Notes: generated by a model not told the origin, from the letters alone. A DNA stretch of 64,000 bases from an uncultured Chloroflexia bacterium (GCA_963814375.1 CAWFCQ010000007.1:96001-160000); one strand, 5' to 3'. Counted from the first letter of the stretch, positions 1 through 64,000 are shown. A program made the numbers and translations.

Positions 1-266
1 GGCCGACGCTGACCCACCCGACCGCCTCGCCGTCGCGATAGGCGACCAATCCGGGCGCGCGCTTCTCGGCGGCCGTCGTGGCGACTGCGGCTTCGAGCAC
101 CTTCCGGTTGCCACTGGCCGTGGCGGCCTGGAAGTCGACGTTGCGGACCCGATACCACGAGCAGAAGCACCACTTCGGATCGCCGCCCTGGCCGGAAAAG
201 CGCGGCCAGATCACCGAATCGCTTCGCGGTGAGCGGATGAATCTGCAGCGGTACGGCGTCAGTCAC
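1..266 (-). CDS. GNAT family N-acetyltransferase, partial (runs off the window start; apparent +1 frameshift near 195)
   Basis: Manual translation from GTG at 266 gives VTDAVPLQIHPLTAKRFGDLAALF. After a +1 shift it continues GQGGDPKWCFCSWYRVRN...RAPGLVAYRDGEAVGWVSVG, typical of the C-x-C-containing GNAT family. The start overlaps the upstream stop. Confidence 0.7.
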   Translation of the reverse strand, partial: MTDAVPLQIHPLTAKRFGDLAALFRPGRRSEVVLLLVVSGPQRRLPGRHGQWQPEGARSRSRHDGRREARARIGRLSRRRGGRVGQRR

Positions 267-1689
267 GAGCCGATTGTGACCGACGCCGAAGCAGGAAGAG
301 CGTCCGTGGCGAGTCGCTGACCCGCGCCTCGCGCTCGATCTCGAAGGCCGCACCGAATGCGGTGCGGAATCCCTCGATCGTGTAGCCCTCGAAGATGTCG
401 CGACGCGCGGCGAGGAGGCGCTGCGTCATCGGGTCCTCCTTCGGCACGAACTCGACGATCGCGCTCGGTGCCATGCGTGCGAACAGCTCCGCCACACCGG
501 GCAGCGGCACGTTGTTGCCGATCGCGAGGTGATGCACGAGCGCGAGGGCGAGGATCAGGTCAGGCTCGCCGCGCTCGAGGAACGAGGCACGCTCTCGCAG
601 CCCCCAGCCGATGCTTGGGGAGGGATTGGCGAGGTCGAGGATGAGCGGCAGGATCTCGGGCCGGGCATCGCCACGCACCCGCCGCCAGTGCTCCTCCACG
701 CTGCCTGCGTCCTGGTCCCAGGCGATGACGCGGTAACCGGCATCGGCGGCCATGGCGCTGTACACGCCGACGTTGGCGCCGACGTCCCAGGCGGTTGTCC
801 CGCCGACCGACGCCAGCATCTCGCGCACGATCTCGCCCTTGCTGGCGGTCGCCGTCTCGGAATAGGACGTCGCGGTCGCGTACCCGGCCCAGTGACCGGA
901 CGGCTTCCAGCGCAGCCCCGAGACGGTCCGTCGCAGCGAGTCGAGCAGGGCACGCTGCCCCGTCTCGCTGATACGGCGCTCGCGCTGCTGCCCGGCCTGC
1001 GGCGCCGCCGACCCGGCGGCCCGTCGCTGAGCACCCGCATGAAGGTGGAGGTGCGAGGCGAGGCCGACATTGAGCCTCGTTCGGCCGGGCAGCAGGCGCG
1101 TGGCGAGGTCGAGCGGGATGCCGTCGATGAAGTCGCGCAGCATGAGCCCGCATCGGGCGTCGCGGTGCGCGATGAGGGCAAGGGGCGCCAGGAAATGCTC
1201 GCAGAACTGGCGATACGCGGGCCACGGCTCGGTCGCCGGCGCCTTCTCGAAGCTAAGGCTGTCGATGAGGATCGGGCGACCAGCGTCGAACTGCACGTTG
1301 TAGGCGCTCGCGTCGCGCAGACGCATCCCGGCGTCGAGCGCGCGGCCCTGGATCTCGAGCGTGAGGAGCGCAGCCTCCTTCAGCTGCGAGAAGGACCACT
1401 CGTACGGGTACGAGATGAAGTCGAGCACGCGCGGACGGATGACGGCGATGGCGCCGGGCCGGGCCGCGGCCTCGAGGGGGGCATCGGTGTGGTCGACGAG
1501 CAGCCGGTCGGCGACGAGGCGTTCGAGAAGTCCACTCGAGCCCGCGGCCTCCCAGTCGGCGGCGGCCGGCGGTTGGACCTGTCGGTAGAGGACGCCGTCG
1601 CGGCGGAAGATGAATCCGGACGGGTCGCGGAACGAGGCCGGGTCGACGACCGGCCGGTCAGCGGGTGGAATCGGACTCCTCGCCGACAT
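259..1689 (-). CDS. NoeA-like protein: N-terminal kinase-like domain plus C-terminal class I SAM-dependent methyltransferase
   Basis: SFRDPSG N-terminal motif, FISYPYEWSFSQLK, RLRDASAYNVQF...ILIDSLSF, SAM motif I WDVGANVGVYS and LALALVHHLAI. Start taken at ATG 1689. Confidence 0.8.
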   Translation of the reverse strand: MSARSPIPPADRPVVDPASFRDPSGFIFRRDGVLYRQVQPPAAADWEAAGSSGLLERLVADRLLVDHTDAPLEAAARPGAIAVIRPRVLDFISYPYEWSFSQLKEAALLTLEIQGRALDAGMRLRDASAYNVQFDAGRPILIDSLSFEKAPATEPWPAYRQFCEHFLAPLALIAHRDARCGLMLRDFIDGIPLDLATRLLPGRTRLNVGLASHLHLHAGAQRRAAGSAAPQAGQQRERRISETGQRALLDSLRRTVSGLRWKPSGHWAGYATATSYSETATASKGEIVREMLASVGGTTAWDVGANVGVYSAMAADAGYRVIAWDQDAGSVEEHWRRVRGDARPEILPLILDLANPSPSIGWGLRERASFLERGEPDLILALALVHHLAIGNNVPLPGVAELFARMAPSAIVEFVPKEDPMTQRLLAARRDIFEGYTIEGFRTAFGAAFEIEREARVSDSPRTLFLLRRRSQSARD

Positions 1690-1840
1690 CGGCGCGTTCG
1701 GGAGCCTCGCCACCGCCGCGGATGCGACGCAGGCCATCGCCGATGAAGCGACGGAAGAAGAACGGGATGGCGAGGATGCCCGCCAGGATCACCTGGAGCA
1801 GCATGCTCCCCGATCCCGGATCGATATAGGCCAATAGCAT
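1658..1840 (-). CDS. Small single-pass membrane protein with AYIDPGSGS motif (60 aa)
   Basis: MLLAYIDPGSGSMLLQVILAGILAIPFFFRR: a recognisable motif, one hydrophobic helix and a basic stop-transfer segment. Overlaps the start of the NoeA-like gene. Confidence 0.75.
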   Translation of the reverse strand: MLLAYIDPGSGSMLLQVILAGILAIPFFFRRFIGDGLRRIRGGGEAPERADVGEESDSTR

Positions 1841-1870
1841 GAAATCAAGTCCCGGGGTAGTGTTGAGCGG

Positions 1871-3455
1871 ATGTTAACCGGTACGCGCCCGGCCGGCCAC
1901 CGCCGGCGGTTCGACTGGAGCGCGGTGCCGATCCACCCGATCCTCGCCGCCGCCTATCCCGTGGTGTTCCTGTTCGCGATCAACGCGGCCGAGCAGGTCA
2001 CCCTCGAGCCGCTGTGGGCACCGCTCGCGCTCGCGATCGGCGGAACCCTCATCTGCTTCGCGGTGGCGAAGCTGATCCTCGGTGACTGGGATCGCGCAGC
2101 GTTGCTGACGACAGTGCTGGTCATCGCGTTCTTCGGGTACGGGCACGTGTGGAACGCAGCTGCCGGGCGTGGTGGACAGCCAGTGGCCGCTCATCATCGC
2201 GTGGGCGCTGCTGTTCGTGATCGCGCTGATCATCGTCTGGAAGTCGAAGCGCTGGGCACGGACCGCCACGCGCGCCCTGAACCTGGTCGTCGCGCTGGCC
2301 CTGCTGCTGAATGCCTGGGCCCTGGCCGGGACCTTCGTCGCGTTCGGCGCGGCCGCACCGGCGAGCGAGCTGACCGAGCTCGAGCTCCAGCCGCCGTCCA
2401 CCGAGGAGCTTCCGGACGTCTACTACATCATCCTCGACCGATACGCCGGCTCGACCGCGCTGAACGATGTCTACGACTTCGACAACGAGCCGTTCCTCAC
2501 CGCGCTCGAGGACCGCGGCTTCCGCGTGGCGCGGAACGCCCACGCCAACTACATCAAGACTCCGCTCTCGCTCGGCAGCTCGCTCAACATCGACTATCTC
2601 GACACCGATGCCCTCAAGGCCGAGGCATCGTCAGGGGAGGATCGCGAGCCGATCCATCGTGTCCTCCGAGATCACCTCGTCGTCCCGACCGCGCTCAAGG
2701 AGCTCGGCTACCAGTACGTCCACGTTTCGAACTGGTGGCCTCCAACTCTCGAGAACGTCGATGCGGACCGCATCTTCCGCTACGAGGGGCAGGACGAGTT
2801 CTCGACCGTGCTGGCCCAGACCACGCTGCTGCGCGCCTTCAACGAGCCCGAGGCCGCTCCCACCGACCCGTACGACTGGAGCGTTCTCATCAAGCACACG
2901 CGCTACGAGCTCGACCGGCTTGATGAGATCCCCAGCATGCCGGGCCCGAAGTTCGTCTTCGCCCACCTGCTGCTGCCCCATGACCCGTACCTGTTCAACC
3001 CCGACGGCTCAGCCACGACTCGCGAGCAGGTCGCCAGCCAGGGGCAGGTGGTCAGCTATCGGAACCAGCTGCGCTTCGCGAACGATCGGATGCTCGAGAT
3101 CGTCGACCGGATCGTGGACAGCTCGAGCAACGCCGTGATCATGATCCAGGCCGATGAGGGCCCGTTCCCGGCCCGCTATCGAGCGGCCCGTGAGTGGGGC
3201 TTCGAGTGGCGCGATGCGACCGATGCCGAGCTGGAGGAGAAGTTCGGCATCCTCTTCGCGATGCGGGTCCCCGGCGCCGATGTCGACGCCGCTGGCTTCC
3301 ACGACTCCATCACGCCGGTGAACACGTTCCGAGTCATCTTCAACGCCCGGTTCGGCACCGACCTGCCGATGCTCCCCGACCGCATCTGGGCGCACGAGGA
3401 CCTCGACCACTTCTACGACTTCTTCGAGATCACAGACCGCCTCTTGGACGATTGA
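1871..3455 (+). CDS. Membrane-anchored alkaline-phosphatase/sulfatase-superfamily protein (LtaS/NoeB-like); apparent +1 frameshift near 2166
   Basis: About five TM helices spread over ORFs 1871.. and 2169..3455, joined by removing one G in GCCGGGCGTGGTG. Soluble domain with PDVYYIILDRY, NYIKTPLSL, FAHLLLPHDPY and IQADEG. Confidence 0.75.
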
Positions 3456-3520
3456 GCCTCCCCGCGCACGGCGGCCCGCAGCCTGACTAATGCTGGCGTG
3501 GCCAGCGTATGACCGGCCGG

Positions 3521-6500
3521 CTAAGGCTTCCCTGGCGAGCGTTTGACAAGATGCGGGCCTGCGGAAGCCAGACGCTCGAGGTGCGGTCGGGCGCCGAGTT
3601 GCCGATACGCCTCCGAGGCGTGCGCCCGCAGCTCATCGGCCTCAGCAGGCTCCACGGTGGCCGCGAGCAGCTCCCGCGTGCGGGCAGCCTCGAACACAAC
3701 CCCCATAGCGTCATAGGCTGCGAGCGCGGATCGAAGGCGGTCCCGCGCGCGTCCCATCCGGCGTCCCCCGGCGGCGACGTCGATCAGCGCTTCGGCGCGA
3801 TCCAATGCGGGTGGCAGGACGGCCAGGGCACTCGCCATGCGCCGGACGCGTGGCATCGCGGCAGCAAGGCCCTCCAGGTCCTCCAATGCGCCGAGCGCCT
3901 CGAGCCAGGCGAGGTACTCGTAAGCGTTCTCCTCGGTCGTGATATGACGGGACGATTCGACGACGCGCTCCGCCATGCTTCGCCCGACGGCCAGGCTGCC
4001 GAGCGCTACACGTGCACGCGCAGCGATCGCATCCGGGGTTCCAATCAGCTCGGCCGGGCTGTTGCGGTCATGGTCGTCCAGCAGTGCCACGGCGCGCGCG
4101 GTCTCCCCGCGATGCGCCAGGACGAGAGCCCCGAGCACCGGCCCACCCCGCACATACGGACAGCCGCGGCCGCGCTCCGAAGCGAGGGCGTCGAGATGCT
4201 CGTCGATGAGCGGCGGGATCTCCTCCCAGCGGCCGAGGTTGAAGAGGACGTTCATCGTCGTGTAGGAGCCGTGCATCAGGTGGTGCGCGCTCATCTGCCG
4301 ACCGCGCTCCAGCGATCGGCGCGCCGGCGCCAGTGCATCGCCGAACCGGCCTCCGACCTCCGCGATCACGTTCGCAGCTTCAAATCCGGTCGACGCCGCA
4401 CGACCGGCGACGAGGCGCTCGTCGAGAGGCAGCGCACGCTCGGCCACAGCGAGGGCCGCTCGGAAGTCACCGACCAGCGAGTGGAGCTGCGCGAGCGTCA
4501 TGCACGCGTTCGAGGCCACGTTTACCAGCTCCATGCGGGTCGCGATCTCCAGCGCATTCTCGGCGGCCGCGATTCGTGCTCGAGCGCCAATCGGGTCGCT
4601 TTGACCTTCCGCGAGCCAGCGTAAGCCGGTCGCGGCCTTGTACGACAGGAGCGACGCCAGGTGCGTCTTTGCACCGGCGGCGGCGATGCCCTCGTCGACG
4701 ACGTCCTCGATCGCTCCGGGGTCGGGGCGGTGGCGGAAGGTACCCCAACGCGCCGCCGCCATGGCGGCCAGCTTTGAGGCGAGCCGCGCCACGGGCTCCC
4801 GGTCACTGAGCTTTCGTCGGACCTTCAATGCCTCGCCCAGCGCCTGCCATGCCTCGTCGCCGTGGTAGGCGGCGTCGTGATCATCACCGATCGCCTCGAG
4901 CGCCTCCGCTCGCTCCTCCTCGCTGCTCGCCAACCGAAGGCCGGCCTCGTGGAGTTCCAGGGCCCGGGCGATGGCCGAACGGCCGCGCAGCTGGTTGCCC
5001 GCGACGAGCTGCGCCCGATAGGCCCGTCGCCGCACCGCGTTCCCGGCCTCGGGGTCGTCCAACCAGGCGAGACGCGCGCCCTCGCCTGACAACGCTGCCT
5101 GGAAGTGCTCGGCGATCAGCTCGGTTCGTTCGTCTGACGAACTGGACGCCGCAGCCAGCCACGCGGCGAACTCGGCGTGCGCCAGTGCGCGACGCCGCTT
5201 GGACATTCCGCCGTACGCGACCTCTCGAATCAGCGCATGACGGAAGCGGTGCTCGCCGGGCTGGCCGGTTCCCGGTCTGGGATCCGGCAGCACGAGTCCG
5301 TGCCCGTGGAGCGCGTCGAGCATCTCGGCGACCCCGGTGGCCATGGCATTTGCCAGCGCATCGGCGTGGAAGAAGCGGCCGAGAACCGCCGCTTCCCTCA
5401 ATGCCCTCTTCTCGAGCGGCGGCAGGAGGTCGATGCGCGACGCGAGCAGCGCATGGACGCTATGGGGCAGCTCTGCGGCGGCGGACACGCCGCCTTCGAC
5501 GACATGTCGCACGATCTCCTCGAGGAAGAAGGGGTTGCCGTCGGCTCGCTCCAGCGCCGCCGCACGCAGCTCGGGTGGGATGCCGCGTTCGCCCACGAGC
5601 TCCGAGAGAAGTGCTTCGCTATCGGCGGCGCCCAGGGGTTCCAGGCGCAGGCGCGACACGGCCGGAAGGCCGGCGACGGCTTGCGCCCATCCGTCGCCGG
5701 CAGGGCGTGCGGTACCGACCATCAGCACCGGTCCGTCCGCCTCGAGCAGCCGCGGCAGCAGCCCGAGCAGCTCGGAGGAGGCCCAGTGAAGATCCTCGAG
5801 CACGACGACCGGCCGGTGGCGGGCCGCGAGGCCGGTGAGCAATCGGGGCCAGGCCCGCTCCAGCTCCCGCGCTACCTCTCGCGGTTCGGCCGCGGCGAGC
5901 CGGCTGTTCGGCACGGTGATGTCGGCGCTGATGGCCAGCGGATCGACGAGCCCATCGACCTCATCGCGATCCACCAGCGTCGCGACCATCGCCCGGAGGC
6001 GCTTCGCCGCCATTGCCGGCCCGTCGGCCTCACCGATTCCGGCAGCCACGTTGATGATCTCCGCCAGCGCTCCGAACGTGACTCGCTGCCCGGCGGCAAG
6101 GCAGCGCCCGCGCAGGATCCGAATTCGCGGGTCATCCTGGGCGAACACGACCTCGAGCTCGCGCACCAGCCGGCTCTTGCCAACACCGGCCTCACCCTCG
6201 ATGACCACGAGGCGCGGTTTTGCATCGGCCAGCGTTCGGTGAAGCGCGTCCCGGAGGATCCGCAGTTCGTCTCCACGGCCGACGAATTGCGCTCCAACCG
6301 TCGCCGGTCGGCCGCGTGCGGGTAGCAACCCGAGCACCGGCCACGCCTTCAGCAGGCCGGCCTTGCCCTTTGCATGCACGGCGCGAGGCGAGTCGAACGA
6401 GATCGAACCACCTGCGGCGCTCGCGGTGTCCTCGCCGACGAGGATCTCGCCCGGCGCGGCGGCCTGCTCCAGTCGAGCGCTGATGTTCACAGCGTCACCG

Positions 6501-6964
6501 GCCACCATCGGTCCCGCGGCCGAGCGGACGACCACCTCACCGCCATTGATACCGATCCGGATCGCGAGCCGAACTCCATGCTGGCGCTCGAGCTGCTCGT
6601 TGATCGTCTGGAGGCGATCTAGCATCTCCAATGCGGAGCGCACGGCACGCTCAGCATCGTCCTCATGCACTGATGGCAGTCCGAAGACGGCCATGACCGC
6701 ATCCCCGATGTACTTCTCGACGTGTCCTCCCCAGCGCTCGAGGATCTCGCTCATCTCGCTGAAGAAGCGACCCAGGATCGCGCTCAGGCGCTCTGCGTCG
6801 AGCCGATCCGCCAGCTCGGTCGAGGAGGCGAGATCGGCGAAGACGACAGTGACGTGCTTGCGCTCCTCGTCCGCCGGCTCCGTCGCGACGGGCTCCGCGC
6901 AGGCGGGACAGAAGCGCGCGTCAGGCGGGAGCGCCGCCGAGCAGCTTGCGCAGGTTACGGTCAC
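3521..6964 (-). CDS. Zinc-ribbon + class III adenylate/guanylate cyclase + AAA/STAND ATPase + TPR-like protein
   Basis: CASC...FCPAC ribbon; VFADLASST, EKYIGDAVMAVFG and GDAVNISARLEQ cyclase motifs; Walker A GEAGVGKS; LEDLHWA; GNPFFLEE. Confidence 0.9.
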   Translation of the reverse strand: MTVTCASCSAALPPDARFCPACAEPVATEPADEERKHVTVVFADLASSTELADRLDAERLSAILGRFFSEMSEILERWGGHVEKYIGDAVMAVFGLPSVHEDDAERAVRSALEMLDRLQTINEQLERQHGVRLAIRIGINGGEVVVRSAAGPMVAGDAVNISARLEQAAAPGEILVGEDTASAAGGSISFDSPRAVHAKGKAGLLKAWPVLGLLPARGRPATVGAQFVGRGDELRILRDALHRTLADAKPRLVVIEGEAGVGKSRLVRELEVVFAQDDPRIRILRGRCLAAGQRVTFGALAEIINVAAGIGEADGPAMAAKRLRAMVATLVDRDEVDGLVDPLAISADITVPNSRLAAAEPREVARELERAWPRLLTGLAARHRPVVVLEDLHWASSELLGLLPRLLEADGPVLMVGTARPAGDGWAQAVAGLPAVSRLRLEPLGAADSEALLSELVGERGIPPELRAAALERADGNPFFLEEIVRHVVEGGVSAAAELPHSVHALLASRIDLLPPLEKRALREAAVLGRFFHADALANAMATGVAEMLDALHGHGLVLPDPRPGTGQPGEHRFRHALIREVAYGGMSKRRRALAHAEFAAWLAAASSSSDERTELIAEHFQAALSGEGARLAWLDDPEAGNAVRRRAYRAQLVAGNQLRGRSAIARALELHEAGLRLASSEEERAEALEAIGDDHDAAYHGDEAWQALGEALKVRRKLSDREPVARLASKLAAMAAARWGTFRHRPDPGAIEDVVDEGIAAAGAKTHLASLLSYKAATGLRWLAEGQSDPIGARARIAAAENALEIATRMELVNVASNACMTLAQLHSLVGDFRAALAVAERALPLDERLVAGRAASTGFEAANVIAEVGGRFGDALAPARRSLERGRQMSAHHLMHGSYTTMNVLFNLGRWEEIPPLIDEHLDALASERGRGCPYVRGGPVLGALVLAHRGETARAVALLDDHDRNSPAELIGTPDAIAARARVALGSLAVGRSMAERVVESSRHITTEENAYEYLAWLEALGALEDLEGLAAAMPRVRRMASALAVLPPALDRAEALIDVAAGGRRMGRARDRLRSALAAYDAMGVVFEAARTRELLAATVEPAEADELRAHASEAYRQLGARPHLERLASAGPHLVKRSPGKP

Positions 6965-6982
6965 CGTCTCGAGCAGCCCGGC

Positions 6983-8620
6983 TCACGAGCCAGCGGTGGC
7001 CAGCACCGCCCGCTCGGCCAGCGCGATCGGCAGGCCGCCGCTGCCGGTGATGCCGTCGTGGAAGGCGCGCAGCGCATCGGTATCCGCTGATCCGTGGGCC
7101 GCGAAGAAGGCTTCACGGATGCGGACGATCTCGAGACACCCGGTCAGGTACGAGCTCGCCTGCGTCGGCCAGGCGCAGTAGCGCGTGACCTCGGCCTTCG
7201 CGGTGGGCTCAGTCAGGGCGGTGCGCTCGACCATGAAGGCGACCGCCTGGTCCCAGCTCATCTCGCCCATGTGGAGCGAGGTGTCGACGACGATGCGCGC
7301 CGCCCGGAAGATCGCGGCCTCGTGCTGGTACATCTCGTGGCGCAGGTCGGTGAAGAAGCCCTGCTCGCGCATCATCCGCTCCGCGTACAGGGCCCAACCC
7401 TCGCTGAAGTAAGGGGTCCGGTACACCTGGCGCAGCCGGCTCGGGTTTGCCTTCGACATCACCAGGTGCCAGTGGTGGCCGGGGTAGGCCTCGTGGACCG
7501 CGGTGGTGGGGATGCCCGGATAGGAATTCGAGGCGAGCCGCTGCTGGATCTCTTCTTCGGATGCGCCATCGGGCGGGAACGGCACGAAGAAGTGGCCCTG
7601 CATCCGATCGCTGAACGGCGGCGGCTGCATGTAGCTGGCGACCGCCAGGACCGGCCGCTGGAAATGCGGCGAGGGCACGACCGCGCACTCCTCGCCCTCC
7701 GGGAAGCTGACCAGCCGATGCTCGCGCAGGTACGCGCGGGCTCGCTCGGTCCAATCCTCGTAGCCGATGCGCATCGCCTCGGGCGTGGTCGGGTGATCGT
7801 CGTTGAGCTCGTCGAGAACCGATCGCCAATCGTCGGTGCCACGCAGCTCGCGGGCGCAGCGGGCGAGATCGGCGGCGATCTCGTCATAGGCGACCTTTCC
7901 GCGCTCGCGCAGCTCGCGGGCACCGAAGCCGAGCAGCTCCTTCTCCCGCAGGAGGGCCGAGTAGCGCTCCTCGCCGAGCGGGAAGTCGCCCGTGGCGTTC
8001 GGCCGCAGCCCCTCCAGGAATCCGACGTACGCGTCGTAGGCGGACCCCGCCGCTTCACCCGCTTCCGCGAGCCGATCACGCAGCGATGCATCGGCGACCT
8101 GGGCAGGCAGGATCTCGCGGACGTAGCGCGCGCCGGCCCGCGCCTGGTTCGCCGCCCGGTCGAGGAAGATGGCCGGCACGAGCTCGGCGCGCAGGTTGCG
8201 CCGGCCGTCCTCCAGGTTGCCCGGGATCAGCGCCATCCGGGCGATGGCGGCGTCGACCAGCTCCGGCATCGGCCGCAGCTGGTGGAGGAAGAGGGCGAAG
8301 ATGCCCTGCATGCCCGGGTTGAGGTACGTGTCGGGCTGGCGGCGCCAGACCTCGAAGTCGTCGATGATCTGCCGCCCTCGAAGGATGCTGATGACGAGAT
8401 CGCGATCGATCTGGTCGTCGACGCTCAGGGAGACAGTGTCGACCTCACTGAAGGCCGCCAGCCATCGCGTGTCGGCGACGCTTCGGCGAGCGAATGCCGC
8501 CTCGGACAGGTCATCGAGCTGGTCGTCGTACTCGGTCAGCCCCAGGGCGCTGGCGCGCACCGGGGAGTCGGCGAACTCGGCGTCGAGGAACTCGTTGGTG
8601 AGATCGCTGAACGACGGCAT
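6983..8620 (-). CDS. DUF885 family protein (putative zinc metallopeptidase-like)
   Basis: HEAYPGHH, FSEGWALYAE, RAARIVVDTSLH and EVTRY...PTQASSYLTG. No signal peptide. Confidence 0.9.
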   Translation of the reverse strand: MPSFSDLTNEFLDAEFADSPVRASALGLTEYDDQLDDLSEAAFARRSVADTRWLAAFSEVDTVSLSVDDQIDRDLVISILRGRQIIDDFEVWRRQPDTYLNPGMQGIFALFLHQLRPMPELVDAAIARMALIPGNLEDGRRNLRAELVPAIFLDRAANQARAGARYVREILPAQVADASLRDRLAEAGEAAGSAYDAYVGFLEGLRPNATGDFPLGEERYSALLREKELLGFGARELRERGKVAYDEIAADLARCARELRGTDDWRSVLDELNDDHPTTPEAMRIGYEDWTERARAYLREHRLVSFPEGEECAVVPSPHFQRPVLAVASYMQPPPFSDRMQGHFFVPFPPDGASEEEIQQRLASNSYPGIPTTAVHEAYPGHHWHLVMSKANPSRLRQVYRTPYFSEGWALYAERMMREQGFFTDLRHEMYQHEAAIFRAARIVVDTSLHMGEMSWDQAVAFMVERTALTEPTAKAEVTRYCAWPTQASSYLTGCLEIVRIREAFFAAHGSADTDALRAFHDGITGSGGLPIALAERAVLATAGS

Positions 8621-8668
8621 GCGGCGGCTCCTGCTGCAACCCGGGGACCGCTGATTTTAGACCCGGCC

Positions 8669-9805
8669 TCAGTCCTCGGTGATCGCGAGCTCGGAGATGC
8701 CGCCGCCGATCTCGACCTCGTAGCGGTCTGGCGCCCGGTCGTAGGCCCGCGACTTGACGCGGAGGCCGGTACCTGACGACTCTCGCCGCTGGCCGTCGAA
8801 CGTCAGGCGGGAGACGCCGCCGCCGGTGACGAGCAGGAGCGGCACGCCGGCCGGTCGTGACAGGCGCCCCTGGCTCACGCCGCCGGCGATCGCGATCCGC
8901 ACCGTCCCACTCGGCCGTGGCAGGCGCAGCCGGAAGTGGTTGACACCGCCACTGGCGGTGAAGCCCAGCAGGGAAAGTGCCCGGAGGTCGGCGTCGACGT
9001 CGGTGATGCCGTTCTCGATCTCGACGGCCCACGCCGCGCCGGGATGAAGTGCGGCGTCGATCTCGCGGCTGCGCGTATCGATCACCCTGCGGCGATAGCG
9101 CATCGTCACCGTGCCGTCGCTGGTGCGAACGTCCGGCGGCGGGCCGACGAAGGACGCGCGGATGAGCTCGCCGTCCGGCTCGGCGGAGCGAAGCACCAGC
9201 CGGGTGGCGGCCGTCTCGGCGACCATCCGCACCTGCTGGCCGAAGGCCGCGGCGCCGACATTGAGCCGCGGCGCGCCGGTGTGCAGCACGAGCCGGGCAC
9301 GAGCCACCTCGCCGATCGGTGCCTGGTAGGCGTTGTCGAGGATCCCGCCGTAGGTGGCCACTCGGAGGCGGTCGGCCTCGCGAGCGAGGGCGTCGGTGAG
9401 CGCAGCGAGGTGAGCCTCACCCTCGCGCGCGATCGCCGGGCTCACCGCCGCTCCGGCCGCGACCGCGCGCTCGATGAGCGGTGCGTACTGCGCTTCGAGC
9501 TCAGCCCAGCGGGCAGAGTCGACCCGAACGAGGAGGCGCCGACGGTCGGTGGGATCCGACTCGCGGCGCAGGAAGCCGCCGCGCTCGAGCCGGTCGAGCA
9601 CGCCCGTCACGGCGCCGCTCGTGAGGTGGCTCAGCTCGGCCAGCCGCGACGGGGTCATCTCCGGTTCGCTGGCGGCCAGCTCGAGGCAGCGCAGGTCAGT
9701 CGGGTTGATTCCCAGGCTGGCGGCCACCATCTCGTTGGTCCCGATCGCCTCGGTGATCAACCGGCGCAGCGCGCCCGGCAAGGAATTGCGGCTTGACATC
9801 GTCAT
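8669..9805 (-). CDS. MarR family transcriptional regulator fused to a C-terminal beta-strand-repeat domain
   Basis: LGINPTDLRCL, LTSGAVTGVLDRLERGGFLRRESDPTDRRR. The C-terminus has repeated GG[VI]..[LF].L beta units. Start uncertain (9805 or 9799). Confidence 0.8.
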   Translation of the reverse strand: MTMSSRNSLPGALRRLITEAIGTNEMVAASLGINPTDLRCLELAASEPEMTPSRLAELSHLTSGAVTGVLDRLERGGFLRRESDPTDRRRLLVRVDSARWAELEAQYAPLIERAVAAGAAVSPAIAREGEAHLAALTDALAREADRLRVATYGGILDNAYQAPIGEVARARLVLHTGAPRLNVGAAAFGQQVRMVAETAATRLVLRSAEPDGELIRASFVGPPPDVRTSDGTVTMRYRRRVIDTRSREIDAALHPGAAWAVEIENGITDVDADLRALSLLGFTASGGVNHFRLRLPRPSGTVRIAIAGGVSQGRLSRPAGVPLLLVTGGGVSRLTFDGQRRESSGTGLRVKSRAYDRAPDRYEVEIGGGISELAITED

Positions 9806-9827
9806 CTGTCTTGTTTCATCATGCCGA

Positions 9828-9846
9828 TATCTTAGCATCTAAGATA
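9828..9846. promoter_or_regulatory. Palindromic operator, probably the MarR site
   Basis: Perfect inverted repeat TATCTTAG-CAT-CTAAGATA in the AT-rich gap between the divergent MarR and ABC genes. GGAGG RBS at 9851-9855. Confidence 0.7.
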
Positions 9847-9860
9847 ATCAGGAGGCAAGA

Positions 9861-10838
9861 ATGCCAACACATGATACACGCGCTATCGAGGCCGACGGGC
9901 TGGAGAAGCGCTATCCGGGCAACGTCACTGCCCTCGACGGGCTGAGCTTCTCAGTCGAGACGGGCACGATCTTCGGCCTGCTCGGACCGAATGGAGCCGG
10001 CAAGTCGACGACCGTCAAGGTCCTCACCACCCTCTCGCGGCCGGATGCCGGCTCCGCAACCGTCGCCGGGCTCGACGTTCTCGCCGACGCGGAGCGCGTC
10101 CGTCGCGTCATTGGCACGGTTGGCCAGCGGATCGCCGTCGATCCGGAGGCCACCGGGCGCGAGAACCTGGAGCTGGCCGGTCGGCTCCACGGCCTCGGCG
10201 GGCAGCGGCTGCGCGAGCGCACCGCCGAGCTGCTCGGCCGCTTCGGACTATCTGACGCCGCGAATCGGATCGCGCGGACCTACTCCGGGGGCATGCAGCG
10301 CAAGCTGGACGTGGCGATGGGCCTCATCCATCGGCCGCGCGTCCTCTTCCTCGACGAGCCGACGACCGGCCTCGACCCCGAGGCGCGCGGCGACCTGTGG
10401 GCCGAGATCGAGCGGCTCACTCGCACCGAAGAGCTCACCATCCTGCTCACCACCCACTACCTGGAGGAGGCCGATCGGCTCGCCAGCCGGCTGGCGATCG
10501 TCGACCACGGGCGGGTGGTGGCCACCGGCTCGCCCGACGAGCTGAAGTCCGAGCTGCGTGGAGACGCGATCGTCGTCGAGCTGACCGACGGCGTCGTCGA
10601 CGAGCGGGCCATCTCCGTCCTGACGCGCGTGCCGGGCATCGGTGAGTCGCTCGTCGATGGCCGATCGCTCCGGGCGCGCGTGGATCGCGGCGCATCCGCC
10701 GTTCCGGCGGTGCTCTCGGCGCTCGAGGGAGCCGGCATCGGCGTCGCCTCCGTCACCGTGAGCCGTCCCTCGCTGGACGACGTCTACCTCCGACACACCG
10801 GCCGGTCCTTCCGGCACACCGAGGAGTCCTACGCATGA
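9861..10838 (+). CDS. ABC exporter ATP-binding subunit (DrrA-like)
   Basis: GPNGAGKST, YSGGMQRKL, LFLDEPTTGLDP, LTTHYLEEA and C-terminal RPSLDDVYL. Confidence 0.92.
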   Translation: MPTHDTRAIEADGLEKRYPGNVTALDGLSFSVETGTIFGLLGPNGAGKSTTVKVLTTLSRPDAGSATVAGLDVLADAERVRRVIGTVGQRIAVDPEATGRENLELAGRLHGLGGQRLRERTAELLGRFGLSDAANRIARTYSGGMQRKLDVAMGLIHRPRVLFLDEPTTGLDPEARGDLWAEIERLTRTEELTILLTTHYLEEADRLASRLAIVDHGRVVATGSPDELKSELRGDAIVVELTDGVVDERAISVLTRVPGIGESLVDGRSLRARVDRGASAVPAVLSALEGAGIGVASVTVSRPSLDDVYLRHTGRSFRHTEESYA

Positions 10839-11611
10839 CCGCCGTCGCGCAGTCCTACTTCATGACCCAGCGCCATGCCCGCCAGCTGCTGCGGCAGCCG
10901 TGGTTCGTGGCCATGACCCTCATCCAGCCGGTGATCTGGCTGCTCCTGTTCGGCTCGCTCTTCCGGAGCGTGACCGAGATCCCCGGCTTCGGGTCGGGCG
11001 GAACGTACCTCGACTACCTCGTGCCGGGCATCATCGTGATGACCGCGCTCATGGCGAGCGGCTGGTCCGGCATGGGCGTGATCGAGGACATCGATCGCGG
11101 CCTGCTCGACCGGTTCCTGGCCGGGCCGACGCATCGCAGCTCGCTGATCGTCGGTCGCATCGGCTACGAGGGCATCGCCCTGGTGGTCCAGGGCACGATC
11201 ATGGGGGGCCTGGCCTGGGTCCTCGGCGCCGAGTTCGCCAGCGGGCCGATCGGCTTCGTCGTGCTCCTCGGGGTCGCCATCCTGGTGGCCTTCACCTTCG
11301 CCTCATTGTCGTGCGCGATGGCGCTCACGCTGCGCCAGCGCGAATCGGTCATCGGGGTCAACACGATGCTGACGCTGCCGCTCACGTTCCTGTCGGCCGC
11401 ATTCCTGCCGCTCGCGCTCGCGCCCGATTGGATCGAGACGGCCGCGACCTACAACCCGATCAACTGGGCGGTGGAGGCCGGCCGTGAGGCGCTGCTGGCG
11501 AACCCCGACTGGTCGTTGATCCTGCCGCGCGTCGGCGGGCTGCTCGTCGTGGCCCTTCTCTGCGTGGCACTTGCCACTGCCGCGTTCCGCAGCTATCAGC
11601 GCTCGGCTTGA
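10835..11611 (+). CDS. ABC-2 type permease (DrrB-like)
   Basis: Six TM segments, YLDYLVPGI and NPINWAVEA. ATGA overlap with the ATPase. Confidence 0.9.
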   Translation: MTAVAQSYFMTQRHARQLLRQPWFVAMTLIQPVIWLLLFGSLFRSVTEIPGFGSGGTYLDYLVPGIIVMTALMASGWSGMGVIEDIDRGLLDRFLAGPTHRSSLIVGRIGYEGIALVVQGTIMGGLAWVLGAEFASGPIGFVVLLGVAILVAFTFASLSCAMALTLRQRESVIGVNTMLTLPLTFLSAAFLPLALAPDWIETAATYNPINWAVEAGREALLANPDWSLILPRVGGLLVVALLCVALATAAFRSYQRSA

Positions 11612-11614
11612 GCG

Positions 11615-12646
11615 TCAGCGCGGGGGCGGCAGGAGCTGGCCGAATCGGTCCGGATCTGCGGCGACCGCCGACTGGATGGCGTTCAGCGCCGCGCCCTTGC
11701 GCAGGTTGTCGCTGCTGATCCAGAGCGCGAAGCCGCGCTCACGACCCGGGATGGCGCGCAGGCGGCCGGCGAGGACCGGGTCGCGGCCCTCGACGTCGAG
11801 GGGCATCGGGTGGCGCTCGGTTCCGTCCGCCGGCCGGTACTCGAGCCCAGGCGCCTCGCGCAGGGCCGCCTCGAGCGCGTCGACGGTCGTGTCGCGCTCC
11901 GTCCGGATGTGGAGCGCGACTGAGTGGCCGGTATGGACCGGAACACGCACCGTCGTCGCCGCGACGTCGAGCGAGGGCATCTCGAGGATCTTGCGCAGCT
12001 CCGCGTGGATCTTCCTCTCCTCGCCGCTCCAGCCGGTCTCGTCGAGGACGTCGATCTGCGGAACGACCGAGTCGGCAATGCGCCCGTGGAACGGCGACCC
12101 GTCCGCCTGGTCGCGGTGGTCCGTGCCGCGCTCGGCGTCGAATGCGTCGACGCCCTTGCGGCCCGCTCCGCTGACCGCCTGGTAGCTGGCGAGGTCGACC
12201 GACTCCAGCCCGGCCAGGTCCCGGATCGGCGCGAGGGCCACGACGGCCGCGGCGGTCGTGCAGTTCGGGTTGGCGATGAGGTTGCCGCCTCGGTCGCGCG
12301 CCGCGTGGGCGTTCGCCTCGGGCACGACCAGCGGCACGTCATCGGCCAGGCGGAAGGCGCTCGAGTTGTCGACCACCAGCGGGGCCGATCGTCCCGGCCC
12401 GGCCATGATCTCGCGGCTGTGGGCCGCGTCGACCGCCAGGAAGAGGACGTCGAGCTCACCGGCGCGCTCGTCGGTCAGGACGTGGACCGGCACCGACTCG
12501 CCGGCGTACGCCAGCTCGTGGCCCTCCTCGTGCCCGAAGGCGCGAAGGCAGGCCGCCGGCAGACCGGCATCGGCGAGGATGGAGCAGAAGACGCCGCCCA
12601 CCACGCCCCGAGCCCCCGCAACTCCGACCGTCGGCCACCCGTCCAT
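11615..12646 (-). CDS. asd: Aspartate-semialdehyde dehydrogenase
   Basis: VVDNSSAFRL, IANPNCTT (catalytic Cys), SYQAVSGAG, VRVPVHTGHS and DNLRKGAALNA. Confidence 0.93.
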   Translation of the reverse strand: MDGWPTVGVAGARGVVGGVFCSILADAGLPAACLRAFGHEEGHELAYAGESVPVHVLTDERAGELDVLFLAVDAAHSREIMAGPGRSAPLVVDNSSAFRLADDVPLVVPEANAHAARDRGGNLIANPNCTTAAAVVALAPIRDLAGLESVDLASYQAVSGAGRKGVDAFDAERGTDHRDQADGSPFHGRIADSVVPQIDVLDETGWSGEERKIHAELRKILEMPSLDVAATTVRVPVHTGHSVALHIRTERDTTVDALEAALREAPGLEYRPADGTERHPMPLDVEGRDPVLAGRLRAIPGRERGFALWISSDNLRKGAALNAIQSAVAADPDRFGQLLPPPR

Positions 12647-12732
12647 GCGGGGACCTTACCCGATGCGCCGCTCGGGCACGACGAGTGCAGGAATCGTTGC
12701 AGCCAACACCGCCCATTCCTCTAGAGGAGCCG

Positions 12733-13579
12733 ATGCGCGAGCGCGAGGGATTCCCAGCCGGCGTACCGTCCTGGATCGATCTCGAATCGTCCGACCCCGC
12801 CGAGTCAGCCCGCTTCTATGCCGGCCTCTTCGGATGGCACGTTGATGACCGCACACCGACGGGCGCACCCGGCACCTACTCGGTCGCGACCATTGACGGC
12901 CGCGAGGTCGCGGCGATCCGCTCGGCTGGGCCGGCTTCCACGAAGCCGCCGTCGTGGAGCACCTGCATCGGTGTCGACGACGCTGATGCCGCAGTCATCC
13001 GGGTCCGCGACGCCGGCGGGACGGTGGTCTCCGAGCCAACCGCCATCGGCGATCTGGGACGAGAGGTGGCCTGCATCGATCCATCCGGTGCTCGTTTCCG
13101 CCTCTGGGAGCCGGGCTCGCTGAAGGGCGCGGCATCCGTGAACGCGCCAGGCACCTGGAACTTCAGCGAGCTGAAGACCGGTGACGCCGTGGGCGCTTCC
13201 CGGTTCTACGGCGCGGTCTTCGGCTGGCAGGTCGACGAGGTCGAGATGGGCGCCTATTCCGGGACGATGGTGCGACTGCCCGGCTACGCCGACTTCCTCG
13301 AGCAGTTCGACCCGGGCATTCGGAAACGGCACGCGGACTTCGGAGCCCCGCCGGGATTCAGCGAGTGCATCGCCTGGATCCTCCCGCTCGAGGACGGCGA
13401 ATCGCCTCACTGGAACGTCGCCTTCGCCGTCGCCGATGTCGATGCGCTAGCTGCCACGGCGCGCGAGCTGGGCGGCACGGTCGTCGTCGAGCCATTCGAC
13501 GTCGCCGCCGGTGCGCAGCACCGTGCTCACGGACCCGCACGGAGCGCGCTTCTCCGCCAGCGCCTTCAACCCGGGCTGA
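12733..13579 (+). CDS. Two-domain VOC/glyoxalase family protein; apparent +1 frameshift near 13504
   Basis: GAGGAG RBS; GVPSWIDL, FYAGLFGW, DPSGARFRLWE and FYGAVFGW. After +1 correction the C-terminus reads PPVRSTVLTDPHGARFSASAFNPG-stop at 13579. Confidence 0.8.
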
Positions 13580-13587
13580 GCGGACGG

Positions 13588-14502
13588 TCAGCGCGAGCCG
13601 AACAGGATCGGACGCTCGCCGGCGACCAGGCGGGCCAGGTCGGCGTAGACGGCCGCCGCAGTGACTCGTCCCCCGGCTCCCGGGCCGGAGACCCGGAAGG
13701 TCGCGCCGTCGCCGGTCGTTATCTCGAGCACGCTCTCGACCCCGGTGGCGCCGGCCATCGGGTCGTCGGGCGCGAGGTTCACCGGCTTGACAGTGCGCGA
13801 CTCCGGCGTCGCCTCGGCGACGAGGCGGATCGTCTGCCCCGGCTCGACCGCAAGGCTCGCGATCCCGTGGGCGACCACGTCGGCCTCGGGGCGCCACCGG
13901 CCCCACGCGACGCTCGCCAGGATGGCCAGCTTCTGCGCGGCGTCGCGGCCGTCGACGTCGAAGCTCGGATCCGCCTCCGCGTAGCCCGCCTCCTGAGCTT
14001 CGCGCAATGCCTCGTCATACGAGCGACCATCGCCCATCGCCGAGAGGATGTAGGTGGTCGTCGCGTTGACCACGCCGCGGATCCGCTCGATCGTGCCGGT
14101 GGCCGCGAGGTGCTGCACCGTCTCGATCATCGGCGTGCCGCCGCCGACGCTGGCGCTGGCGAGGAGCGCCGCCACGCGCCGCTCGGCGAGCTCGGCCAGC
14201 TCGCCCCCATGCGTCGCGAGCAGCGCCTTGTTGGCGGTGACGTACGGGGCTCCGCGATCGAGCGTGGCGCGCGCCCAGGCGAGCGGACCCTCCAGGCCTC
14301 CCGCCAGCTCGACCACGATGTCGTCGCCCAACGCGTCGTCCGGCTCGACGAGGTCGACGTCGACGGGGAGGCCGGCACGCCTTCTGTCGCGGACCGCGAC
14401 GTGCGCGAGCTCAAGTGGCAGCGGACCAGACTCGACCAGCGCACCGAGCGCGGAGCCGACCGTTCCCCATCCGATCAGCCCGATCCGCAGCAGGTCGCTC
14501 AT
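13588..14502 (-). CDS. hom: Homoserine dehydrogenase (short form, no ACT domain)
   Basis: IGLIGWGTVG, YVTANKALLA, ASVGGGTP, GYAEADPSFDVDGRDAAQKLAILA and GPGAGGRVTA. Confidence 0.88.
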   Translation of the reverse strand: MSDLLRIGLIGWGTVGSALGALVESGPLPLELAHVAVRDRRRAGLPVDVDLVEPDDALGDDIVVELAGGLEGPLAWARATLDRGAPYVTANKALLATHGGELAELAERRVAALLASASVGGGTPMIETVQHLAATGTIERIRGVVNATTTYILSAMGDGRSYDEALREAQEAGYAEADPSFDVDGRDAAQKLAILASVAWGRWRPEADVVAHGIASLAVEPGQTIRLVAEATPESRTVKPVNLAPDDPMAGATGVESVLEITTGDGATFRVSGPGAGGRVTAAAVYADLARLVAGERPILFGSR

Positions 14503-14527
14503 CGGCACCGAGTCTATACTCGCCGGC

Positions 14528-14863
14528 GTGGGAGCCACCGAGACCGTCGATCTCTTCTTCGAGCTGATCAACGACGATCACCGCGAGAAGGCGATCGAGC
14601 TGTTCGCCGAGCACGCTGTTCTCGGCGTAAGTGTCCCCGGATCCGATGAGCGCACGAACCTTCGCGGCCGCGACAAGGTCGGCGGCTGGTTCGTCCGGGC
14701 CGGCGACGGCTTTCGGATGTTCACCAACGACAGCCGCAACATGGGCGCCAGCTACATCGCCGACGTGACGGTCATCCGTCCCGGCATCCAGCCGATGCAC
14801 GTCGAGGCGAACTTCCGCGTCGAGAACGGCGAGATCGTCGCCCTCTTCCTCCAGCCGGCCTAG
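14528..14863 (+). CDS. NTF2-like / SnoaL-like small protein
   Basis: 111-aa ORF (VGATETVDLFFELIND...LRGRDKV...FRVENGEIVAL) with an NTF2-type pattern. TATACT 7 nt upstream of the GTG. Confidence 0.65.
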   Translation: MGATETVDLFFELINDDHREKAIELFAEHAVLGVSVPGSDERTNLRGRDKVGGWFVRAGDGFRMFTNDSRNMGASYIADVTVIRPGIQPMHVEANFRVENGEIVALFLQPA

Positions 14864-15612
14864 GGAAACAGGTCCCGCTCGCGCTCCATCACCAGGACCG
14901 ATGCGCCCGCGTCCGACGGGCGCCACTCGTAGCCCCGCACGAGCACCACCGGTCGCTGCTCGACCTTGCCTCCTGCCAGATCCGCCGCCGACGCAAGCTC
15001 GTCGGCGATGGCGATGACGGTCGCCTGCATCGGGCGTCCGGCGGCATCGGCTGAGCCACGCAGGTCGAGCAGCGCCTCGATCCCCGCTGATCCCACCGCC
15101 ACGTTCACGATCCCGTTGCGCCACGGGCGGCCGAACGAGTCGCTGACAACGATGGCCGGCGAGACCCCCAGCCGCCGGCGAAGACCCTCACGGATGCCCG
15201 ATGCCGACGCGTCCGGATCGAGCGGAAGCAGTGACGCGACCTCGCCGCCACCGACGTTCGAGACGTCGACCCCGGCGTTGGCGCACACGAACCCGTGTCG
15301 GGTGCGGCTGATGATCAGGCCACCCGGCGCCATGCGCACGATCTCGGCCGACTCGCGCAGGACGAGCTCGACCTGCCGTGGGTCCTTGTCCCAGCGCGCG
15401 GCCCAGTCGCGTGCCATCGGCGATGGCTCGACCGAGTCCAGCTCGACGAGCCGATCCTCCGCCTTCGAGACGACCTTCTGGGTGACGACCAGCACGTCGG
15501 CATCGGTGAGTGACAGGTCGGCCGCGGCAGCCGCGATGAGCCCGGCGATATCGTCGCCTGGTGAGACTTCCGGAATGCCCTCGAGCGCGATCAGCTCGAG
15601 GCGGGCCGTCAC
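14860..15612 (-). CDS. cofE: Coenzyme F420-0:L-glutamate ligase
   Basis: GIPEVSPGDD, VVTQKVVSKAE, GFVCANAGVDVSN, SDSFGRPWR and IADELASAADL. Confidence 0.93.
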   Translation of the reverse strand: MTARLELIALEGIPEVSPGDDIAGLIAAAAADLSLTDADVLVVTQKVVSKAEDRLVELDSVEPSPMARDWAARWDKDPRQVELVLRESAEIVRMAPGGLIISRTRHGFVCANAGVDVSNVGGGEVASLLPLDPDASASGIREGLRRRLGVSPAIVVSDSFGRPWRNGIVNVAVGSAGIEALLDLRGSADAAGRPMQATVIAIADELASAADLAGGKVEQRPVVLVRGYEWRPSDAGASVLVMERERDLFP

Positions 15613-16211
15613 GCGGCGTCCCCGAGCTCGAGCCAGCGAGCCAGGTCCGCGGGCGTGTCGAGGTCGAAGGCCAGCCCGGCGCGGTTGACGGCGACGAGCG
15701 GGACGCCGGTCTGCTCGACCTCGGCGACATGCAGCGCGAAGCTGCCGGTGCCGAAGCGGAACGGGATGACGCCCGGCGGGCGGAGCACGAGCGCGTTCGT
15801 GCCGGTCCCGGCCCGGTCGGGGGCGATGGCGACGCCCGGCGAACCATCGGTCGGGAGGGCGCCGATCAGCGTGCGCACATCGTCGGGCTGGAGGTTCGGG
15901 AGGTCGCCGTGGAGCACGACCAGGGTCCGGATGTCGTCGACGAGCGCGTCGAATCGAGCCTGGTCGAGGCCCTCGTTGAGGCCCATGCCGCGCTGGACCA
16001 CGAGCCGCGCGCCCGAGGGCTCCACGACCTCGATCAGCGGGCGCGACGGCGAGATCACGACCACGTCATCGGCCACCTCGCGTGCCACGCGCAGGACGCG
16101 CTGGAGCAGCTGGCTGGCGAGAAACATCCGCTCGTCGGGGCTCAGGGACGTGGCGAGGCGGGTCTTCGCCGCCTCGAGCCCCCGATGCGGGACGATGATC
16201 CGGGCGGACAC
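15609..16211 (-). CDS. cofC: 2-phospho-L-lactate/phosphoenolpyruvate guanylyltransferase
   Basis: AKTRLA, GLNEGL, HGDLP, APDRAGTGTNAL, FGTGSFALH and DLDTPADL. GTG start at 16211. Confidence 0.92.
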   Translation of the reverse strand: MSARIIVPHRGLEAAKTRLATSLSPDERMFLASQLLQRVLRVAREVADDVVVISPSRPLIEVVEPSGARLVVQRGMGLNEGLDQARFDALVDDIRTLVVLHGDLPNLQPDDVRTLIGALPTDGSPGVAIAPDRAGTGTNALVLRPPGVIPFRFGTGSFALHVAEVEQTGVPLVAVNRAGLAFDLDTPADLARWLELGDAA

Positions 16212-16246
16212 CCGAGCAGGATATCGCGATCGTCGCCCGGGGTCTG

Positions 16247-17170
16247 CTACCCCGCCTCCCCGATGAGCGCCTCGGCGAGCGCCGCACGATCGGCGTCGCT
16301 GCGCATGACGGTCGGAAGGACCGATACCGACATCGCCAGCTCGGCTTCGATGGCTGGCGCGAGAGCGGCATCGGTCTCGTCGACGACGAAGCGATCCACG
16401 AGGCCGTCGTACTCGCGTGCCACGCCGAGCGCCGTCGGCTCGAGGCCCAGCGACGCCATCATTCGGTCGGCGGGCCCCTTGAGCGCCTTGCCGCCGACGA
16501 TCGGGCTGACCGCAATCCGGTCGGCGGCGGCCGCGACCGCCTCCCGGACGCCCGGGAGGGAGAGGATCGGCCCGATGCTCACGATCGGGTTGGATGGGCC
16601 GATGACCAGCAGCTCGGCGTCGGCGATGGCGTCGAGCACGTCCGCAGTCGGCTTGGCGTCGCCCGAGAAGCTCACGGCGCGGACCTCCGGCTGCTGGCGG
16701 CGCCGCACGAAGTAGTCCTGGAACTCGAGCCGGCCCTCGTCGGTGTCGAGCAGCGTGCGGTACTCGTCGTCGGTGCAGGGGAGGATCCGGGCGGTGATGC
16801 CAAGCGCCTGCGCCATTGCCGCGGTCGCATCGGTCAGGCTTTTGCCCTCTTCGCGCAGCAGGCGGGCTCGGTGGGCGTGCGTGGCCAGGTCGGCGTCGCC
16901 GACCGTGAACCATGTCTGGTCGCCGTAGCGCTCGAACATGGCGTGCGCCCGGAAGGTGTCATCGCGGATCCCCCATCCGCGTTCGGCGTCGATGAGCCCT
17001 GACAGCGTGTAGAGGAGGGCATCGATGTCCGGGCAGACGAGCAGACCGTGAACCTCGGCGTCGTCGGCCACGTTGGCGATCACCGTCAGCTCGACGCGCT
17101 CGCCGAGGAGCGCAAAGCCGTGGGCCAGCTTCGTGCCGCCCGTGCCGCCGGCCAATACGGTGACCTTCAT
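16247..17170 (-). CDS. cofD: 2-phospho-L-lactate transferase
   Basis: LAGGTGGTKL, NVADD...GLLVCPDID, FQDYFVR, IGPSNPIVSIGPIL and VSPIVGGKALKGPADRMM. Confidence 0.93.
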   Translation of the reverse strand: MKVTVLAGGTGGTKLAHGFALLGERVELTVIANVADDAEVHGLLVCPDIDALLYTLSGLIDAERGWGIRDDTFRAHAMFERYGDQTWFTVGDADLATHAHRARLLREEGKSLTDATAAMAQALGITARILPCTDDEYRTLLDTDEGRLEFQDYFVRRRQQPEVRAVSFSGDAKPTADVLDAIADAELLVIGPSNPIVSIGPILSLPGVREAVAAAADRIAVSPIVGGKALKGPADRMMASLGLEPTALGVAREYDGLVDRFVVDETDAALAPAIEAELAMSVSVLPTVMRSDADRAALAEALIGEAG

Positions 17171-17212
17171 CGGGTCATTCTGCGGCGATTGGCTTGAGTG
17201 GCGGCACTCATT

Positions 17213-17390
17213 CGCGAAGTGTCGTGAGGACTCCACCAGAAGCCGAGCTCGGGAGCGGTTCTCACGATCTATCGCGGGCACGCACGCATGAGGCGCGCCT
17301 CCGGGTGACGCTCAGGCATACCAGGTCACGAAAGATCGCGGGAACACAGCCCCGAAACGCCGACTTGTGAAGATGGCGCGATAGATCGCG
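17213..17390. repeat. Cluster of degenerate inverted/direct repeats (REP-like)
   Basis: CGATCTATCGCG (17265-17276) is the exact reverse complement of 17377-17388. Related copies lie at 17213-17228 and 17326-17340. Confidence 0.5.
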
Positions 17391-17395
17391 GAGGG

Positions 17396-18334
17396 CTAGG
17401 CGGCCTCGAGGGCTGGCTTGACCTCTGTGATGAGGCGCTCCATCGACTCGGCGTCATAGGGCGACGGGAAGCCGACGATGAAGTGGCGGAATCCGATGCC
17501 CAGGAACGGCCGCATCTTCTCGACGACCTGCTCCGGCGTCCCGACCATCTGGTTCTGCCACTCGTCGGCGTTGCCGTTTCGCTCGAACATCGCGGTGTTG
17601 ACGCGGGCGGCCTCGGCCGGGTCGTCGCGGATGATGCAGACCCCCATTCCGACGGTGCGCTCGATCTCCGACTCGTCGCGACCGACGTCCTCGCAATGGC
17701 GCCGCAGGATCTCGTCCTTGTGCTTAACGCTCTCGAACCCGCCGCCGAGATTGCAGGCGTCGGCCCACTGGGCGACGATCCGGAGCGTCTTCTTCTCTCC
17801 TCCGCCGCCGACGAGGATCGGCAGGTGCTCCTGGATCGGCCGCGGCTCGTTCAGCGCCTCGTGCGCCGAGTAGTAACGCGAGCCGGACGGCTTCGTGCCG
17901 TCGAGCATGCCCCGCATGATCGGCACCGCTTCGGCCAGCCAGCGCAGTCGCTCTCCGGGTGAGCCGCCGAACTCGATGCCGAGGCCACGGTGCTCGGTCT
18001 CGAACCAGGCGCCGCCGATGCCGAGGATCGCGCGTCCGCCGCTGATGTGGTCGAGCGTCGTCACCATCTTCGCGACCAGCGCCGGGTTGCGGAACGTGTT
18101 GGCGCCGACCATCAGGCCCAGCGTCGCGCGCTCGGTGGCCTCGGCCCAGGCAGCGAGCGTCATCCAGCCGTCGAGGATCGGGCCGCGGTGGTCGCCGACG
18201 ATCGGGTACAGGTGATCCCACGTCCAGACCGAATCGAAGCCCAGCCGATCGGCCCGAATGCCAGCCTCGCGGACCGCCGGCCAGTCGGTGTACTGCGCCC
18301 AGCAGTTCGCGCCGAGCTTCACCGCATCAGTCAT
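17396..18334 (-). CDS. LLM-class (probably F420-dependent) oxidoreductase
   Basis: GFDSVWTWDHLYP, FRNPALVAKMVTTLDHISGGRAILGIGGAW and ILVGGGGEKKTLRIVA. Directly upstream of cofD. Confidence 0.88.
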   Translation of the reverse strand: MTDAVKLGANCWAQYTDWPAVREAGIRADRLGFDSVWTWDHLYPIVGDHRGPILDGWMTLAAWAEATERATLGLMVGANTFRNPALVAKMVTTLDHISGGRAILGIGGAWFETEHRGLGIEFGGSPGERLRWLAEAVPIMRGMLDGTKPSGSRYYSAHEALNEPRPIQEHLPILVGGGGEKKTLRIVAQWADACNLGGGFESVKHKDEILRRHCEDVGRDESEIERTVGMGVCIIRDDPAEAARVNTAMFERNGNADEWQNQMVGTPEQVVEKMRPFLGIGFRHFIVGFPSPYDAESMERLITEVKPALEAA

Positions 18335-18743
18335 GGCGGATCACCTTCTCGACGCGCATCCGGATGATGACCCGCTCCTGTCCGTCGTAGCGACCGGGAT
18401 CGGCCTCGTAGCGAACGGCCAGTGCACGAATGCCGGCAAGAGCCCGGTCGAAATCGGCGTCCAGGGTCACGGTCCCCCGCAGCGCCGCCCACTTCAGGCC
18501 ATCCTCGAACAGGAGGCTCACGCGCGGATCGGCCTGCAGCTGCCGGTACTTGAGCCGGCGCACCATGGTGTTCATGACGATGACGTCGGCCTCGTCGGGA
18601 TCGAGGTCGAACCACATCACGGACTGGCTCGGCGGCCCGTCGGCGCTGTTCACGGCCAGGACGGGATGGCGCAGCTCGGCGATGAGCCAGGCGCGGAGGT
18701 CATCGGTCAGGACGGCGTCGACCGTCAGGGCGGGATCACTCAC
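18327..18743 (-). CDS. PPOX-class (split beta-barrel) F420-dependent oxidoreductase
   Basis: NSADGPPSQSVMWF, KYRQLQADPRVSL, ALRGTV and ERVIIR. Confidence 0.82.
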   Translation of the reverse strand: MSDPALTVDAVLTDDLRAWLIAELRHPVLAVNSADGPPSQSVMWFDLDPDEADVIVMNTMVRRLKYRQLQADPRVSLLFEDGLKWAALRGTVTLDADFDRALAGIRALAVRYEADPGRYDGQERVIIRMRVEKVIRHD

Positions 18744-18847
18744 GGGGTCGCTCCTCGATCGAAGGACGGGACCGATTCGGCATCGGTAGCGCCGGGTCGG
18801 TCGCGACTGGGCGCTCTGTTTTCCAGTCTAGCCCTAGACTCGAGAGC

Positions 18848-19978
18848 ATGATCCGGGCCGAGCTGCTGTCGGTCGGCGCCGAGCTGCTGCTCGGCGAGAC
18901 GATCGATACGAACGCGGCCTTCCTGGGCGGCGAGCTGGCAACGCTCGGCCTGCCGTTGAGCAGCGTGCGCATGCTGCCCGACGACCGGGCCGTCATTGCC
19001 GCTGCGTTCGCCGAGGCGAGGTCCCGATCGGCGCTGGTGCTCGGCACCGGCGGCCTGGGGCCGACGCACGACGACCTCTCGCGCGAGGGCGTGGCGGATG
19101 CCCTGGGCCAGGAGCTGCGCGAGGACCGCGGCCTGATCGCAGTGCTGGAGGAACGCTTCCGCGCCTTCGGGCCGATGCCGGCCGCGAACCGGCGCCAGGC
19201 CATGCTCATTCCATCGGCCGAGGCGGTGCCGAACCCGATCGGTTCCGCGCCGGGCTGGTGGATCGACCTCGACGATGTCGTCACGGTCCTCATGCCCGGC
19301 GTCCCCTCCGAGATGCGGAGGATGTGGACGGAAAGCGTCGGCCCTCGGCTCGCCGCGCGCTTCGGCCTCCCGCCGCTCGCGATACGCACGATCAAGTCGT
19401 TCGGCATCGGCGAGTCCGCCCTCGCCGAGCGGCTTGGGACCCTGCTGTCCGTGCCACCGGACGGGGTCGAGGCGGGCATCTACGCGCGCGACGATGGCGT
19501 TCACGTCCGATTCAGCAGTCTCGGCGATGGGGAGGCGCTGGATGGCTGCATCGAGATCGCGCGCGCGGCCCTCGGCGAGGACGCATACGGAGTCGACAGC
19601 GAGGACCTCGCGTCCGTCGCACTCGCGCGCCTCGGTGCGCTCGGGGTGAGCGACGTGAGCAGCTGGGAAGCCGATACCCAGGGAGCGCTGCTCAGCGTCC
19701 TTTCGGCAGCCGCGCCCGCCGACGGTGCGGCCCGTTACCTGGGCGGGGTGCTCGAGATGGGCGTGCCGACCGGACCGCCGGTCGGAGAAGCCGTGCTCCA
19801 GCTGTCGCTGCTGCCCCAGGATGCCCATGGCCGCAGCCGGGTGCGAGTGGCGCTCGCCGGCAGCATCTCGATGCCGATGACCGAGCTACGCATCCACGGC
19901 TCGGGCGCCCAGCGACTCAGGCGCGCCGCGTTCGCGGCGCTCGACGCGGTCCGGAGGATCAGCCCCAGCGACCGATGA
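18848..19978 (+). CDS. cinA: CinA-like protein (MoCF/ADP-ribose pyrophosphatase-type N-domain; degenerate PncC-like C-domain)
   Basis: GAELLLGETIDTN, GGLGPTHDDLSRE, NPIGSAPG, MPGVPSEM and FGIGESAL. The C-domain has WEADTQG where AESCTGG is expected. Confidence 0.75.
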   Translation: MIRAELLSVGAELLLGETIDTNAAFLGGELATLGLPLSSVRMLPDDRAVIAAAFAEARSRSALVLGTGGLGPTHDDLSREGVADALGQELREDRGLIAVLEERFRAFGPMPAANRRQAMLIPSAEAVPNPIGSAPGWWIDLDDVVTVLMPGVPSEMRRMWTESVGPRLAARFGLPPLAIRTIKSFGIGESALAERLGTLLSVPPDGVEAGIYARDDGVHVRFSSLGDGEALDGCIEIARAALGEDAYGVDSEDLASVALARLGALGVSDVSSWEADTQGALLSVLSAAAPADGAARYLGGVLEMGVPTGPPVGEAVLQLSLLPQDAHGRSRVRVALAGSISMPMTELRIHGSGAQRLRRAAFAALDAVRRISPSDR

Positions 19979-20843
19979 GGCGGACGGCCGCGGGACGAAC
20001 CGCGAAGGTCCATGAAGGTCGTGAGCCGATGACGTCCCCGTCGGCCTGGACGGGTATGTCGGCGCCGTCCAGCGATCGAAGGGTGATCTCCCGAACGTCG
20101 ATGCGATCCGCATGGGGCCGAACGCCGGCGACCCAGCGCGCGGCCTCGATCGCCAGGCGAGGCGCGGGCCCGGGATAGATGCGAAGGGCCACCGTCCCTG
20201 CATCGGTCCGGGCGCCCGGGTTGACCCGCAGGCCTCGACCGTAGAACGGCGTCGTGCTGGCGACGACCATCTCGATCGGACCACGATGCACGGTCCAGCC
20301 ATCCGCGACGACCTCGACACCCGGGCGGCGCCACAGGTCCGGGACGGACGAGGCGATGGCCGTTGCCCAGCCGCGCAGGCGGTGGGCTCCGCCCTCCGCG
20401 TATCGGCCGGCGACGAGCGCGTCCCAGCCGGCGCCGGCGAACAGCGCCAGGCGATCGCCGACGGCGACGAGGTCGATCGGCCTCGCGTCGCGCCGAGCCA
20501 GCACCTCGGCCACCCCTTCGGGGTCGCCGGGCATGTTGAGCAGGTGCGCGGTGGCGTTGCCGAAGCCTGCGGGGATCCAGCCGAGCGTCAGATCTTCGCG
20601 GCCGGCAGCGACGTTGTATGCCGTGGCCAGCGATCCGTCCCCACCGACCATCACGCCGGTGGCGTAGCGCTCGAGCCGCTCGCCGAGCCAGCTGCTCAGC
20701 TCGTCGACGTCACGCGTTTCGATCACGTGGAGATCGGCGTCGAGCGCGCGGCGGGTGAGGTCCACGGCGCGACGCACCCGGTCGGTCCGTCCGCCGCCGG
20801 CCCCCTCGTTGAGAAAGATCGCTGTCGACTGATCAGGCGCCAT
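19959..20843 (-). CDS. Diacylglycerol kinase family (YegS/DgkB-like) lipid kinase
   Basis: FLNEGAGGG, VGGDGSL, IPAGFGNATA, AGAGWDA and VQADGD. Confidence 0.85.
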   Translation of the reverse strand: MAPDQSTAIFLNEGAGGGRTDRVRRAVDLTRRALDADLHVIETRDVDELSSWLGERLERYATGVMVGGDGSLATAYNVAAGREDLTLGWIPAGFGNATAHLLNMPGDPEGVAEVLARRDARPIDLVAVGDRLALFAGAGWDALVAGRYAEGGAHRLRGWATAIASSVPDLWRRPGVEVVADGWTVHRGPIEMVVASTTPFYGRGLRVNPGARTDAGTVALRIYPGPAPRLAIEAARWVAGVRPHADRIDVREITLRSLDGADIPVQADGDVIGSRPSWTFAVRPAAVRLIGRWG

Positions 20844-20855
20844 GTTGCCCCGATC

Positions 20856-21464
20856 CTACGGCAGTGCCGCGAGGGCCTCCTCGGCGAGCTCCTCCGGCTC
20901 ACCGCTGACGAGGAACACGACGTCGTCGTTGGCGTAGAGGAAGCCCTCGGTCCCGCCTTCCTCACCCATGGCATGCACGGTCTTGCCGCCGACGGTCATC
21001 TCCTCGCCAACGGCCGTGCCCGACTCCTCCATGACGCTGAGGAACTCGGTCCGGAGGGTGGACTCGTCGGCACCCTCGACCCGGAACGCGAGGATGGTGA
21101 CCCCGGTTTCGGATTCCGCGTCGAACGCAAAGCCGAAGGCGGACACGACGTCCTCCGGCTGCGCCCCAACCCGCTCGAGGAATGCCTGGGCCTCGGGGGT
21201 GATGCCCTCCGAGCTGAAGGCGTCCTCGCCGGACGTGTGCTCGTATTCGATGACGAGTCCCCCGACCTCCTCCGGCAACAGCTCGGCGAGCTCGCCGGCT
21301 CCCTCTCCAAGGCTCGGCTCGGCGTCATCGGACCCCTCGGCGGTCTCGGTCGGGGTGGGCTCCGGAGTGGCCGGCTCAGACTCCTCGGCCGACGAGGACG
21401 TAGACGAGCATCCCGCGACAACGATCAGGAGCAGGCCAAGCAGGAAAACGGGGATGCGGGTCAC
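20856..21464 (-). CDS. Acidic lipoprotein of unknown function (paralog A)
   Basis: Signal peptide with lipobox VAGC, S/E/P/T-rich linker, LAELLPEEVGG and EEMTVGGKTV. Confidence 0.75.
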   Translation of the reverse strand: MTRIPVFLLGLLLIVVAGCSSTSSSAEESEPATPEPTPTETAEGSDDAEPSLGEGAGELAELLPEEVGGLVIEYEHTSGEDAFSSEGITPEAQAFLERVGAQPEDVVSAFGFAFDAESETGVTILAFRVEGADESTLRTEFLSVMEESGTAVGEEMTVGGKTVHAMGEEGGTEGFLYANDDVVFLVSGEPEELAEEALAALP

Positions 21465-21510
21465 GGGCTCGGCGTCCGCTGACGTGGGTGGCTCGGCGGC
21501 CTGTTCCCAC

Positions 21511-22131
21511 TCACGGCAGGGCCGACAGAACCTCCTCGGAGAGCTCACCCGACTCGCTGACCACGGTGAACATCACGCCGTCGGCAAAGTAGATGTAGGC
21601 CGCTGCGGGCGTTCCCTCACCGGTGATCTGGAGCACGGTCTTGCCACCGACGGTCATCTCCTCGACCGCGCCACCGGTGGGGTTGGCGCCGGACATCAGC
21701 CGCGCGAGCTGCTCGAGCTGCGCCTGCTCCATTCCGGGAATTCGCATCGAGCTGAGGGTCACCTCGGCGGCGTCGCCCCACGTGCTGATGATGTACTCGA
21801 CCTCCGACGGATCGACGCCCGAGCCAGCCAGGGCCTGGCCGAAGATCGGGTTCTGGGCGAAGTCGATGTCGCTGCGCGACATCCCGCCGATCTGGTCGGG
21901 GATCAGGTCGGCCAGCGGGCCGTCGGCGGAGCCTGTCCCATCGGTTTCGGCAGGCTCGGACGCCGCGGGCTCGGACTCCGGCGGCTCGGACTCGGCCGCG
22001 GGGTGCGATGCGCCATGCGACGCGGCCGCATCAGAGGCGGAAGCGGGCTCCGTCGCACTCGCGCCGGGGCTCGAGCACGCCGCCACCGCCATGGCGACAA
22101 GCACGATCAGGATGAGTGAGAAGCGATTCAC
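21511..22131 (-). CDS. Acidic lipoprotein of unknown function (paralog B)
   Basis: Lipobox VAAC, A/S/E/P linker, LADLIPDQIGG and EEMTVGGKTV. GAGG RBS. Confidence 0.78.
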   Translation of the reverse strand: MNRFSLILIVLVAMAVAACSSPGASATEPASASDAAASHGASHPAAESEPPESEPAASEPAETDGTGSADGPLADLIPDQIGGMSRSDIDFAQNPIFGQALAGSGVDPSEVEYIISTWGDAAEVTLSSMRIPGMEQAQLEQLARLMSGANPTGGAVEEMTVGGKTVLQITGEGTPAAAYIYFADGVMFTVVSESGELSEEVLSALP

Positions 22132-22212
22132 GTGGGGTTCCTCAGGCTCGGGGGCAGTGGTTGAGCATAGCGCCGGCTCCTGAACCGCGCTTCCGGGACG
22201 ATCGTCCCGTCC

Positions 22213-23604
22213 TCATGTCCGCCCCAGCAGCTCGCCGGTGGGCTCGCGCTTCAGGAATCGGCCATCGCCCGCCGCGCCCAGCCACTCGTCGCCGTCGACG
22301 ACGACCTTGCCGCGTGACAGCACGATGTCGGCCCGACCGGTCACCTCGCGGCCCTCGTAGCACGAGTAGTCGACGTCCATGTGATGGGTCTTCGCACTGA
22401 TGATGTGCTTCGCCGTTGGGTCGTAGAGGACAAGGTCCGCATCGGCGCCGGCGGCAACGACGCCCTTTCGCCCGCCCAGGCCGAACATCCGGGCGGGTGC
22501 CGCGCTGATGAGCTCCACCCAGCGGTTGGGGGTCAGGTGCCCATCGACGACCCCGCCGGAGTGGAGCAGGTTGACACGGTCCTCCACGCCGGGAAGGCCG
22601 TTCGGCACCTTGCGGAAGTCGCCCTGCCCCAGGTCTTTCTGTCCGTGGAAGTCGAAGGGGCAGTGATCGGTCGAGACGACCTGGAGGTCGCCCTTGGCCA
22701 GGCCCTTCCACAGCTCGGGCGCATGGTCGGCCGGGCGCAGCGGCGGCGAGCAGACGAACTTCGCCCCCTCGAAGCCGTTGCCCATGTCCTCGAGGGTCAG
22801 GAAGAGGTACTGCGGGCACGTCTCGGCATAGGCGGGCAGGCCCTCGTCGCGCGCGCGGCGGACCTCCTCGAGCGCATCGGTCGCAGAGAGATGGACGATA
22901 TACACCGGGACGCCCGCCACCTGGGCCAGGCGAATCACCCGGTTGGTGGCCTCGCCCTCCATGACCGGCGAGCGGCTGACGCCGTGGAAGTACGGGTCGG
23001 TGTTGCCGGACTCGACGTTCTGGGCCGCCACGACGTCGATGGCCAGCCCGTTCTCGGCGTGCATCAGTATCAGGCCGCCGTTCCTGGCGGTCTGCTGCAT
23101 GGCACGGAAGATGGCGCCGTCATCGGAGAAGAAGACGCCGGGGTAGGCGGTGAAGAGCTTGAAGTCGGTCACGCCCTCGTCGACGAGCGCGTCCATCTCG
23201 GCGAGGGTGTCATCGGTGACGTCGGACATGATCATGTGGAAGCCGTAGTCGACGCAGGCCTTCCCCTCGGCCTTGGCGTGCCAGGCGTCCAGCCCCTCGC
23301 GCAGCGCCTGTCCCTTGCCCTGTACGGCAAAGTCGATGATCGTGGTGGTCCCGCCGAAGGCCGCGGCGCGCGTCCCGGTCTCGAACGTGTCCTTGGCGAA
23401 TGTCCCGCCGAACGGGAGCTCCATGTGGGTGTGCACGTCGATCGCGCCGGGGATCACCCACTTGTCGGACGCGTCGATGGTGCGATCGGCCGTGACGTCG
23501 AGCTCCTGGCCGATCAGCGCGATCCGCTCCCCGTCGACCAGGAGGTCGGCGGTGGTGGTGGCGTCGGCGTTGATGATCGTTCCGCCCTTGATGAGCGTGC
23601 GCAT
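22213..23604 (-). CDS. hydA: Dihydropyrimidinase
   Basis: PGAIDVHTHM, AAAFGGTTTIIDF, DYGFH, FKLFTAY (carboxylated Lys), MHAENG, VHLS, ETCPQY, SPPLR and STDHCPF. GGAGG RBS. Confidence 0.93.
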   Translation of the reverse strand: MRTLIKGGTIINADATTTADLLVDGERIALIGQELDVTADRTIDASDKWVIPGAIDVHTHMELPFGGTFAKDTFETGTRAAAFGGTTTIIDFAVQGKGQALREGLDAWHAKAEGKACVDYGFHMIMSDVTDDTLAEMDALVDEGVTDFKLFTAYPGVFFSDDGAIFRAMQQTARNGGLILMHAENGLAIDVVAAQNVESGNTDPYFHGVSRSPVMEGEATNRVIRLAQVAGVPVYIVHLSATDALEEVRRARDEGLPAYAETCPQYLFLTLEDMGNGFEGAKFVCSPPLRPADHAPELWKGLAKGDLQVVSTDHCPFDFHGQKDLGQGDFRKVPNGLPGVEDRVNLLHSGGVVDGHLTPNRWVELISAAPARMFGLGGRKGVVAAGADADLVLYDPTAKHIISAKTHHMDVDYSCYEGREVTGRADIVLSRGKVVVDGDEWLGAAGDGRFLKREPTGELLGRT

Positions 23605-23673
23605 CGGTTCCTCCGTCAACGGCTGAGCAGGACCGCAATCGTAGCCGCCCGGCGGCCCACTACGATGGCCGGC

Positions 23674-24495
23674 GTGAAGCTTGCCGAGCTGCCGCGGCCG
23701 GTCGAAACAGCGAGCATCGAACGTCTCATCAGGCCGGATGCGCCCGCCCGACCGCGCGCGCTGGCGGTGCTCGACGGCGTCCTCGCGGGTCGCGTCTGGG
23801 CGGATGATCCCGCGACCCCGACAGTCGCGCTCGTGATCGAGGACTCCGACGGGACGGTTTTCGCCGGCGGCTCACTGACCGCATCTCAGGTGGCCGACAC
23901 GCTCGCCGACGTCGAGACGGCATCTGGGGACCTCATCTTCGGGTTCGCGGACGGCGACGACGCGCTCCGCGGGATGTTGCCGAGGGAGCCGTACTGGACC
24001 GGCGAGGCGATCGACTTCACCGATCGCCGCCCACCGCCCGACGAGCCCGCAGGACCCGAGCCACCGCTCGAAGGGATGCAAATCGTGGCGCTCGACGCGT
24101 CCACCCTGCCCCTGACCGAGTGGTACCCAGACACCATGCACGCGTTCGGATCGATCGCGCGGTGGACCGAGCTTGGCATCGGCTTCGGCGTTCTCACTGG
24201 CGACGCGCTCGCGGCCGAGGCGACAGCGGGTCCACGCTGCCGCCGCCTCCTGGAGATGGGGGTGCTGACCCGCGAACCCTTCCGGCGGCGAGGGTACGGC
24301 ACGCTCGTCAGCCGCCTGGTAGCCCGTGAAGCCGAGTCCCGCGGCGACCGGGTCTGGTGGAACGCGAATGCCGTGAACGCACCCTCGTTGGCGATCGCTC
24401 GTCGGCTGGGGTTTCGGGCGGAGCGCCGATACGAGCTCGCCGCTTGCCATGCGGCAGGAAACACGCCCGGCGACGATCGATCGCTCGCGGGGTAG
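23674..24495 (+). CDS. GNAT family acetyltransferase
   Basis: C-terminal EMGVLTREPFRRRGYG and NAPSLAIARRLGF. TACGAT 7 nt upstream of the GTG. Confidence 0.8.
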   Translation: MKLAELPRPVETASIERLIRPDAPARPRALAVLDGVLAGRVWADDPATPTVALVIEDSDGTVFAGGSLTASQVADTLADVETASGDLIFGFADGDDALRGMLPREPYWTGEAIDFTDRRPPPDEPAGPEPPLEGMQIVALDASTLPLTEWYPDTMHAFGSIARWTELGIGFGVLTGDALAAEATAGPRCRRLLEMGVLTREPFRRRGYGTLVSRLVAREAESRGDRVWWNANAVNAPSLAIARRLGFRAERRYELAACHAAGNTPGDDRSLAG

Positions 24496-24505
24496 CATCA
24501 CCCGC

Positions 24506-25078
24506 ATGGCAGACGATCGACTCCACTTCACTGGCGACGACGAGGCGGACCGGCTCCTGGTGAGCGAGCCGATGGCGCTCCTCATCGGCTTCGCGCTCGA
24601 CCAGCAGGTGCCGGTTCAGTGGGCCTTCTCGGCGCCCAAGGTGCTCCTCCAGCGTCTCGGCACACTGGACGCTCGAGACATCGCCGCCATGGACGTCGCG
24701 GATGTCGAGGCCGCCTCCAAGGGCCCGCCCGCCGTCCACCGCTACCCGGCTGCCATGGGTCGGCGGGTTCACGAGCTGGCGAGCTATATCGCCGCCACCT
24801 ATGACGGCGACGCCGCCCGGGTCTGGACCGATGCCTCGGACGGCCGCGATCTCGAGCGGCGCATCGGGGCGCTACCGGGCTTCGGCGAGATGAAGGTCAA
24901 CGGGACGCTGGCAGTCCTGGCCAAGCGACTGGACGTACGACCTCCGGGAATCGACGAGGTGCTGCCTGACTGGCCGACGCTCGGCGATGTCGACTCCGCC
25001 GAGGCGCTGGCCGACTACCAGGCCAAGAAGCGCGCCCACAAGGCAGCCATGCGCGAGGCCGCAGCCGCCGAGGGCTGA
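24506..25078 (+). CDS. HhH-GPD superfamily base-excision DNA repair protein
   Basis: ALLIGFALDQQVPVQWAF, PAVHRYP, ALPGFGEMK (HhH) and DVDS. Confidence 0.85.
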   Translation: MADDRLHFTGDDEADRLLVSEPMALLIGFALDQQVPVQWAFSAPKVLLQRLGTLDARDIAAMDVADVEAASKGPPAVHRYPAAMGRRVHELASYIAATYDGDAARVWTDASDGRDLERRIGALPGFGEMKVNGTLAVLAKRLDVRPPGIDEVLPDWPTLGDVDSAEALADYQAKKRAHKAAMREAAAAEG

Positions 25079-25095
25079 TCCCAGTCACGAGGCCG

Positions 25096-25644
25096 TCAGG
25101 CCTGTCGCTCCGGCTCCGCGCCTCCCGCCCGCACCAGCAGGGCGCCGATCAGCCCCCCGGTCGTGTTCGTGATCACATCCGTCGTCTCCGGCCAGCGGCC
25201 GCCGCCGGTGAGCGCCTGGAGCAGCTCGATCGAGGCGGAGAAGGCGAGCGTGATCCCGACCGCCTGGAGGACGCTGACGGACGGGAAACGCCAGCGCAGG
25301 GCCATCCCGAACGGGATGAAGATGAGGACGTTTCCGATCAGCTCGGCGACGGCGAGGCGCAGGCTGCGCACGCCGATCAGCGCATCGCGCAGGTCTTCGA
25401 ACGGGATGAGCCTGATGCGTGGTGGCTCGTTCATGGCATCCACCGGGCTCAGCAGCGTCAGCACGACGATCAGCGCGATGGACGTCACGAGCGCGACGTC
25501 CCGCGCGGTCACGCCGAAGGCACGCGAGGGTGGATGAAGCACCAGCCTGACCACGAGAACGACGGCCCCCACCGCGGCGATCACGACGAAGATGCCGGCC
25601 ATCGTGCCGAGGGCATCGGCGGCCCACCGGATCAGCGCATCCAC
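25096..25644 (-). CDS. VanZ family membrane protein
   Basis: LIPF, GNVLIFIPFG, SASIELLQ and DVITNTTGG. Confidence 0.85.
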   Translation of the reverse strand: MDALIRWAADALGTMAGIFVVIAAVGAVVLVVRLVLHPPSRAFGVTARDVALVTSIALIVVLTLLSPVDAMNEPPRIRLIPFEDLRDALIGVRSLRLAVAELIGNVLIFIPFGMALRWRFPSVSVLQAVGITLAFSASIELLQALTGGGRWPETTDVITNTTGGLIGALLVRAGGAEPERQA

Positions 25645-25664
25645 GGCGCCAGTCTATCGGCGCC

Positions 25665-26153
25665 TCAGGAATCGGTGGCCGGCGCCTCCGGATGCTCGTG
25701 GTCGTGGTCGTGCTCGTCGTGGTCGTGCTCGTCGTGGTCGTGGTCGTGCATCCACGGCGTGAAGGTGATGCCGATCAGCAGCCCTTCCGGGCTGAGCAGC
25801 CGCGACGTCGTCTGGCCCCACGGCTCCTCCTGCGCGCCACGCAGCACGCGGTGCCCGGCAGCCTCGAGCTCCGCCACCGCCTCGCCGACTGCTTCCGCGG
25901 ACTCGACGTCGAGCTCCATCCAAGCCTGCGGCGCAGGGATGTCGGCCGGCCACTCCGCCGATCCGAACGTCGACTCCGCGGCCTGGGACAGCGGCCACAG
26001 CGCGAACGCGTTGACGCCTTCCAGGCTGTCGTTGGTTAGGTAGTCGGGAGCCGCCTCCTCGAGCGGGATGGCCAGGCCGTCGCCCCAGAACGCGCGCGAA
26101 GCATCGGCCTCGCGGACGATCGGTCCGAAGCCGGCGACGAACGCGACCCTCAT
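25665..26153 (-). CDS. VOC/glyoxalase family protein with His/Asp-rich tail
   Basis: VAGFGPIV, EEPWGQTTSRLLSPEGLLIG; tail HDHDHDEHDHDEHDHDHEH. Confidence 0.82.
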   Translation of the reverse strand: MRVAFVAGFGPIVREADASRAFWGDGLAIPLEEAAPDYLTNDSLEGVNAFALWPLSQAAESTFGSAEWPADIPAPQAWMELDVESAEAVGEAVAELEAAGHRVLRGAQEEPWGQTTSRLLSPEGLLIGITFTPWMHDHDHDEHDHDEHDHDHEHPEAPATDS

Positions 26154-26524
26154 GCGACCCGCTCCTTGGGAAGCGAGGAAAGGACGCAGAACTCGTTACC
26201 CTCCGGGTCCGCCATGACGACCCACGAGACGTCGCCTTGACCGATGTCGGCGCGCCTCGCCCCGAGCCGCTCCAGCCGTGCAACCTCGCCGTCCTGGTCG
26301 TCCGGCGCGAGGTCGAAGTGCCACCGGTTCTTGATCCCCTTCTCGTCCGGGTTGATCGCGAAGTACACCGGATGGATCCCCGGCCGGCGTTCCTCGTAGG
26401 GGGCGATCATCACGCCCTCCTCGTCTTCGGCGATGACCAGCCACCCGAGTGCGGTGGTCCAGAACTCGGCGAGCGCCTTCGGGTCATGGCAGTCGACTGT
26501 CAGGCTGTTGATGACAAGGCTCAT
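26150..26524 (-). CDS. VOC family protein (glyoxalase-like)
   Basis: VDCHDPKALAEFW, KNRWHFDL and WVVMADPEGNEFCVL. Confidence 0.88.
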   Translation of the reverse strand: MSLVINSLTVDCHDPKALAEFWTTALGWLVIAEDEEGVMIAPYEERRPGIHPVYFAINPDEKGIKNRWHFDLAPDDQDGEVARLERLGARRADIGQGDVSWVVMADPEGNEFCVLSSLPKERVA

Positions 26525-26707
26525 GCGCCGATGCTAGCGCCCTCAACCTGACGATTCGTGTCAGGAAAGTGCGCGGACCGAGGTCGATCGGCTGATTGAC
26601 TTTCACGCTCGTCCGCGGCGAGATCGACGTGGGTCGTCGCGTGGACCGGCTCGGCATTGCGCGGCAGGCGACTAAACGCTCCCGCGTCTGGCTAGAGGAC
26701 CACGCGG

Positions 26708-27154
26708 TCAGCACTGGCTGCCGTCGCCTTCGACCTCTCGCTTCAGCGTCGCCAGATCGTTGTCGGCGCGGGCGCGGATCCGTGGCGTGATCAGCGGGGT
26801 GAGCAGTTGCGTGAGGCCGCGCATACGCATGTCGGACTGATAGGTCAGCTCGGTCGCGCCGTCCCGGGCAGCGAGGTCGTAGCTGTCGATCTGGTCGCTG
26901 CCGGACGATGTGATGCGGACAGCCAGTCGCTCGCCGGGGCGTAGCTCGACGATCTCCGTCTCCACCTCGATGCGACGTCCCTCCGCCTCGATGATGTCGC
27001 GCGAGCGTGAGCCGACACGAACGCCGCCTTCGCCGATCGGCTCGGACCCGATGAAGCCGCTGATCCACCGACTCAGCCGGTCGGGCTCGACCAGCCACGG
27101 AAAGACGGTCGCTGGCGGCGCGCCGATCTCGACGCGGGACTCGATGCGGGGCAT
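26708..27154 (-). CDS. SRPBCC (START/Bet v1-like) family protein
   Basis: IGAPPATVFPWL...LSRW and C-terminal DLATLKREVE. GAGGAG RBS. Confidence 0.82.
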   Translation of the reverse strand: MPRIESRVEIGAPPATVFPWLVEPDRLSRWISGFIGSEPIGEGGVRVGSRSRDIIEAEGRRIEVETEIVELRPGERLAVRITSSGSDQIDSYDLAARDGATELTYQSDMRMRGLTQLLTPLITPRIRARADNDLATLKREVEGDGSQC

Positions 27155-27163
27155 GGAATCTCC

Positions 27164-28051
27164 TCAGGTGCGTTCGAGGACCGGGATCGCGATCTCGGTC
27201 TGGTTCAAGCGGCCGGCAGGATCGATCCGCGTGGTGTGATAGAGCTCGATGGCCGGCACGCCGACGATCTCGATTCGCGGGGCCATGGCCCGCAGCCGCT
27301 CAACGATCGACGCGTACGCCGAAGGGATCGACGCGTACGGGCCGATATGCGTGGTGATCGCGAACGTGCCGCCCTGGATTGCTTCGAATCCGATGCCGGA
27401 CTCATGGGCGGTGACGACTGGCTTGCGATGGACGACCAGGCCAGCGTCAAACCGGAGCTTGCTCGGATCGGTGATCTCCGGGGCGTCGTGGGCGATGCCC
27501 ACGAGGTGTCCGTCCGTTCCGGCGCCGAGCCGAGCGGCGGCGGCCGGCAGCTCGTCCCAGAGGCTGACGGGGACTGACTCGTAGGGACCGATGTATCGCA
27601 CGAAGAGGAGCTCAAGCGGGCGGAGCCGACGGACCCGCGTCTCGGAGAGGTGTCCGATGGCCAGCTCTTCCTCGAGCCCATCCTGCGCACGCGGGCGCCG
27701 TGGGTCAGGCGCGCGGCGCGTTGCCGTTGAGGCACGCCAACGACTCGGTGTCTGGCCGAACCGCCGGACGAAGGCCCGCGTGAAGGTCTCGTGGCTGGCG
27801 TAGCCGCACTCGAGCGCGATCTCGAGGATGGTTGCATCGCGAGTGACGAGCATCCTCGCCGCGCGCTCGAGGCGGAGCCGTTCCACGTGGCGGCGAGGCG
27901 ATTCCCCGGTGGCCGTCGCAAATCTCCGTGCGAAGTGGCTCGGGGATCGGTCGACCGTTGCGGCGAGCTCGGCGACGCTGAGCGTGGAGTCCAGGTTCGT
28001 CTGTGCATGGACGAGCGCCGGCAGGAGCCATCCAATCGAAGCCGCGTGCAT
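27164..28051 (-). CDS. AraC family regulator with GyrI-like ligand-binding domain
   Basis: SPSHFARRF, IALECGYASHETFTRAF; C-terminal YIGPY, HDAPEIT, HIGPY and TEIAIPV. Confidence 0.88.
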   Translation of the reverse strand: MHAASIGWLLPALVHAQTNLDSTLSVAELAATVDRSPSHFARRFATATGESPRRHVERLRLERAARMLVTRDATILEIALECGYASHETFTRAFVRRFGQTPSRWRASTATRRAPDPRRPRAQDGLEEELAIGHLSETRVRRLRPLELLFVRYIGPYESVPVSLWDELPAAAARLGAGTDGHLVGIAHDAPEITDPSKLRFDAGLVVHRKPVVTAHESGIGFEAIQGGTFAITTHIGPYASIPSAYASIVERLRAMAPRIEIVGVPAIELYHTTRIDPAGRLNQTEIAIPVLERT

Positions 28052-28100
28052 CGCCGCACCTTTGCATCGGAAGGCAGGACTGTCTTGACGTTTTCGGCTG

Positions 28101-29084
28101 TCAGTTGTCGATGATGGGCCCGTAGAGGTCGAGCTGCTCCTCTTCCTCGCCGTTCATCAGGTAAATGTTGAGCTGCGTGACGCCGACTTCGCGCAACTGC
28201 GCGAGGCGCTCGCGGTGCGCCGATGCCGGCCCGACGATCGCGAACTCATCGGTTATCTGGTCGGAAACGAATGCCGAGTTGTCGCTGCCGACCTCGGCGT
28301 GGTGCCGGTAGTCGTAGCCCTCGCGGCCCTCGACGTAGCGCCACAGCTCCTCGGGCAGGTCGTCCTTCGGGTATTTGTTGATGAGGTCGACCACGTGGTT
28401 GCTGACGAGCGCCGGAAACCATCGGACCTTGTCACGCGCCGCAGCGAGATCGTCGCTCACGTAAGCCGGCGCCGCGGCCATGACCTCGATCGCATCGGGG
28501 TCACGGCCGGCTTCGGTGGCGGCGGCACGAACGAAGCCCATGCACCAGCGGATGATGTCCGGATCTGCGAGCTGGAGGATGACCCCGTCCGCGACGCGGC
28601 CGGCGGCCGCGAGCGCCATCGGCCCGTAGCCGGCGACCCAGATCGGCACGGGGCCGTGCGTGGCCCAATCCATCTGGATCTCGGTGCCGTCGAGGTCCAC
28701 CTTCTCGCCCGCGGTCAGGGCGCGGATGACGCGGCAGCACTCTTCCATGTAGGCGACCGTCGTCGGCTTCTTGCCCATCACCCGCCGCGCTGAGTCGCCA
28801 CGGCCGATTCCCAGGTCCATCCGCCCGCCGGTTATCTCATTGAGCGTGGCCAGCGCGGACGCCGTCACCGTGACATCGCGTGTCGCCGGGTTCGTGACGC
28901 AGGTGCCCAGACGCATTCCCTCGGTTGCCGCGCCGATGAGCGTCAGGAGCGGGTACGGCTCGCGCCACAGCACGTGCGAGTCGAAGATCCAGCCGTGGCT
29001 GAAGCCGTTGGCCTCGGCGCGCTTCGCCAGGTCGACGCTGCGCTGGAAGTGGTGATCCGGCTTGAGCGTGATCCCGAACTTCAT
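28101..29084 (-). CDS. TIGR03842-type (CPS_4043 family) LLM-class F420-dependent oxidoreductase
   Basis: GWIFDSHVLWREPYP, GTCVTNPATRD, GIGRGDSARRVMG, WVAGYGPMAL, WFPALVSNHVVDL and GYDYRHHAEVG. These motifs match this Mer-related family, which typically sits beside hydA and nitrilase genes. Confidence 0.85.
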   Translation of the reverse strand: MKFGITLKPDHHFQRSVDLAKRAEANGFSHGWIFDSHVLWREPYPLLTLIGAATEGMRLGTCVTNPATRDVTVTASALATLNEITGGRMDLGIGRGDSARRVMGKKPTTVAYMEECCRVIRALTAGEKVDLDGTEIQMDWATHGPVPIWVAGYGPMALAAAGRVADGVILQLADPDIIRWCMGFVRAAATEAGRDPDAIEVMAAAPAYVSDDLAAARDKVRWFPALVSNHVVDLINKYPKDDLPEELWRYVEGREGYDYRHHAEVGSDNSAFVSDQITDEFAIVGPASAHRERLAQLREVGVTQLNIYLMNGEEEEQLDLYGPIIDN

Positions 29085-29125
29085 TCCGGCCCTCTACTGC
29101 ACCCGTCGACCGTCGAACGGTTCAA

Positions 29126-29336
29126 ATTCACACGATGCGGGCGTTACGCGGGCTCGCGAGCATTGAGCGGTCATGACAGCCCGCCAGTGCCCACCTGGTG
29201 TGAATCCAGGTGCGTTGGGCGGCGGCAACGCTCATTAGGCACATCTCGTGTGAATAGCGACGTTTCGGGCTGCATCCGTTGCGTTACGCACACCTCGTGT
29301 GAATCGGGCGCGTTTCGGCGAGCGATTGCGACGCAC
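29126..29336. repeat. Degenerate ~50-bp tandem repeat with one inverted copy
   Basis: Core CT[CG]GTGTGAAT ends at 29205, 29255 and 29304 (periods 50 and 49). Inverted ATTCACACGA at 29126-29135. Confidence 0.6.
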
Positions 29337-30185
29337 TCAGGGACGGACGAGGTCGTCGTAGGCATCGGGGCGACGGTCGCGGAAGAACTGCCACGTCTGG
29401 CGCACCTCCTCGATCGTGTCGAGGTCGAGGTCGCGGACGATCAGCTCTTCGTCGTGCGGGTCGCCGACGTCGCCGATGAACTGGCCGCGCGGATCGACGA
29501 AGTACGACTGGCCGTAGAAGTCGTCGTCGCCGAGCGGCTCGATGCCGACCCGGTTGATGGTGCCGACGTAGTAGCCGTTGGCGAGGGCGTGCGATACCTG
29601 CTCGACCCGCCACAGGTACTCCGACAGGCCGCGCGAGGTGGCCGACGGGATGAAGACCAGCTCGGCGCCGTTGAGGCCGAGTGCGCGCGCGCCCTCGGGG
29701 AAGTGGCGGTCGTAGCAGATGTAGACCCCGACCTTGCCGACAGCGGTGTCGAAGACGGGGTATCCCATGTTGCCGGGGCGGAAGTAGTACTTCTCCCAGA
29801 AGCCCTTGACGTGCGGGATGTGCGTCTTGCGGTACTTGCCGAGGTAGCTCCCATCGGCGTCGATGACCGCGGCGGTGTTGTAGTAGATGCCCGTGGTCTG
29901 GTCGTCCTCCTCGTACATCGGCACGATGAGGACCATCCCGGTCTCCTTCGCCAGCTCCTGCATCCGCTTCGTGGTCGGCCCATTAGGAATGTGCTCGGTG
30001 TACGAGAAGTACTGCGGGTCCTGGACCTGGCAGAAGTAGGGGCCGTAGAAGAGCTCCTGGAAGCACATCACCTTCGCGCCCTGCTCCGCCGCCTCGCGCG
30101 CGTACTTGATGTGCTTCTCGATCATCGACTCCTTGTCGCCGGTCCACTCCGCCTGGAGCAGCGCCGCGCGGACGATTCGCGCCAT
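29337..30185 (-). CDS. Nitrilase-superfamily C-N hydrolase, beta-ureidopropionase-like
   Basis: Catalytic triad contexts CFQELFYGPYFC, KYRKTHIP and YICYDRHFPE; FWEKYYFRPGN and DRRPDAY. Confidence 0.9.
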   Translation of the reverse strand: MARIVRAALLQAEWTGDKESMIEKHIKYAREAAEQGAKVMCFQELFYGPYFCQVQDPQYFSYTEHIPNGPTTKRMQELAKETGMVLIVPMYEEDDQTTGIYYNTAAVIDADGSYLGKYRKTHIPHVKGFWEKYYFRPGNMGYPVFDTAVGKVGVYICYDRHFPEGARALGLNGAELVFIPSATSRGLSEYLWRVEQVSHALANGYYVGTINRVGIEPLGDDDFYGQSYFVDPRGQFIGDVGDPHDEELIVRDLDLDTIEEVRQTWQFFRDRRPDAYDDLVRP

Positions 30186-30290
30186 CGGTTCCTCCATCCC
30201 GCCCGGAGGGCGGCATCGGTCTCACGGAAGGCCGATACAGTACACCGGCCCAACGCCCTCCCCGCGCCCAGCGGGTAGGCTTCACGGCCG

Positions 30291-31466
30291 ATGAATCTCC
30301 TGGACGGCCTCGTCCTGCTTCTCCTTGCCCTCGGCCTGGTCGCCGGTGCCCGTGCCGGCTTCCTCGGCCCCGTGATGGGGCTGCTCGGCGCCGTCGTCGG
30401 CTTCGCGTTGGCGCTGCTCGCCGCGTCGATCTTCCAGGAGCCGCTGGTGGGGATCGAACAGCCGATGCGGGCGCTCATCACGGTCATGGGTCTCGGCGCC
30501 TTCGTCCTGCTCGGCGAGGCAACCGGTGCGGCGCTGGGCACCACCATGAGCCGGGGCATCCGGACCAGCCCGCTGCGGCCGCTCGACGCGGCGGGCGGCG
30601 CGGCCGTCGGCGTGGCGCACGTCGTCCTGATGGTCTGGCTGCTCGGCGGCATCCTCAGCCTGGGGATCGCGCCGCGCTTCGACGAGCTCGCGCGCGACTC
30701 GGTCGCGCTGCGCTTCACCGGCGAGCGACTGCCGCCGCCGACGGCGGTGGCCGGACGGCTGGTCGCGCTCCTCGATACGACCGACCTGCCGCCCCTGTTC
30801 GCCGGCATCGAGCCGCCGGTCGCGGCTCCGGTCGACCTCCCGGACGACGCCGCCACCCGCGCTCTCGCCGAATCGGGGTTGGCGAGCACCGCCCGCATCG
30901 CGAGCAGCGGTTGTGGCTTTGGGCTGGCGGTGGGCAGCGGCTTCTTCGTCTCTCCGACGCACGCCGTCACCAATGCCCACGTCGTGGCGGGCAGCAGCAG
31001 CACCACGGTCACCGTCGGCGGCACGGACCACGATGCCGTGGTCGTGGCGTTCGACCCGCGATCGGACCTGGCGCTGCTATTCGTTGCCGACGCGAACGCC
31101 TCACCGCTGAACCTCAGCCCGCAGGCACCGCCACGAGGGACCGCCGCGGCCGTCCTCGGCTACCCCGGTGGCGGCCCGCTGGCGGCCATTCCGGCCGGCG
31201 TCACGGCAACGCACGCGGTGCCCGGTCCCGACATCTACGGGGAGGGGGCCTACTCACGCAACGTGGTGGAGATGCGATCGTCGATCCAGCGCGGCAACTC
31301 CGGCGGGCCGCTGATCATCGCGCCCGGCGTCGTGGGCGGCGTCGTGTTCGGCGCGTCGCGGGTGACGCCGGACGTCGGCTACGCGATCGGCTCGGACGAG
31401 GCGGTCGCCCGCATCGGCTCGTCTATCGGATCGACGGCGCCGGTCGCCACCGGCGCCTGCCTGTAG
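30291..31466 (+). CDS. MarP-like membrane serine protease (CvpA TM domain + trypsin-like domain)
   Basis: Four TM helices at the N-terminus; GSGF, VTNAHVVAG, SDLALL, LGYPGGG and GNSGGPL. Confidence 0.88.
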   Translation: MNLLDGLVLLLLALGLVAGARAGFLGPVMGLLGAVVGFALALLAASIFQEPLVGIEQPMRALITVMGLGAFVLLGEATGAALGTTMSRGIRTSPLRPLDAAGGAAVGVAHVVLMVWLLGGILSLGIAPRFDELARDSVALRFTGERLPPPTAVAGRLVALLDTTDLPPLFAGIEPPVAAPVDLPDDAATRALAESGLASTARIASSGCGFGLAVGSGFFVSPTHAVTNAHVVAGSSSTTVTVGGTDHDAVVVAFDPRSDLALLFVADANASPLNLSPQAPPRGTAAAVLGYPGGGPLAAIPAGVTATHAVPGPDIYGEGAYSRNVVEMRSSIQRGNSGGPLIIAPGVVGGVVFGASRVTPDVGYAIGSDEAVARIGSSIGSTAPVATGACL

Positions 31467-31475
31467 GCTGCCTTC

Positions 31476-32096
31476 ATGCCCTGGAGCCGGCACGCCAAGA
31501 TCGCCTTCATCGGCTCGCATTCGGTTCGGAAGTCGAACGCCGTGCACGCCTTCGCCTCGACCGTCGGGCGGGCCGGCCGATCGGTGGAGGTCGGCCGCGA
31601 GGTGGTCCGCTTCAATCCCCTCGGCCTCAACGAGGGCGCGACGCCCGAGGCGCAGCTCTGGGTGCTGATGGCGCAGGTGCAGGAGGAGCTGCAGCTCGCC
31701 GGGCGCGCCGACATCCTCGTCACCGATCGCTCGGTCGTCGACAACTTCGCGTACTACCTGCGCGTGACCGCCGGGGAGGATCCGTTCGGGGTCGAGCCGC
31801 TCATCCGGCGGTGGGCCGCGACCTACGACCTGTCGGTTCGCCTCCTGCCGGACATCGGGCTCCTGGCCGATGGCGTCCGATCCACCAACGACGCCTTCCG
31901 CGACGAGATCGAGGCGATCCTCGACCGCATCCTGCCGCTCTACCTTCAGCCGGACCGATGGCTCACGATCCCCGCCAGCCAGGTCACCGCCGACTTCGAC
32001 TGGTGGGCCATCGCCGAGCGTCTTGCCGCGATCGTGGGCGAGCCGCTGGTCGAGGGACAGCTCCAGGTTCCCGTTGCTGCCGAGACGGAGCGATGA
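31476..32096 (+). CDS. P-loop NTPase/kinase-like protein (AAA_28/NadR-type) with atypical Walker A
   Basis: KIAFIGSHSVRKS, LVTDRSVVDNFAY and ADGVRS. Confidence 0.65.
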   Translation: MPWSRHAKIAFIGSHSVRKSNAVHAFASTVGRAGRSVEVGREVVRFNPLGLNEGATPEAQLWVLMAQVQEELQLAGRADILVTDRSVVDNFAYYLRVTAGEDPFGVEPLIRRWAATYDLSVRLLPDIGLLADGVRSTNDAFRDEIEAILDRILPLYLQPDRWLTIPASQVTADFDWWAIAERLAAIVGEPLVEGQLQVPVAAETER

Positions 32097-32162
32097 GGTG
32101 GCAGAATGACGACCGCCCGGCGCGACCGAGACCACCGCGCGCTGTGACGGAGGTGACCCGAG

Positions 32163-33242
32163 GTGACGAACCCGCTCCGGATGCTCTTCGCTGCGCCGTT
32201 GATCCGGCGCATCGGCTTCCACGCGAAGCGCATCGGCGGCCAGATGGACCGGCACTTCTTCTCCTCGCTGCTGACCTTCGTCGTCGGCTTCGTGCTGGTG
32301 GCCGCGCTGGCGGTGACCCTGCTCGAGGAGGAGAAGCGCACCTTCGCCGGGATGGGAAGCTCGTTCTACTGGGCCATCACCACCGTCATCGGCTCGGGTG
32401 ACAGCAGCTATGTGACCTCGCCGGGCGGCTTCATCGTCGGCTGGCTTCTCGCCTTCTTCGGGGTCGCGATCGTTGCCGCGATCACCGGGGCGGTCGTCGG
32501 ATTCGTCATCGACTTTCTGCTCAAGGAGGGACAGGGAATGGGCGCTGCCGGCTACACCGACCACATCGTCGTCTGCGGCTGGAACGCCACCGCCCGCGAT
32601 CTTCTCGAGGAGCTCAAGGGCGACGAGTTCGACGTCAAGGTCGTGCTCCTGGCCGATGCCGAGCGCAACCCCGCCGGCGACGGCGTCTACTTCGTGCGGG
32701 GCGACATCACGAGCACGGACGACCTCGAGCGATGCGGCATCACCGAGGCGAGCTCGGCGATCGTCTTCCCGGCCGATGCGTCCGACGCGGCGGACATGCG
32801 CTCGATCCTGGCGGTGATGGCAATCGAGTCAGTCGCGCCCGATGTGCGCACGGTGGTCGAGGTCAACAACCAGATGCACGTCGCACACCTGCGACGCGCC
32901 AATGCCAACGAGATCCTCGTCACCTCTCGGCTCGGTGCTCGGCTGCTCGCGCGCTCGGCCCTCTATCCCGGCCTCTCCGAGCTGGTGACCGACATCGTCT
33001 CGGGTGGCGAGGGATCCGAGCTGTACCGGGTTGCGCTGCCCGAGGACTACATCGGCCTCTCGGTCGATGAGCTCTCGACCAAGCTGCGCGGCGATCATCG
33101 GGCGACGCTCCTGGCCGTGACCCGCGACGGGGCGAGCATGACGAACCCGTCGGCGGACTTCCGGCTCGCCTTCGGTGACGATGCCGTGGTCGTTGCCGAG
33201 GGCCTGGGCGACCTCCAGCCACTCGAGCTTCAGCGCGAGTAG
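32163..33242 (+). CDS. 2-TM ion channel with TrkA-N/RCK domains (K+ channel family, non-canonical filter)
   Basis: TM-pore-TM with FYWAITTVIGSGD, then HIVVCGWN, FVRGD and RTVVEV of the RCK domain. GGAGG RBS. Confidence 0.85.
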   Translation: MTNPLRMLFAAPLIRRIGFHAKRIGGQMDRHFFSSLLTFVVGFVLVAALAVTLLEEEKRTFAGMGSSFYWAITTVIGSGDSSYVTSPGGFIVGWLLAFFGVAIVAAITGAVVGFVIDFLLKEGQGMGAAGYTDHIVVCGWNATARDLLEELKGDEFDVKVVLLADAERNPAGDGVYFVRGDITSTDDLERCGITEASSAIVFPADASDAADMRSILAVMAIESVAPDVRTVVEVNNQMHVAHLRRANANEILVTSRLGARLLARSALYPGLSELVTDIVSGGEGSELYRVALPEDYIGLSVDELSTKLRGDHRATLLAVTRDGASMTNPSADFRLAFGDDAVVVAEGLGDLQPLELQRE

Positions 33243-33245
33243 GCG

Positions 33246-34031
33246 ATGGAGCTCGGATTGCGCGGGCGCACCGCTGTCGTCGGTGGAGCCACCTCGGGAC
33301 TCGGACGCGCGTCCGCCGAGGCGCTCGCCGCCGAAGGGTGCGACCTCCTGATCTGGTCGCGGGACGCCGATCTGCTGGCCGCCACCGCCGATGAGCTCGG
33401 CGCGGCCCATGACGTTCGCGTGGAGCACATCGCGGCGGACGCGACTGATCCCGGCGCCGCCGAGTCGGTCGCATCGGCGGCCCTGTCAATGGCACCGATC
33501 GACATCGTGGTCCTCAACGCAGGCGGTCCGCCAACGGTCGACGTGACCGCGACAGACCGAGAGGGCTGGCAGCGCGCCTTCCAGCTCCTGGCCGCCACGC
33601 CCATCGAGCTCGCCACCGCGCTCCTGCCCGGGATGCGGGAGCGGCGGTGGGGCCGCGTCGTCTCGATCCTGTCGAGCGGCGTGCGCCAGCCGATCGGCGA
33701 CCTCGTGTACTCGAACGCCGGCCGGTCCGCGCTGGCGGCATGGCTGAAGACGACGGCGCGGGCGATCGCCGCCGAGGGCGTGACGGTCAACGGCGTCATG
33801 CCCGGCCGCATCGCCACGCCCCGCATCCACGAGCTCGACTCCGGTCGAGCCGATCGTGAGGGGACTACCGAGGACGCGGTCCGCGAGGGTCACCTTCGCA
33901 CGATCCCGGCCGCGCGTTACGGGAGGCCGGAGGAGCTCGGCGCCCTCGTCGCCTTCCTCGCATCCGAGCGCGCCTCGTACATCACCGGCCAGCTGGTGGC
34001 GGTCGATGGGGGCCTCATCGCCGGCCTGTAG
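33246..34031 (+). CDS. Short-chain dehydrogenase/reductase
   Basis: GGATSGLG, VLNAGGPP, SNAGR and GVTVNGVMPG. Confidence 0.88.
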   Translation: MELGLRGRTAVVGGATSGLGRASAEALAAEGCDLLIWSRDADLLAATADELGAAHDVRVEHIAADATDPGAAESVASAALSMAPIDIVVLNAGGPPTVDVTATDREGWQRAFQLLAATPIELATALLPGMRERRWGRVVSILSSGVRQPIGDLVYSNAGRSALAAWLKTTARAIAAEGVTVNGVMPGRIATPRIHELDSGRADREGTTEDAVREGHLRTIPAARYGRPEELGALVAFLASERASYITGQLVAVDGGLIAGL

Positions 34032-34041
34032 GATGGCGGCC

Positions 34042-35421
34042 ATGGACGAGCGGGCGGCCGCGATGCGGCGCGCGGCCGAGATCGGCCTCGCCTTCCTGGA
34101 AGGACTCGACGAGCGTCACGTCGGCGCCACGGCCGACGCCGCCGAGATTCGCGCCAGGCTCGGCGGCCCGTTGCCGGAGGCCGGGACCGATCCGATCGCC
34201 CTGGTCGAGGAGCTGACCACCGCGCTCGATCCCGGGCTGATCGGATCCGCCGGACCGCGCTACTTCGGCTTCGTCGTCGGCGGCGCCCTGCCGGCGGCGG
34301 CCGCAACCGACTGGCTGACGACGGCATGGGGCCAGAACGCGGCGCTCCACGCCCTGTCGCCGGCGGCGGCTGCGGCGGAGGAGGTGGCGGGTCGCTGGAT
34401 GCTCGAGCTGCTCGGTCTGCCGGCCGACGCGAGCTTCGGCCTTCCCACCGGCGCCGGCATCGGCAACGCGGTCGGTCTGGCTGCCGGTCGCCATGCAGTG
34501 CTCGCCAAGGCTGGCTGGGACGTCGAGGCCAACGGCCTGTACGGGGCGCCCGAGATCACCGTGATCGTGGGCGAGGAGGCGCACGCGACGCTGCTCACCG
34601 CGCTCCAGTACCTGGGCCTCGGGCGCGATCGCGTCGTGCGCGTGCCCGCCGACGACCAGGGCCGCATGGACCTGCCCGCGGCCCGCGTCGCGATCGAGGC
34701 TGCGGGCGATGGCCCGCTGATCGTGGCCTCGCAGGCCGGCAACGTGAACACCGGCGCGTTCGATCCGATCGGGGGCCTGGCCGAGACGCTCGGCGACCAT
34801 CCGAACGCCTGGCTCCACGTCGACGGCGCGTTCGGGCTGTGGGCGGCGGTCTCCCCCGAGCTGCGCCCGATGGTGGCCGGCGTCGAACGCGCCGACTCCT
34901 GGTCGACCGATGCCCACAAGTGGCTCAACGTCGGCTACGACTGCGGGTTCGTCGCCGTCCGGGATGCCGCCGCGCACCGCGCCGCCATGTCGATGACCGC
35001 CTCGTATCTCATGCGCAGCGAGCAGCGCGAGAACTGGGAGTGGGTCATGGACAGCTCGCGAAGGGCGCGCGGGTTCGTCCTCTACGCCGCGATCCGCTCG
35101 CTGGGTCGCGACGGCGTTCAGGCCCTGGTCGAGCGCTGCTGCGCCCTTGCGCGCCGCATCGCGGATCGGCTCCGTGAGGCCGATGGCGTCGAGGTGCTCA
35201 ACGACGTCGTCCTCAACCAGGTCCTGGTCCGCTTCGGCGACGACGACCGCACGCGGGCCGTCATCAGCGGTGTCCAGGCCGAGGGCACAGCCTGGATGGG
35301 CGGCACGACCTGGCAGGGCCGGGCGGCGATGCGGATCAGCGTGAGCAACTGGTCGACAACGGAGGCCGATGCTGATCGGACGGTGGACTCGATCCTGCGC
35401 TGCGCCCGCGCCGAGGGCTGA
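34042..35421 (+). CDS. PLP-dependent group II amino-acid decarboxylase
   Basis: PRYFGFV, AGNVNTGAFDP, WLHVDGAFG, DSWSTDAHKWL (PLP Lys) and RISVSNW. Confidence 0.88.
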   Translation: MDERAAAMRRAAEIGLAFLEGLDERHVGATADAAEIRARLGGPLPEAGTDPIALVEELTTALDPGLIGSAGPRYFGFVVGGALPAAAATDWLTTAWGQNAALHALSPAAAAAEEVAGRWMLELLGLPADASFGLPTGAGIGNAVGLAAGRHAVLAKAGWDVEANGLYGAPEITVIVGEEAHATLLTALQYLGLGRDRVVRVPADDQGRMDLPAARVAIEAAGDGPLIVASQAGNVNTGAFDPIGGLAETLGDHPNAWLHVDGAFGLWAAVSPELRPMVAGVERADSWSTDAHKWLNVGYDCGFVAVRDAAAHRAAMSMTASYLMRSEQRENWEWVMDSSRRARGFVLYAAIRSLGRDGVQALVERCCALARRIADRLREADGVEVLNDVVLNQVLVRFGDDDRTRAVISGVQAEGTAWMGGTTWQGRAAMRISVSNWSTTEADADRTVDSILRCARAEG

Positions 35422-35423
35422 GC

Positions 35424-35822
35424 TCAGGCCTCCTCGATCCAGCCCGTGGCCTCCTCCTGGCGATCTCGGCCACCGAAGTCCTCGCGCACCCACGCCATGA
35501 GCCGCGCGGGTCCGAGCGCAATGGCCAGGCAGGCTCCGATCATGAGCAGCGGCCCGAGCATGCCCTCCGCGTGAGCTCGCGGCAGCACGGCCGCCCAGAT
35601 GGCGGTACCCGCCAGGGCTGCGACCTCGGTGCGTCCGAGGCGGAGTGCGACGAGCATCAGCGCCGATGGGATCGCCAGCCATCCCTCCGGCTGCCCGGCT
35701 ACGAGGGCCATCACCCCGGCCATGCCCCCGACGCCGACTGTCAGCCCGAGAACGGCGCGAGTCAGCGCTGATACCTCGTCCGAGGCATCGCGGCGCCTCG
35801 CGGAGAGTGCGGCCCAGACCAT
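35424..35822 (-). CDS. Hypothetical membrane protein (about 4 TM)
   Basis: Hydrophobic 132-aa ORF that fills the gap. TAGACT about 9 nt upstream of the ATG. Confidence 0.6.
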   Translation of the reverse strand: MVWAALSARRRDASDEVSALTRAVLGLTVGVGGMAGVMALVAGQPEGWLAIPSALMLVALRLGRTEVAALAGTAIWAAVLPRAHAEGMLGPLLMIGACLAIALGPARLMAWVREDFGGRDRQEEATGWIEEA

Positions 35823-36113
35823 GAGGGAACGAGTCTACGACCGTGGCGTCGCGGGATCCACGCCCCGCATACGCCCGGCGTACCGACCAATCTCCGCCTG
35901 GACGCCCGTTCGGGCGCCGAGTGCTCGCTCCAGCGGGCACCGATGAGCACGAATGGCGCGTCCGCGCGCCCGTCAGGCGTCCCAGCGCTCGCTCCAGCGC
36001 GCGAACGCCTCCGGACAAGGCATGGCGCGAAGGACGCCCGGTCAAGCGAGCGGCAGCGAGGGCTACCGACGGTGTGCTGTAATCGGTCCACCAAATACGG
36101 AGCTGAGGGCCGG

Positions 36114-37448
36114 ATGGCGATCGAGACCGAGCGAGGGGCGATGACGGGCGACGAGATCGTCGCGCTCACCAAGCGCCACACCCTGTTCGAGTGGTCGGCG
36201 CAGTCCAAGGTCGATCCCATCCCGGTGGCCGGCGCGAAGGGGGTCTACTTCTGGACGCCCGAGGGCAAGCGGTTCCTCGACTTCAACTCGCAGCTGATGT
36301 GCACGAACATCGGCCACGGGCATCCGAAGGTGATCGCCGCCATCCAGGCGCAGGCCGAGCAGCTGGCCTACGCGAACCCGTTCATGGCCACCGAGCCGCG
36401 GGCGCGCCTTGGACAGAAGCTGGCCGAGATCACGCCCGGCGACATCGACACCTTCTTCTTCACCAACGGCGGCGCAGAGGCGAACGAGAACGCGATCAAG
36501 CTGGCCCGATTCGTCACCGGCCGCCACAAGATCCTGACGCGCTACCGCTCGTACCACGGCGGCACGGCCGGCGCCATCAGCCTGACCGGCGACCCGCGCC
36601 GCTGGGCTGCCGAGCCGGGCATCCCCGGCGTGGTGCGCGTGCTCGACCCGTATCACGGCATCCAGCGCGGCTGGGACACCGCCGACGAGGCCCTCGCGAA
36701 CCTGGAGGAGACGATCCAGCTCGAGGGGCCGAACACGATCGCCGCCTTCATCCTCGAGACTGTCACCGGCACGAACGGCATCCTCGTTCCGCCGGACGGC
36801 TACATCGCCGGCGTGCGCGAGATCTGCGATCGCTACGGGATCATGATGATCGCCGACGAGGTGATGGCCGGCTTCGGGCGCACCGGCAAATGGTTCGCGG
36901 TCGATCACTGGGACGTGGTTCCCGACCTGATCACCATGGCCAAGGGCCTCACCAGCGCCTATGTCCAGCTCGGCGCCCTCGGCATGCGACGCAAGTACGC
37001 CGAGCACTTCACCGACAAGGTCTTCTACGGCGGCCTGACCTACAACTCGCACCCGCTGGCGTGTGCGACGGCCCTTGCCACGATCGCCGTCTACGAGGAG
37101 GAGAACCTCATCGAGCGCGCGGCGCAGATGGGCGAGGTGCTGAAGCAGCACCTATCGACGCTGGCCGACCGGCACCCGAGCATCGGCGCGACGCGCAGCA
37201 TCGGCCTCTTCGGCATCGTCGAGCTGGTCCGCGATCGAACCACCATGGAGCCGATGGCGCCCTTCAACGGCACATCGGACGAGATGGCGGCACTGGGCAG
37301 GAGATTCCGCGAGGAGGGCCTCTACACCTTCGTGCGCTGGAACACGTTCTTCACCAACCCGCCGCTCATCATCACGGAAGAGGAGATGGCCGAGGGCTTC
37401 GCGATCATTGATCGCGCCCTCGAGGCGACCGATGCCGCCGTCGGCTGA
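36114..37448 (+). CDS. Class III (omega-amino acid) aminotransferase, probable beta-alanine aminotransferase
   Basis: FLDFNSQLMCTNIGH, FFTNGGAEANENA, SYHGGT, IADEVMAGFGRTG, PDLITMAKGL and GLTYNSHP. Confidence 0.88.
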   Translation: MAIETERGAMTGDEIVALTKRHTLFEWSAQSKVDPIPVAGAKGVYFWTPEGKRFLDFNSQLMCTNIGHGHPKVIAAIQAQAEQLAYANPFMATEPRARLGQKLAEITPGDIDTFFFTNGGAEANENAIKLARFVTGRHKILTRYRSYHGGTAGAISLTGDPRRWAAEPGIPGVVRVLDPYHGIQRGWDTADEALANLEETIQLEGPNTIAAFILETVTGTNGILVPPDGYIAGVREICDRYGIMMIADEVMAGFGRTGKWFAVDHWDVVPDLITMAKGLTSAYVQLGALGMRRKYAEHFTDKVFYGGLTYNSHPLACATALATIAVYEEENLIERAAQMGEVLKQHLSTLADRHPSIGATRSIGLFGIVELVRDRTTMEPMAPFNGTSDEMAALGRRFREEGLYTFVRWNTFFTNPPLIITEEEMAEGFAIIDRALEATDAAVG

Positions 37449-38304
37449 GCGCCACGGCTGGCCCCGGCGCACGGCCACCTTCGTGGCCTTCGTCGTTCTC
37501 GCCCTCCTCGTCTGGGAGGTTCTGAAGTTCATCGGCGGCGATCCGTGGCGCTACTTCGGCTGGGAATGGCATCCGCCGCTCGAGATCTGGTTCGCCACCG
37601 ACCTTCGGCTGCCGCACGTGTGGGAGATCGGCGGAGCGCTGGTGAACCCGGTCCAGCGCAGCGCGGACGAGAGCCTGGCCCAGTTTCTGGCAGGCGCTGC
37701 CTTCTACACCTGGCGTGAGGCCGCGATCGGCTTCATCGCCGGAACCGTCATCGGCATCTCACTGGCCGCCGTCTTCGTGCACTCTGGCGTGCTCGAGCGC
37801 GCGTTCGTTCCCTACGTGATTGTCAGCCAGACGATCCCGATCGTGGCGCTCGCGCCGATGATCGTCTTCGCGTTCGGCCAGGACGTGACGAGCGTGGTCA
37901 TCATCGCCACCTACCTGACCTTCTTCCCGGTCACGATCGCGATGATCCGCGGCCTGCGGTCGCCGGATCCGCGCGCCCTCGAGCTCATGCGCAGCTACGC
38001 GGCGTCGAAGTGGAGCATCTTCTGGAAGCTGCGCATGCCCGCCTCGCTGCCGTATCTCTTCACCGCTCTGAAGATCGCGGCGACCGCCAGCATCGTCGGT
38101 GCGATCGTCGGTGAAGGGCCCGGTGGCATCCCCGATGGGCTGGGCCGCGCGATCATCAACTTCAACAACCAGTACGTGTCGGGCCCGGAGAAGCTGTGGG
38201 CCGCGATCGTCGCCACGGCCGTGCTCGGCATCGTCTTCTTCAGCCTCGTTCGACTGACGGAGGCGGCCGTTCTCCGCGGCCGCCCGACGGTGGGCGATGG
38301 ATAA
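37432..38304 (+). CDS. ABC importer permease (NitT/TauT type)
   Basis: SQTIPIVALAP and EAA-like ELMRSYAASKWSIFWKLRMPASLPYLF. Confidence 0.88.
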   Translation: MPPSAERHGWPRRTATFVAFVVLALLVWEVLKFIGGDPWRYFGWEWHPPLEIWFATDLRLPHVWEIGGALVNPVQRSADESLAQFLAGAAFYTWREAAIGFIAGTVIGISLAAVFVHSGVLERAFVPYVIVSQTIPIVALAPMIVFAFGQDVTSVVIIATYLTFFPVTIAMIRGLRSPDPRALELMRSYAASKWSIFWKLRMPASLPYLFTALKIAATASIVGAIVGEGPGGIPDGLGRAIINFNNQYVSGPEKLWAAIVATAVLGIVFFSLVRLTEAAVLRGRPTVGDG

Positions 38305-39148
38305 CAGCACGGCAAAGCTCGACCCCGGGGCAAGCGTCGTCCGAGTCGACGGCGCGGGCAAGACCTTCGCATCGCACGGTGAGAAGGGCCGGACGACCGC
38401 GCTGGAAGGCATCGACCTGGACATCCGCCGCGGCGAGTTCGTCAGCCTGATCGGTCCGTCCGGATGCGGGAAAAGCACCCTGCTGCGCCTTATCGGCGAC
38501 CTGACGGCTCCCACCGCTGGGATCGTGAGCGTCAACGGCAAGGGCGCCCACGAGGCGCGATTGGGTCGCGAGTACGGCATCGTCTTTCAAGCTCCGGTCC
38601 TGTTCGAATGGCGGACCGTCGAGGACAACGTGAAGCTGCCGCTCGAGCTGATCGGCATGGAACGCCGTGGGCGCCAAGCGCGGGCGCGCGAGCTGCTGGA
38701 GCTGGTGGAGCTCGGCGACTTCATGCGGCACTACCCCTACCAGCTCTCGGGCGGGATGCAGCAACGTGTCGCCATCGCCCGCGCGCTTGCCCTGGAGCCG
38801 GCGCTTCTGCTGATGGACGAGCCGTTCGGCGCGCTCGACGAGATGACGCGTGAGCGGATGAACAGCGAGGTGCTGCGGATCTGGCGGCAGACCGGGACCA
38901 CGATCGTCTTCGTGACCCACTCGATCCCGGAGGCGGTCTTCCTGTCGACGCGGGTGGCGGTCATGAGCGCTCGCCCCGGACGCATCACGCACCTGGTCGA
39001 GGTCGATCTGCCGCAGCCCCGCAACGAGCTTACCCGCGAGGAACCGCGCTACTTCGAGCTCGTGACCGAGGTGCGCGAAGCCCTGCGCGGCAGAGGGCCC
39101 TCCGGCGCATCGGTCGAGCGGATGGCGGCCGAGGGCGGGATCGGCTGA
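38297..39148 (+). CDS. ABC importer ATP-binding subunit (NitT/TauT type)
   Basis: GPSGCGKST, LSGGMQQRV, LLMDEPFGALD and VTHSIPEAVFLS. Confidence 0.92.
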   Translation: MDNSTAKLDPGASVVRVDGAGKTFASHGEKGRTTALEGIDLDIRRGEFVSLIGPSGCGKSTLLRLIGDLTAPTAGIVSVNGKGAHEARLGREYGIVFQAPVLFEWRTVEDNVKLPLELIGMERRGRQARARELLELVELGDFMRHYPYQLSGGMQQRVAIARALALEPALLLMDEPFGALDEMTRERMNSEVLRIWRQTGTTIVFVTHSIPEAVFLSTRVAVMSARPGRITHLVEVDLPQPRNELTREEPRYFELVTEVREALRGRGPSGASVERMAAEGGIG

Positions 39149-39161
39149 TGGCGGCAGCCGG

Positions 39162-40001
39162 ATGATCGCCTCCCCGGACGCGGGGCCGGCACCCGGCCTC
39201 CCCCGCCGGCTCGGCGCGCGCCTCGGCTACTACCTGCCGGCCGTGCTCGTGCTCGTCGGTGGGCTCCTCGTGTGGGAGGTACTGACCCGGGTGCTCAGCG
39301 TCCGCGCATTCATCCTTCCGCCGCCGAGCGCCATCGGGTCGGCACTCGGGGAGAACTGGAGCGGTGGCACATGGTCACTCGCGCCCTCGGTCATCGCCAC
39401 GCTGACCGAAGCGATCGGTGGCCTGATCATCGGCACGGTCACCGGGGTCGCCGTCGGCTTTGCCGTGGCGCGTTGGGCCACAGCGCGGGAGTCGGTCCTG
39501 CCCATTGCCATCGCGGCCAACGCGATCCCGATCATCGCCATCGCGCCGATCTTCAACAACTGGTTCGGGGTCCTCAACCCGCTCTCGAAGATGATGATGG
39601 CGGCGCTCCTCGTCTTCTTCCCCGTGATGATCAACGTGACCCGCGGCCTCTCGCAGGTTGAGCCGGCGGCACTCGAGCTGATGCGGGCGTATGCCGCATC
39701 CGAGTGGACGGTGCTGGCGAAGGTCCGCGTCCCGAACGCCCTCCCGTACTTCCTGACTGCCCTCAAGGTCGCCACCACCCTCAGCTTGATCGGCGCCGTG
39801 GTGGGCGAGTACTTCGGCGGCACCACCCAGGTCATCGGGCGGGTGGTGGTGCAGAGCGCGAGCGCGCTGCGCTTCGACGTCACCTGGGCCGCGATCCTGC
39901 TCATGGCGATCGCCGGGGTCATCATGTACGTGGCGGTGCTCGTCATCGAGCGGCTGCTGATTCCATGGCATCCGTCACTTCGGGCGCACGATCACTCCTG
40001 A
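39162..40001 (+). CDS. ABC importer permease (NitT/TauT type)
   Basis: ILPPPSAI, IPIIAIAP and KVRVPNALPYF. Confidence 0.88.
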   Translation: MIASPDAGPAPGLPRRLGARLGYYLPAVLVLVGGLLVWEVLTRVLSVRAFILPPPSAIGSALGENWSGGTWSLAPSVIATLTEAIGGLIIGTVTGVAVGFAVARWATARESVLPIAIAANAIPIIAIAPIFNNWFGVLNPLSKMMMAALLVFFPVMINVTRGLSQVEPAALELMRAYAASEWTVLAKVRVPNALPYFLTALKVATTLSLIGAVVGEYFGGTTQVIGRVVVQSASALRFDVTWAAILLMAIAGVIMYVAVLVIERLLIPWHPSLRAHDHS

Positions 40002-40122
40002 CCGCACGCGGGTGGGCTCGATTCGCCAGCCGCCGTCGCACCGGCTCCGTAGAATGCGCGGATCAGATGAGCGGGTGTGGCGCAGCCGCCCCGCGCCCCT
40101 TTCCGGAAGCGAGGTCCGAGGG

Positions 40123-41265
40123 ATGAAGGTAACGCGCGCGTGGCCGGTGCTGGCCGCGGTCCTCACGCTGGTCCTGTCAGCGTGCCAGGCGGGAGATGGG
40201 GGCGAGAGCAGCGATGGGGGTGATGCCGAGCTGGACACCGTTCGCCTCCAGCTCCAGTGGGTGCCGCAGGCTCAGTTCGGCGGCTATTTCGCGGCGCAGG
40301 AGCTCGGCTACTACGAGGATGAGGGCCTCGACGTCGAACTCGTCGACGGCGGGCCTGAGGTGATCCCGCAGCAGGTGGGTTCGGCGGCAGACGGCCCGGA
40401 GTTCACGATCAGCTGGGTGCCCAAGGTGCTCCAGGCGCGCCTGGAGGAGTCCGACCTCGTCAACATCGCCCAGATCTTCCAGCGGGCCGGCACGCTCTCC
40501 GTCGCGTGGGCCGACTCGGGCATCGCGTCACCGGAGGACTTTGCCGACAAGAAGGTCGGCGTCTGGGACTTCGGCAACGAGCTGGAAGTCGTGGCCTCCG
40601 CCCGATTGGCAGGACTCGAGCCGGGCGAGGACTTCGAGGTCGTCATCCAGCCCTTCGACATGACGCTCCTCCTCAATGCCGTCGAGGGCTGCGAGGCGAG
40701 CGCCAGCGACTGCGTCGATGTTGCGGAGGCGATGATCTACAACGAGTACGCTCAGCTGCTCGAGACCGAGAATCCCGACACCGGCGAGCTCTACCAGCCC
40801 GATGACTTGAACGTCATCGACTACAACGAGGTCGGCACGGCGATGCTCCAGGACGCGCTCTTCGCGCGCGCCGACTGGCTTGCCCAGGAGGGCAACGAGG
40901 ACATCGCCGTCCGCTTCCTGCGGGCGTCGTTCCGCGGCTGGATCCACTGCCGTGACAACCCCGACGACTGCGTCCAGTACGTGACCGACGCCGGATCGAC
41001 GCTCGGCGCTGGGCACCAGGCTTGGATGATGAATGAGATCAACGCCCTCATCTGGCCTTCACCCAACAGCATCGGCGTCATGGACCCCGAGCTGTGGGCC
41101 CAGACCGTCGAGACCGCCATCGAGGCCGAGATCATCCCGGAGGCGCCGCCAGACGATGCCTACCGTACGGATCTGGCCGAGCAGGCGCTGGAGGGAATCG
41201 AGGAGGACACGACCGGGGAGGACTTCCAGAAGGAAGCCGTGGAGGTCACACCGGGCGGCGAATAA
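40123..41265 (+). CDS. ABC importer substrate-binding lipoprotein (NMT1/THI5-like)
   Basis: Lipobox LSAC, LQLQWVPQAQFGGYF, AMIYNE and HQAWMMNE. This SBP type binds pyrimidine-like ligands. TAGAAT promoter element at 40050. Confidence 0.85.
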   Translation: MKVTRAWPVLAAVLTLVLSACQAGDGGESSDGGDAELDTVRLQLQWVPQAQFGGYFAAQELGYYEDEGLDVELVDGGPEVIPQQVGSAADGPEFTISWVPKVLQARLEESDLVNIAQIFQRAGTLSVAWADSGIASPEDFADKKVGVWDFGNELEVVASARLAGLEPGEDFEVVIQPFDMTLLLNAVEGCEASASDCVDVAEAMIYNEYAQLLETENPDTGELYQPDDLNVIDYNEVGTAMLQDALFARADWLAQEGNEDIAVRFLRASFRGWIHCRDNPDDCVQYVTDAGSTLGAGHQAWMMNEINALIWPSPNSIGVMDPELWAQTVETAIEAEIIPEAPPDDAYRTDLAEQALEGIEEDTTGEDFQKEAVEVTPGGE

Positions 41266-41288
41266 GCCGATCGGTCTCTCCCGCAATC

Positions 41289-41320
41289 TCGCCCCTTCCC
41301 GGCCCGCCGGGGAGGGGCGA
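41289..41320. terminator. GC-rich hairpin between convergent genes (probable terminator)
   Basis: TCGCCCCTTCCCGG...CCGGGGAGGGGCGA stem. No U-tract. Confidence 0.5.
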
Positions 41321-41325
41321 TCGCG

Positions 41326-42594
41326 TCACACCAGGAACCGCAGCCACAGGTACACCGTGCTGATGAGCACGGTGGCGACCGTCACCGGCAGCCCGTAGCG
41401 AAGGAACGCCCCGAACGTGATCGGGTGCCCCTCGCGCTCGGCCATCGAGGCGAGGATCACATTGGCGCTCGCGCCGATGATCGTCATGTTGCCTCCGAGG
41501 TCCGCGCCGATGGCGAGTGCCCACCACAGGACGTCGGACTCATGACCCTCGGACAGCTGCTCAACGACCGGGAGCATCGTGGCCGTATATGGGATGTTGT
41601 CGATGATGCCGGACAGGATTGTCGAGACCCACAGGAGGAGGAACGCCGTCGCGCCCAGCGCTCCGCCGGTCACAGCGAGGATCGCGTCGGCAACCGCGTC
41701 GATGAGCCCGATCTCGATGACCCCGGCCACGAGCATGAAAAGGCCGATGAAGAAGAAGAGCGTCGGCCACTCGACCTCGCGCAGGACATCGTGCGGGTCC
41801 TCACGGGCGACGAGCATGAGGACGACGGCGCCGGTGAGAGCTATGGTCGCCGGCTCGAAGCCGACGATCCCGTGGACGAGGAAGCCCACGAGGGTCGCGC
41901 CCATGACGATGAGGGAAGAGCGCAGGAGCCGTGGGTCGGTGATCATCTCGCGCTCGTCGAGGGCGAGCAGCGTGTCACGTAGGTCTGGATCGGTGTCCAG
42001 CTGGCCGCGGAAAAGCCAGCGCGCCGCGATGAGGTAGAGCGTCAGCAGCAGGGCCGACAGCGGCGCCATGACGAGCAGGAAGTCGACGAAGTCGAGGCCT
42101 GCCGCGCTGCCGATCAGGATGTTGGGCGGATCGCCGATAAGCGTGGCGGCACCACCGATGTTGCTGGCCAAGATCTCGCTCACGAGGAGAGGAAACGGGC
42201 TCATCCCGAGTCGCGCTGCCAGGAAGAGCGTGATCGGTCCGACCAGGACGACGGTGGTGACGTTGTCCAGGAACGCGCTGGCGATGGCGGTGATGACGCT
42301 CAACACAACCAGGACCCGGTAGCCGTCTCCCCCCGCGAAGCGCGCAGCCCGCACTGCCAGCCAGCCGAAGACGCCAGTCTTCCGGATGATGCTGGCCAGG
42401 ATCATCATCCCGGCCAGGAGGAAGATGACGTTGAAGTCGATCGCCTCGAAGGCTTCCTCCTGAGTGATGATCCCGAGAAGCACCATCGTCACGCCGCCCG
42501 CCAGGGCCGCGATGGTCTTGTGGACGCGTTCGGTCGCAATGAGCCCGTAGGTGGCAATGAAGACCGCGAGGCCGGCGACGACCTCGAACGTCAT
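41326..42594 (-). CDS. ArsB/NhaD (IT superfamily) ion transporter
   Basis: About 12 TM; SAFLDNVTTV, SNIGGAATLIGDPPN, DNIPY and GGNMTIIGASAN. Confidence 0.9.
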   Translation of the reverse strand: MTFEVVAGLAVFIATYGLIATERVHKTIAALAGGVTMVLLGIITQEEAFEAIDFNVIFLLAGMMILASIIRKTGVFGWLAVRAARFAGGDGYRVLVVLSVITAIASAFLDNVTTVVLVGPITLFLAARLGMSPFPLLVSEILASNIGGAATLIGDPPNILIGSAAGLDFVDFLLVMAPLSALLLTLYLIAARWLFRGQLDTDPDLRDTLLALDEREMITDPRLLRSSLIVMGATLVGFLVHGIVGFEPATIALTGAVVLMLVAREDPHDVLREVEWPTLFFFIGLFMLVAGVIEIGLIDAVADAILAVTGGALGATAFLLLWVSTILSGIIDNIPYTATMLPVVEQLSEGHESDVLWWALAIGADLGGNMTIIGASANVILASMAEREGHPITFGAFLRYGLPVTVATVLISTVYLWLRFLV

Positions 42595-43118
42595 TGGTCG
42601 TGCTCGTGCTTCGGCTCCAGGAGACCCTCGCTACCAGTGGCACGCACCCAGACAAGCAACAGCTCCAGCTGGTCGACATAGCCCACGACGCGCCCTTCGT
42701 CGTCGGTGATCGGCACCCCGTTGAGCTTTGCGGCGTGCATCCGCTCGAAGGCATCGCGGACGGTCTCGTCGCGCCGCACCGAGACCGGCGGCAGCATGAC
42801 GTCGCCGGCAGTTCGGGCCCGGAGGTGCTGCGCGTACTTGAGTGCGCCCTCGAGATCGAGGATCTCGCCCAGGAACTCCTCCGGCACGATCTTGAGAAAG
42901 ATGTCGTTTACGAGGACGCGGATAGGGATGACTCCCATGAGTCTCATGTCGTCATCGGTAACCGCGATCACCCGGCAGCCGGTGTTGTCGACCGCCGCTT
43001 CGGCAACAGCTCGGAGGCTCACATCGGCGTGGACGACGACCGGTTCCATCCGCAGGATCGTGTCGGCCTCGGCGATCGGCGTGGTCTGGGTGATCGATTC
43101 TGGGGTCCGCTGAGCCAT
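42591..43118 (-). CDS. Tandem CBS-domain protein
   Basis: Two CBS repeats (VIAVTDDDMRLMGVI; VPITDDEGRVVGYV). ATGA overlap with the transporter. Confidence 0.88.
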   Translation of the reverse strand: MAQRTPESITQTTPIAEADTILRMEPVVVHADVSLRAVAEAAVDNTGCRVIAVTDDDMRLMGVIPIRVLVNDIFLKIVPEEFLGEILDLEGALKYAQHLRARTAGDVMLPPVSVRRDETVRDAFERMHAAKLNGVPITDDEGRVVGYVDQLELLLVWVRATGSEGLLEPKHEHDQ

Positions 43119-43119
43119 T

Positions 43120-43220
43120 GGCGACTCCGTAGCACATGAGGCTGCGCACGTGCGCAGCCTCCACCGTGGCGCCAGTGCTACGGGCTCGGCGCCTGAGCCC
43201 TCCCGGTCGAGACAGGACCC
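43120..43220 (-). ncRNA. Candidate cis-regulatory structured 5' leader (riboswitch-like) of the CBS-NhaD operon
   Basis: -10 TAGACT at 43230-43225. Hairpin GGGCUC/GAGCCC with a GGCGCC loop that can pair with a downstream GGCGCC (pseudoknot). An alternative 9-bp helix CCGUAGCAC/GUGCUACGG covers part of the RBS. An internal 24-nt perfect palindrome lies between them. Confidence 0.5.
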
Positions 43221-43267
43221 GTTGAGTCTAGCCGGACGCCCGGGAGGCGGTCGGTATCATCTCGCCC

Positions 43268-44944
43268 ATGCCGCCCAGCCGACCGATGACCGGGCTCGAG
43301 CTGACGCTCATCGTCGCCCTGGCGGCGGCGCTGGTCCTCGGCGCCATCGCCCACCGGCTTGGCGTGCCACCGATGGTCGGTTACGTGGTCGCCGGGCTGG
43401 TGGTCGGGCCGGCGACGCCCGGCTTCGTGGCCACCCGCGAAGACGTGCTCGCGCTTGCGGACGTGGGCGTGGCACTGCTGATGTTCAGCATCGGCCTTCG
43501 ATTCAGCCTCGCCGAGCTGCGCTCGGTCGGCGTGCGGATCCTGGCCGGCACGCCCGTCCAGGTCGCGGCCACCATGGCTATCGGGACGGGAACCGGCCTC
43601 GCGCTCGGTTGGCCGTTGGCCGAGGCGCTCTTCATCGGCGGAGCGCTGGCCGTGTGCTCGACCGTCGTGCTGTTCAAGATCGGCGGCGAGGACGCGCTGC
43701 ACACCACCTCGTACGGGCTCACCGCGCTCGGCGTGTCGATCGTCCAGGACCTGCTGACGATCGTGCTGGTCGTGGCGCTGTCCGCCCTCGGCTCGCGCGA
43801 GGACGAAGGGCTGGTGCCGGTCATCGTGCGGGGCGCCGTGGCACTCGGCTTCGTGACGTTGCTGGTTGTGGCCGGCTCCCGGCTGCTGCCGCGGCTGCTG
43901 GGCATGATCGCCGGCCTGCGGTCGCGCGAGCTGTTCGTCATCGGTGTCGCCGTCATCGCCATCGGCACCGCCTTCGCCGCCAGCGCGCTCGGCGTCAGCG
44001 TCGCGCTGGGAGCCTTCGTCGCCGGGCTCGCGCTCGCCGACTCGGACCTGACCGACAGCGTGCTGGGCGAGATCGTCCCGCTGCGCGAGCTGTTCGCGAC
44101 CTTCTTCTTCGTCTCGATCGGGATCCTCCTCCAGCCAGCGGCGATCCTGGCGGCCATTCCCGTGGTCGTGGCGCTGCTTCTCATCGTCACGCTCGGCAAG
44201 GCCGTCCCGATCGCGGCGCTGGCGCGGTTCGACGGACAGCGACCGTCATCGGCGCTGCGCGCCGGCGCGCTCGTCGGCCAGAGCGGCGAGTTCAGCTTCG
44301 TGCTGGCCTCGACCGGCCTGGCGCTGGGTGCCGTCGGGCCGGACTCGTTCAGCCTGGCAATGGGGGCAGTGGTCATCTCGATCCTGACCGCCGAGCCGCT
44401 CCTCGCGGGGGCGAGCCGGCTGGGGGATTGGCTCGACACCCGGGCACGACTCCCCGACATGCCCGGCGAGGAGCCGGCGAACCTGCGCCGGCACGCGGTG
44501 ATCCTGGGCTACGGGCGAGTCGGACGCTCCGTGGCCCGCGTGCTGGGGTCGCGCGGCTTCGCATGGGTCGCCGTCGAGGGCGACTACCACGTCGCGCGCG
44601 AGGCGCGGTTGGCCGGGGCCTCGGTCGTGTTCGGCGAGGCAGGCACACCGTCGGTGCTGGACCGCGCCAGCGTCGCCGATGCCCACGCGCTGATCGTCGC
44701 CATCCCCGATGCGCTCGCGACGCGCCAGGCGATCACCTACGCGCGCGGCCGGAACCCTCGCCTGGACGTCGTGGCTCGCGCCCACTCGGAGGCGGAGGAG
44801 ACGGACCTGCGGCGGCTCGGCGCGATGCGTGTCGTGGTCGCCGAGCGAGAGCTCGGGAACGAGCTCATTCGCCACGCCCTGCGACGCTTCGGCGTCAGCG
44901 ACCGGGAGGTCGCCGCCATCCTCGAGTCCCGCCGCCGCGTTTGA
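43268..44944 (+). CDS. CPA2 cation:proton antiporter with TrkA-N domain (KefB/YbaL-like)
   Basis: PPMVGYVVAG, LLMFSIGL, IVQDL, FFFVSIG, GQSGEFSFV and ILGYGRVG. Confidence 0.9.
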   Translation: MPPSRPMTGLELTLIVALAAALVLGAIAHRLGVPPMVGYVVAGLVVGPATPGFVATREDVLALADVGVALLMFSIGLRFSLAELRSVGVRILAGTPVQVAATMAIGTGTGLALGWPLAEALFIGGALAVCSTVVLFKIGGEDALHTTSYGLTALGVSIVQDLLTIVLVVALSALGSREDEGLVPVIVRGAVALGFVTLLVVAGSRLLPRLLGMIAGLRSRELFVIGVAVIAIGTAFAASALGVSVALGAFVAGLALADSDLTDSVLGEIVPLRELFATFFFVSIGILLQPAAILAAIPVVVALLLIVTLGKAVPIAALARFDGQRPSSALRAGALVGQSGEFSFVLASTGLALGAVGPDSFSLAMGAVVISILTAEPLLAGASRLGDWLDTRARLPDMPGEEPANLRRHAVILGYGRVGRSVARVLGSRGFAWVAVEGDYHVAREARLAGASVVFGEAGTPSVLDRASVADAHALIVAIPDALATRQAITYARGRNPRLDVVARAHSEAEETDLRRLGAMRVVVAERELGNELIRHALRRFGVSDREVAAILESRRRV

Positions 44945-45095
44945 TGGGGCGCCCGCGCACCGTTGACGCAGTGTTGACCGGGCCGCGGCGAGACGCTTCA
45001 CGCGGCTCGGCGTAGAATCGGCGGCGCGCAGTCAGCCGGACTCCCGAGCGCCGGCGTCCTTCAGCGCATCACCGAAGGATCCGAGGGAGATCACT

Positions 45096-46925
45096 TTGAC
45101 CGGACGCAAGCTCTTCGCCGTGCCCATTGCGGTACTCATCGCCCTTGCCGCCGTCCTCGGCGGCGGGGCCGCGGCTCTCGCCAAGAACGACAAGCCGCCC
45201 GTCATCAAGAACGGCCGGCAGGTCGAGGTCCAGATCCTCGCCCTGAACGACTTCCACGGGAACGTCCTGCCGCCGGCCGGCTCGAGTGGCCGTGTCGGAC
45301 CTGCCGTCGGTGGCACGATCGCCGGTGGCGCGGAGTATCTCGCCACCCATGTCGCCAACTTGGAGAAGACGAACAGGAACACCATCGTCGTCTCGGCCGG
45401 CGACCTCATCGGCGCCAGCCCCATCCTCTCCGCGCTGTTCCATGACGAGCCGACGATCGAGGCGATGAACCTCATCGGTCTCGACCTCAACGCGGTCGGC
45501 AACCACGAGTTCGACGAGGGCGCCACCGAGCTGCTGCGGATGCAGAACGGCGGATGCCACCCCGTCGACGGCTGCCAGGACGGCACCGGCTTTGCGGGAG
45601 CCGACTTCGACTTCCTCGCGGCGAACGTCGTCAACGAGGCGACCGGCGCGACCCTCTTCGCCCCGTACAGCATCCGGAACTTCAACGGCGCCAAGGTGGC
45701 GTTCATCGGCATGACCCTCGAGGGCACGCCGAACATCGTCAGCCCGTCGGGCGTCGCCGGCTATGACTTCCGCGACGAGGCCGACACCGTCAACGCGCTC
45801 ATCCCGGCCATCCGGGCACAGGGCGTCGAGGCCGTCGTCGTGCTCCTGCACGAAGGCGCCACGCCGTCAGGCACCGTCACCGCCGCCAGCATCAACCAGT
45901 GCGGTGCCAACAACGCCGGCATCAGCGGGCCGATCATCGACATCGCGACCCGCCTCGACAGCGAGGTCGACCTCCTCATCTCCGGCCACACCCACCAGCC
46001 CTACACCTGCGTGGTCGACGGCCTGCCGGTGACGAGCGCCTACTCGTTCGGCCGCCTCCTGACCGACATCGACATGACCGTCGACAAGGGGACCAAGGAC
46101 GTCACCAAGCTCACGATCAACAACCGGATCGTCACGCGGGACGTCCCGAAGGACGCCCGCATCAGCGACCTGATCGCGCGCTACCAGGTGTTCGAGGCGC
46201 CGATCGCTAACCGTGTCATCGGTCACATGCAGGTTCCGGCCGGCTGCGACCCGCTCGCCGCGGGGGCCACGTGCGCCGACATCACGACGGCCAACGACGA
46301 CTCCAAGGAGCAGTCGATGGGCAACGTGATCGCCGATGCCCAGCTGGCAGCGACCGATGATGCCGGCACCGGACAGGCGGTGGTCAGCTTCATGAACCCC
46401 GGTGGCGTGCGCGCCAACCTCAACTACCTGTCGAGCTCGGCGGGCGAGGGCAACGGGGTAATCACCTACGGCGAGCTGTTCACGGTCCAGCCGTTCGGCA
46501 ACTCGCTGGTGACGATGACGCTGACCGGGGCGCAGATCGAGCGGATGCTCGAGCAGCAGTTCTGCGGGTTGAACTCGCCCGCCAACACGTTCTTCCACAA
46601 GGTGCTGCTGCCGTCGGCTGGCTTCAGCTACACGTGGGACCTCTCGGCTGCCGACTCGGCGGCCGGGGCGAACTGCGCCACGGCCGATGCGGTCAATCCC
46701 GCCTCGATCACCCTCAACGGGGCGCCGCTGAGCATGACGGGGACGTATCGCGTCACCGTCAACAGCTTCCTGGCCGAGGGTGGTGACGGCTTCCCGGTCT
46801 TCGTCGAGGGCACGAATCGCCTCGGCGGGGCCGTCGACACCGATGCCTTCGAGGCCTACCTGGCGGCTGCCGAGCCGGCCGGGATCCTCCCCGCACCGCG
46901 CAACCGCATCAACGTCGTTCCGTAG
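45096..46925 (+). CDS. Secreted bifunctional metallophosphatase/5'-nucleotidase
   Basis: Signal peptide; NDFHG, SAGDLIG, VGNHEFD, LLHEG, SGHTH, FMNPGGVRA, VQPFGN and NSFLAEGGDGF. Confidence 0.9.
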   Translation: MTGRKLFAVPIAVLIALAAVLGGGAAALAKNDKPPVIKNGRQVEVQILALNDFHGNVLPPAGSSGRVGPAVGGTIAGGAEYLATHVANLEKTNRNTIVVSAGDLIGASPILSALFHDEPTIEAMNLIGLDLNAVGNHEFDEGATELLRMQNGGCHPVDGCQDGTGFAGADFDFLAANVVNEATGATLFAPYSIRNFNGAKVAFIGMTLEGTPNIVSPSGVAGYDFRDEADTVNALIPAIRAQGVEAVVVLLHEGATPSGTVTAASINQCGANNAGISGPIIDIATRLDSEVDLLISGHTHQPYTCVVDGLPVTSAYSFGRLLTDIDMTVDKGTKDVTKLTINNRIVTRDVPKDARISDLIARYQVFEAPIANRVIGHMQVPAGCDPLAAGATCADITTANDDSKEQSMGNVIADAQLAATDDAGTGQAVVSFMNPGGVRANLNYLSSSAGEGNGVITYGELFTVQPFGNSLVTMTLTGAQIERMLEQQFCGLNSPANTFFHKVLLPSAGFSYTWDLSAADSAAGANCATADAVNPASITLNGAPLSMTGTYRVTVNSFLAEGGDGFPVFVEGTNRLGGAVDTDAFEAYLAAAEPAGILPAPRNRINVVP

Positions 46926-46959
46926 GTCCTGCCGCTGAGCGGCAAGCCGAACCCTGGGT

Positions 46960-46993
46960 GGGCCGCCTCCTCGGAGGCGGCTCACTCTGTTTC
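46960..46993 (+). terminator. Probable intrinsic terminator
   Basis: GGGCCGCCTCC-TC-GGAGGCGGCTC stem followed by ACTCTGTTTC, between convergent genes. Confidence 0.55.
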
Positions 46994-47657
46994 AGTCGCC
47001 TTGCGGGCCTGCCCACGCCTCGTCGATGCGCTCGACCAGCTCGTCCAGGGATCGCACGACGAGGTGGGCGGCTCCGTCGGTGTCCTCCTGGAGAAACCCC
47101 CACGGCCCGCGCCGGATCCAGATCGCGCGCATCCCGGCGGCGGCCGCGGGCCTGACGTCGTTGTCGACCCTGTCGCCGACATAGGCCACCGCTCCCGCCT
47201 CCGGCGAGCCGATGAGCTCCAGGGTCCTCGCGAAGAACGCGCCGTCCGGCTTATGGAGGCCCATCGCGTCGCTCATGGCCATCGCCTCCACCTTCAGCCC
47301 GAGCGCCTCGAGCTCCTCGTGGCGGCGAGCCGGCTGGTTCGCGGTGATGGCGACCCGGTAGCCGCCGGCCTTCAGGCCATCGACGGCGCGGATCGCATCG
47401 GGATAGAGGTCATCGGCCCGGAGTGCGCCGAATCGCTCCTCGAACTCCGGCTGACGGTCGCGCCATTCGGGCCGCTGGAGCAGCTCGAAGAAGCGGCGCC
47501 AGTCATCGGGCTTCTCGCCGTTCGTGATCGAGCCGCCCAGGACCGCCATGAGCGTGAACTGGGGCAGGCCGAGAACCTCGGCCCAGGTGCGGAAGACGCG
47601 CGTCTCGTCCACGAGCGTCTCGCCGACGTCGAGGACGACCCATCGGTCACCGCTCAT
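46992..47657 (-). CDS. HAD family hydrolase
   Basis: VLDVGETLVDE, TANQP, HKPDGAFF and YVGDRVDND. Confidence 0.88.
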   Translation of the reverse strand: MSGDRWVVLDVGETLVDETRVFRTWAEVLGLPQFTLMAVLGGSITNGEKPDDWRRFFELLQRPEWRDRQPEFEERFGALRADDLYPDAIRAVDGLKAGGYRVAITANQPARRHEELEALGLKVEAMAMSDAMGLHKPDGAFFARTLELIGSPEAGAVAYVGDRVDNDVRPAAAAGMRAIWIRRGPWGFLQEDTDGAAHLVVRSLDELVERIDEAWAGPQGD

Positions 47658-47768
47658 CTCGTTGCCCTCTCGATTCGGACGCGCTGGAAACTGTCAGCCG
47701 ATATGTCACTAACGACATAACGCGTGATGGCGCGCGGCAGCGGTCGCCGCCTGCTCATCGGCGCCTGG

Positions 47769-49172
47769 CTAGGCTTGCTTCACCCCGGACACCAGGGCCT
47801 CGACTGAAGGCTTCGCGTCCCCGAACAGCATCTTCGTCTTCTCGTTGCTGAACAGCGGGTTCGGGATGCCGGCAAACCCGGTCCCACGACCGCGCTTCAG
47901 GACGATGATGTTCTGCGCCTGGTCGACGTTGAGGATCGGCATGCCGCTGATCGGCGAGCCCTCCTCGCGCGCGAGCGGGTTCACGACGTCGTTTGCGCCG
48001 ATGATGAGCGCGACGTCGGTATCGGCGAAGTCGTCGTTGATCTCGTCCATCTCCTGGAGGCGGTCGTACGGCACGTTCGCCTCCGCCAGGAGCACGTTCA
48101 TATGGCCGGGCATGCGGCCGGCGACCGGGTGGATCGCGAACTGGACGTCAACGCCCCTGGCGACGAGGAGGTCCATGAGCTCGCGCACCGGCCCCTGCGC
48201 CTGCGCAACCGCCATGCCGTAGCCGGGCACGATGATCACGCGCTTGCCGTAGGCCATGAGGACCGCGGCGTCCTCGGCGCCGATCTCGCGCAGCTGCTCC
48301 TCGCCCTCCGCTCCGGCGGCCGTCGCCTCGCCGCCGGTGCCGAATCCGGCGAAGAGGACGTTGAACAGCGAGCGGTTCATGGCCCTGCACATGAGCTGGG
48401 TGAGGATGGCGCCGGAAGCGCCGACCAGCGTGCCGGCGATGAGGAGCGCGTAGTTGCTCAGCACGAAGCCGGTCGCCGCCACCGCGATGCCGGTGTAGCT
48501 GTTGAGCAGCGACACCACGACCGGCATGTCCGCGCCGCCGATGGGCATGACCAGCTGCACGCCGAGGACGAGTGAAAGCCCGACGAACAGGAGGAAGAGC
48601 GGCGTGGACGGCTCGACCGCCGTCAGGTAGATGCCGATGGCGACGAGCGCCAGGGCGAGCGCCGCGGTCACCAGCTGCGAACCCGGGTACTTCACCGGCC
48701 GCGAGGCGATGACCCCCTGGAGCTTGCCCCAGGCGACGACGGAGCCGGTGAGCGAGACGGAGCCGATCACGGCACCAAGGAGGGTCGCGACGATGAACGC
48801 GAGCGGCAGCAGCTCGCCGGGATGGAGCTGGACGTCGCGCGTGAACTCGACGACCGCGACGAGCGCCGCCGCGCCGCCGCCGGCGCCATTGAAGATGGCG
48901 ACCATCTGCGGCATGGCGGTCATCGCCACGCGCTTTGCGCCGAGCCAGCCGGCAACGGAGCCGATGGCGCCGCCGAGCACGACGATCCACCAGTTGTCGA
49001 GCATGCCCTCGGTGGTGAAGAAGGTCCACGCCACCACGAGCGCCATGCCGGCCGCGCCGAGGAGGTTGCCGGTGCGCGCCGTCCTCGGACTGGCCAGGAA
49101 CTTGAGGGCGAGGATGAAGGTGACGCTGGCGACGAGCCAGACGAGGTAGGTCAGGATCTCGAGCGTGTCCAT
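47769..49172 (-). CDS. pntB: NAD(P) transhydrogenase subunit beta
   Basis: MTAMPQMVA, PIGGADMPVVVSLLNSYTG, VPGYGMAVAQAQ, HPVAGRMPGHMNVLLAEA and GANDVVNP. Confidence 0.95.
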   Translation of the reverse strand: MDTLEILTYLVWLVASVTFILALKFLASPRTARTGNLLGAAGMALVVAWTFFTTEGMLDNWWIVVLGGAIGSVAGWLGAKRVAMTAMPQMVAIFNGAGGGAAALVAVVEFTRDVQLHPGELLPLAFIVATLLGAVIGSVSLTGSVVAWGKLQGVIASRPVKYPGSQLVTAALALALVAIGIYLTAVEPSTPLFLLFVGLSLVLGVQLVMPIGGADMPVVVSLLNSYTGIAVAATGFVLSNYALLIAGTLVGASGAILTQLMCRAMNRSLFNVLFAGFGTGGEATAAGAEGEEQLREIGAEDAAVLMAYGKRVIIVPGYGMAVAQAQGPVRELMDLLVARGVDVQFAIHPVAGRMPGHMNVLLAEANVPYDRLQEMDEINDDFADTDVALIIGANDVVNPLAREEGSPISGMPILNVDQAQNIIVLKRGRGTGFAGIPNPLFSNEKTKMLFGDAKPSVEALVSGVKQA

Positions 49173-49478
49173 CTAGCGGCGATCCCCGCCCCGTCCCTTG
49201 AACATCTCGAGCATCCGATCCGTGACGGTGAAGCCGCCAACCACGTTGATCGTGCCGAGGATCACGGCGAGGAACGCGAGCACAATCGCGATCGGGGTGT
49301 CGGCGGTTGCGGCGACCAGCATCGCCCCCACCACGATGACGCCGTGGACGGCGTTGGCGCCGCTCATCAGCGGGGTATGGAGCATCGTCGGGACCTTCGA
49401 CACCACCTCGTAGCCGACGAATGCCGCAAGCACGAGGATGAAGAGGGCCGAGATCAGCTCGAAGGCGGAGAGCTCCAT
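49173..49478 (-). CDS. pntA: NAD(P) transhydrogenase alpha subunit part 2 (membrane)
   Basis: KVPTMLHTPLMSGANAVHG and NVVGGFTVTDRMLEMF. Confidence 0.93.
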   Translation of the reverse strand: MELSAFELISALFILVLAAFVGYEVVSKVPTMLHTPLMSGANAVHGVIVVGAMLVAATADTPIAIVLAFLAVILGTINVVGGFTVTDRMLEMFKGRGGDRR

Positions 49479-49482
49479 CGGT

Positions 49483-50670
49483 CTAGGCCTCCTTCTCTGG
49501 CTGGGCTTTGGCCTCTGGCTGGGCGACTTCGATGCCCAGCGCCTTGGCGGTCGCCTCGTGGACGACCTTCCCGCCGTGGGTGATCGTGGCGCCTCGGGTG
49601 ATCTCATCGGCGAGGTCGATCTGGAGCTCGCCGTCGACGAGGAGGTGCTTGATGAGGGTCTGGAGGTTCTTGGCGTACATCTGCGTCGCACTGGCAGGCA
49701 TGGTCGCCGGAAGGTTGGTGAGCCCCACGATCAGCACCCCGTGGCGGACGACCTCCTTGCCGGCCTCGGTGCCCTCGACGTTCCCACCCATCTCCGCGGC
49801 CATGTCGATGATCACGCTTCCGGGCTTCATGCTGGCCACCATCTCGTCGGTGACGAGCTTCGGCGCCGGGCGTCCCGGGATCAGGGCGGTGGTGATGATG
49901 AAGTCGGCCTCCTTGACGCGCTCGGCGATGAGCTCTGCCTGGCGGCGCTTGTAGTCGTCGCTCATCTCGGTGGCGTAGCCGCCGGCGGTCTCCGCCTTCG
50001 CCTTCTCCTCGTCGGTCATCTCGACCTCGATGAAGGTGCCGCCCAGGCTCTCGACCTGCTCCTTGACGACCGGCCGCACATCCGTGGCCTCGACCACGGC
50101 GCCGAGCCGTCGCGCGGTGCCGATGGCCATCAGGCCGGCAACGCCGGCGCCCATGACGATGCCGCGAGCGGGGCGGATGGTCCCGGCAGCGGTGGTGAGC
50201 AACGGGAAGAACTTCGGCAGCCGCTCGGCGGCGATGAGGACGGCCTTGTAGCCACCAACGGTCGCCTGCGAGCTCAGCGTGTCCATGCTCTGCGCCCGGG
50301 TGATGCGCGGGATGGCGTCCATGCTGATGGCGGTGACACCCGCCTTCGCCAGCTTCTGCGCCAGCTCAGGCTTGGCCAGGGTGCCCAGGGTGCCGATGAG
50401 GACGCTGCGGTTCCGCAGCATCTCGACCTCCTCGTCCGAGGGGCGGCCGACGCGCAGGATCATGTCCGCCTGGCTGTACAGCTGAGCCGCATCCGGGACG
50501 ACGGTGGCACCTGCCTCGCGGTACGCCTCGTCCAGGTTTGCCGATGCGTCGCCGGCACCGGACTCGACGAGAACCTCGACGCCGTCGCCGATCAGCTGGC
50601 CGGCGATCTGGGGAGTGAGCGCGACGCGCGTCTCGCCATCTGCCGTTTCGCGCGGGACACCGATCTTCAT
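49483..50670 (-). CDS. pntA: NAD(P) transhydrogenase alpha subunit part 1 (NAD(H)-binding)
   Basis: MKIGVPRE, RVALTP, IPRITRAQSMD, GAGVAGL, GGYA and TTALIPGRPAP. Confidence 0.94.
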   Translation of the reverse strand: MKIGVPRETADGETRVALTPQIAGQLIGDGVEVLVESGAGDASANLDEAYREAGATVVPDAAQLYSQADMILRVGRPSDEEVEMLRNRSVLIGTLGTLAKPELAQKLAKAGVTAISMDAIPRITRAQSMDTLSSQATVGGYKAVLIAAERLPKFFPLLTTAAGTIRPARGIVMGAGVAGLMAIGTARRLGAVVEATDVRPVVKEQVESLGGTFIEVEMTDEEKAKAETAGGYATEMSDDYKRRQAELIAERVKEADFIITTALIPGRPAPKLVTDEMVASMKPGSVIIDMAAEMGGNVEGTEAGKEVVRHGVLIVGLTNLPATMPASATQMYAKNLQTLIKHLLVDGELQIDLADEITRGATITHGGKVVHEATAKALGIEVAQPEAKAQPEKEA

Positions 50671-50826
50671 GGACAGTCTCTACACCGATGGGCATTCACG
50701 CCGCGAACCGCCGCAGCTCCTCCGAGAAGGGCGCATGGCGGTTCGGGATCCAGAGTGTAGCAGTCCACGCGACCGCCAGTAGAGCCGCACAGCGGCCGAA
50801 TGGCGACCATTGCACAATACGTTCGC

Positions 50827-51786
50827 ATGAGCCTGGTCGTTGACTCCATCACGAAGCGGTTCGGTGACGTCGTCGCCCTCGACGAGGCCAGCTTCACCGT
50901 GGAGCCCGGCCGTATATTCGGCCTCCTCGGCGCGAACGGAGCAGGCAAGACCACGAGCATGCGGATCGTCCTCGACATCCTCCGCGCCGATGCCGGAACC
51001 GTCACCTGGAAGGGGACCGAGAACATCGCCCTGCCCCGCCGTACGTGGGGCTATCTGCCCGAGGAGCGCGGCCTCTATCCGCGCATGAAGGTCGGTGAGC
51101 AGCTCCGGTTCTTTGCGGCCCTGTACGGCATCCCGGACGCGACGGCTCGCGACGAGATATCCGACTGGCTCGAGCGGTTCCGAATCCCCGACTATCTCGA
51201 TCGTCGAGTCGAGGAGCTGAGCAAGGGCAACCAGCAGAAGATCCAGTTCATCGCCGCGATCCTGCACGACCCCGAGGTGCTGATCATGGACGAGCCCTTC
51301 ACCGGCCTCGATCCGATCAACGTCCGCCTCCTCAAGGAGGCATTCCTCGAGATGAAGGAGCGTGGCAAGACGCTCATCTTCAGCACGCACCAGATGGAGA
51401 CAGTGGAGGAGCTGTGCGAGTCGATCGCCATCGTCGACCGCGGACGGGTCATCGTCAGCGGCTCGGTCCGCGACGTCAGGCGGGCGATGGGCCGCCAGGT
51501 CGTCCGCCTCGCCACCGACGGCGACGGCAACGGCGTCGAGTGGCTGGGCACACTGCCGGGCGTCCAGGTCACCGCCGAGCGCGAGGACTACGTGGAGCTC
51601 CACGTGCCCGCCGATCGCGATCCCGCCACGATCCTGCGCACCGCGGTCGATCGCGGCGACCGCGTCACGCTCTTCGAGATCGCCGATCCGAGCCTCGAGG
51701 AGATCTTCGTCGAGCACGTCGGCCGGCGCGCCGTCAGCGAGGAGGAAGAGCACCTCGCCACCACCGGACGCGAGGCGAAGCCATGA
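50827..51786 (+). CDS. ABC exporter ATP-binding subunit (NatA/YhaQ-like)
   Basis: GANGAGKTT, GYLPEERGLYP, LSKGNQQK, MDEPFTGLDP and PSLEEIF. Confidence 0.9.
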   Translation: MSLVVDSITKRFGDVVALDEASFTVEPGRIFGLLGANGAGKTTSMRIVLDILRADAGTVTWKGTENIALPRRTWGYLPEERGLYPRMKVGEQLRFFAALYGIPDATARDEISDWLERFRIPDYLDRRVEELSKGNQQKIQFIAAILHDPEVLIMDEPFTGLDPINVRLLKEAFLEMKERGKTLIFSTHQMETVEELCESIAIVDRGRVIVSGSVRDVRRAMGRQVVRLATDGDGNGVEWLGTLPGVQVTAEREDYVELHVPADRDPATILRTAVDRGDRVTLFEIADPSLEEIFVEHVGRRAVSEEEEHLATTGREAKP

Positions 51787-53087
51787 GCGACCTGTTCCCC
51801 AACGCGCTCCACGTCGCCAGGCGCGAGTACCTGTTCCGCGTACGTGGGAAGGCGTTCCTCATCACGACCGCGCTCCTCGCGCTCGTCGTGGTGGCGGCCA
51901 CGCTGCTGCCGACGTTCCTCGGCGCGCTCGGCGTCGCAGATCCGTCCGAGATCGCCGTGAGCGTCGAGGCGGATGACATCTCGACCGATGCGGTGGCATC
52001 GATCCAGGCACTGCTCATCGCGGCCAGCGATCCGGAGGGTGAGGGCGAGGTGGCAGCCGAGGACCGCCCGACGGTGACTCGGACCGATGACCCGGAGGCA
52101 GCCGCCGATGACGTGCGCGCGGGAGAGCTGGATGGGCTGCTCACCATCACCCGGCCCGATGAAGAGCTCGTCTTCGAGTACCTCAGCGACCAGGGCCCGA
52201 CGAGCCAGACGCGCGTCCTGGTCACGCAGGCGGCCAATGCCATCGCGATCGCCGATCGGCTCGATCGCGCCGGGGTCGCACCGGATGAGGCCGCCGCCAT
52301 CTTCGCTCCCCCGGACTTCACGGCGGTCGCGGTCGATCCCGATGCGCTCGAGGAGGAGGACTTCGCCGGGGCGCTGCTGCTGGCCTACATCGTCGTCATC
52401 CTCACCTTCATGGCGATCCTGACCTACGGCAATTGGGTCGCGCAGAGCGTGGCGGAGGAGAAGTCCGGCCGCGTCATGGAGCTGCTCATCACGGCCGCCA
52501 CCCCGCGGCAGCTGCTCACCGGCAAGGTCCTCGGGACCGGCGCCGCGGGCCTCACCCAGTACCTGGTCATGATCGTGGCCGTCGTCGGTGGGCTCATGAT
52601 CGCCGGCCCCGTCTCGTCGATGCTCGGGGTCGCGGGTCGGACGCCGTTCGAGCTGCCGACCCTCGAGCCCGGGTTCCTTCTGGCGTTCACCGGGTTCTTC
52701 CTGCTCGGCTTCCTGCTGTACTCGACGCTCTACGCGGCTGCGGGCTCGATGGTCAGCCGCATCGAGGACGTCCAGCAGGCCGTCGGACCGCTCATCTATC
52801 TGGCGTTGGCCGGCTACCTGATCTCCTTCGTCGGGCTCAACGACCCGGACGCCGAGTGGATCGCCATCGCCTCGCTCGTGCCATTCTTCAGCCCGTACCT
52901 CATGCCGGCCCGGATGCTGATGGGGAACCCGGCATCGTGGGAGGTGCTCGTCGCGATCGTTCTCCTGGTCGTCACCCTGGTCGGAGCGATCTGGCTGGCA
53001 TCGCGCATCTACAGCGCCGGCGTGCTCCTCTACGGCCAGCGCGTCGGCATCCGGTCGGTCCTGCGCGCGACGCGCGTGGCGCGCTGA
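51783..53087 (+). CDS. ABC exporter permease (NatB/YhaP-like)
   Basis: ARREY, a large extracytoplasmic loop, VAEEKSGRVMELL, GKVLG and PFFSPYLMPAR. Confidence 0.88.
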   Translation: MSDLFPNALHVARREYLFRVRGKAFLITTALLALVVVAATLLPTFLGALGVADPSEIAVSVEADDISTDAVASIQALLIAASDPEGEGEVAAEDRPTVTRTDDPEAAADDVRAGELDGLLTITRPDEELVFEYLSDQGPTSQTRVLVTQAANAIAIADRLDRAGVAPDEAAAIFAPPDFTAVAVDPDALEEEDFAGALLLAYIVVILTFMAILTYGNWVAQSVAEEKSGRVMELLITAATPRQLLTGKVLGTGAAGLTQYLVMIVAVVGGLMIAGPVSSMLGVAGRTPFELPTLEPGFLLAFTGFFLLGFLLYSTLYAAAGSMVSRIEDVQQAVGPLIYLALAGYLISFVGLNDPDAEWIAIASLVPFFSPYLMPARMLMGNPASWEVLVAIVLLVVTLVGAIWLASRIYSAGVLLYGQRVGIRSVLRATRVAR

Positions 53088-53117
53088 GCGGCTGGACGCG
53101 TCGGGTACCGTCGCTGC

Positions 53118-53669
53118 GTGCAGGACGCGCTGGAGATCGGTGATCGGCGGCTCGAGATCACCCTGGGCGACATCACCCACGAGGAGGTCGATGCGGTCGC
53201 CAACGCGGCGAACGAGGCGCTCCGCGGGGGTGGCGGCGTCGACGGTGCGATTCACCGCGCGGCGGGTCCTGGCCTCCTTGACGAGCTGACGCGCCGATAC
53301 CCGGACGGCACCCCGACGGGCACGGCGGTGGCGACCGACGCCCACGAGCTCCCGGCGCGGTGGGTGCTCCACGCGGTCGGCCCGGTCTGGCGTGGCGGCG
53401 ATCACGGCGAGCCGGAGCTGCTGGCCGGCGCGTACCGGTCCTGCATGCGACTCGCGAACGAGCTCGGCGCTCGCAGCGTCGCGTTCCCGGCGATCAGCAT
53501 GGGCATCTACGGCTACCCGCCGCCGGAAGGCGCTGCCCTGGCCGTGCGGACCGTCGCCGACGAGCTTGGGGGCGAGACGAGCGTCGAGGTGGCGCGGTTC
53601 GTCCTCTTCAGCGAGGAGACCTACGAGCTCTTCGCCGATGCGATCGGCGCGCCTCGAGCAGGCGACTAG
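53118..53669 (+). CDS. Macrodomain protein (O-acetyl-ADP-ribose deacetylase, YmdB-like)
   Basis: GDIT, ANAAN, GGGGVDGAIHRAAG, HAVGPVW and FPAISMGIYGYP. Confidence 0.92.
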   Translation: MQDALEIGDRRLEITLGDITHEEVDAVANAANEALRGGGGVDGAIHRAAGPGLLDELTRRYPDGTPTGTAVATDAHELPARWVLHAVGPVWRGGDHGEPELLAGAYRSCMRLANELGARSVAFPAISMGIYGYPPPEGAALAVRTVADELGGETSVEVARFVLFSEETYELFADAIGAPRAGD

Positions 53670-54811
53670 TCGAGCGATGCCGGCGCCGCGGAGCGCATCC
53701 CGACGCCGGCGGTGCGCGCTCCGAGGCTGAAGCGGGCATCCGGCGGCGCCAGTGCGGCAGCTCCGGCCGCGTCGCCGGTGACGAGCGCCGCGAGGTACTC
53801 CCCCACCACCGGGCCGTGCTTGAACCCGTGGCCCGAGCCACCCCCGACGATCCACGCCCCGGGCATCGCGGGGTGGCGATCGATGACGAAGTGGGTGTCC
53901 ATCGTCAGCTCGTACTGGCAGACCCGGCCCTCGACGACGGGCTGATCGGCGAGGTCCGGGAACCGGCGACGGAGGTACTCGCGCGTGGCCTCGACCCGCT
54001 CGTCGCTCAAGCGACGGTCCTGCTGGTCGGGATCCACCACCGGCCCGGGCCAGTCGGGCGCGACCTTGAAGCCGCGGCCCTCGATCGAGGGCAGCCCGTA
54101 GAAGGCGGCCTCGTACTCGACCCACGTCGGATGACGGCCGGCGTCGAAGTCGGTGACGCCCGGGGGAGTCGCGAAGTAGATCACCTCCTGCCGGGGAACC
54201 ATCAGCTCCAGGCCGGGCACGGGGCCGAGCAGCTTCGGGAGCCACGGACCTGCCGCGAGGACGAAGGCATCGGCCTCGACGGGCGAGCCATCAACCGATA
54301 CTCGCTCCCCATCCAGCCTGGCAACGCCGATGCGGATCTCGCCGCCGTCCTCGGCGAACGCCCGCGCCGCGGATGCCACACCGCGTCGAGCCATGAGCAC
54401 CCCCGCCTCCGGCTCAAACAGGCCCCAGGCCAGCCCGTCGGTCCTCAGGCGCGGCCACCGCTCGCGCATCTGATCGGGATCGAGTCGTTCCGCGGGGATG
54501 CCGAGCGCGTCGAGCGATGCCCCCGAGTCGGCCTCGAAGCCGCCGGATGAGCCGGCCAGCCACAGCACGCCGGTCTCGACAAAGAGCGCCGGGTCGAGCG
54601 CTCGCCAGTGGTCGAGGCCACGGCGCTGCCAGCTCGGGTAGTGCCGGTCGAGGCCATGCGCCGAGCGTGACACGCGCGACTCGTCACCGGAGCTCGAGAG
54701 GGAGTTGCCCGCCCCGTACTGATCCACGAGCGTCACCGATGCGCCGCGGCGACGAAGCCATAGCGCCGTCCAGGTTCCGAAGACGCCGGCGCCGATGACG
54801 ACGATGTGCAT
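53666..54811 (-). CDS. FAD-dependent oxidoreductase, monomeric sarcosine oxidase/SolA family
   Basis: VIGAGVFG, SSSGDESR, CQYELTMD (Cys for flavin attachment in this family) and GGSGHGFKHGP. Confidence 0.85.
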   Translation of the reverse strand: MHIVVIGAGVFGTWTALWLRRRGASVTLVDQYGAGNSLSSSGDESRVSRSAHGLDRHYPSWQRRGLDHWRALDPALFVETGVLWLAGSSGGFEADSGASLDALGIPAERLDPDQMRERWPRLRTDGLAWGLFEPEAGVLMARRGVASAARAFAEDGGEIRIGVARLDGERVSVDGSPVEADAFVLAAGPWLPKLLGPVPGLELMVPRQEVIYFATPPGVTDFDAGRHPTWVEYEAAFYGLPSIEGRGFKVAPDWPGPVVDPDQQDRRLSDERVEATREYLRRRFPDLADQPVVEGRVCQYELTMDTHFVIDRHPAMPGAWIVGGGSGHGFKHGPVVGEYLAALVTGDAAGAAALAPPDARFSLGARTAGVGMRSAAPASLD

Positions 54812-54819
54812 GGTGGCGA

Positions 54820-54837
54820 AGCGTAGCGCGCTACGAT
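54820..54837. promoter_or_regulatory. Symmetric bidirectional promoter for two leaderless genes
   Basis: Palindrome CGTAGCGCGCTACG (54822-54835) gives TACGCT on the minus strand and TACGAT on the plus strand. Each is 8 nt from its ATG (54811 and 54846). Confidence 0.6.
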
Positions 54838-54845
54838 TCGCGGTG

Positions 54846-55790
54846 ATGGAGGGCACACCATCCACGGCGGTCATCAGCACCCGCGGGCTCACGAAGCACT
54901 ACGGGCAGATTCGCGCGCTCTCCGACCTCGACCTCGAGGTCTACCAGGGCGAGATCTTCGGCTTCCTCGGGCCGAACGGCGCCGGGAAGTCGACCGCCAT
55001 CCGAACTCTCCTCGGCTTCCTCCAGCCGACACGCGGAGGGGCGCGGGTGCTGGGGCTGGACATCGTCAACGACTCGGTCGAGATCCGGCGTCTGACCGGC
55101 TATCTGCCGGGCGGGATCGCCCTGTACGACAGCCTCACCGGCGACGAGGTGCTCGACTACCTGGTTGAGATTCAGGGGCGCCCGCCCCATCGGCGCGCCG
55201 AGCTGTGCGAGCGGCTCGAGCTGCCCGGCGCGGTGCTGCGACGCAAGGTGCGTGACTACTCGCGCGGGATGCGGCAGAAGATCGGGGTGGTGCAGGCGCT
55301 CCAGCACGATCCCGAGCTGGCGATCCTGGACGAGCCGACCGAGGGCCTCGATCCGCTCATGCAGCAGGCCTTCTACCGGCTGCTCGACGACCTTCGCAAC
55401 GAGGGACGCACCGTCTTCTTCTCGTCCCACGTCCTCTCCGAGGTGGAGCGCCTCTGCGACCGGGTCGGGATCATCCGCGCCGGCCATCTCATGGCGGTCC
55501 ACGACGTCGACGACCTGCTCGCCCGACGCCGGCGTCGCGTGACGCTGCGCTGGCGCGGCGCGGCGCCGGACCCGGAGTCCCTTCCCGGGCTCGAGGACGT
55601 GCAGGTCGACGGAAGCCGGATCATCGGCACGCTGACCGGCGAGGTATCGATGTTCGTGCGCTCGATCGCCTCGCCGAATCTCGACGACCTGACGATCGAG
55701 CCGGCCAGCCTGGAGGAGGCCTTCCTCGAGTATTACGCCTCCGACGACACCGACTCGGCCGATGCGGAGCCGGAGGCGGAGACGACATGA
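54846..55790 (+). CDS. ABC exporter ATP-binding subunit
   Basis: GPNGAGKST, YSRGMRQK, ILDEPTEGLDP, SSHVLSE and SLEEAF. Confidence 0.9.
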   Translation: MEGTPSTAVISTRGLTKHYGQIRALSDLDLEVYQGEIFGFLGPNGAGKSTAIRTLLGFLQPTRGGARVLGLDIVNDSVEIRRLTGYLPGGIALYDSLTGDEVLDYLVEIQGRPPHRRAELCERLELPGAVLRRKVRDYSRGMRQKIGVVQALQHDPELAILDEPTEGLDPLMQQAFYRLLDDLRNEGRTVFFSSHVLSEVERLCDRVGIIRAGHLMAVHDVDDLLARRRRRVTLRWRGAAPDPESLPGLEDVQVDGSRIIGTLTGEVSMFVRSIASPNLDDLTIEPASLEEAFLEYYASDDTDSADAEPEAETT

Positions 55791-56590
55791 ACGGTCGCCT
55801 CTTCCGCCAGACGCTGCGCTGGCAGCGCGTCCGCCTCGCGATCGTGGTCGTGGCCGGCATCGCCTGGGGCGCGCTGATCCCGGTGATCTACGACGCATTC
55901 AGCGACGTCTTCCAGGAGATGGCGAACTCGGGCGTGCTGCCCGAGGAGCTGATGAACTTCGGATCCGGGTCGCTCTTCACGCTGCCCGGCTCGATGACGC
56001 TCGGCTTCCAGCATCCGCTGGCGATCGCGATGATCGGCATCTTCGCGGTCGGCGCGTCGGCTACCGCCGTGGCCGGCGAGCGGGCGCGCGGCACGCTCGA
56101 GGTGCTCCTGGCGCGTCCGATCTCGCGCACGACCCTCTACATCAGCATCCTCCTGGCGCTGCTGGTTGCCGTGCTCATCGTGCTGGTCGCGATCGTCAGC
56201 GGCATGGTCGGGAGCGCCTCGTTCATCGGCGTCTCCGACGAGATCGACATGAGCCAGCTGCCGCTCGTCGTCCTCAACGGCTTCGGCCTGTGGGCCGCCT
56301 TCACCACCTTCGGCCTGGCGATGTCGGTGACCTTCGATCGGCCGGGCCCGGCCATCGGCCTCTCGCTGGCGTTTCTGCTGATCAACTACTTCCTGGAGAT
56401 CCTCGGCTCACTGTGGACCGATGCGGCCTGGACGCAGGAGTACTCGCTGCTCCACCACTTCCAGCCGGGAGAGATCCTGACCGGCGAGCTCGACCCGATC
56501 GACCTGATCATCGTCTTCGTCGCCGCCGTGATCCCGATCATCTACGCGCTGCTCGTCTTCCCGCGACGCGACCTGGCGGCGCCGGCCTAG
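55787..56590 (+). CDS. ABC-2 exporter permease
   Basis: AGERARGTLEVLLARPISR, six TM segments and C-terminal FPRRDL. Confidence 0.88.
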   Translation: MNGRLFRQTLRWQRVRLAIVVVAGIAWGALIPVIYDAFSDVFQEMANSGVLPEELMNFGSGSLFTLPGSMTLGFQHPLAIAMIGIFAVGASATAVAGERARGTLEVLLARPISRTTLYISILLALLVAVLIVLVAIVSGMVGSASFIGVSDEIDMSQLPLVVLNGFGLWAAFTTFGLAMSVTFDRPGPAIGLSLAFLLINYFLEILGSLWTDAAWTQEYSLLHHFQPGEILTGELDPIDLIIVFVAAVIPIIYALLVFPRRDLAAPA

Positions 56591-59227
56591 TCCTCGAGCG
56601 CGTACGCCACCGCCGCGTCGACCGTCATCGCCTCGCCCTCGGCCACTGCGGCGGCGAGCTCGGGGCCCACGAAGATCTCCTGTGGGTCGAAACCGAGCAT
56701 CCCGCGGTTCCACAGGCTGATCCCGGTACCGCTGACTCGCTCCAGCTGCGTCACAGCTCCGAACAGCCGGGCAGAGCGCGGCAGATCGCCAGTGCGGTAG
56801 GCAGCCGCAGACAGCGCGTCGAGCACGAGCGTGTAGCCACTGACGTCCTGAGCTTCGGAGAAGATGCGAAGGGCGGCGTGCAGGTGACGACGCGCCTCGG
56901 CAACGTTGGCTCCTGGCTGGAGGTCGCCGAGCAGGGCGATCGCCATCGTGAACACCGCCCACCCGAGCATGAACTCATCCCCGATGCGCTCAAAGACCTC
57001 GCGAGCGTTCGCCGCGTGCTCGAACGCATCGGCCATGTGGTTGGAGCTGTAGTCCAGGTTGGCGAGGGCCCACTCACACCGGCCGATGCCACCCTCGTCG
57101 TCGAGCTCGGTGTAGATGGCGAGGGCCTGATCGATCGCCTCGCGCGACCGTCGGCGGTCGTCCTCTGGAGGGTCTTCCACGATTGCCCACGTGAAGGAGA
57201 TGCCATAGAGGGCGCCCGCCTCGCCGGCTCGGTCGCCGAGGGCGCGGCGAATTTCGACCTCCTGGAGGTACCAGCCCCGCGAAGTCTCGGAGTCCGCCAG
57301 CCAATAGGCGACACCGGCGGCCGCGTCCAGGGCATCGGCCAAGAGCTCCGGATGGTCCCCGCTCCCTGGCAAGCCGATGGCCGTCTCGAGCCTCTCGCGG
57401 CCCTCGACCAGGTAGCCGCGCATCTGCCAGAAGCGCCACAGGCGCGATGTCAGTCGAAGCGCCGCGGCCGCATCGTTCGTCTCGACGGCCCAGGAGATAG
57501 CCGCGCGCATGTTGTCGTGCTCCTCCTCGAGCCGATCGAGCCAATGGCGCTTGTCGGCACCCATCACCGCCGGCCCGGCGGACTCTGCCAGGTCCATGAA
57601 GGCGGCCCCATGGGCCGCTCGAAGCGCGTCTCGGCGGCCGCGAAGCGTCCGCCTGCTCGACCGCGAACTCGCGGATCGTCTCGAGCATCACGAACCGCGG
57701 CTCGCCGTCCACACTCTCGACCTGCCGCAGGAGGCTCTTCTCGACCAACGAGGCGAGCGCATCGATGACGTCGCCGCTGACATCCTCGGCACAGACTCGC
57801 TCGACGGCCTCGAGCCCCGCTCCCCCTGCGAAGACGGAGAGCCCCGCAAACAGCGCGCGATCGGGCTCGTCCAGCATGTCGTGGCTCCATGCGATCGCCG
57901 CGCGCAGGGTCTGCTGCCGCTCGGGAAGGTCGCGCGCGCCACCGGCGAGCAACCCGAGCCGGTCGGTCAGGCGGCCGAGCATCGCCTGGGGTGTGAGGAT
58001 GCGGATACGTGCCGCCGCCAGCTCGATCGCCAGCGGCAGCCCGTCGAGTCGCACGCAGATCTCGGCAACCGCCGGGGCATTCTCGTTGGTGACCTCGAAC
58101 GACGGCTTCACCGCCCTCGCACGCTCGATGAAGAGCGCGACCGACTCGTACTGTGAGAGCTGAGAGAGCGGTGGCAGGTGTGCCGGGTCGGGCATGGCGA
58201 GCGGCGGAACGAGGTACTCCTGCTCACCCGCGACGCGCAGCACGATGCGGCTGCTGACGAGCACCGTCAGCTTCGGGCATGCGTCGAGCAGCGCTCCGAT
58301 CGCCGGGGCGGCGGCCACCACCTGTTCGAGATTGTCGAGAACGAGCAGCACGGCACGGTCGCCGATATGGTCGATGAGGCGGTCCATCGGGTCTCGCCCG
58401 CCTCGGTCGGGGAGGTTGAGGGTCTGCGCCACGGTCGGCAGCACCAGCTCCGGATCGGTGATCGCGGACAGCTCGACGAAGAAGACCCCACCGGCGTAGT
58501 GACGGAGCGCGCGGCCGGCAACCTCAAGGCTGAGTCGCGTCTTGCCCGTGCCTCCGGGCCCGGTCAGCGTGAGCAGCCGGTTATCGCGAAGCAGCTCGCT
58601 GACCTCGGCGATTTCGCGGTGACGTCCGAGGAAGCTGGTAAGCCGGGTCGGCAGATTGTTCGGAGTGGCGTCGAGCGAGCTCAGAGTGGGAAAGTCGTTC
58701 TGCACGCCGGGGATGACGAGCTGCCAGAGATGCTCGGGATGCTCGAGGTCCTTCAGCCGATGCTCGCCGAGGTCGCGCAGATCGACACCATCCGGCAACG
58801 ACTCGCCCAGCAGCGCCCGCGTCGCCGACGAGATCAGGACCTGCCCGCCATGGCCGACGCCCGCGATGCGGCTGGCCCGATGGACGTGGAGGCCGACGTA
58901 GGTCTTCGCCGAGAGGCTCGCCTCCCCGGTATGGAGACCGATCCGGACGCGGATTTCGCCGCGCTCCGGCCACGGCTCGGCGGCCAGCGCGCGCTGCGCC
59001 CGCACGGCTGCCGCCACGGCGCCGGGCGCGGTCGGGAAGGTCACGAAGAAGGAGTCGCCCTCGGTGCCGACCTCCACGCCGTCGCTGGCCGCGAAGGCCT
59101 CGCGGAGCAGCTGCTGGTGACGCTGGAGCAGGGAGGGCCAGCCGTCTCCCTGCGCGCGGAGCAGGCGGGTAGAGCCCTCGATGTCGCTGAAGAAGAAGGT
59201 GACGGTGCCGGTCAGGAGCTCGGGCAT
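56587..59227 (-). CDS. Class III adenylate/guanylate cyclase + STAND ATPase + TPR protein; apparent +1 frameshift near 57643
   Basis: TFFFSDIEGST, TEGDSFF, RIGLHTG, GPGGTGKTRL, LDNLEQ, LDGLPLAIELAAAR and MLETIREF. The reading continues in the 56587..57597 frame (EHDNMRAA, WRFW) after one base is removed. Confidence 0.85.
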
Positions 59228-59265
59228 TCGGTCCGATGAGTGTATCGCTCGGCTAGGCTTCGCCG

Positions 59266-60192
59266 GTGCGATCACTCGTCCGCGGGCTGCGCCGCCGTCC
59301 CGTCCTGACCGCGGTCCTCGGCGCGCTGACGATCGCCTTCTCCGCCATCTTCGTCCGCCTCGCCGACGTCTCGCCCGGCACGGCGGCCGTCTTCCGCTGC
59401 CTCTACGCGCTCCCCCCGCTGGCGATCCTGGCGTGGTACGAGCACCGCCGATACGGACCGCGCGCCGCCGGACAGGCGCGCCTCGCCTGGATCGCCGGCA
59501 TCTTCTTCGCCGTCGACCTCGTGGCGTGGCACTTCGCGATCCGGGAGGTGGGGGCCGGCCTGGCGACCGTGCTCGGCAACACCCAGGTCGTCATCGTGCC
59601 CATCGCCGCCTGGCTCCTGCTCGGTGAGAAGCCCGGCGCGCGCGTCGCCGCGTCGGTGCCACTGGTTCTCATCGGCGTCGTGCTCATCTCCGGCGTCCTG
59701 GGGGGTGGCGAGGCGTACGGTCGGAACCCGGTGCTCGGCGTGGCCTTCGGCCTCCTCACCGGGCTCGCCTACGCCGGCTTTCTCCTCGTCCAGCGGCGAG
59801 CGAACGCGGACACGCGCCGGCCCGCAGGGCCGCTCTTCGACGCCACGCTGTCGGCGGCCATCGTCTCTCTCGTGCTGGGCGTGCCATTCGGCGGCGTCGA
59901 TCTCGTCCCGAGCTGGCCGGCCCACGGCTGGCTGATCCTCCTGGCGCTCAGCGTCCAGGTGCTTGGCTGGCTGCTCATCAGCATCAGCCTGCCCCGCCTC
60001 CCCTCGGCGGTGACGTCGGTGGTCCTCACCATCCAGCCGGTGGGCGCGGTCCTCCTCGGGATCTGGCTGCTGGGGGAGGCGCCCTCTTCGTTCCAGCTGA
60101 TGGGCGTCCTCTTCATCATCGGCGGGCTTCTGCTGACGACCCTTCGCATCCGCCCGCGACGCGTGCGCCGGGCGCAGCCCGAGGTCGGCTAG
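59266..60192 (+). CDS. DMT/EamA family transporter
   Basis: Ten TM segments with duplicated EamA halves (LLLGEK; LLGEA). Confidence 0.88.
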   Translation: MRSLVRGLRRRPVLTAVLGALTIAFSAIFVRLADVSPGTAAVFRCLYALPPLAILAWYEHRRYGPRAAGQARLAWIAGIFFAVDLVAWHFAIREVGAGLATVLGNTQVVIVPIAAWLLLGEKPGARVAASVPLVLIGVVLISGVLGGGEAYGRNPVLGVAFGLLTGLAYAGFLLVQRRANADTRRPAGPLFDATLSAAIVSLVLGVPFGGVDLVPSWPAHGWLILLALSVQVLGWLLISISLPRLPSAVTSVVLTIQPVGAVLLGIWLLGEAPSSFQLMGVLFIIGGLLLTTLRIRPRRVRRAQPEVG

Positions 60193-61518
60193 CCGCTGCT
60201 GGCCGGGAGCGTGACGATGAAGCAGGTGCGCCCACGGCTCGGACTCGACCTCGATCCGACCACCGTGCTGGGCCACCACGTTGTGCGAGATGTGGAGGCC
60301 CAGGCCGGTGCCCTTGCCGGGCTCCTTGGTCGTGTAGAACGGCTCGAAGAGGCGCTTTCGCACCTCATCCGGAATGCCGGAGCCCGTGTCGCAGACCCAG
60401 ACCCGGACCCCGATCCCGCCCGGCTCAGGCTCGGGCGCGGCGCCGATCGTCAGGGTGCCGCGGCCGTCCATCGCGTCGACGGCGTTGTCGACGAGGTTCG
60501 TCCATACCTGGTTGAGCTCCGACCCATGGGCCTCGATCTCGGGGAGGTCGTCCGCGAGCTCGGTGCGAACGTCGATGTCGCGCAGCCGATGCCGCATGAT
60601 GACGAGGGTCTGCTCGATCCCGGTGCGAACGTCGATGCGCTGAACGGGCGCCTGGTCGAGGTAGGCGTAGCCCTTGACGGCGGCGACGATGTCCCGGATG
60701 CGGGTGAGCGCCATCTCCAGCTCCCCGAGCAGCTGCCGGACCGATGCGTCGGCCGCCAGCCACGGGATGACGTCGGCCGGCACCTCGGCCAGCGACTCCG
60801 GGGTCCAGCCGACCTCGACCAGCGCGCTGGCGGCATCGTCGTCGGTGATGAACGCCCCGAGCGCGGCGATGCGATCCGCTCGATCGAGCGCCGATCGCGG
60901 AGGCGGCGTCCCCTCCGGCGGCCTCGGCGGCGGGCTCGGCCGCGGGAGGGACTCGGCGGAGGTGACCGCGCTCTGGAGCGACGCGACCGAGCGCATCGCG
61001 GCCGCCGCGGGGTTGTTCAGCTCATGGGCCAGGCCCGCGGCCAGCGTACCCAGCCCGGCGAGCTTCTCCCGCTCCCGCAGCGTCGACTCCATCGTGCGGA
61101 GCCGACCGACGGCGGTTCGGATGACGGCCAGCGCCACGTCCGGTCCGGCGTCGAGCAGCTCCCGAATCGTCTCGACCGGGATGCGGAGCGCCTCGGCCTC
61201 CGTCAGGGCGCGCACCGACGCGAGGCGGCGGCCGCCCTCGAGCGCCGCGATCTCGCCCTGGAGCGACCCGGGGCCGACGCGGGCGAGCGGGATCTCGCTC
61301 GTGCCGGTCCGCTTGGTGACCTCGAGCTCGCCGTCGAGGACGACGTACAGGGCGTCGGCCACGTCGCCCTCCGTGATCAGGACGTCGTCCGGCGCCAGGT
61401 CGACGATCTCGCCGCGCTCGACCAGGCGGGCCAGCTGTGCATCGTCGAGACCGCCGAAGAGCGGGGTATCGCGCAGCCGTTCCGCGATCGCATCGGCCGG
61501 GAGATGCGCGTGGCTCAC
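60189..61518 (-). CDS. Cytoplasmic sensor histidine kinase with N-terminal cyclic-nucleotide-binding domain; apparent +1 frameshift near 60234
   Basis: ITEGD...LYVVLDG...GEIAA...RLASVRA (cNMP); AGLAHELNNP (H-box), NQVWTNLVDNA, DTGSGI, FEPFYTTK and GTGLGL. The corrected end is PGRTCFIVTLPASSG-stop at 60189. Confidence 0.85.
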
Positions 61519-63164
61519 AGCTGGGCCAGGTACTGGTGGACCAGCGCGACGGCCATGGCGCCCTCGCCGACGGCGCTCGCGATTCGCTTCACCGAGTCGT
61601 GGCGCACGTCCCCTGCCGCGAAAAGTCCCGGCAGGCTCGACTCGAGGAGGAATGGTGGGCGGTCGAGGCTCCAGCCCTGCTCGCGACCGACGCTCGGGCC
61701 GGTGAGGACGTAGCCGCGCTCGTCACGGGCGACGACCCCGTCGAGCCAGGCTGTGTGTGGCTGCTGGCCGATGAAGATGAAGACCGCGCTCACCGGCAGC
61801 TCGAGCTCGCCGTCCGGCGACGTGAATGCCGCGCTCTCGAGATGCTCCTTGCCACGCAGCTCGCGCGTTGTCGTGCCGGTGTGGACCTCGACGTTCTCGA
61901 GCAGGCCTATCTGCTCCACCAGGTAGGCGCTCATGCCCGCGGCGATGTCGTCGCCGCGCACGACGAGGTGGACGCGCCGCGCGAAGCGCGACAGGTGCAC
62001 CGCCGCCTGCCCGGCCGAGTTGCCGGCGCCGATGACGGCCACCTCGGCATCGCGATACAGGATCGCCTCGGTGGTGGCAGCGCCGTAGTACACGCCCGCG
62101 CCGCTCAGCTCGCCGGCGCCCGGCACCTCCAGCTGCCGATAGCTGACGCCGGTGGCGACGACCACCGCCTGGCACGAGACCTCCGCGCCGTCGTCCAGGA
62201 CGACGATGCGGTAGGGATCTCCGCGCCGCACGGCGGCCGCCTCCTGCGAAGAGAGGATCTCGGCGCCGAGCCTGCGCGCCTGGGCCAATGCGCGTCGCGC
62301 GAGGTCGCCTCCGGTCAGCCCTGCGGGAAAGCCGAGGTAGTTCTCGATCCGGCTCGTCGTCCCAGCCTGGCCGCCGGGCGCCTCGCGCTCGACGAGAAGC
62401 GTCTTCAGCCCCTCGCTCGCTCCGTAGACCGCGGCCGCCAGGCCGCCAGGCCCGGCGCCCACGATCACGAGGTCGTAGAAGGGAAGTGCTGCGTGGGTGG
62501 ACATCCCGATGGCGTCCGCCAGCTCCCGGTTGCTCGGATCCGTCAGCTGGGTCCCGTCGGGGAGGACGACGACCGGCTGCGCGGGGTCCAGCGGCTCGGC
62601 GAGCGCGGCAGCCCGGCGCTTCCCCTCCTCGTCCGTCTCGGGATCGAGCCACATGTAGGGGACCTGGTTCCGTGTCAGGAAGTCCCGGATGGCGTGGCCA
62701 CGCGGCGCCCATCGGCCGCTGAGCAGCCGGAGTCCCTCGAAGTCGGGGCGATGATTGGCCGCCCAGTCGGTCAGCAGGTCGTCGACGACGGGGTACAGCC
62801 GCTCCTCGGGGGGATCCCAGGGCTTGAGCAGGTAATGGTCGAGGTCGAGATCGTTGATGGCCCGGATGGCGACCTCGGTATCGGCGTAGGCGGTGAGCAG
62901 GACGCGGCGCGCTTCGGGTTGCAGCGCGATGGCCTCGCCCAGGAACTCGATGCCGGTCATGTGCGGCATCCGCTGGTCGACGAGGAAGAGGGCGACCGGG
63001 TTGGACCGCTGGGTGAGCTCGCGGACGACCTCGAGCGCCTCCGCCCCCGAGCCGGCGCCGATGACCCGGTAGTCGTCCCCGTAGCGCGTGCGGAGATCTC
63101 GCTCGACCGCCCGGAGCACCGGGGCGTCGTCGTCGACGGCGAGGAGGACCGGCTTGTCAGCCAT
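61515..63164 (-). CDS. Response-regulator receiver fused to a thioredoxin-reductase-like FAD/NAD(P) oxidoreductase
   Basis: VDDD, VDQRMP, LTAYAD and LKPW (receiver); GAGPGG, GGQAGTTSRIENYLGFP, GAGNSAGQ, FAAGDVR and AVGEG. Confidence 0.9.
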   Translation of the reverse strand: MADKPVLLAVDDDAPVLRAVERDLRTRYGDDYRVIGAGSGAEALEVVRELTQRSNPVALFLVDQRMPHMTGIEFLGEAIALQPEARRVLLTAYADTEVAIRAINDLDLDHYLLKPWDPPEERLYPVVDDLLTDWAANHRPDFEGLRLLSGRWAPRGHAIRDFLTRNQVPYMWLDPETDEEGKRRAAALAEPLDPAQPVVVLPDGTQLTDPSNRELADAIGMSTHAALPFYDLVIVGAGPGGLAAAVYGASEGLKTLLVEREAPGGQAGTTSRIENYLGFPAGLTGGDLARRALAQARRLGAEILSSQEAAAVRRGDPYRIVVLDDGAEVSCQAVVVATGVSYRQLEVPGAGELSGAGVYYGAATTEAILYRDAEVAVIGAGNSAGQAAVHLSRFARRVHLVVRGDDIAAGMSAYLVEQIGLLENVEVHTGTTTRELRGKEHLESAAFTSPDGELELPVSAVFIFIGQQPHTAWLDGVVARDERGYVLTGPSVGREQGWSLDRPPFLLESSLPGLFAAGDVRHDSVKRIASAVGEGAMAVALVHQYLAQL

Positions 63165-63231
63165 CGGCAGGAGTGTATGCCGTGGCGTCCCACGGCTCGG
63201 GCCGGCGGCGCGAACCCGGTACGCTCCCGGC

Positions 63232-64000
63232 ATGCTCCTCAGCGGAAGTGGCCGTCTTGCCCCCGGGGGGCGCTCGCCGTGGGCGATCCAGGTGCGGGAC
63301 GGGCGCATCGCATGGCTCGGCGACCCCGCGGACGCGCCGCCCGACGACGAGCGCCACGACCTCGGCGAGGCCCTCGTCACGCCCGGGCTGGTCGACAGCC
63401 ACACCCATCCCGTCTTCGTCGGCGACCGATCCGACGAGGCCGCCGCCAGGCTGGAGGGCGCGCCGTACACCGAGGGCGGGATCCTGCGCACCGTTCGCGC
63501 CACGCGCGCGGCCGACGACGCGACGCTCGAGGCCGAGGTCGAGCGGCGCCTGCGTGCTGCGCTTGCCGCGGGCACGACCACGGTCGAGTGCAAGTCGGGC
63601 TACGGGCTCTCACTCGACGAGGAGCTGCGCCACCTCCGCATCATCCGCGACGTCGGCGAACGCATTCCGGTGAGGGTGGTCCCCACCTTCCTCGGTGCGC
63701 ATGCCGTCCCGCCGGAGTCGGCCTCCCTGGAGGAGTACGCGGCGCACGTGGCCGACGAGATGATCCCGGCCGTCGCAGCCGAGCACCTCGCGGCCTTCGT
63801 CGACGTCTTCGCCGATGCCGGCTTCTTCGATCTCGCGGGCACGGAGCGAATCGCCCGGGCCGCCGCGGCATCAGGGCTGGGGCTGCGGCTCCACGCGGAG
63901 CAGCTGGCGCGCACGGGCGCGGCGGAGCTCGGCGTCCGCGTGGGCGCGGCATCGGTCGACCATCTCGAGCAGCTCGATGCGGAGGGGGTGGCCGTGATCG
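63232..64000 (+). CDS. hutI: Imidazolonepropionase, partial (runs off the window end)
   Basis: Manual translation from ATG 63232 (TACGCT 6 nt upstream): TPGLVDSHTHPVF, GGILRTVRATR, GTTTVECKSGYGL, TFLGAHA, LHAEQL and SVDHLE. Absent from the ORF track because there is no stop codon in the window. Confidence 0.88.
   Translation, partial: MLLSGSGRLAPGGRSPWAIQVRDGRIAWLGDPADAPPDDERHDLGEALVTPGLVDSHTHPVFVGDRSDEAAARLEGAPYTEGGILRTVRATRAADDATLEAEVERRLRAALAAGTTTVECKSGYGLSLDEELRHLRIIRDVGERIPVRVVPTFLGAHAVPPESASLEEYAAHVADEMIPAVAAEHLAAFVDVFADAGFFDLAGTERIARAAAASGLGLRLHAEQLARTGAAELGVRVGAASVDHLEQLDAEGVAVI

Follow-up and report, generated by a model that had tools for sequence, protein, structure and literature searches.

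The window analysed here is a 64,000-nt stretch of a soil Chloroflexota assembly that is 89% complete. It holds genes for a dihydropyrimidinase (DHP), a luciferase-like (LLM) oxidoreductase of family TIGR03842, a CN-hydrolase of the nitrilase superfamily (NIT), a class III aminotransferase (AT) and a four-gene ABC importer, together with three cof genes and a transhydrogenase (Table 1). All genes named in the initial annotation were found where it had placed them, with coordinates that agree to within the choice of start codon. It had also placed the LLM gene just downstream of the nitrilase and cofDCE nearby, and both observations held: the LLM gene starts 252 nt downstream of the CN-hydrolase gene on the same strand. 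The pathway genes are spread across 19 kb and do not form one operon. They are interleaved in the window with genes for GNAT, VanZ, glyoxalase-like, SRPBCC and AraC proteins, a MarP protease, a K+ channel, an SDR and a PLP decarboxylase.

Table 1. Genes of the proposed pyrimidine catabolic system and of cofactor supply in the window
Feature	Coordinates	Strand	Profile match
cofE	14860-15612	-	TIGR01916, 255.1 bits (cut-off 180.65)
cofC	15609-16250	-	TIGR03552, 143.1 bits (cut-off 105)
cofD	16247-17281	-	TIGR01819, 314.2 bits (cut-off 257.45)
Dihydropyrimidinase / D-hydantoinase (PydB, DHP)	22213-23619 (ORF)	-	TIGR02033, 554.6 bits (cut-off 393.25)
LLM oxidoreductase, proposed F420H2-dependent uracil/thymine reductase	28101-29084	-	TIGR03842, 420.9 bits (cut-off 295.45)
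CN-hydrolase (NIT), proposed N-carbamoyl-beta-amino acid amidohydrolase (PydC role)	29337-30197	-	PF00795, 222 bits
Class III (omega) aminotransferase (AT), proposed beta-alanine/beta-aminoisobutyrate aminotransferase (PydD role)	35943-37448 (ORF)	+	NF004718, 562.9 bits (cut-off 472)
NitT/TauT-type ABC importer, whole (permease, ATPase, permease, binding protein)	37408-41265	+	
Importer permease	37408-38304	+	
Importer ATPase	38297-39148	+	
Importer second permease	39162-40001	+	
Importer binding protein, NMT1/THI5-like	40012-41265	+	PF09084, 91 bits
PntB + PntA transhydrogenase	47769-50670	-	

We compared the individual enzymes with profiles and solved structures. The closest structure to DHP is D-hydantoinase 1k1d (494 bits). 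The CN-hydrolase belongs to the N-carbamoyl-amine branch and reaches no dedicated PydC model; its best NCBIfam match, AguB, scores 268 bits, under the cut-off of 410, and its nearest solved relatives are the N-carbamoylputrescine amidohydrolase 5h8i (204.6 bits) and the beta-ureidopropionases 2vhh (184) and 6ftq (168). The model reached by the aminotransferase is named 'hypothetical protein' at NCBI, and the closest solved structure is the taurine:2-oxoglutarate aminotransferase 6jix (389.9 bits). The aminotransferase ORF matches the profile from residue 63 onward, so a start near 36114 is probable. By analogy with a Leisingera plasmid, described below, the PntB/PntA pair might conceivably supply NADPH here.

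The LLM protein aligns to positions 1-323 of the 329 in the TIGR03842 profile, a family labelled at NCBI as a hypothetical equivalog, with 491 representative clusters (E<=1e-30) and near relatives numbering over 8000. Its AF2 model (pLDDT 95.3, pTM 0.92) is a luciferase-like (beta/alpha)8 barrel, and neither profile search nor predicted structure revealed an Fe-S domain, a pyridine-nucleotide domain or a DHO_dh-type barrel. The best Foldseek match was Mer with bound F420 (8qpl, TM 0.79-0.81), ranks 1-19 were all F420 enzymes, and by sequence, too, the solved structures that come nearest are those of F420 enzymes. The protein very probably uses F420, and probably binds it in the same way as Mer. 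We found no paper on the reaction of TIGR03842 and no biochemical or genetic test of any member.

To analyze the genomic association of the LLM, we surveyed 301 Chloroflexota genomes, 42 of which carry TIGR03842. The co-occurrence expected in the initial annotation with hydA and cof genes was complete: TIGR02033 dihydropyrimidinase and cofD were each present in 42/42 LLM-positive genomes, and none of the 110 cofD-negative genomes had the LLM. DHP lies on the same contig within 6 kb of the LLM in 36 of the 42, covering 9 of the 10 families concerned; in the remaining six the two genes are on separate contigs. Among related loci, 44 have enough flank, and in 42 of these a nitrilase gene on the same strand directly precedes the LLM, at a distance of 1.5 kb or less; DHP is present in all 26 whose downstream flank reaches 9.9 kb or more. 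In relatives, cofE/cofC/cofD keep synteny with the end of the block where DHP lies. Some loci are compact. In L073, DHP-LLM-NIT stands back to back with AT-permease-ATPase-permease-binding protein; L075 and L076 read NIT-LLM-DHP, followed by AT in L076, and L060 is likewise compact. AT adjoins NIT-LLM-DHP in L060, L073, L076 and L077, and the four importer genes are directly beside the LLM in L060, L073, L079 and L080, the last two being arranged as importer-LLM-DHP with neither an AT nor a NIT match in the sequence retrieved. The grouping of the pathway genes is far beyond chance.

The linkage extends to other phyla. DHP lies within 3 kb of the LLM in four of five LLM-positive Acidobacteriota genomes, and PreA exceeded its cut-off in none of the five. 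A plasmid of Streptomyces sp. BHT-5-2 carries NIT-AT...DHP-LLM. On Paracoccus and Leisingera plasmids the LLM is the last member of cofG-cofH-cofD-cofC-cofE-npdG-LLM; the Paracoccus alcaliphilus plasmid has no DHP within 9 kb of the LLM. In Leisingera caerulea (NZ_CP081074.1) this operon is back to back with a divergent, pntAB-headed one encoding a class III AT, a Zn hydrolase of carbamoylase type, hydA and an NCS1 nucleobase permease, so that the LLM-DHP link survives with a carbamoylase and a transporter each of an unrelated type. Found in four phyla, this linkage is not an incidental one.

We then asked about the conventional first enzyme. The absence of PreT/PreA from the window, reported initially, was confirmed and extends to the 89%-complete assembly, where the PreA model gave nothing over its cut-off (best 29.6 bits) and tblastn with three Chloroflexota DPD/PreA queries returned only two GltD-like genes on one contig (C3), with no DHO_dh half. 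No LLM-bearing locus searched had a DPD/PreA match at E<=1e-10; preTA was thus not seen in the same clusters as the LLM. LLM-negative genome G077 has the order AT-NIT-...-PreA-DHP, with NIT and AT of the types found in LLM clusters, and PreA adjoins DHP in G211 and G044 too. Canonical clusters therefore hold PreA/DPD in the LLM's place. The picture differs at the level of whole genomes. PreA/DPD over cut-off occurs in 4/42 LLM-positive versus 3/259 LLM-negative genomes, and the predicted anti-correlation with preTA is not there. Replacement of the first step by the LLM is accordingly strict for clusters but not for genomes, and since four LLM-positive genomes (G079, G221, G245 and G253, all of one family) also carry PreA/DPD, the LLM is not always the sole candidate reductase. 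In G253 a full DPD of 967 aa has unrelated neighbours, and the only PydB-type DHP adjoins the LLM. The DHP beside the full-length DPD of G221 nests within the LLM-linked DHP clade (support 100; quick tree, 13 rows), which indicates that the LLM-linked hydrolases are of the ordinary dihydropyrimidinase kind. Where both reductases occur, they may differ in substrate.

With respect to F420 supply, CofE, CofC and CofD complete the biosynthesis of F420, starting from FO. No FO synthase was found in this assembly or in any of 21 genomes from its family, and within the class only 2 genomes out of 61 had one. Without this enzyme, F420 supply would depend on FO from outside. Fgd and Fno were likewise not found over cut-off in this assembly (best 181 bits against 420, and 92 against 149.8).

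Taking into account these gene associations, we consider it likely that the window encodes a reductive, Pyd-type pyrimidine catabolic system in which the TIGR03842 LLM, using F420H2, performs the ring-reducing first step in place of PydA/PreTA. An F420H2-dependent reductase is well supported by comparative genomics, and its reaction we infer from gene context. Uracil or thymine would be taken up by the NMT1-type importer. The LLM would hand the C5 hydride of F420H2 to C6 of the base, whose own C5 is protonated, giving 5,6-dihydrouracil or 5,6-dihydrothymine; dihydropyrimidinase would open the ring, the CN-hydrolase would remove the carbamoyl group as CO2 and NH3, and the aminotransferase would take the second nitrogen from beta-alanine or beta-aminoisobutyrate. 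The cofactor could be completed through the nearby cofD-cofC-cofE. The arrangement in related families suggests that a compact ancestral cluster may have been pulled apart here by inserted unrelated genes.

Several known systems resemble this one in part. PydA/DPD and PreT-PreA share the proposed reaction and the position both in the pathway and in the cluster, directly beside PydB and PydC, and their clusters in LLM-negative Chloroflexota (G077) use the same nitrilase and aminotransferase types. However, DPD, in which a DHO_dh TIM barrel is combined with FMN, FAD and 4Fe-4S clusters, is unrelated to the LLM in fold and cofactors, and the electron donor is NADPH for fused PydA/DPD and NADH for E. 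coli PreT-PreA, whereas the LLM would use F420H2. The substrates of characterized F420-dependent LLMs are mostly alcohols, aldehydes, imines or nitroaromatics. Against our reading, we infer rather than document the reduction of an enone-like C=C bond by this fold. A precedent for the chemistry comes from uridyl-peptide antibiotic clusters, where a putative F420/FMN oxidoreductase (SSGG-03002 / NpsU) is described as necessary, on genetic evidence, for reducing the C5-C6 bond in the mureidomycin uracil ring, its in vitro assay having failed (PMC10714638). We liken it to the LLM by described role, as the portion of that paper considered here names no fold family; unlike the LLM's, its substrate is a nucleoside-antibiotic intermediate of secondary metabolism. 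A second parallel is a Chloroflexota 'luciferase-family' F420 yanthine reductase, suggested from gene neighbourhood alone in the section of the paper that describes it (PMC12507026). In that suggestion too, an F420 LLM would stand in for a PydA-like or YgfK-like reductase, with a cyclic amidohydrolase acting next, but in a purine (uric acid) pathway with SsnA. In our survey, SsnA-type matches occurred in other Chloroflexota families, where the LLM near SsnA and cofEDC is a different Mer-like protein scoring only 85-87 bits on TIGR03842.

The identity of the enzyme itself could be questioned, in that it might be a Mer-type methylene-tetrahydropterin reductase or an FMN-dependent RutA-like monooxygenase, its linkage to DHP being incidental. 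RutA is likewise an LLM-fold enzyme acting on uracil, as proposed for TIGR03842, but it depends on FMN and O2 and cleaves the ring directly, so that Rut pathways need no dihydropyrimidinase. The RutA model TIGR03612 (cut-off 498.3) was not among the 25 of 27 family matches listed, the weakest of which scored 29.5 bits. Together with the 19 best fold matches to F420 enzymes and the alphaproteobacterial operon that the LLM closes, this does not support the RutA-like FMN enzyme that the initial annotation had set against its proposal. Mer is the closest characterized family; among solved structures it also comes nearest in both sequence and fold, aligning over the full length (1f07, E 6.8e-36; 1z69; 8qpl, TM about 0.8). 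Yet the Mer models stay under their cut-offs (NF002619, 168.7 against 276 bits; TIGR03555, 151.6 against 348.7), and the genes associated with the LLM belong to pyrimidine catabolism rather than to C1 metabolism. Glu6 of Mer (jMer numbering) is described as catalytic (PMC11094777); Thr6 of the LLM aligns with Glu6 of 1f07. This position is Thr in 59 of 61 LLM relatives at >=55% identity, most commonly Val, Thr, Cys or Ser in 21 relatives at 40-55%, and Glu is outside the five commonest residues in every identity bin. Given also the linkage across four phyla, a Mer or RutA identity is highly improbable.

Two further explanations keep the LLM in the cluster with another task. It could act downstream, as an F420H2-dependent malonic/methylmalonic semialdehyde reductase or other aldehyde/alcohol oxidoreductase, with dihydropyrimidines imported or made by an unrecognised enzyme. 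Characterized F420 LLMs do include alcohol/aldehyde and sugar-phosphate dehydrogenases, with Adf and FGD among the relatives found by sequence and fold; the aminotransferase is often in the cluster, and the final enzyme of the extended Pyd pathway of Yin et al. 2019 is reportedly a semialdehyde reductase. We judge this improbable, as the LLM is linked most tightly and most persistently to DHP and not to the aminotransferase (seen in L079 and L080), 38 of the 42 genomes would be left without a first enzyme, and PreA occupies the equivalent slot of canonical clusters. Alternatively, the LLM could reduce a double bond in the ring of another substrate, a modified pyrimidine or uracil-like heterocycle, before the cyclic amidohydrolase acts, with DPD handling uracil and thymine where both occur. 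This would suit the four of 42 LLM-positive genomes that hold a full DPD together with the LLM cluster, and also the importer's binding protein, whose NMT1/THI5 type is best known for substituted pyrimidines of thiamine metabolism. Another Chloroflexota F420 luciferase-family enzyme is proposed to be a 2,8-dioxopurine reductase (PMC12507026). On the other side, no other candidate uracil reductase (PreA over cut-off) was found in 38/42 LLM-positive genomes, the downstream enzymes fit formation and removal of beta-alanine/beta-aminoisobutyrate, a DPD-linked DHP nests among the LLM-linked ones, the Leisingera version has a nucleobase permease, and SsnA was found neither in this genome (best 69 bits) nor in families f1-f3. 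We therefore regard a different substrate as rather unlikely, and the F420H2-dependent reduction of uracil or thymine as the preferred reading.

By a modest balance of judgement, we extend this reading to the family: TIGR03842 proteins may be F420H2-dependent dihydropyrimidine dehydrogenases, a third and unrelated way to take the first step and the first housekeeping catabolic role of F420 in Chloroflexota, Acidobacteriota and Alphaproteobacteria, in which whole F420 operons may mainly serve the LLM. Ca. Limnocylindria, which keep cofC/D/E and lack FO synthase, would for that reason also depend on FO scavenged from neighbours. If true, the reading would make available, for the biocatalytic production of dihydropyrimidines and beta-amino acids, a uracil reductase that tolerates oxygen and contains no Fe-S cluster. 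It would give a function to the large TIGR03842 family and correct the annotation of abundant soil Chloroflexota, whose pyrimidine pathway otherwise appears incomplete. A 2021 review asks why Proteobacteria and Chloroflexi make F420, and the word 'uracil' is absent from those parts of it considered here (PMC8498797). Pyrimidine reduction by the LLM would answer that question and give F420 its long-sought everyday job in these bacteria.

Genes were picked by third-position G+C in the window, whose G+C content is 66-73%, and were then scanned with NCBIfam and Pfam. The genes named in the initial annotation, those for dihydropyrimidinase (DHP), the TIGR03842-family luciferase-like oxidoreductase (LLM), the nitrilase, the aminotransferase, the importer and the cof proteins, were all present. 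They do not form a single operon. Genes for a GNAT protein, VanZ, a glyoxalase-like protein, an SRPBCC protein and an AraC regulator lie between DHP and LLM, and those for a MarP protease, an AAA-like protein, a K+ channel, an SDR and a PLP-dependent decarboxylase lie between the nitrilase and the aminotransferase.

Candidate pathway genes and cof genes in the window
Feature	Position	Strand	Remarks
Dihydropyrimidinase (DHP)	22213-23619	-	TIGR02033, 554.6 bits (cut-off 393.25)
LLM	28101-29084	-	TIGR03842, 420.9 bits (cut-off 295.45)
CN-hydrolase (nitrilase)	29337-30197	-	252 nt upstream of LLM
Class III aminotransferase	35943/36114-37448	+	
ABC importer	37408-41265	+	Binding protein NMT1/THI5-like
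cofE-cofC-cofD	14860-17281	-	

Other genes of the window were also noted. The PLP-dependent decarboxylase (33856-35421, PF00282) weakly resembles diaminobutyrate and PanP aspartate decarboxylases; such a gene adjoins the nitrilase in Limnocylindria loci L043, L045, L052 and L084, and a tie to beta-alanine metabolism is possible. A PntAB transhydrogenase (47769-50670) lies 6.5 kb from the importer. Beside cofD, the segment 17396-18743 encodes a further luciferase-like protein (TIGR03560, 231.2 bits against a cut-off of 231.4) and a PPOX-class protein (TIGR03618, 76.6 bits against 79.05); both are F420-type genes and are syntenic in relatives.

We compared the window with 53 loci of close relatives, whose LLM is 59-89% identical to that of the window and whose genes were named by tblastn with the window's own proteins. 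Of the 44 loci that extend 1.2 kb or more upstream of LLM, 42 have the nitrilase on the same strand within 1.5 kb upstream. DHP is present in all 26 loci that extend 9.9 kb or more downstream, and in 37/53 overall. In the protein search for close homologues, the 120 matches listed were all at least 84% identical to the window LLM, too similar to sample its diversity. Of 301 evenly sampled Chloroflexota genomes, 42 exceeded the TIGR03842 cut-off and 109 matched TIGR02033 at E<=1e-100. The predicted co-occurrence with DHP was borne out, all 42 LLM-positive genomes being among the 109 DHP-positive ones, a count over kin genomes that are hence not independent and for which we withhold a p-value. 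By a hand tally of coordinates, DHP lies within 6 kb of LLM on one contig in 36/42 genomes, covering nine of the ten anonymised families concerned, and the two are on separate contigs in six (G024, G070, G074, G115, G124 and G221). The DHP, cofD and SsnA tallies include four genomes flagged as unpublished (G145, G227, G173 and G038), all of them LLM-negative.

Several loci are more tightly arranged. L073 carries DHP-LLM-nitrilase back to back with aminotransferase-permease-ATPase-permease-binding protein, and L060 carries importer-aminotransferase back to back with nitrilase-LLM-DHP. The order is importer-LLM-DHP in L079 and L080, nitrilase-LLM-DHP in L075 and L076 (the aminotransferase being next in L076), and LLM-nitrilase-DHP in L077, with the aminotransferase close by. 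Distant families retain the compact cluster, and the window is therefore a more dispersed form of a tight cluster that is widespread. A second LLM copy in G261 (L068) lies beside a PAS histidine kinase, on a contig too short to show its wider setting. Five MAG contigs titled Steroidobacteraceae, Binatia or Zixiibacteriota (L019, L022, L027, L049 and L061) encode an LLM 81-88% identical to that of Limnocylindria, with the same neighbours, and are probably mis-binned Chloroflexota contigs.

The initial annotation had also reported that PreA/DPD, the usual first enzyme of reductive pyrimidine catabolism, is absent from the window. This held for the whole assembly (2.5 Mb, 89% complete), in which the PreA model had no match over its cut-off; tblastn with three Chloroflexota DPD/PreA proteins recovered only two GltD-like genes there, the catalytic DHO_dh half being unmatched. 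Among the Chloroflexota, PreA exceeded the cut-off in only 7/301 genomes, and it adjoins DHP in the LLM-negative genomes G211, G077 and G044. The order in G077 is aminotransferase-nitrilase-...-PreA-DHP, with a nitrilase 60% and an aminotransferase 47% identical to those of the window. This is the same cluster, with PreA standing in the expected place of LLM. PreTA within LLM clusters, which had been named as evidence contrary to the proposal, was not found: the LLM-bearing loci contain no DPD/PreA match at E<=1e-10.

The anticipated anti-correlation between the two enzymes did not appear at the genome level, PreA being present in 4/42 LLM-positive versus 3/259 LLM-negative genomes. LLM and PreA/DPD occur together in four genomes of a single family (G079, G221, G245 and G253), so there is no such anti-correlation, and their presence there counts against a simple "replacement" by LLM. 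The only TIGR02033 match in G253 adjoins LLM, and the DPD of this genome has unrelated neighbours. The DPDs of G253 (L074 6659-9562, 967 aa) and G221 (L083 7136-9772, 878 aa) are fused, full-length and of the animal type (Fer4_20, Pyr_redox_2, DHO_dh, Fer4_21), in one Limnocylindria family, in genomes that also hold the LLM cluster. A quick maximum-likelihood tree built from 31 DHPs places the one beside the G221 DPD within the LLM-linked Limnocylindria clade (13 rows, SH-aLRT 100). Because a DPD-linked enzyme nests among them, the LLM-linked hydrolases are ordinary dihydropyrimidinases.

LLM is missing from 67 DHP-positive genomes, and PreA as well from 64 of these. A hand tally gave an SsnA-type match in 50 of the 67, SsnA being an enzyme of the reductive uric-acid pathway. 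The annotated surroundings of DHP in LLM-negative genomes were a Mo-hydroxylase and a PALP enzyme, AllG and PurL, or transporters, which fits that pathway as set out in passages of PMC12507026, where HyuA is a TIGR02033-type hydantoinase. We dropped DHP without LLM or PreA as counter-evidence, since the SsnA-type genes and the surroundings point to other pathways, and DHPs serving other pathways carry no weight on the LLM question. The assembly's own second TIGR02033 match (G000:C4:311372-312736; L088 8373-9737) scored 404.7 bits, just over the cut-off, and adjoins urate oxidase, OHCU decarboxylase and hydroxyisourate hydrolase. We rejected it as a second pyrimidine cluster, as the urate-oxidase surroundings indicate an allantoinase-type role; the protein probably acts as an allantoinase, so the TIGR02033 model over-calls dihydropyrimidinase.

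At five loci from other Chloroflexota families (L101-L105, from G043, G258, G076, G184 and G031), an SsnA-type gene is located at a distance of 1-3 kb from cofE-cofD-cofC, and the next gene encodes another Mer-like LLM, with 173-175 bits on the Mer model and 85-87 on TIGR03842. At L101, the one locus annotated, an SsuA-type binding protein follows. This Mer-like LLM is probably the "luciferase-family" enzyme that passages of PMC12507026 propose as yanthine reductase; its proximity to cof genes could be an alternative cause of its showing up in the neighbourhood analysis described there.

The expected association of LLM with cof genes was confirmed by cofD in 42/42 LLM-positive Chloroflexota genomes; cofD is found in 191/301 overall, and LLM in none of the 110 cofD-negative genomes. 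The closest solved relative of LLM by sequence is Mer (E 6.8e-36), then FGD2, FGD1 and Adf, with FMN enzymes ranking lower. The AlphaFold model of LLM was confident (pLDDT 95.3), and a Foldseek search with it returned F420 enzymes at all of ranks 1-19, headed by Mer with F420 (8qpl, TM 0.79-0.81). The strongest evidence for F420 dependence is the gene order on plasmids of Paracoccus alcaliphilus and Leisingera, where the operon cofG-cofH-cofD-cofC-cofE-npdG-LLM ends with LLM.

Identification of LLM as Mer itself was rejected, both Mer models scoring under their cut-offs. Glu6, described in passages of PMC11094777 as the catalytic residue of Mer, aligns instead with Thr6 of the window LLM. Of the 61 relatives that are at least 55% identical, 59 have Thr at position 6; in the 40-55% identity bin (21 relatives) the residue is most often Val (8), Thr (7) or Cys (3), and Glu is outside the five commonest residues in every identity bin. 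The column of position C in the reference Mer (jMer, Gln178) holds Gln171 in the window LLM and Asn in the Mer chains aligned, so we draw no conclusion from it. Neither Fgd nor Fno exceeded its cut-off in the assembly, nor was FO synthase (CofH, CofG) found there; CofH was found in 0/21 genomes of the family and 2/61 of the class. The three anonymised families f1, f2 and f3 have cofD in every genome sampled, and it may be that Ca. Limnocylindria takes up FO from outside and completes F420 from it.

In the Acidobacteriota, LLM was found in 4/131 genomes. All five LLM-positive Acidobacteriota (including G342) have exactly one DHP, within 3 kb of LLM in four; PreA exceeded the cut-off in 0/5 and cofD in 4/5. 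In G341, cofD (C1:543614-544521) consists of two overlapping fragments and contains an in-frame TGA, reflecting either a frameshift or an assembly error. Plasmid p1 of Streptomyces sp. BHT-5-2 carries the nitrilase (68% identity) and aminotransferase, then DHP (61%) directly before LLM (47%). On the Leisingera caerulea plasmid NZ_CP081074.1, the cof-npdG-LLM operon is back to back with an operon headed by pntA-pntB, followed by a class III aminotransferase, a Zn-dependent hydrolase, hydA and an NCS1 nucleobase permease; the LLM-DHP link is thus kept despite a carbamoylase and a transporter of unrelated types. On the Paracoccus alcaliphilus plasmid, an ABC importer follows LLM, and DHP is absent within 9 kb around LLM.

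A search for a common operator motif upstream of the nitrilase, LLM, DHP and aminotransferase genes gave only noise in this 70% GC sequence. A 21-24 nt element, roughly ACGCMCACCTSGTGTGAAT, occurs four times in the nitrilase-LLM gap (29126-29304): three copies are direct, spaced by 50 and 49 nt, and the fourth is inverted. It matched 3 times in the window, where 0.11 matches would be expected, 0 times in 105 other loci, and 37 times in its own genome when up to 4 substitutions were allowed. The genomic matches are grouped at about 12 intergenic sites; many lie just beyond gene ends, either paired at a spacing of 50 nt or as inverted pairs separated by about 111 nt. We rejected this genome-wide intergenic repeat as a pathway signal; it looks like a genome-specific REP-like repeat.

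In the main texts of openly searchable papers, we found no paper naming TIGR03842 and none combining "luciferase-like" with "dihydropyrimidinase". For F420 with pyrimidine catabolism, its enzymes or dihydrouracil, the same literature held just two reports that come near the proposal: one suggests an F420 yanthine reductase (passages of PMC12507026), and the other concerns a mureidomycin uracil-ring reductase (SSGG-03002/NpsU), whose family is not named in passages of PMC10714638. According to passages of a 2021 review of F420 (PMC8498797), what the cofactor does in Proteobacteria and Chloroflexi is an unanswered question.

We infer a pathway of five steps from the observed gene identities and linkage. 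The importer would take up uracil or thymine, LLM would reduce the ring by adding a hydride from F420H2 at C6 and a proton at C5, DHP would open the ring, the CN-hydrolase would release CO2 and NH3, and the aminotransferase would take off the second nitrogen. The nearest solved relatives of the CN-hydrolase are N-carbamoyl-amine amidohydrolases, including beta-ureidopropionases, and that of the aminotransferase is taurine:2-oxoglutarate aminotransferase; judged by sequence, both appear to fit the downstream steps. Gene context supports the initial reading of LLM as an F420-dependent first-step reductase and makes it fairly probable that LLM reduces uracil or thymine. That it reduces the ring of some other substrate in this way seems to us unlikely. 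With LLM read as the uracil/thymine reductase, the cluster would be a new form of the known reductive pyrimidine pathway.

What the first reader, a model, noticed from the sequence alone, without database searches (positions are those of the whole stretch)
43120..43230. Candidate ion- or nucleotide-sensing riboswitch: two mutually exclusive folds over the RBS of a CBS-NhaD/ArsB operon
Seen on the minus strand after -10 TAGACT: a small hairpin UCCUG/CGGGA, then hairpin GGGCUC-AGGCGCC-GAGCCC (43200-43182), then CCGUAGCAC (43183-43175) and UGGCGCC (43174-43168). The second GGCGCC can pair with the loop GGCGCC as an H-type pseudoknot. A perfect 24-nt palindrome follows (43161-43138), then GUGCUACGG (43135-43127), the exact complement of CCGUAGCAC, overlapping the GGAG RBS (43128-43125). 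State A: the pseudoknot forms and the RBS is free. State B: the 9-bp helix forms and the RBS is blocked. Known: Na+ (DUF1646), Li+ (nhaA-I/II), fluoride and c-di-AMP riboswitches control similar transporter genes. I cannot match this sequence to any of them from memory. Inference: a translational ON switch, possibly a new class or variant.
Basis: partly seen in the sequence, partly recalled or inferred. Interest (0 to 1): 0.8.

Follow-up and report, generated by a model that had tools for sequence, protein, structure and literature searches.

The report
Pseudoknot leader RNA before antiporter genes
A conserved, pseudoknotted stretch of messenger RNA sits in front of sodium/proton-antiporter genes in one family of uncultured Chloroflexota; it looks like an uncatalogued riboswitch whose trigger is still unknown.

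Summary
It is not a one-off. A covariance model built from relatives finds the same ~90-nt leader in 36 of 63 genomes of the genus. It finds it in 35 of 50 sampled genomes of the family, and almost nowhere else in the class or phylum. The bearers are labelled Candidatus Limnocylindria.

The pseudoknot was not part of the search model.

The 107 non-redundant copies precede at least nine gene classes, mostly cation/proton antiporters. No Rfam family matches.

What is conserved family-wide after P3 is a U-rich tract.

Verdict: a real, apparently undescribed riboswitch-like cis-regulatory RNA. The ligand (Na+ or another cation favoured) and the read-out are inferred, not shown.

The parts
43225..43230 (-). 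-10 box TAGACT of the leader's promoter
   Evidence: Read. A -10-like hexamer lies upstream of P1 in 92 of 107 copies, and it is TAGACT in 66 of them. The transcription start is assumed, not mapped.
43201..43217 (-). P0, an optional small 5' hairpin (UCCUG/CGGGA)
   Evidence: Read. Where at least 25 nt separate the -10 box from P1 (44 copies), the insert folds better than shuffles (mean z = -2.0; 34 of 44 below -1). In 14 copies P1 starts 7-8 nt after the -10 box, so there is no P0.
43182..43200 (-). P1 hairpin: 5' arm 43200-43195, loop 43194-43188, 3' arm 43187-43182
   Evidence: 5 of 6 pairs and 6 of 6 pairs show changes on both sides.
43188..43193 (-). Pseudoknot 5' strand (GGCGCC in the P1 loop)
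   Evidence: Pairs with 43173-43168. 6 of 6 pairs show double changes; 89.2% and 92.5% of cells pair. The pseudoknot was not part of models R1 or R2.
43174..43181 (-). L3 linker (GUAGCACU); family consensus N-U-A-(U/C/G)-C-N
   Evidence: U in 93, A in 96 and C in 96 of 97 copies at positions 2, 3 and 5. In the window it also forms the 5' strand of the state-B helix.
43168..43173 (-). Pseudoknot 3' strand (GGCGCC)
43163..43167 (-). Junction J (ACGGU); family consensus R-A-G-G-U
   Evidence: GG in 97 of 97 copies and U in 93 of 97.
43137..43162 (-). P3 hairpin: 5' arm GGAGGCUGCGC 43162-43152, loop 43151-43148, 3' arm 43147-43137.
   Evidence: 98.4% of cells pair and 8 of 11 pairs show double changes. 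The 5' arm GGAG.CUGCG is nearly invariant. Many G.U pairs make the stem strand-specific.
43119..43136 (-). Tail holding the state-B 3' strand (43135-43127) and the RBS GGAG (43128-43125)
   Evidence: Family-wide, the first 10 nt after P3 hold 4.8 U on average, against a 15% T background. The window's copy holds 3.
42591..43118 (-). CBS-domain protein gene (175 aa), the first gene of the controlled operon
   Evidence: Pfam CBS, E = 2.2e-15.
41326..42594 (-). CitMHS/ArsB/NhaD-like transporter gene (422 aa); it overlaps the CBS stop codon
   Evidence: Pfam CitMHS, E = 4.7e-94, and ArsB, E = 1.5e-28. All NCBIfam hits are below their cut-offs.

Best explanation
The 5' leader of the CBS/NhaD-like operon is a member of an undescribed family of cis-regulatory RNAs, found in one family of Candidatus Limnocylindria (Chloroflexota).

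Its conserved core is an H-type pseudoknot: stem P1, with the P1 loop paired to a hexamer about 8 nt downstream, and a 6-nt linker N-U-A-N-C-N. A junction R-A-G-G-U follows, then an 11-bp hairpin P3 whose 5' arm GGAG.CUGCG is almost invariant, then a U-rich tract, then the RBS and start codon about 24 nt later.

I read the pseudoknot, junction and P3 base as a ligand-binding aptamer, that is, a riboswitch. It would report the cell's monovalent-cation state (Na+ most likely; Li+, K+/NH4+ or pH are possible) and switch on cation/proton antiporter genes.

In the window's own copy the read-out is probably translational. With the pseudoknot formed, the linker is occupied and the RBS is free. Without it, the linker pairs with GUGCUACGG and covers half of the GGAG.

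In most other members the read-out is more likely P3 plus its U-rich tract acting as a regulated terminator, or P3's CUCC arm competing for the RBS.

Shown: the family, its structure, its position and its gene associations. Inferred: ligand binding, the identity of the ligand, the direction of the switch, and the read-out.
For: Structure:
- On 79 matches, P1 has double changes in 5 of 6 pairs, the pseudoknot in 6 of 6 and P3 in 8 of 11. Overall 93.0% of cells pair, against 82.9% shuffled (0 of 500 shuffles reach it) and 43-49% with partners slid.
- The result repeats on 76 matches from named public records: P1 6 of 6, pseudoknot 6 of 6, pseudoknot 92.5% paired.
- The pseudoknot was absent from both models, so its support does not come from model fitting.
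- There are 61 distinct pseudoknot strand combinations among 107 copies.
- By my sum of the pair-type counts, about 200 of 1736 cells are G.U. These would be A.C mismatches on the other strand, so the structure is RNA on the strand of the downstream gene.
- Unpaired positions are nearly invariant: linker U-A-.-C and junction G-G-U.

Position:
- A -10-like hexamer lies upstream in 92 of 107 copies.
- An ORF start lies 7-91 nt after P3 (median 24) in 105 of 107 copies.

Regulon:
- CBS (+NhaD-like) 42; CPA2 37 plus 1 disrupted; CPA1/NhaP-like 11; NfeD(+SPFH) 6; NhaD/ArsB-like directly 3; MrpA-like 2; lactate-permease family 2; Na_Ca_ex 1; bestrophin-like 1; unknown 1.
- There are up to 3 copies per genome.

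Not a known family: no Rfam match at the motif in the window or in 20 diverse loci. RF03071 (Sodium), RF03057 (nhaA-I) and RF00379 (c-di-AMP) give 0 matches in the window's genome.

The usual protein partners were not found: CsrA in 0 of 41 family genomes, and Hfq in 0 of 1.

Window's own switch:
- State B is -45.4 kcal/mol. State A is -37.8 plus a pseudoknot duplex of up to -11.7.
- RBS P(unpaired) rises from 0.17 to 0.59 when the aptamer is sequestered, the second largest rise of 100.
- Close kin keep the helix through an A-U to G-C change.
Against: - No ligand, binding or expression data exist. No RNA run holds the stretch.
- No conserved alternative pairing was found family-wide. Native versus cross-species pairs: linker x tail 48 of 107, pseudoknot 3' strand x tail 42 of 107, P3 3' arm x tail 41 of 107, upstream x P3 5' arm 39 of 107. 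RBS unmasking is no larger than in chimeras (42 of 100; p = 0.29). A riboswitch without a demonstrable expression platform is only a candidate.
- The U-rich tract is interrupted and weak as a terminator. Hairpin-plus-U-tract sites are no commoner than hairpin-plus-A-tract sites in this genome (78 against 66 of 9047), so classical intrinsic termination may be little used here.
- The family is narrow (one bacterial family), and the sequences are related MAGs, so the counts overstate independence.
- NfeD and lactate-permease genes do not obviously fit a Na+ signal.
- The organism has a diadenylate cyclase, so c-di-AMP cannot be excluded as the ligand.
Confidence: 0.55

Rival explanations
1. The leader is a conserved binding site for an unknown RNA-binding protein or a trans-acting RNA. 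That factor, not a small ligand, sets translation or termination of the antiporter genes.
For: - The invariant GGAG in the P3 5' arm and a second GGAG at the RBS, 35-45 nt apart, resemble paired protein sites.
- No conserved alternative fold was found. This fits a factor that simply masks or unmasks the RBS.
Against: - CsrA was not found in 0 of 41 family genomes, 40 of them at least 90% complete. Hfq was not found in the window's genome.
- No regulator gene travels with the motif. The downstream genes belong to at least 9 unrelated classes.
- A covarying pseudoknot with invariant unpaired nucleotides is more elaborate than typical protein operators on RNA.
Confidence: 0.2
2. The pseudoknot is a physico-chemical sensor without a specific pocket. 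Its stability follows pH, ionic strength or temperature, and this alone shifts the leader between folds.
For: - The controlled genes are the ones needed for alkaline-pH and salt homeostasis.
- In the window the two states are close in estimated energy.
- From general knowledge, not from a call: pseudoknot loops with conserved C residues can form protonation-dependent triples.
Against: - The near-invariance of the linker, the junction and the P3 base is more than bulk stability would need.
- The pseudoknot varies from 4 to 8 bp among members, so its stability is not held constant.
Confidence: 0.12
3. It is a riboswitch, but for a metabolite or second messenger (for example c-di-AMP) rather than an elemental cation.
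For: - The genome encodes a DAC-domain diadenylate cyclase and has no match to the known c-di-AMP riboswitch RF00379.
- From general knowledge: CBS-domain proteins and CPA2 cation/proton antiporters are known c-di-AMP targets in other bacteria.
Against: - Mrp, NhaP-like, NhaD-like and Na_Ca_ex genes are typical of Na+ handling, not of known c-di-AMP regulons.
- A pseudoknot core of about 50 nt is small next to the known c-di-AMP aptamer, whose model has 134 positions.
Confidence: 0.1
4. It is a constitutive structural element: a 5' stabiliser, a processing site, or a fixed leaky terminator that merely damps expression without sensing anything.
For: - P3 appears to form regardless of the pseudoknot sequence, since there is no covariation between them.
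- A U-rich tract follows P3 in 94 of 107 copies (at least 4 U in 10 nt), against 406 of 9047 hairpins in the genome.
Against: - A stabiliser or terminator needs neither a covarying pseudoknot nor invariant unpaired bases.
- The motif is restricted to ion-transport operons and missing from 27 of 63 genomes of the genus.
- Some motif-less relatives put the same gene directly behind the same promoter.
Confidence: 0.06
5. The palindromes (P1 and P3) are DNA operators for a dimeric transcription factor in the divergent promoter region between the CPA2 gene and the CBS operon.
For: - The element lies in a 149-bp divergent intergenic region.
- In the window, P3 is a perfect 24-bp palindrome.
Against: - In most relatives P3 is not a DNA palindrome. 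U.G occurs in 59 and G.U in 39 of 79 sequences at two adjacent pairs.
- Both arms change together while the sequence is not conserved (P1, pseudoknot).
- The motif keeps its orientation and its distance to the downstream start codon.
- It occurs without the divergent CPA2 gene, for example upstream of NfeD, Mrp and LctP genes.
Confidence: 0.02

Closest known systems
Na+-I riboswitch (DUF1646 motif, Rfam RF03071 'Sodium')
   Same: - It is a cis-acting 5' leader before non-homologous genes for Na+-related transporters, including 'kefB'/NapA-like CPA2 and nhaD genes (PMC9337991 and PMC9646797, passages read).
- ON logic is expected.
   Different: - No model match in the window, in 20 relatives' loci or in the genome.
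- Na+-I is described as two stems, P1 and P2, with conserved bases at the foot of P1 and in the P2 loop. This motif is an H-type pseudoknot plus a separate hairpin.
- The taxa differ: the Na+-I examples in the passages are from Firmicutes, while this motif is in Limnocylindria.
Li+-I / Na+-II (nhaA-I, RF03057) and Li+-II (nhaA-II) riboswitches
   Same: They are leaders of Na+/H+ antiporter genes that sense an alkali cation and activate expression (PMC9646797, passages).
   Different: - No model match.
- They associate chiefly with nhaA. None of the gene classes found here is NhaA.
- The word 'pseudoknot' occurs 0 times in that paper's text.
Small H-type pseudoknot aptamers (fluoride/crcB, preQ1-I, SAM-II, guanidine-III)
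   Same: They share the architecture class: a pseudoknot of about 50 nt close to the RBS or a terminator, and the fluoride class senses an ion. This comparison is recalled from general knowledge and comes from no call.
   Different: - No Rfam family of any kind matches.
- The conserved nucleotides (U-A-.-C linker, AGGU junction, GGAG.CUGCG stem) and the obligatory extra hairpin P3 are particular to this motif.
c-di-AMP riboswitch (ydaO/kimA, RF00379)
   Same: It controls cation transport and osmotic-response genes (PMC5737381, passage). The organism makes c-di-AMP.
   Different: - No match in the genome.
- The known aptamer model has 134 positions. This core is about 90 nt including P3.
pH-responsive 5' leader (PRE of E. 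coli alx)
   Same: It is a leader RNA that changes fold with alkaline stress and controls a membrane transporter. This is recalled, not from a call.
   Different: PRE works through transcriptional pausing on a long leader without a covarying pseudoknot (recalled). No Rfam match was found here.

Membership tests
Na+-I riboswitch (RF03071) | Scores above the family's gathering threshold (40.5 bits) with the Rfam covariance model | tested here: not met
   No match at E <= 10 in window 42800-43600. None at E <= 1 in 20 relatives' loci. 0 matches in the whole genome, while the control genome (Lactococcus lactis) did match.
Na+-I riboswitch (RF03071) | Two-stem P1/P2 architecture with conserved bases at the P1 base and in the P2 loop | tested here: not met
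   The structure found here is P1 + pseudoknot + P3. The description of Na+-I comes from passages of PMC9337991. Its figures and supplements were not seen.
Na+-I riboswitch (RF03071) | Selective 1:1 binding of Na+ | not testable with these tools
   Needs in-line probing or ITC.
Li+-I / Na+-II (nhaA-I, RF03057) | Match to the covariance model (gathering threshold 37 bits) | tested here: not met
   0 matches in the genome, while the control genome (Caulobacter vibrioides) did match.
Li+-I / Li+-II | Predominant association with nhaA genes | tested here: not met
   None of the 107 downstream genes was assigned to NhaA. Classes were set by N-terminal signatures, and one or two representatives per class were checked with Pfam.
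c-di-AMP riboswitch (RF00379) | Match to the covariance model (gathering threshold 38 bits) | tested here: not met
Riboswitch (generic kind) | Conserved structured domain in a 5' UTR, supported by covariation | tested here: met
Riboswitch (generic kind) | Association with several non-homologous genes of one physiological theme | tested here: met
   At least 9 gene classes, mostly cation/proton antiporters.
Riboswitch (generic kind) | Expression platform with mutually exclusive pairings | tested here: inconclusive
   Present and near-isoenergetic in the window and 3 close kin. No family-wide co-evolution was found.
Riboswitch (generic kind) | Direct ligand binding that changes gene expression | not testable with these tools
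   No biochemical or expression data; no RNA run is listed.
Intrinsic terminator (reading of P3) | G+C-rich stem directly followed by a U tract | tested here: inconclusive
   - 11-bp stem; 94 of 107 copies have at least 4 U in the next 10 nt (mean 4.8), against 4.5% of 9047 genomic hairpins.
- The tract is interrupted, and the window's copy has 3.
- The simple scan calls no terminator here.

The most novel reading that the evidence does not exclude
This is a new riboswitch class. Its aptamer is a compact H-type pseudoknot docked to the base of a conserved hairpin. It directly senses an alkali cation (Na+; perhaps K+/NH4+) or proton activity. It governs a small regulon of cation/proton antiporters (CPA1, CPA2, NhaD-like, Mrp, CaCA) plus NfeD/SPFH and a bestrophin-like channel. 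It is known so far only from uncultured Limnocylindria.
Probability: 0.45. Interest if true: 0.8.

Novelty: new variant of a known kind. Interest (0 to 1): 0.7.

Why it matters
Only a few RNA sensors of alkali cations are known: Na+-I, Na+-II, Li+-I and Li+-II. How RNA tells Na+, Li+ and K+ apart is an open structural question, stated as such in PMC9646797 (passage). A further, architecturally unrelated pseudoknot class tied to five antiporter families would help in two ways. It would give an independent solution to compare. It would also give a ~90-nt construct small enough for structure work.

It would annotate function for poorly named transporters (the CBS + NhaD-like pair, NfeD/SPFH, the bestrophin-like protein) in Limnocylindria. 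No cultured member appeared among the record titles I saw. It also shows that riboswitch discovery in MAG-only lineages is still productive.

If the trigger turns out to be a protein or bulk ionic strength, the motif is still a clean marker of the ion-homeostasis regulon of this family.

Tried and rejected
- **Known RNA family.** Rfam scans with permissive thresholds on the window and on 20 diverse loci found nothing at the motif. The best window hit, ftsZ-DE, scored 19.5 bits against a gathering score of 72.2 and covers only the P3 hairpin.
- **Repeated or mobile element.** The palindrome core is unique in the genome.
- **DNA operator.** Rejected on the strand-specific G.U pairs.
- **Family-wide state-B helix and other alternative pairings** (native versus cross-species duplex energies). 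None beats cross pairs: linker x tail 48 of 107, pseudoknot 3' strand + junction x tail 42, P3 3' arm x tail 41, P1 5' arm + loop x tail 51, upstream 45 nt x junction + P3 5' arm 39, upstream x P3 3' arm + tail 59, upstream x tail 53. The positive controls worked: pseudoknot 97 of 107 and P1 92 of 107.
- **P0 test.** A fixed-window test for P0 (49 of 107) was badly designed. It was replaced by the test.
- **Upstream ORF in P3.** Start codons in the P3 loop occur in some copies only (seen by eye) and are not conserved.
- **CsrA and Hfq as partners.** Neither was found.
- **Members outside the family.** There were 3 weak hits among 140 other Chloroflexota genomes. Of the two I looked at, one is a P3-like piece only and the other has non-pairs in P1. 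The single hit in family f2 (L096) precedes a short unidentified ORF and a tRNA and is left as doubtful. 8 of the 80 pattern hits lack the full motif; they come from other phyla.
- **Rows dropped before the counts on 107 copies.** L098, L099, L145, L129, L081:254-342 and L079:254-342, as weak or partial matches.
- **Expression data.** No RNA holder is listed.
- **Promoter/terminator scan of 34000-53000.** 0 promoters and 4 terminator-like sites, against 4.2 expected. Uninformative.
- **Earlier findings of this scan.** None for this genome.
- **Literature.** 0 papers hold both 'riboswitch' and 'Limnocylindria'. Searches for riboswitch/Chloroflexi/antiporter/pseudoknot and for Na+-II/K+/sodium/potassium riboswitch listed nothing that describes this motif. 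Supplements of PMC5737381, PMC9337991 and PMC9646797 (motif alignments, gene tables) could not be seen and might list rare variants.

Full report
**Observation.** The window's minus strand between 43230 and 43116 reads as follows:
- TAGACT (43230-43225)
- a small hairpin UCCUG/CGGGA (43217-43201)
- GGGCUC-AGGCGCC-GAGCCC (43200-43182)
- GUAGCACU
- GGCGCC (43173-43168)
- ACGGU
- a hairpin that contains a perfect 24-nt palindrome (43161-43138)
- U-GUGCUACGG-AG (43136-43125)
- ATG at 43118

The region is a 149-bp divergent spacer. On the plus strand a CPA2 antiporter gene with a TrkA_N domain starts at 43268. On the minus strand a CBS-domain gene (43118-42591) is followed, with overlapping stop and start, by a CitMHS/ArsB/NhaD-like transporter gene (42594-41326).

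On its own the leader folds only moderately better than shuffles (z = -2.38). The palindrome is unique in the 2.5-Mb genome.

**Conservation.** A DNA search of 41 related genomes found the spacer conserved in the genus. Notably, the same leader precedes a different gene in some genomes, a second CPA2 antiporter.
- I aligned 11 leaders (A1) and built a covariance model holding only P1 and P3 (R1).
- R1 matched 36 of 63 genomes of the genus, including 7 of 13 high-quality ones.
- A second model (R2) was run on an even sample of the class. It matched 35 of 50 genomes of the window's family (8 of 13 sampled genera), 1 of 49 weakly in a second family, and 0 of 51 in three others.
- In a phylum sample it matched 7 of 10 family members and only 3 of 140 others, all near the threshold. 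The two of these I inspected are not members.
72 of them carry the full motif, and nearly all of these are titled Candidatus Limnocylindria, Limnocylindrales or Chloroflexota. The other 8, from other phyla, have at most the P3-like piece.

Four genomes used in A1-A3 are flagged unpublished: G006, G047, G048 and G150. The structural result was therefore repeated on A4, which holds only named public records.

**Structure.** On A3 (79 matches) I counted pairs for P1, P3 and the pseudoknot between the P1 loop and the downstream hexamer.
- 93.0% of cells pair, against 82.9% in shuffles (0 of 500 reach it) and 43-49% with partners slid.
- Double changes occur in 5 of 6 P1 pairs, 6 of 6 pseudoknot pairs and 8 of 11 P3 pairs.
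- On A4 (76 matches), P1 gives 6 of 6 and the pseudoknot 6 of 6, with 92.5% of pseudoknot cells paired.
- P3 is constant in A4 by construction, because the loci were picked by a P3 pattern.
- The alignments were fitted to P1 and P3, which favours those two helices. The pseudoknot was in neither model, so its support is independent of the fit.

Among 107 non-redundant copies there are 61 different pseudoknot strand combinations, for example GGCACC/GGUGCC, GACGCC/GGCGUC, GACCGG/CCGGUC and CGUGUC/GACACG. The linker is usually 6 nt with U, A and C fixed at positions 2, 3 and 5. The junction ends in an invariant G-G-U. The P3 5' arm GGAG.CUGCG is almost invariant.

By my sum of the pair-type counts, about 200 of the 1736 cells are G.U. 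So the helices exist only on the strand of the downstream gene. This is RNA, not a DNA operator. In the window P3 happens to be all Watson-Crick, which is why it looks like a DNA palindrome.

**Position and genes.** A -10-like hexamer lies upstream in 92 of 107 copies. In 14 copies P1 begins 7-8 nt after it, so the RNA starts essentially at P1.

An ORF starts 7-91 nt after P3 (median 24) in 105 of 107 copies. I classed the first genes by N-terminal signature (the 18 left over were assigned by eye). Representatives of each class were checked with Pfam.

| First downstream gene | Copies |
|---|---|
| CBS protein (followed by the NhaD-like transporter where I looked) | 42 |
| CPA2 | 37, plus 1 disrupted |
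| CPA1/NhaP-like | 11 |
| NfeD (followed by an SPFH gene in L092) | 6 |
| NhaD/ArsB-like directly | 3 |
| MrpA-like | 2 |
| lactate-permease family | 2 |
| Na_Ca_ex | 1 |
| bestrophin-like | 1 |
| unknown | 1 |

Some genomes carry two or three copies before different operons.

**Comparison with known families.**
- No Rfam family matches at permissive thresholds, in the window or in 20 diverse members.
- The sodium (RF03071), nhaA-I (RF03057) and c-di-AMP (RF00379) models find nothing in the genome, while their control genomes do match.
- The passages I read in the Na+ and Li+ riboswitch papers and in the 224-motif paper describe hairpin-based motifs from other phyla. None describes this one.
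- Text searches found no paper linking riboswitches with Limnocylindria, and nothing equivalent under related terms.

**Mechanism, what holds and what does not.**
- State B (9-bp helix CCGUAGCAC/GUGCUACGG, with P3 and a shortened P1) evaluates to -45.4 kcal/mol.
- State A (P0, P1, P3) evaluates to -37.8, plus a pseudoknot duplex worth up to -11.7 before loop penalties.
- Sequestering the aptamer raises the predicted unpaired probability of the RBS window from 0.17 to 0.59.
- The three closest relatives keep the helix through an A-U to G-C exchange.

This is a clade feature, though.
- The window's helix is the strongest of 104 (-17.6). Its three kin follow (-13.8, -13.3, -10.9), and the median is -6.0.
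- Native linker/tail pairs beat cross-species pairs in only 48 of 107 copies, while the positive controls give 97 and 92 of 107.
- Natural leaders do not unmask the RBS more than chimeras do (42 of 100; p = 0.29).
- No other alternative pairing showed co-evolution.

What is conserved family-wide after P3 is a U-rich, A-poor tract. It holds 4.8 U in the first 10 nt against a 15% background, and 94 of 107 copies have at least 4. Only 406 of 9047 strong hairpins in the genome reach that.

P3 plus this tract resembles an intrinsic terminator with an interrupted U run. But such sites are not enriched in this genome at all (78 with at least 5 U, against 66 with at least 5 A). So I cannot tell whether termination is the read-out. 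A third possibility is the classic three-part platform. P3's 5' arm (GGAG) mimics the RBS, and its 3' arm (CUCC) is an anti-RBS. If the aptamer pulled the invariant AGGUGGAG away, CUCC could capture the true RBS.

**Ligand.** The gene set is what one expects for Na+ (or Li+) extrusion and alkaline-pH homeostasis, so an alkali cation is my first guess.
- pH or ionic strength acting directly on the pseudoknot is a real alternative.
- So is c-di-AMP, since the genome has a DAC cyclase and no known c-di-AMP riboswitch.
- CsrA (0 of 41 family genomes) and Hfq were not found. This weakens the common protein-mediated models but does not exclude them.

**Verdict.** The pseudoknot and the "new class" suspicion are supported. 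The specific RBS-masking helix is a local expression platform at best. The feature is a real, well-supported and apparently undescribed riboswitch-like leader family. It is restricted to one family of Limnocylindria among the genomes searched.

**Limits.**
- All genomes are MAGs, and kin are not independent.
- E-values of R1 and R2 are rough.
- The transcription start is assumed.
- The pseudoknot energy is an approximation.
- There is no expression or binding evidence (no RNA holder listed).

Noticed in passing
window 43247-43270 (+): The divergent CPA2/TrkA_N gene (ATG 43268) has a -10-like TATCAT ending 7 nt before its ATG. The block is conserved in relatives, seen as GATCATACCGG on the other strand. 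The gene is probably expressed as a leaderless mRNA and is not under the motif's control.
   Followed up: partly
L012, L019, L021: Members of the genus that lack the motif keep the TAGACT promoter but place the second CPA2 gene directly behind it on a short leader. The motif has therefore been lost or gained within the genus. 27 of 63 genomes have no match.
   Followed up: partly
L013 / L027:1126-1220: In one genome the CPA2 gene behind a perfectly good motif copy is disrupted: the open frame after the start codon is short. The same contig carries a second copy before an MrpA-like gene.
   Followed up: no
L060:14-1546: A 511-aa ORF behind the motif has a Na_H_Exchanger N-terminal part and a CitMHS/ArsB-like C-terminal piece. 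It may be a gene fusion, a frameshift or an assembly join.
   Followed up: no
L014, L020/L024, L028: In several genus members a third GGCGCC (or GGCGCG) follows the -10 box directly, at the presumed 5' end of the transcript. Because the hexamer is self-complementary, it could compete with either pseudoknot strand. This is unexplained.
   Followed up: no
L103, L111, L161, L165: Four loci with the complete motif come from records titled Steroidobacteraceae, Dormiibacterota or Pleomorphomonadaceae. This suggests that the labels of those bins do not fit these contigs.
   Followed up: no
whole genome G000; window 34000-53000: Strong hairpins followed by a U tract are no more frequent than hairpins followed by an A tract (78 against 66 of 9047). 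Classical intrinsic terminators seem rare in this organism.
   Followed up: partly
L092:1736-3400: The NfeD gene behind the motif is followed by an SPFH/Band-7 gene. This puts an NfeD-stomatin pair in the same regulon as the antiporters.
   Followed up: partly
window 40012-41265 (+) and 45096-46925 (+): Neighbouring genes are an NMT1/THI5-like protein, convergent with the transporter gene, and a 5'-nucleotidase/metallophosphatase. No link to the motif was seen.
   Followed up: no
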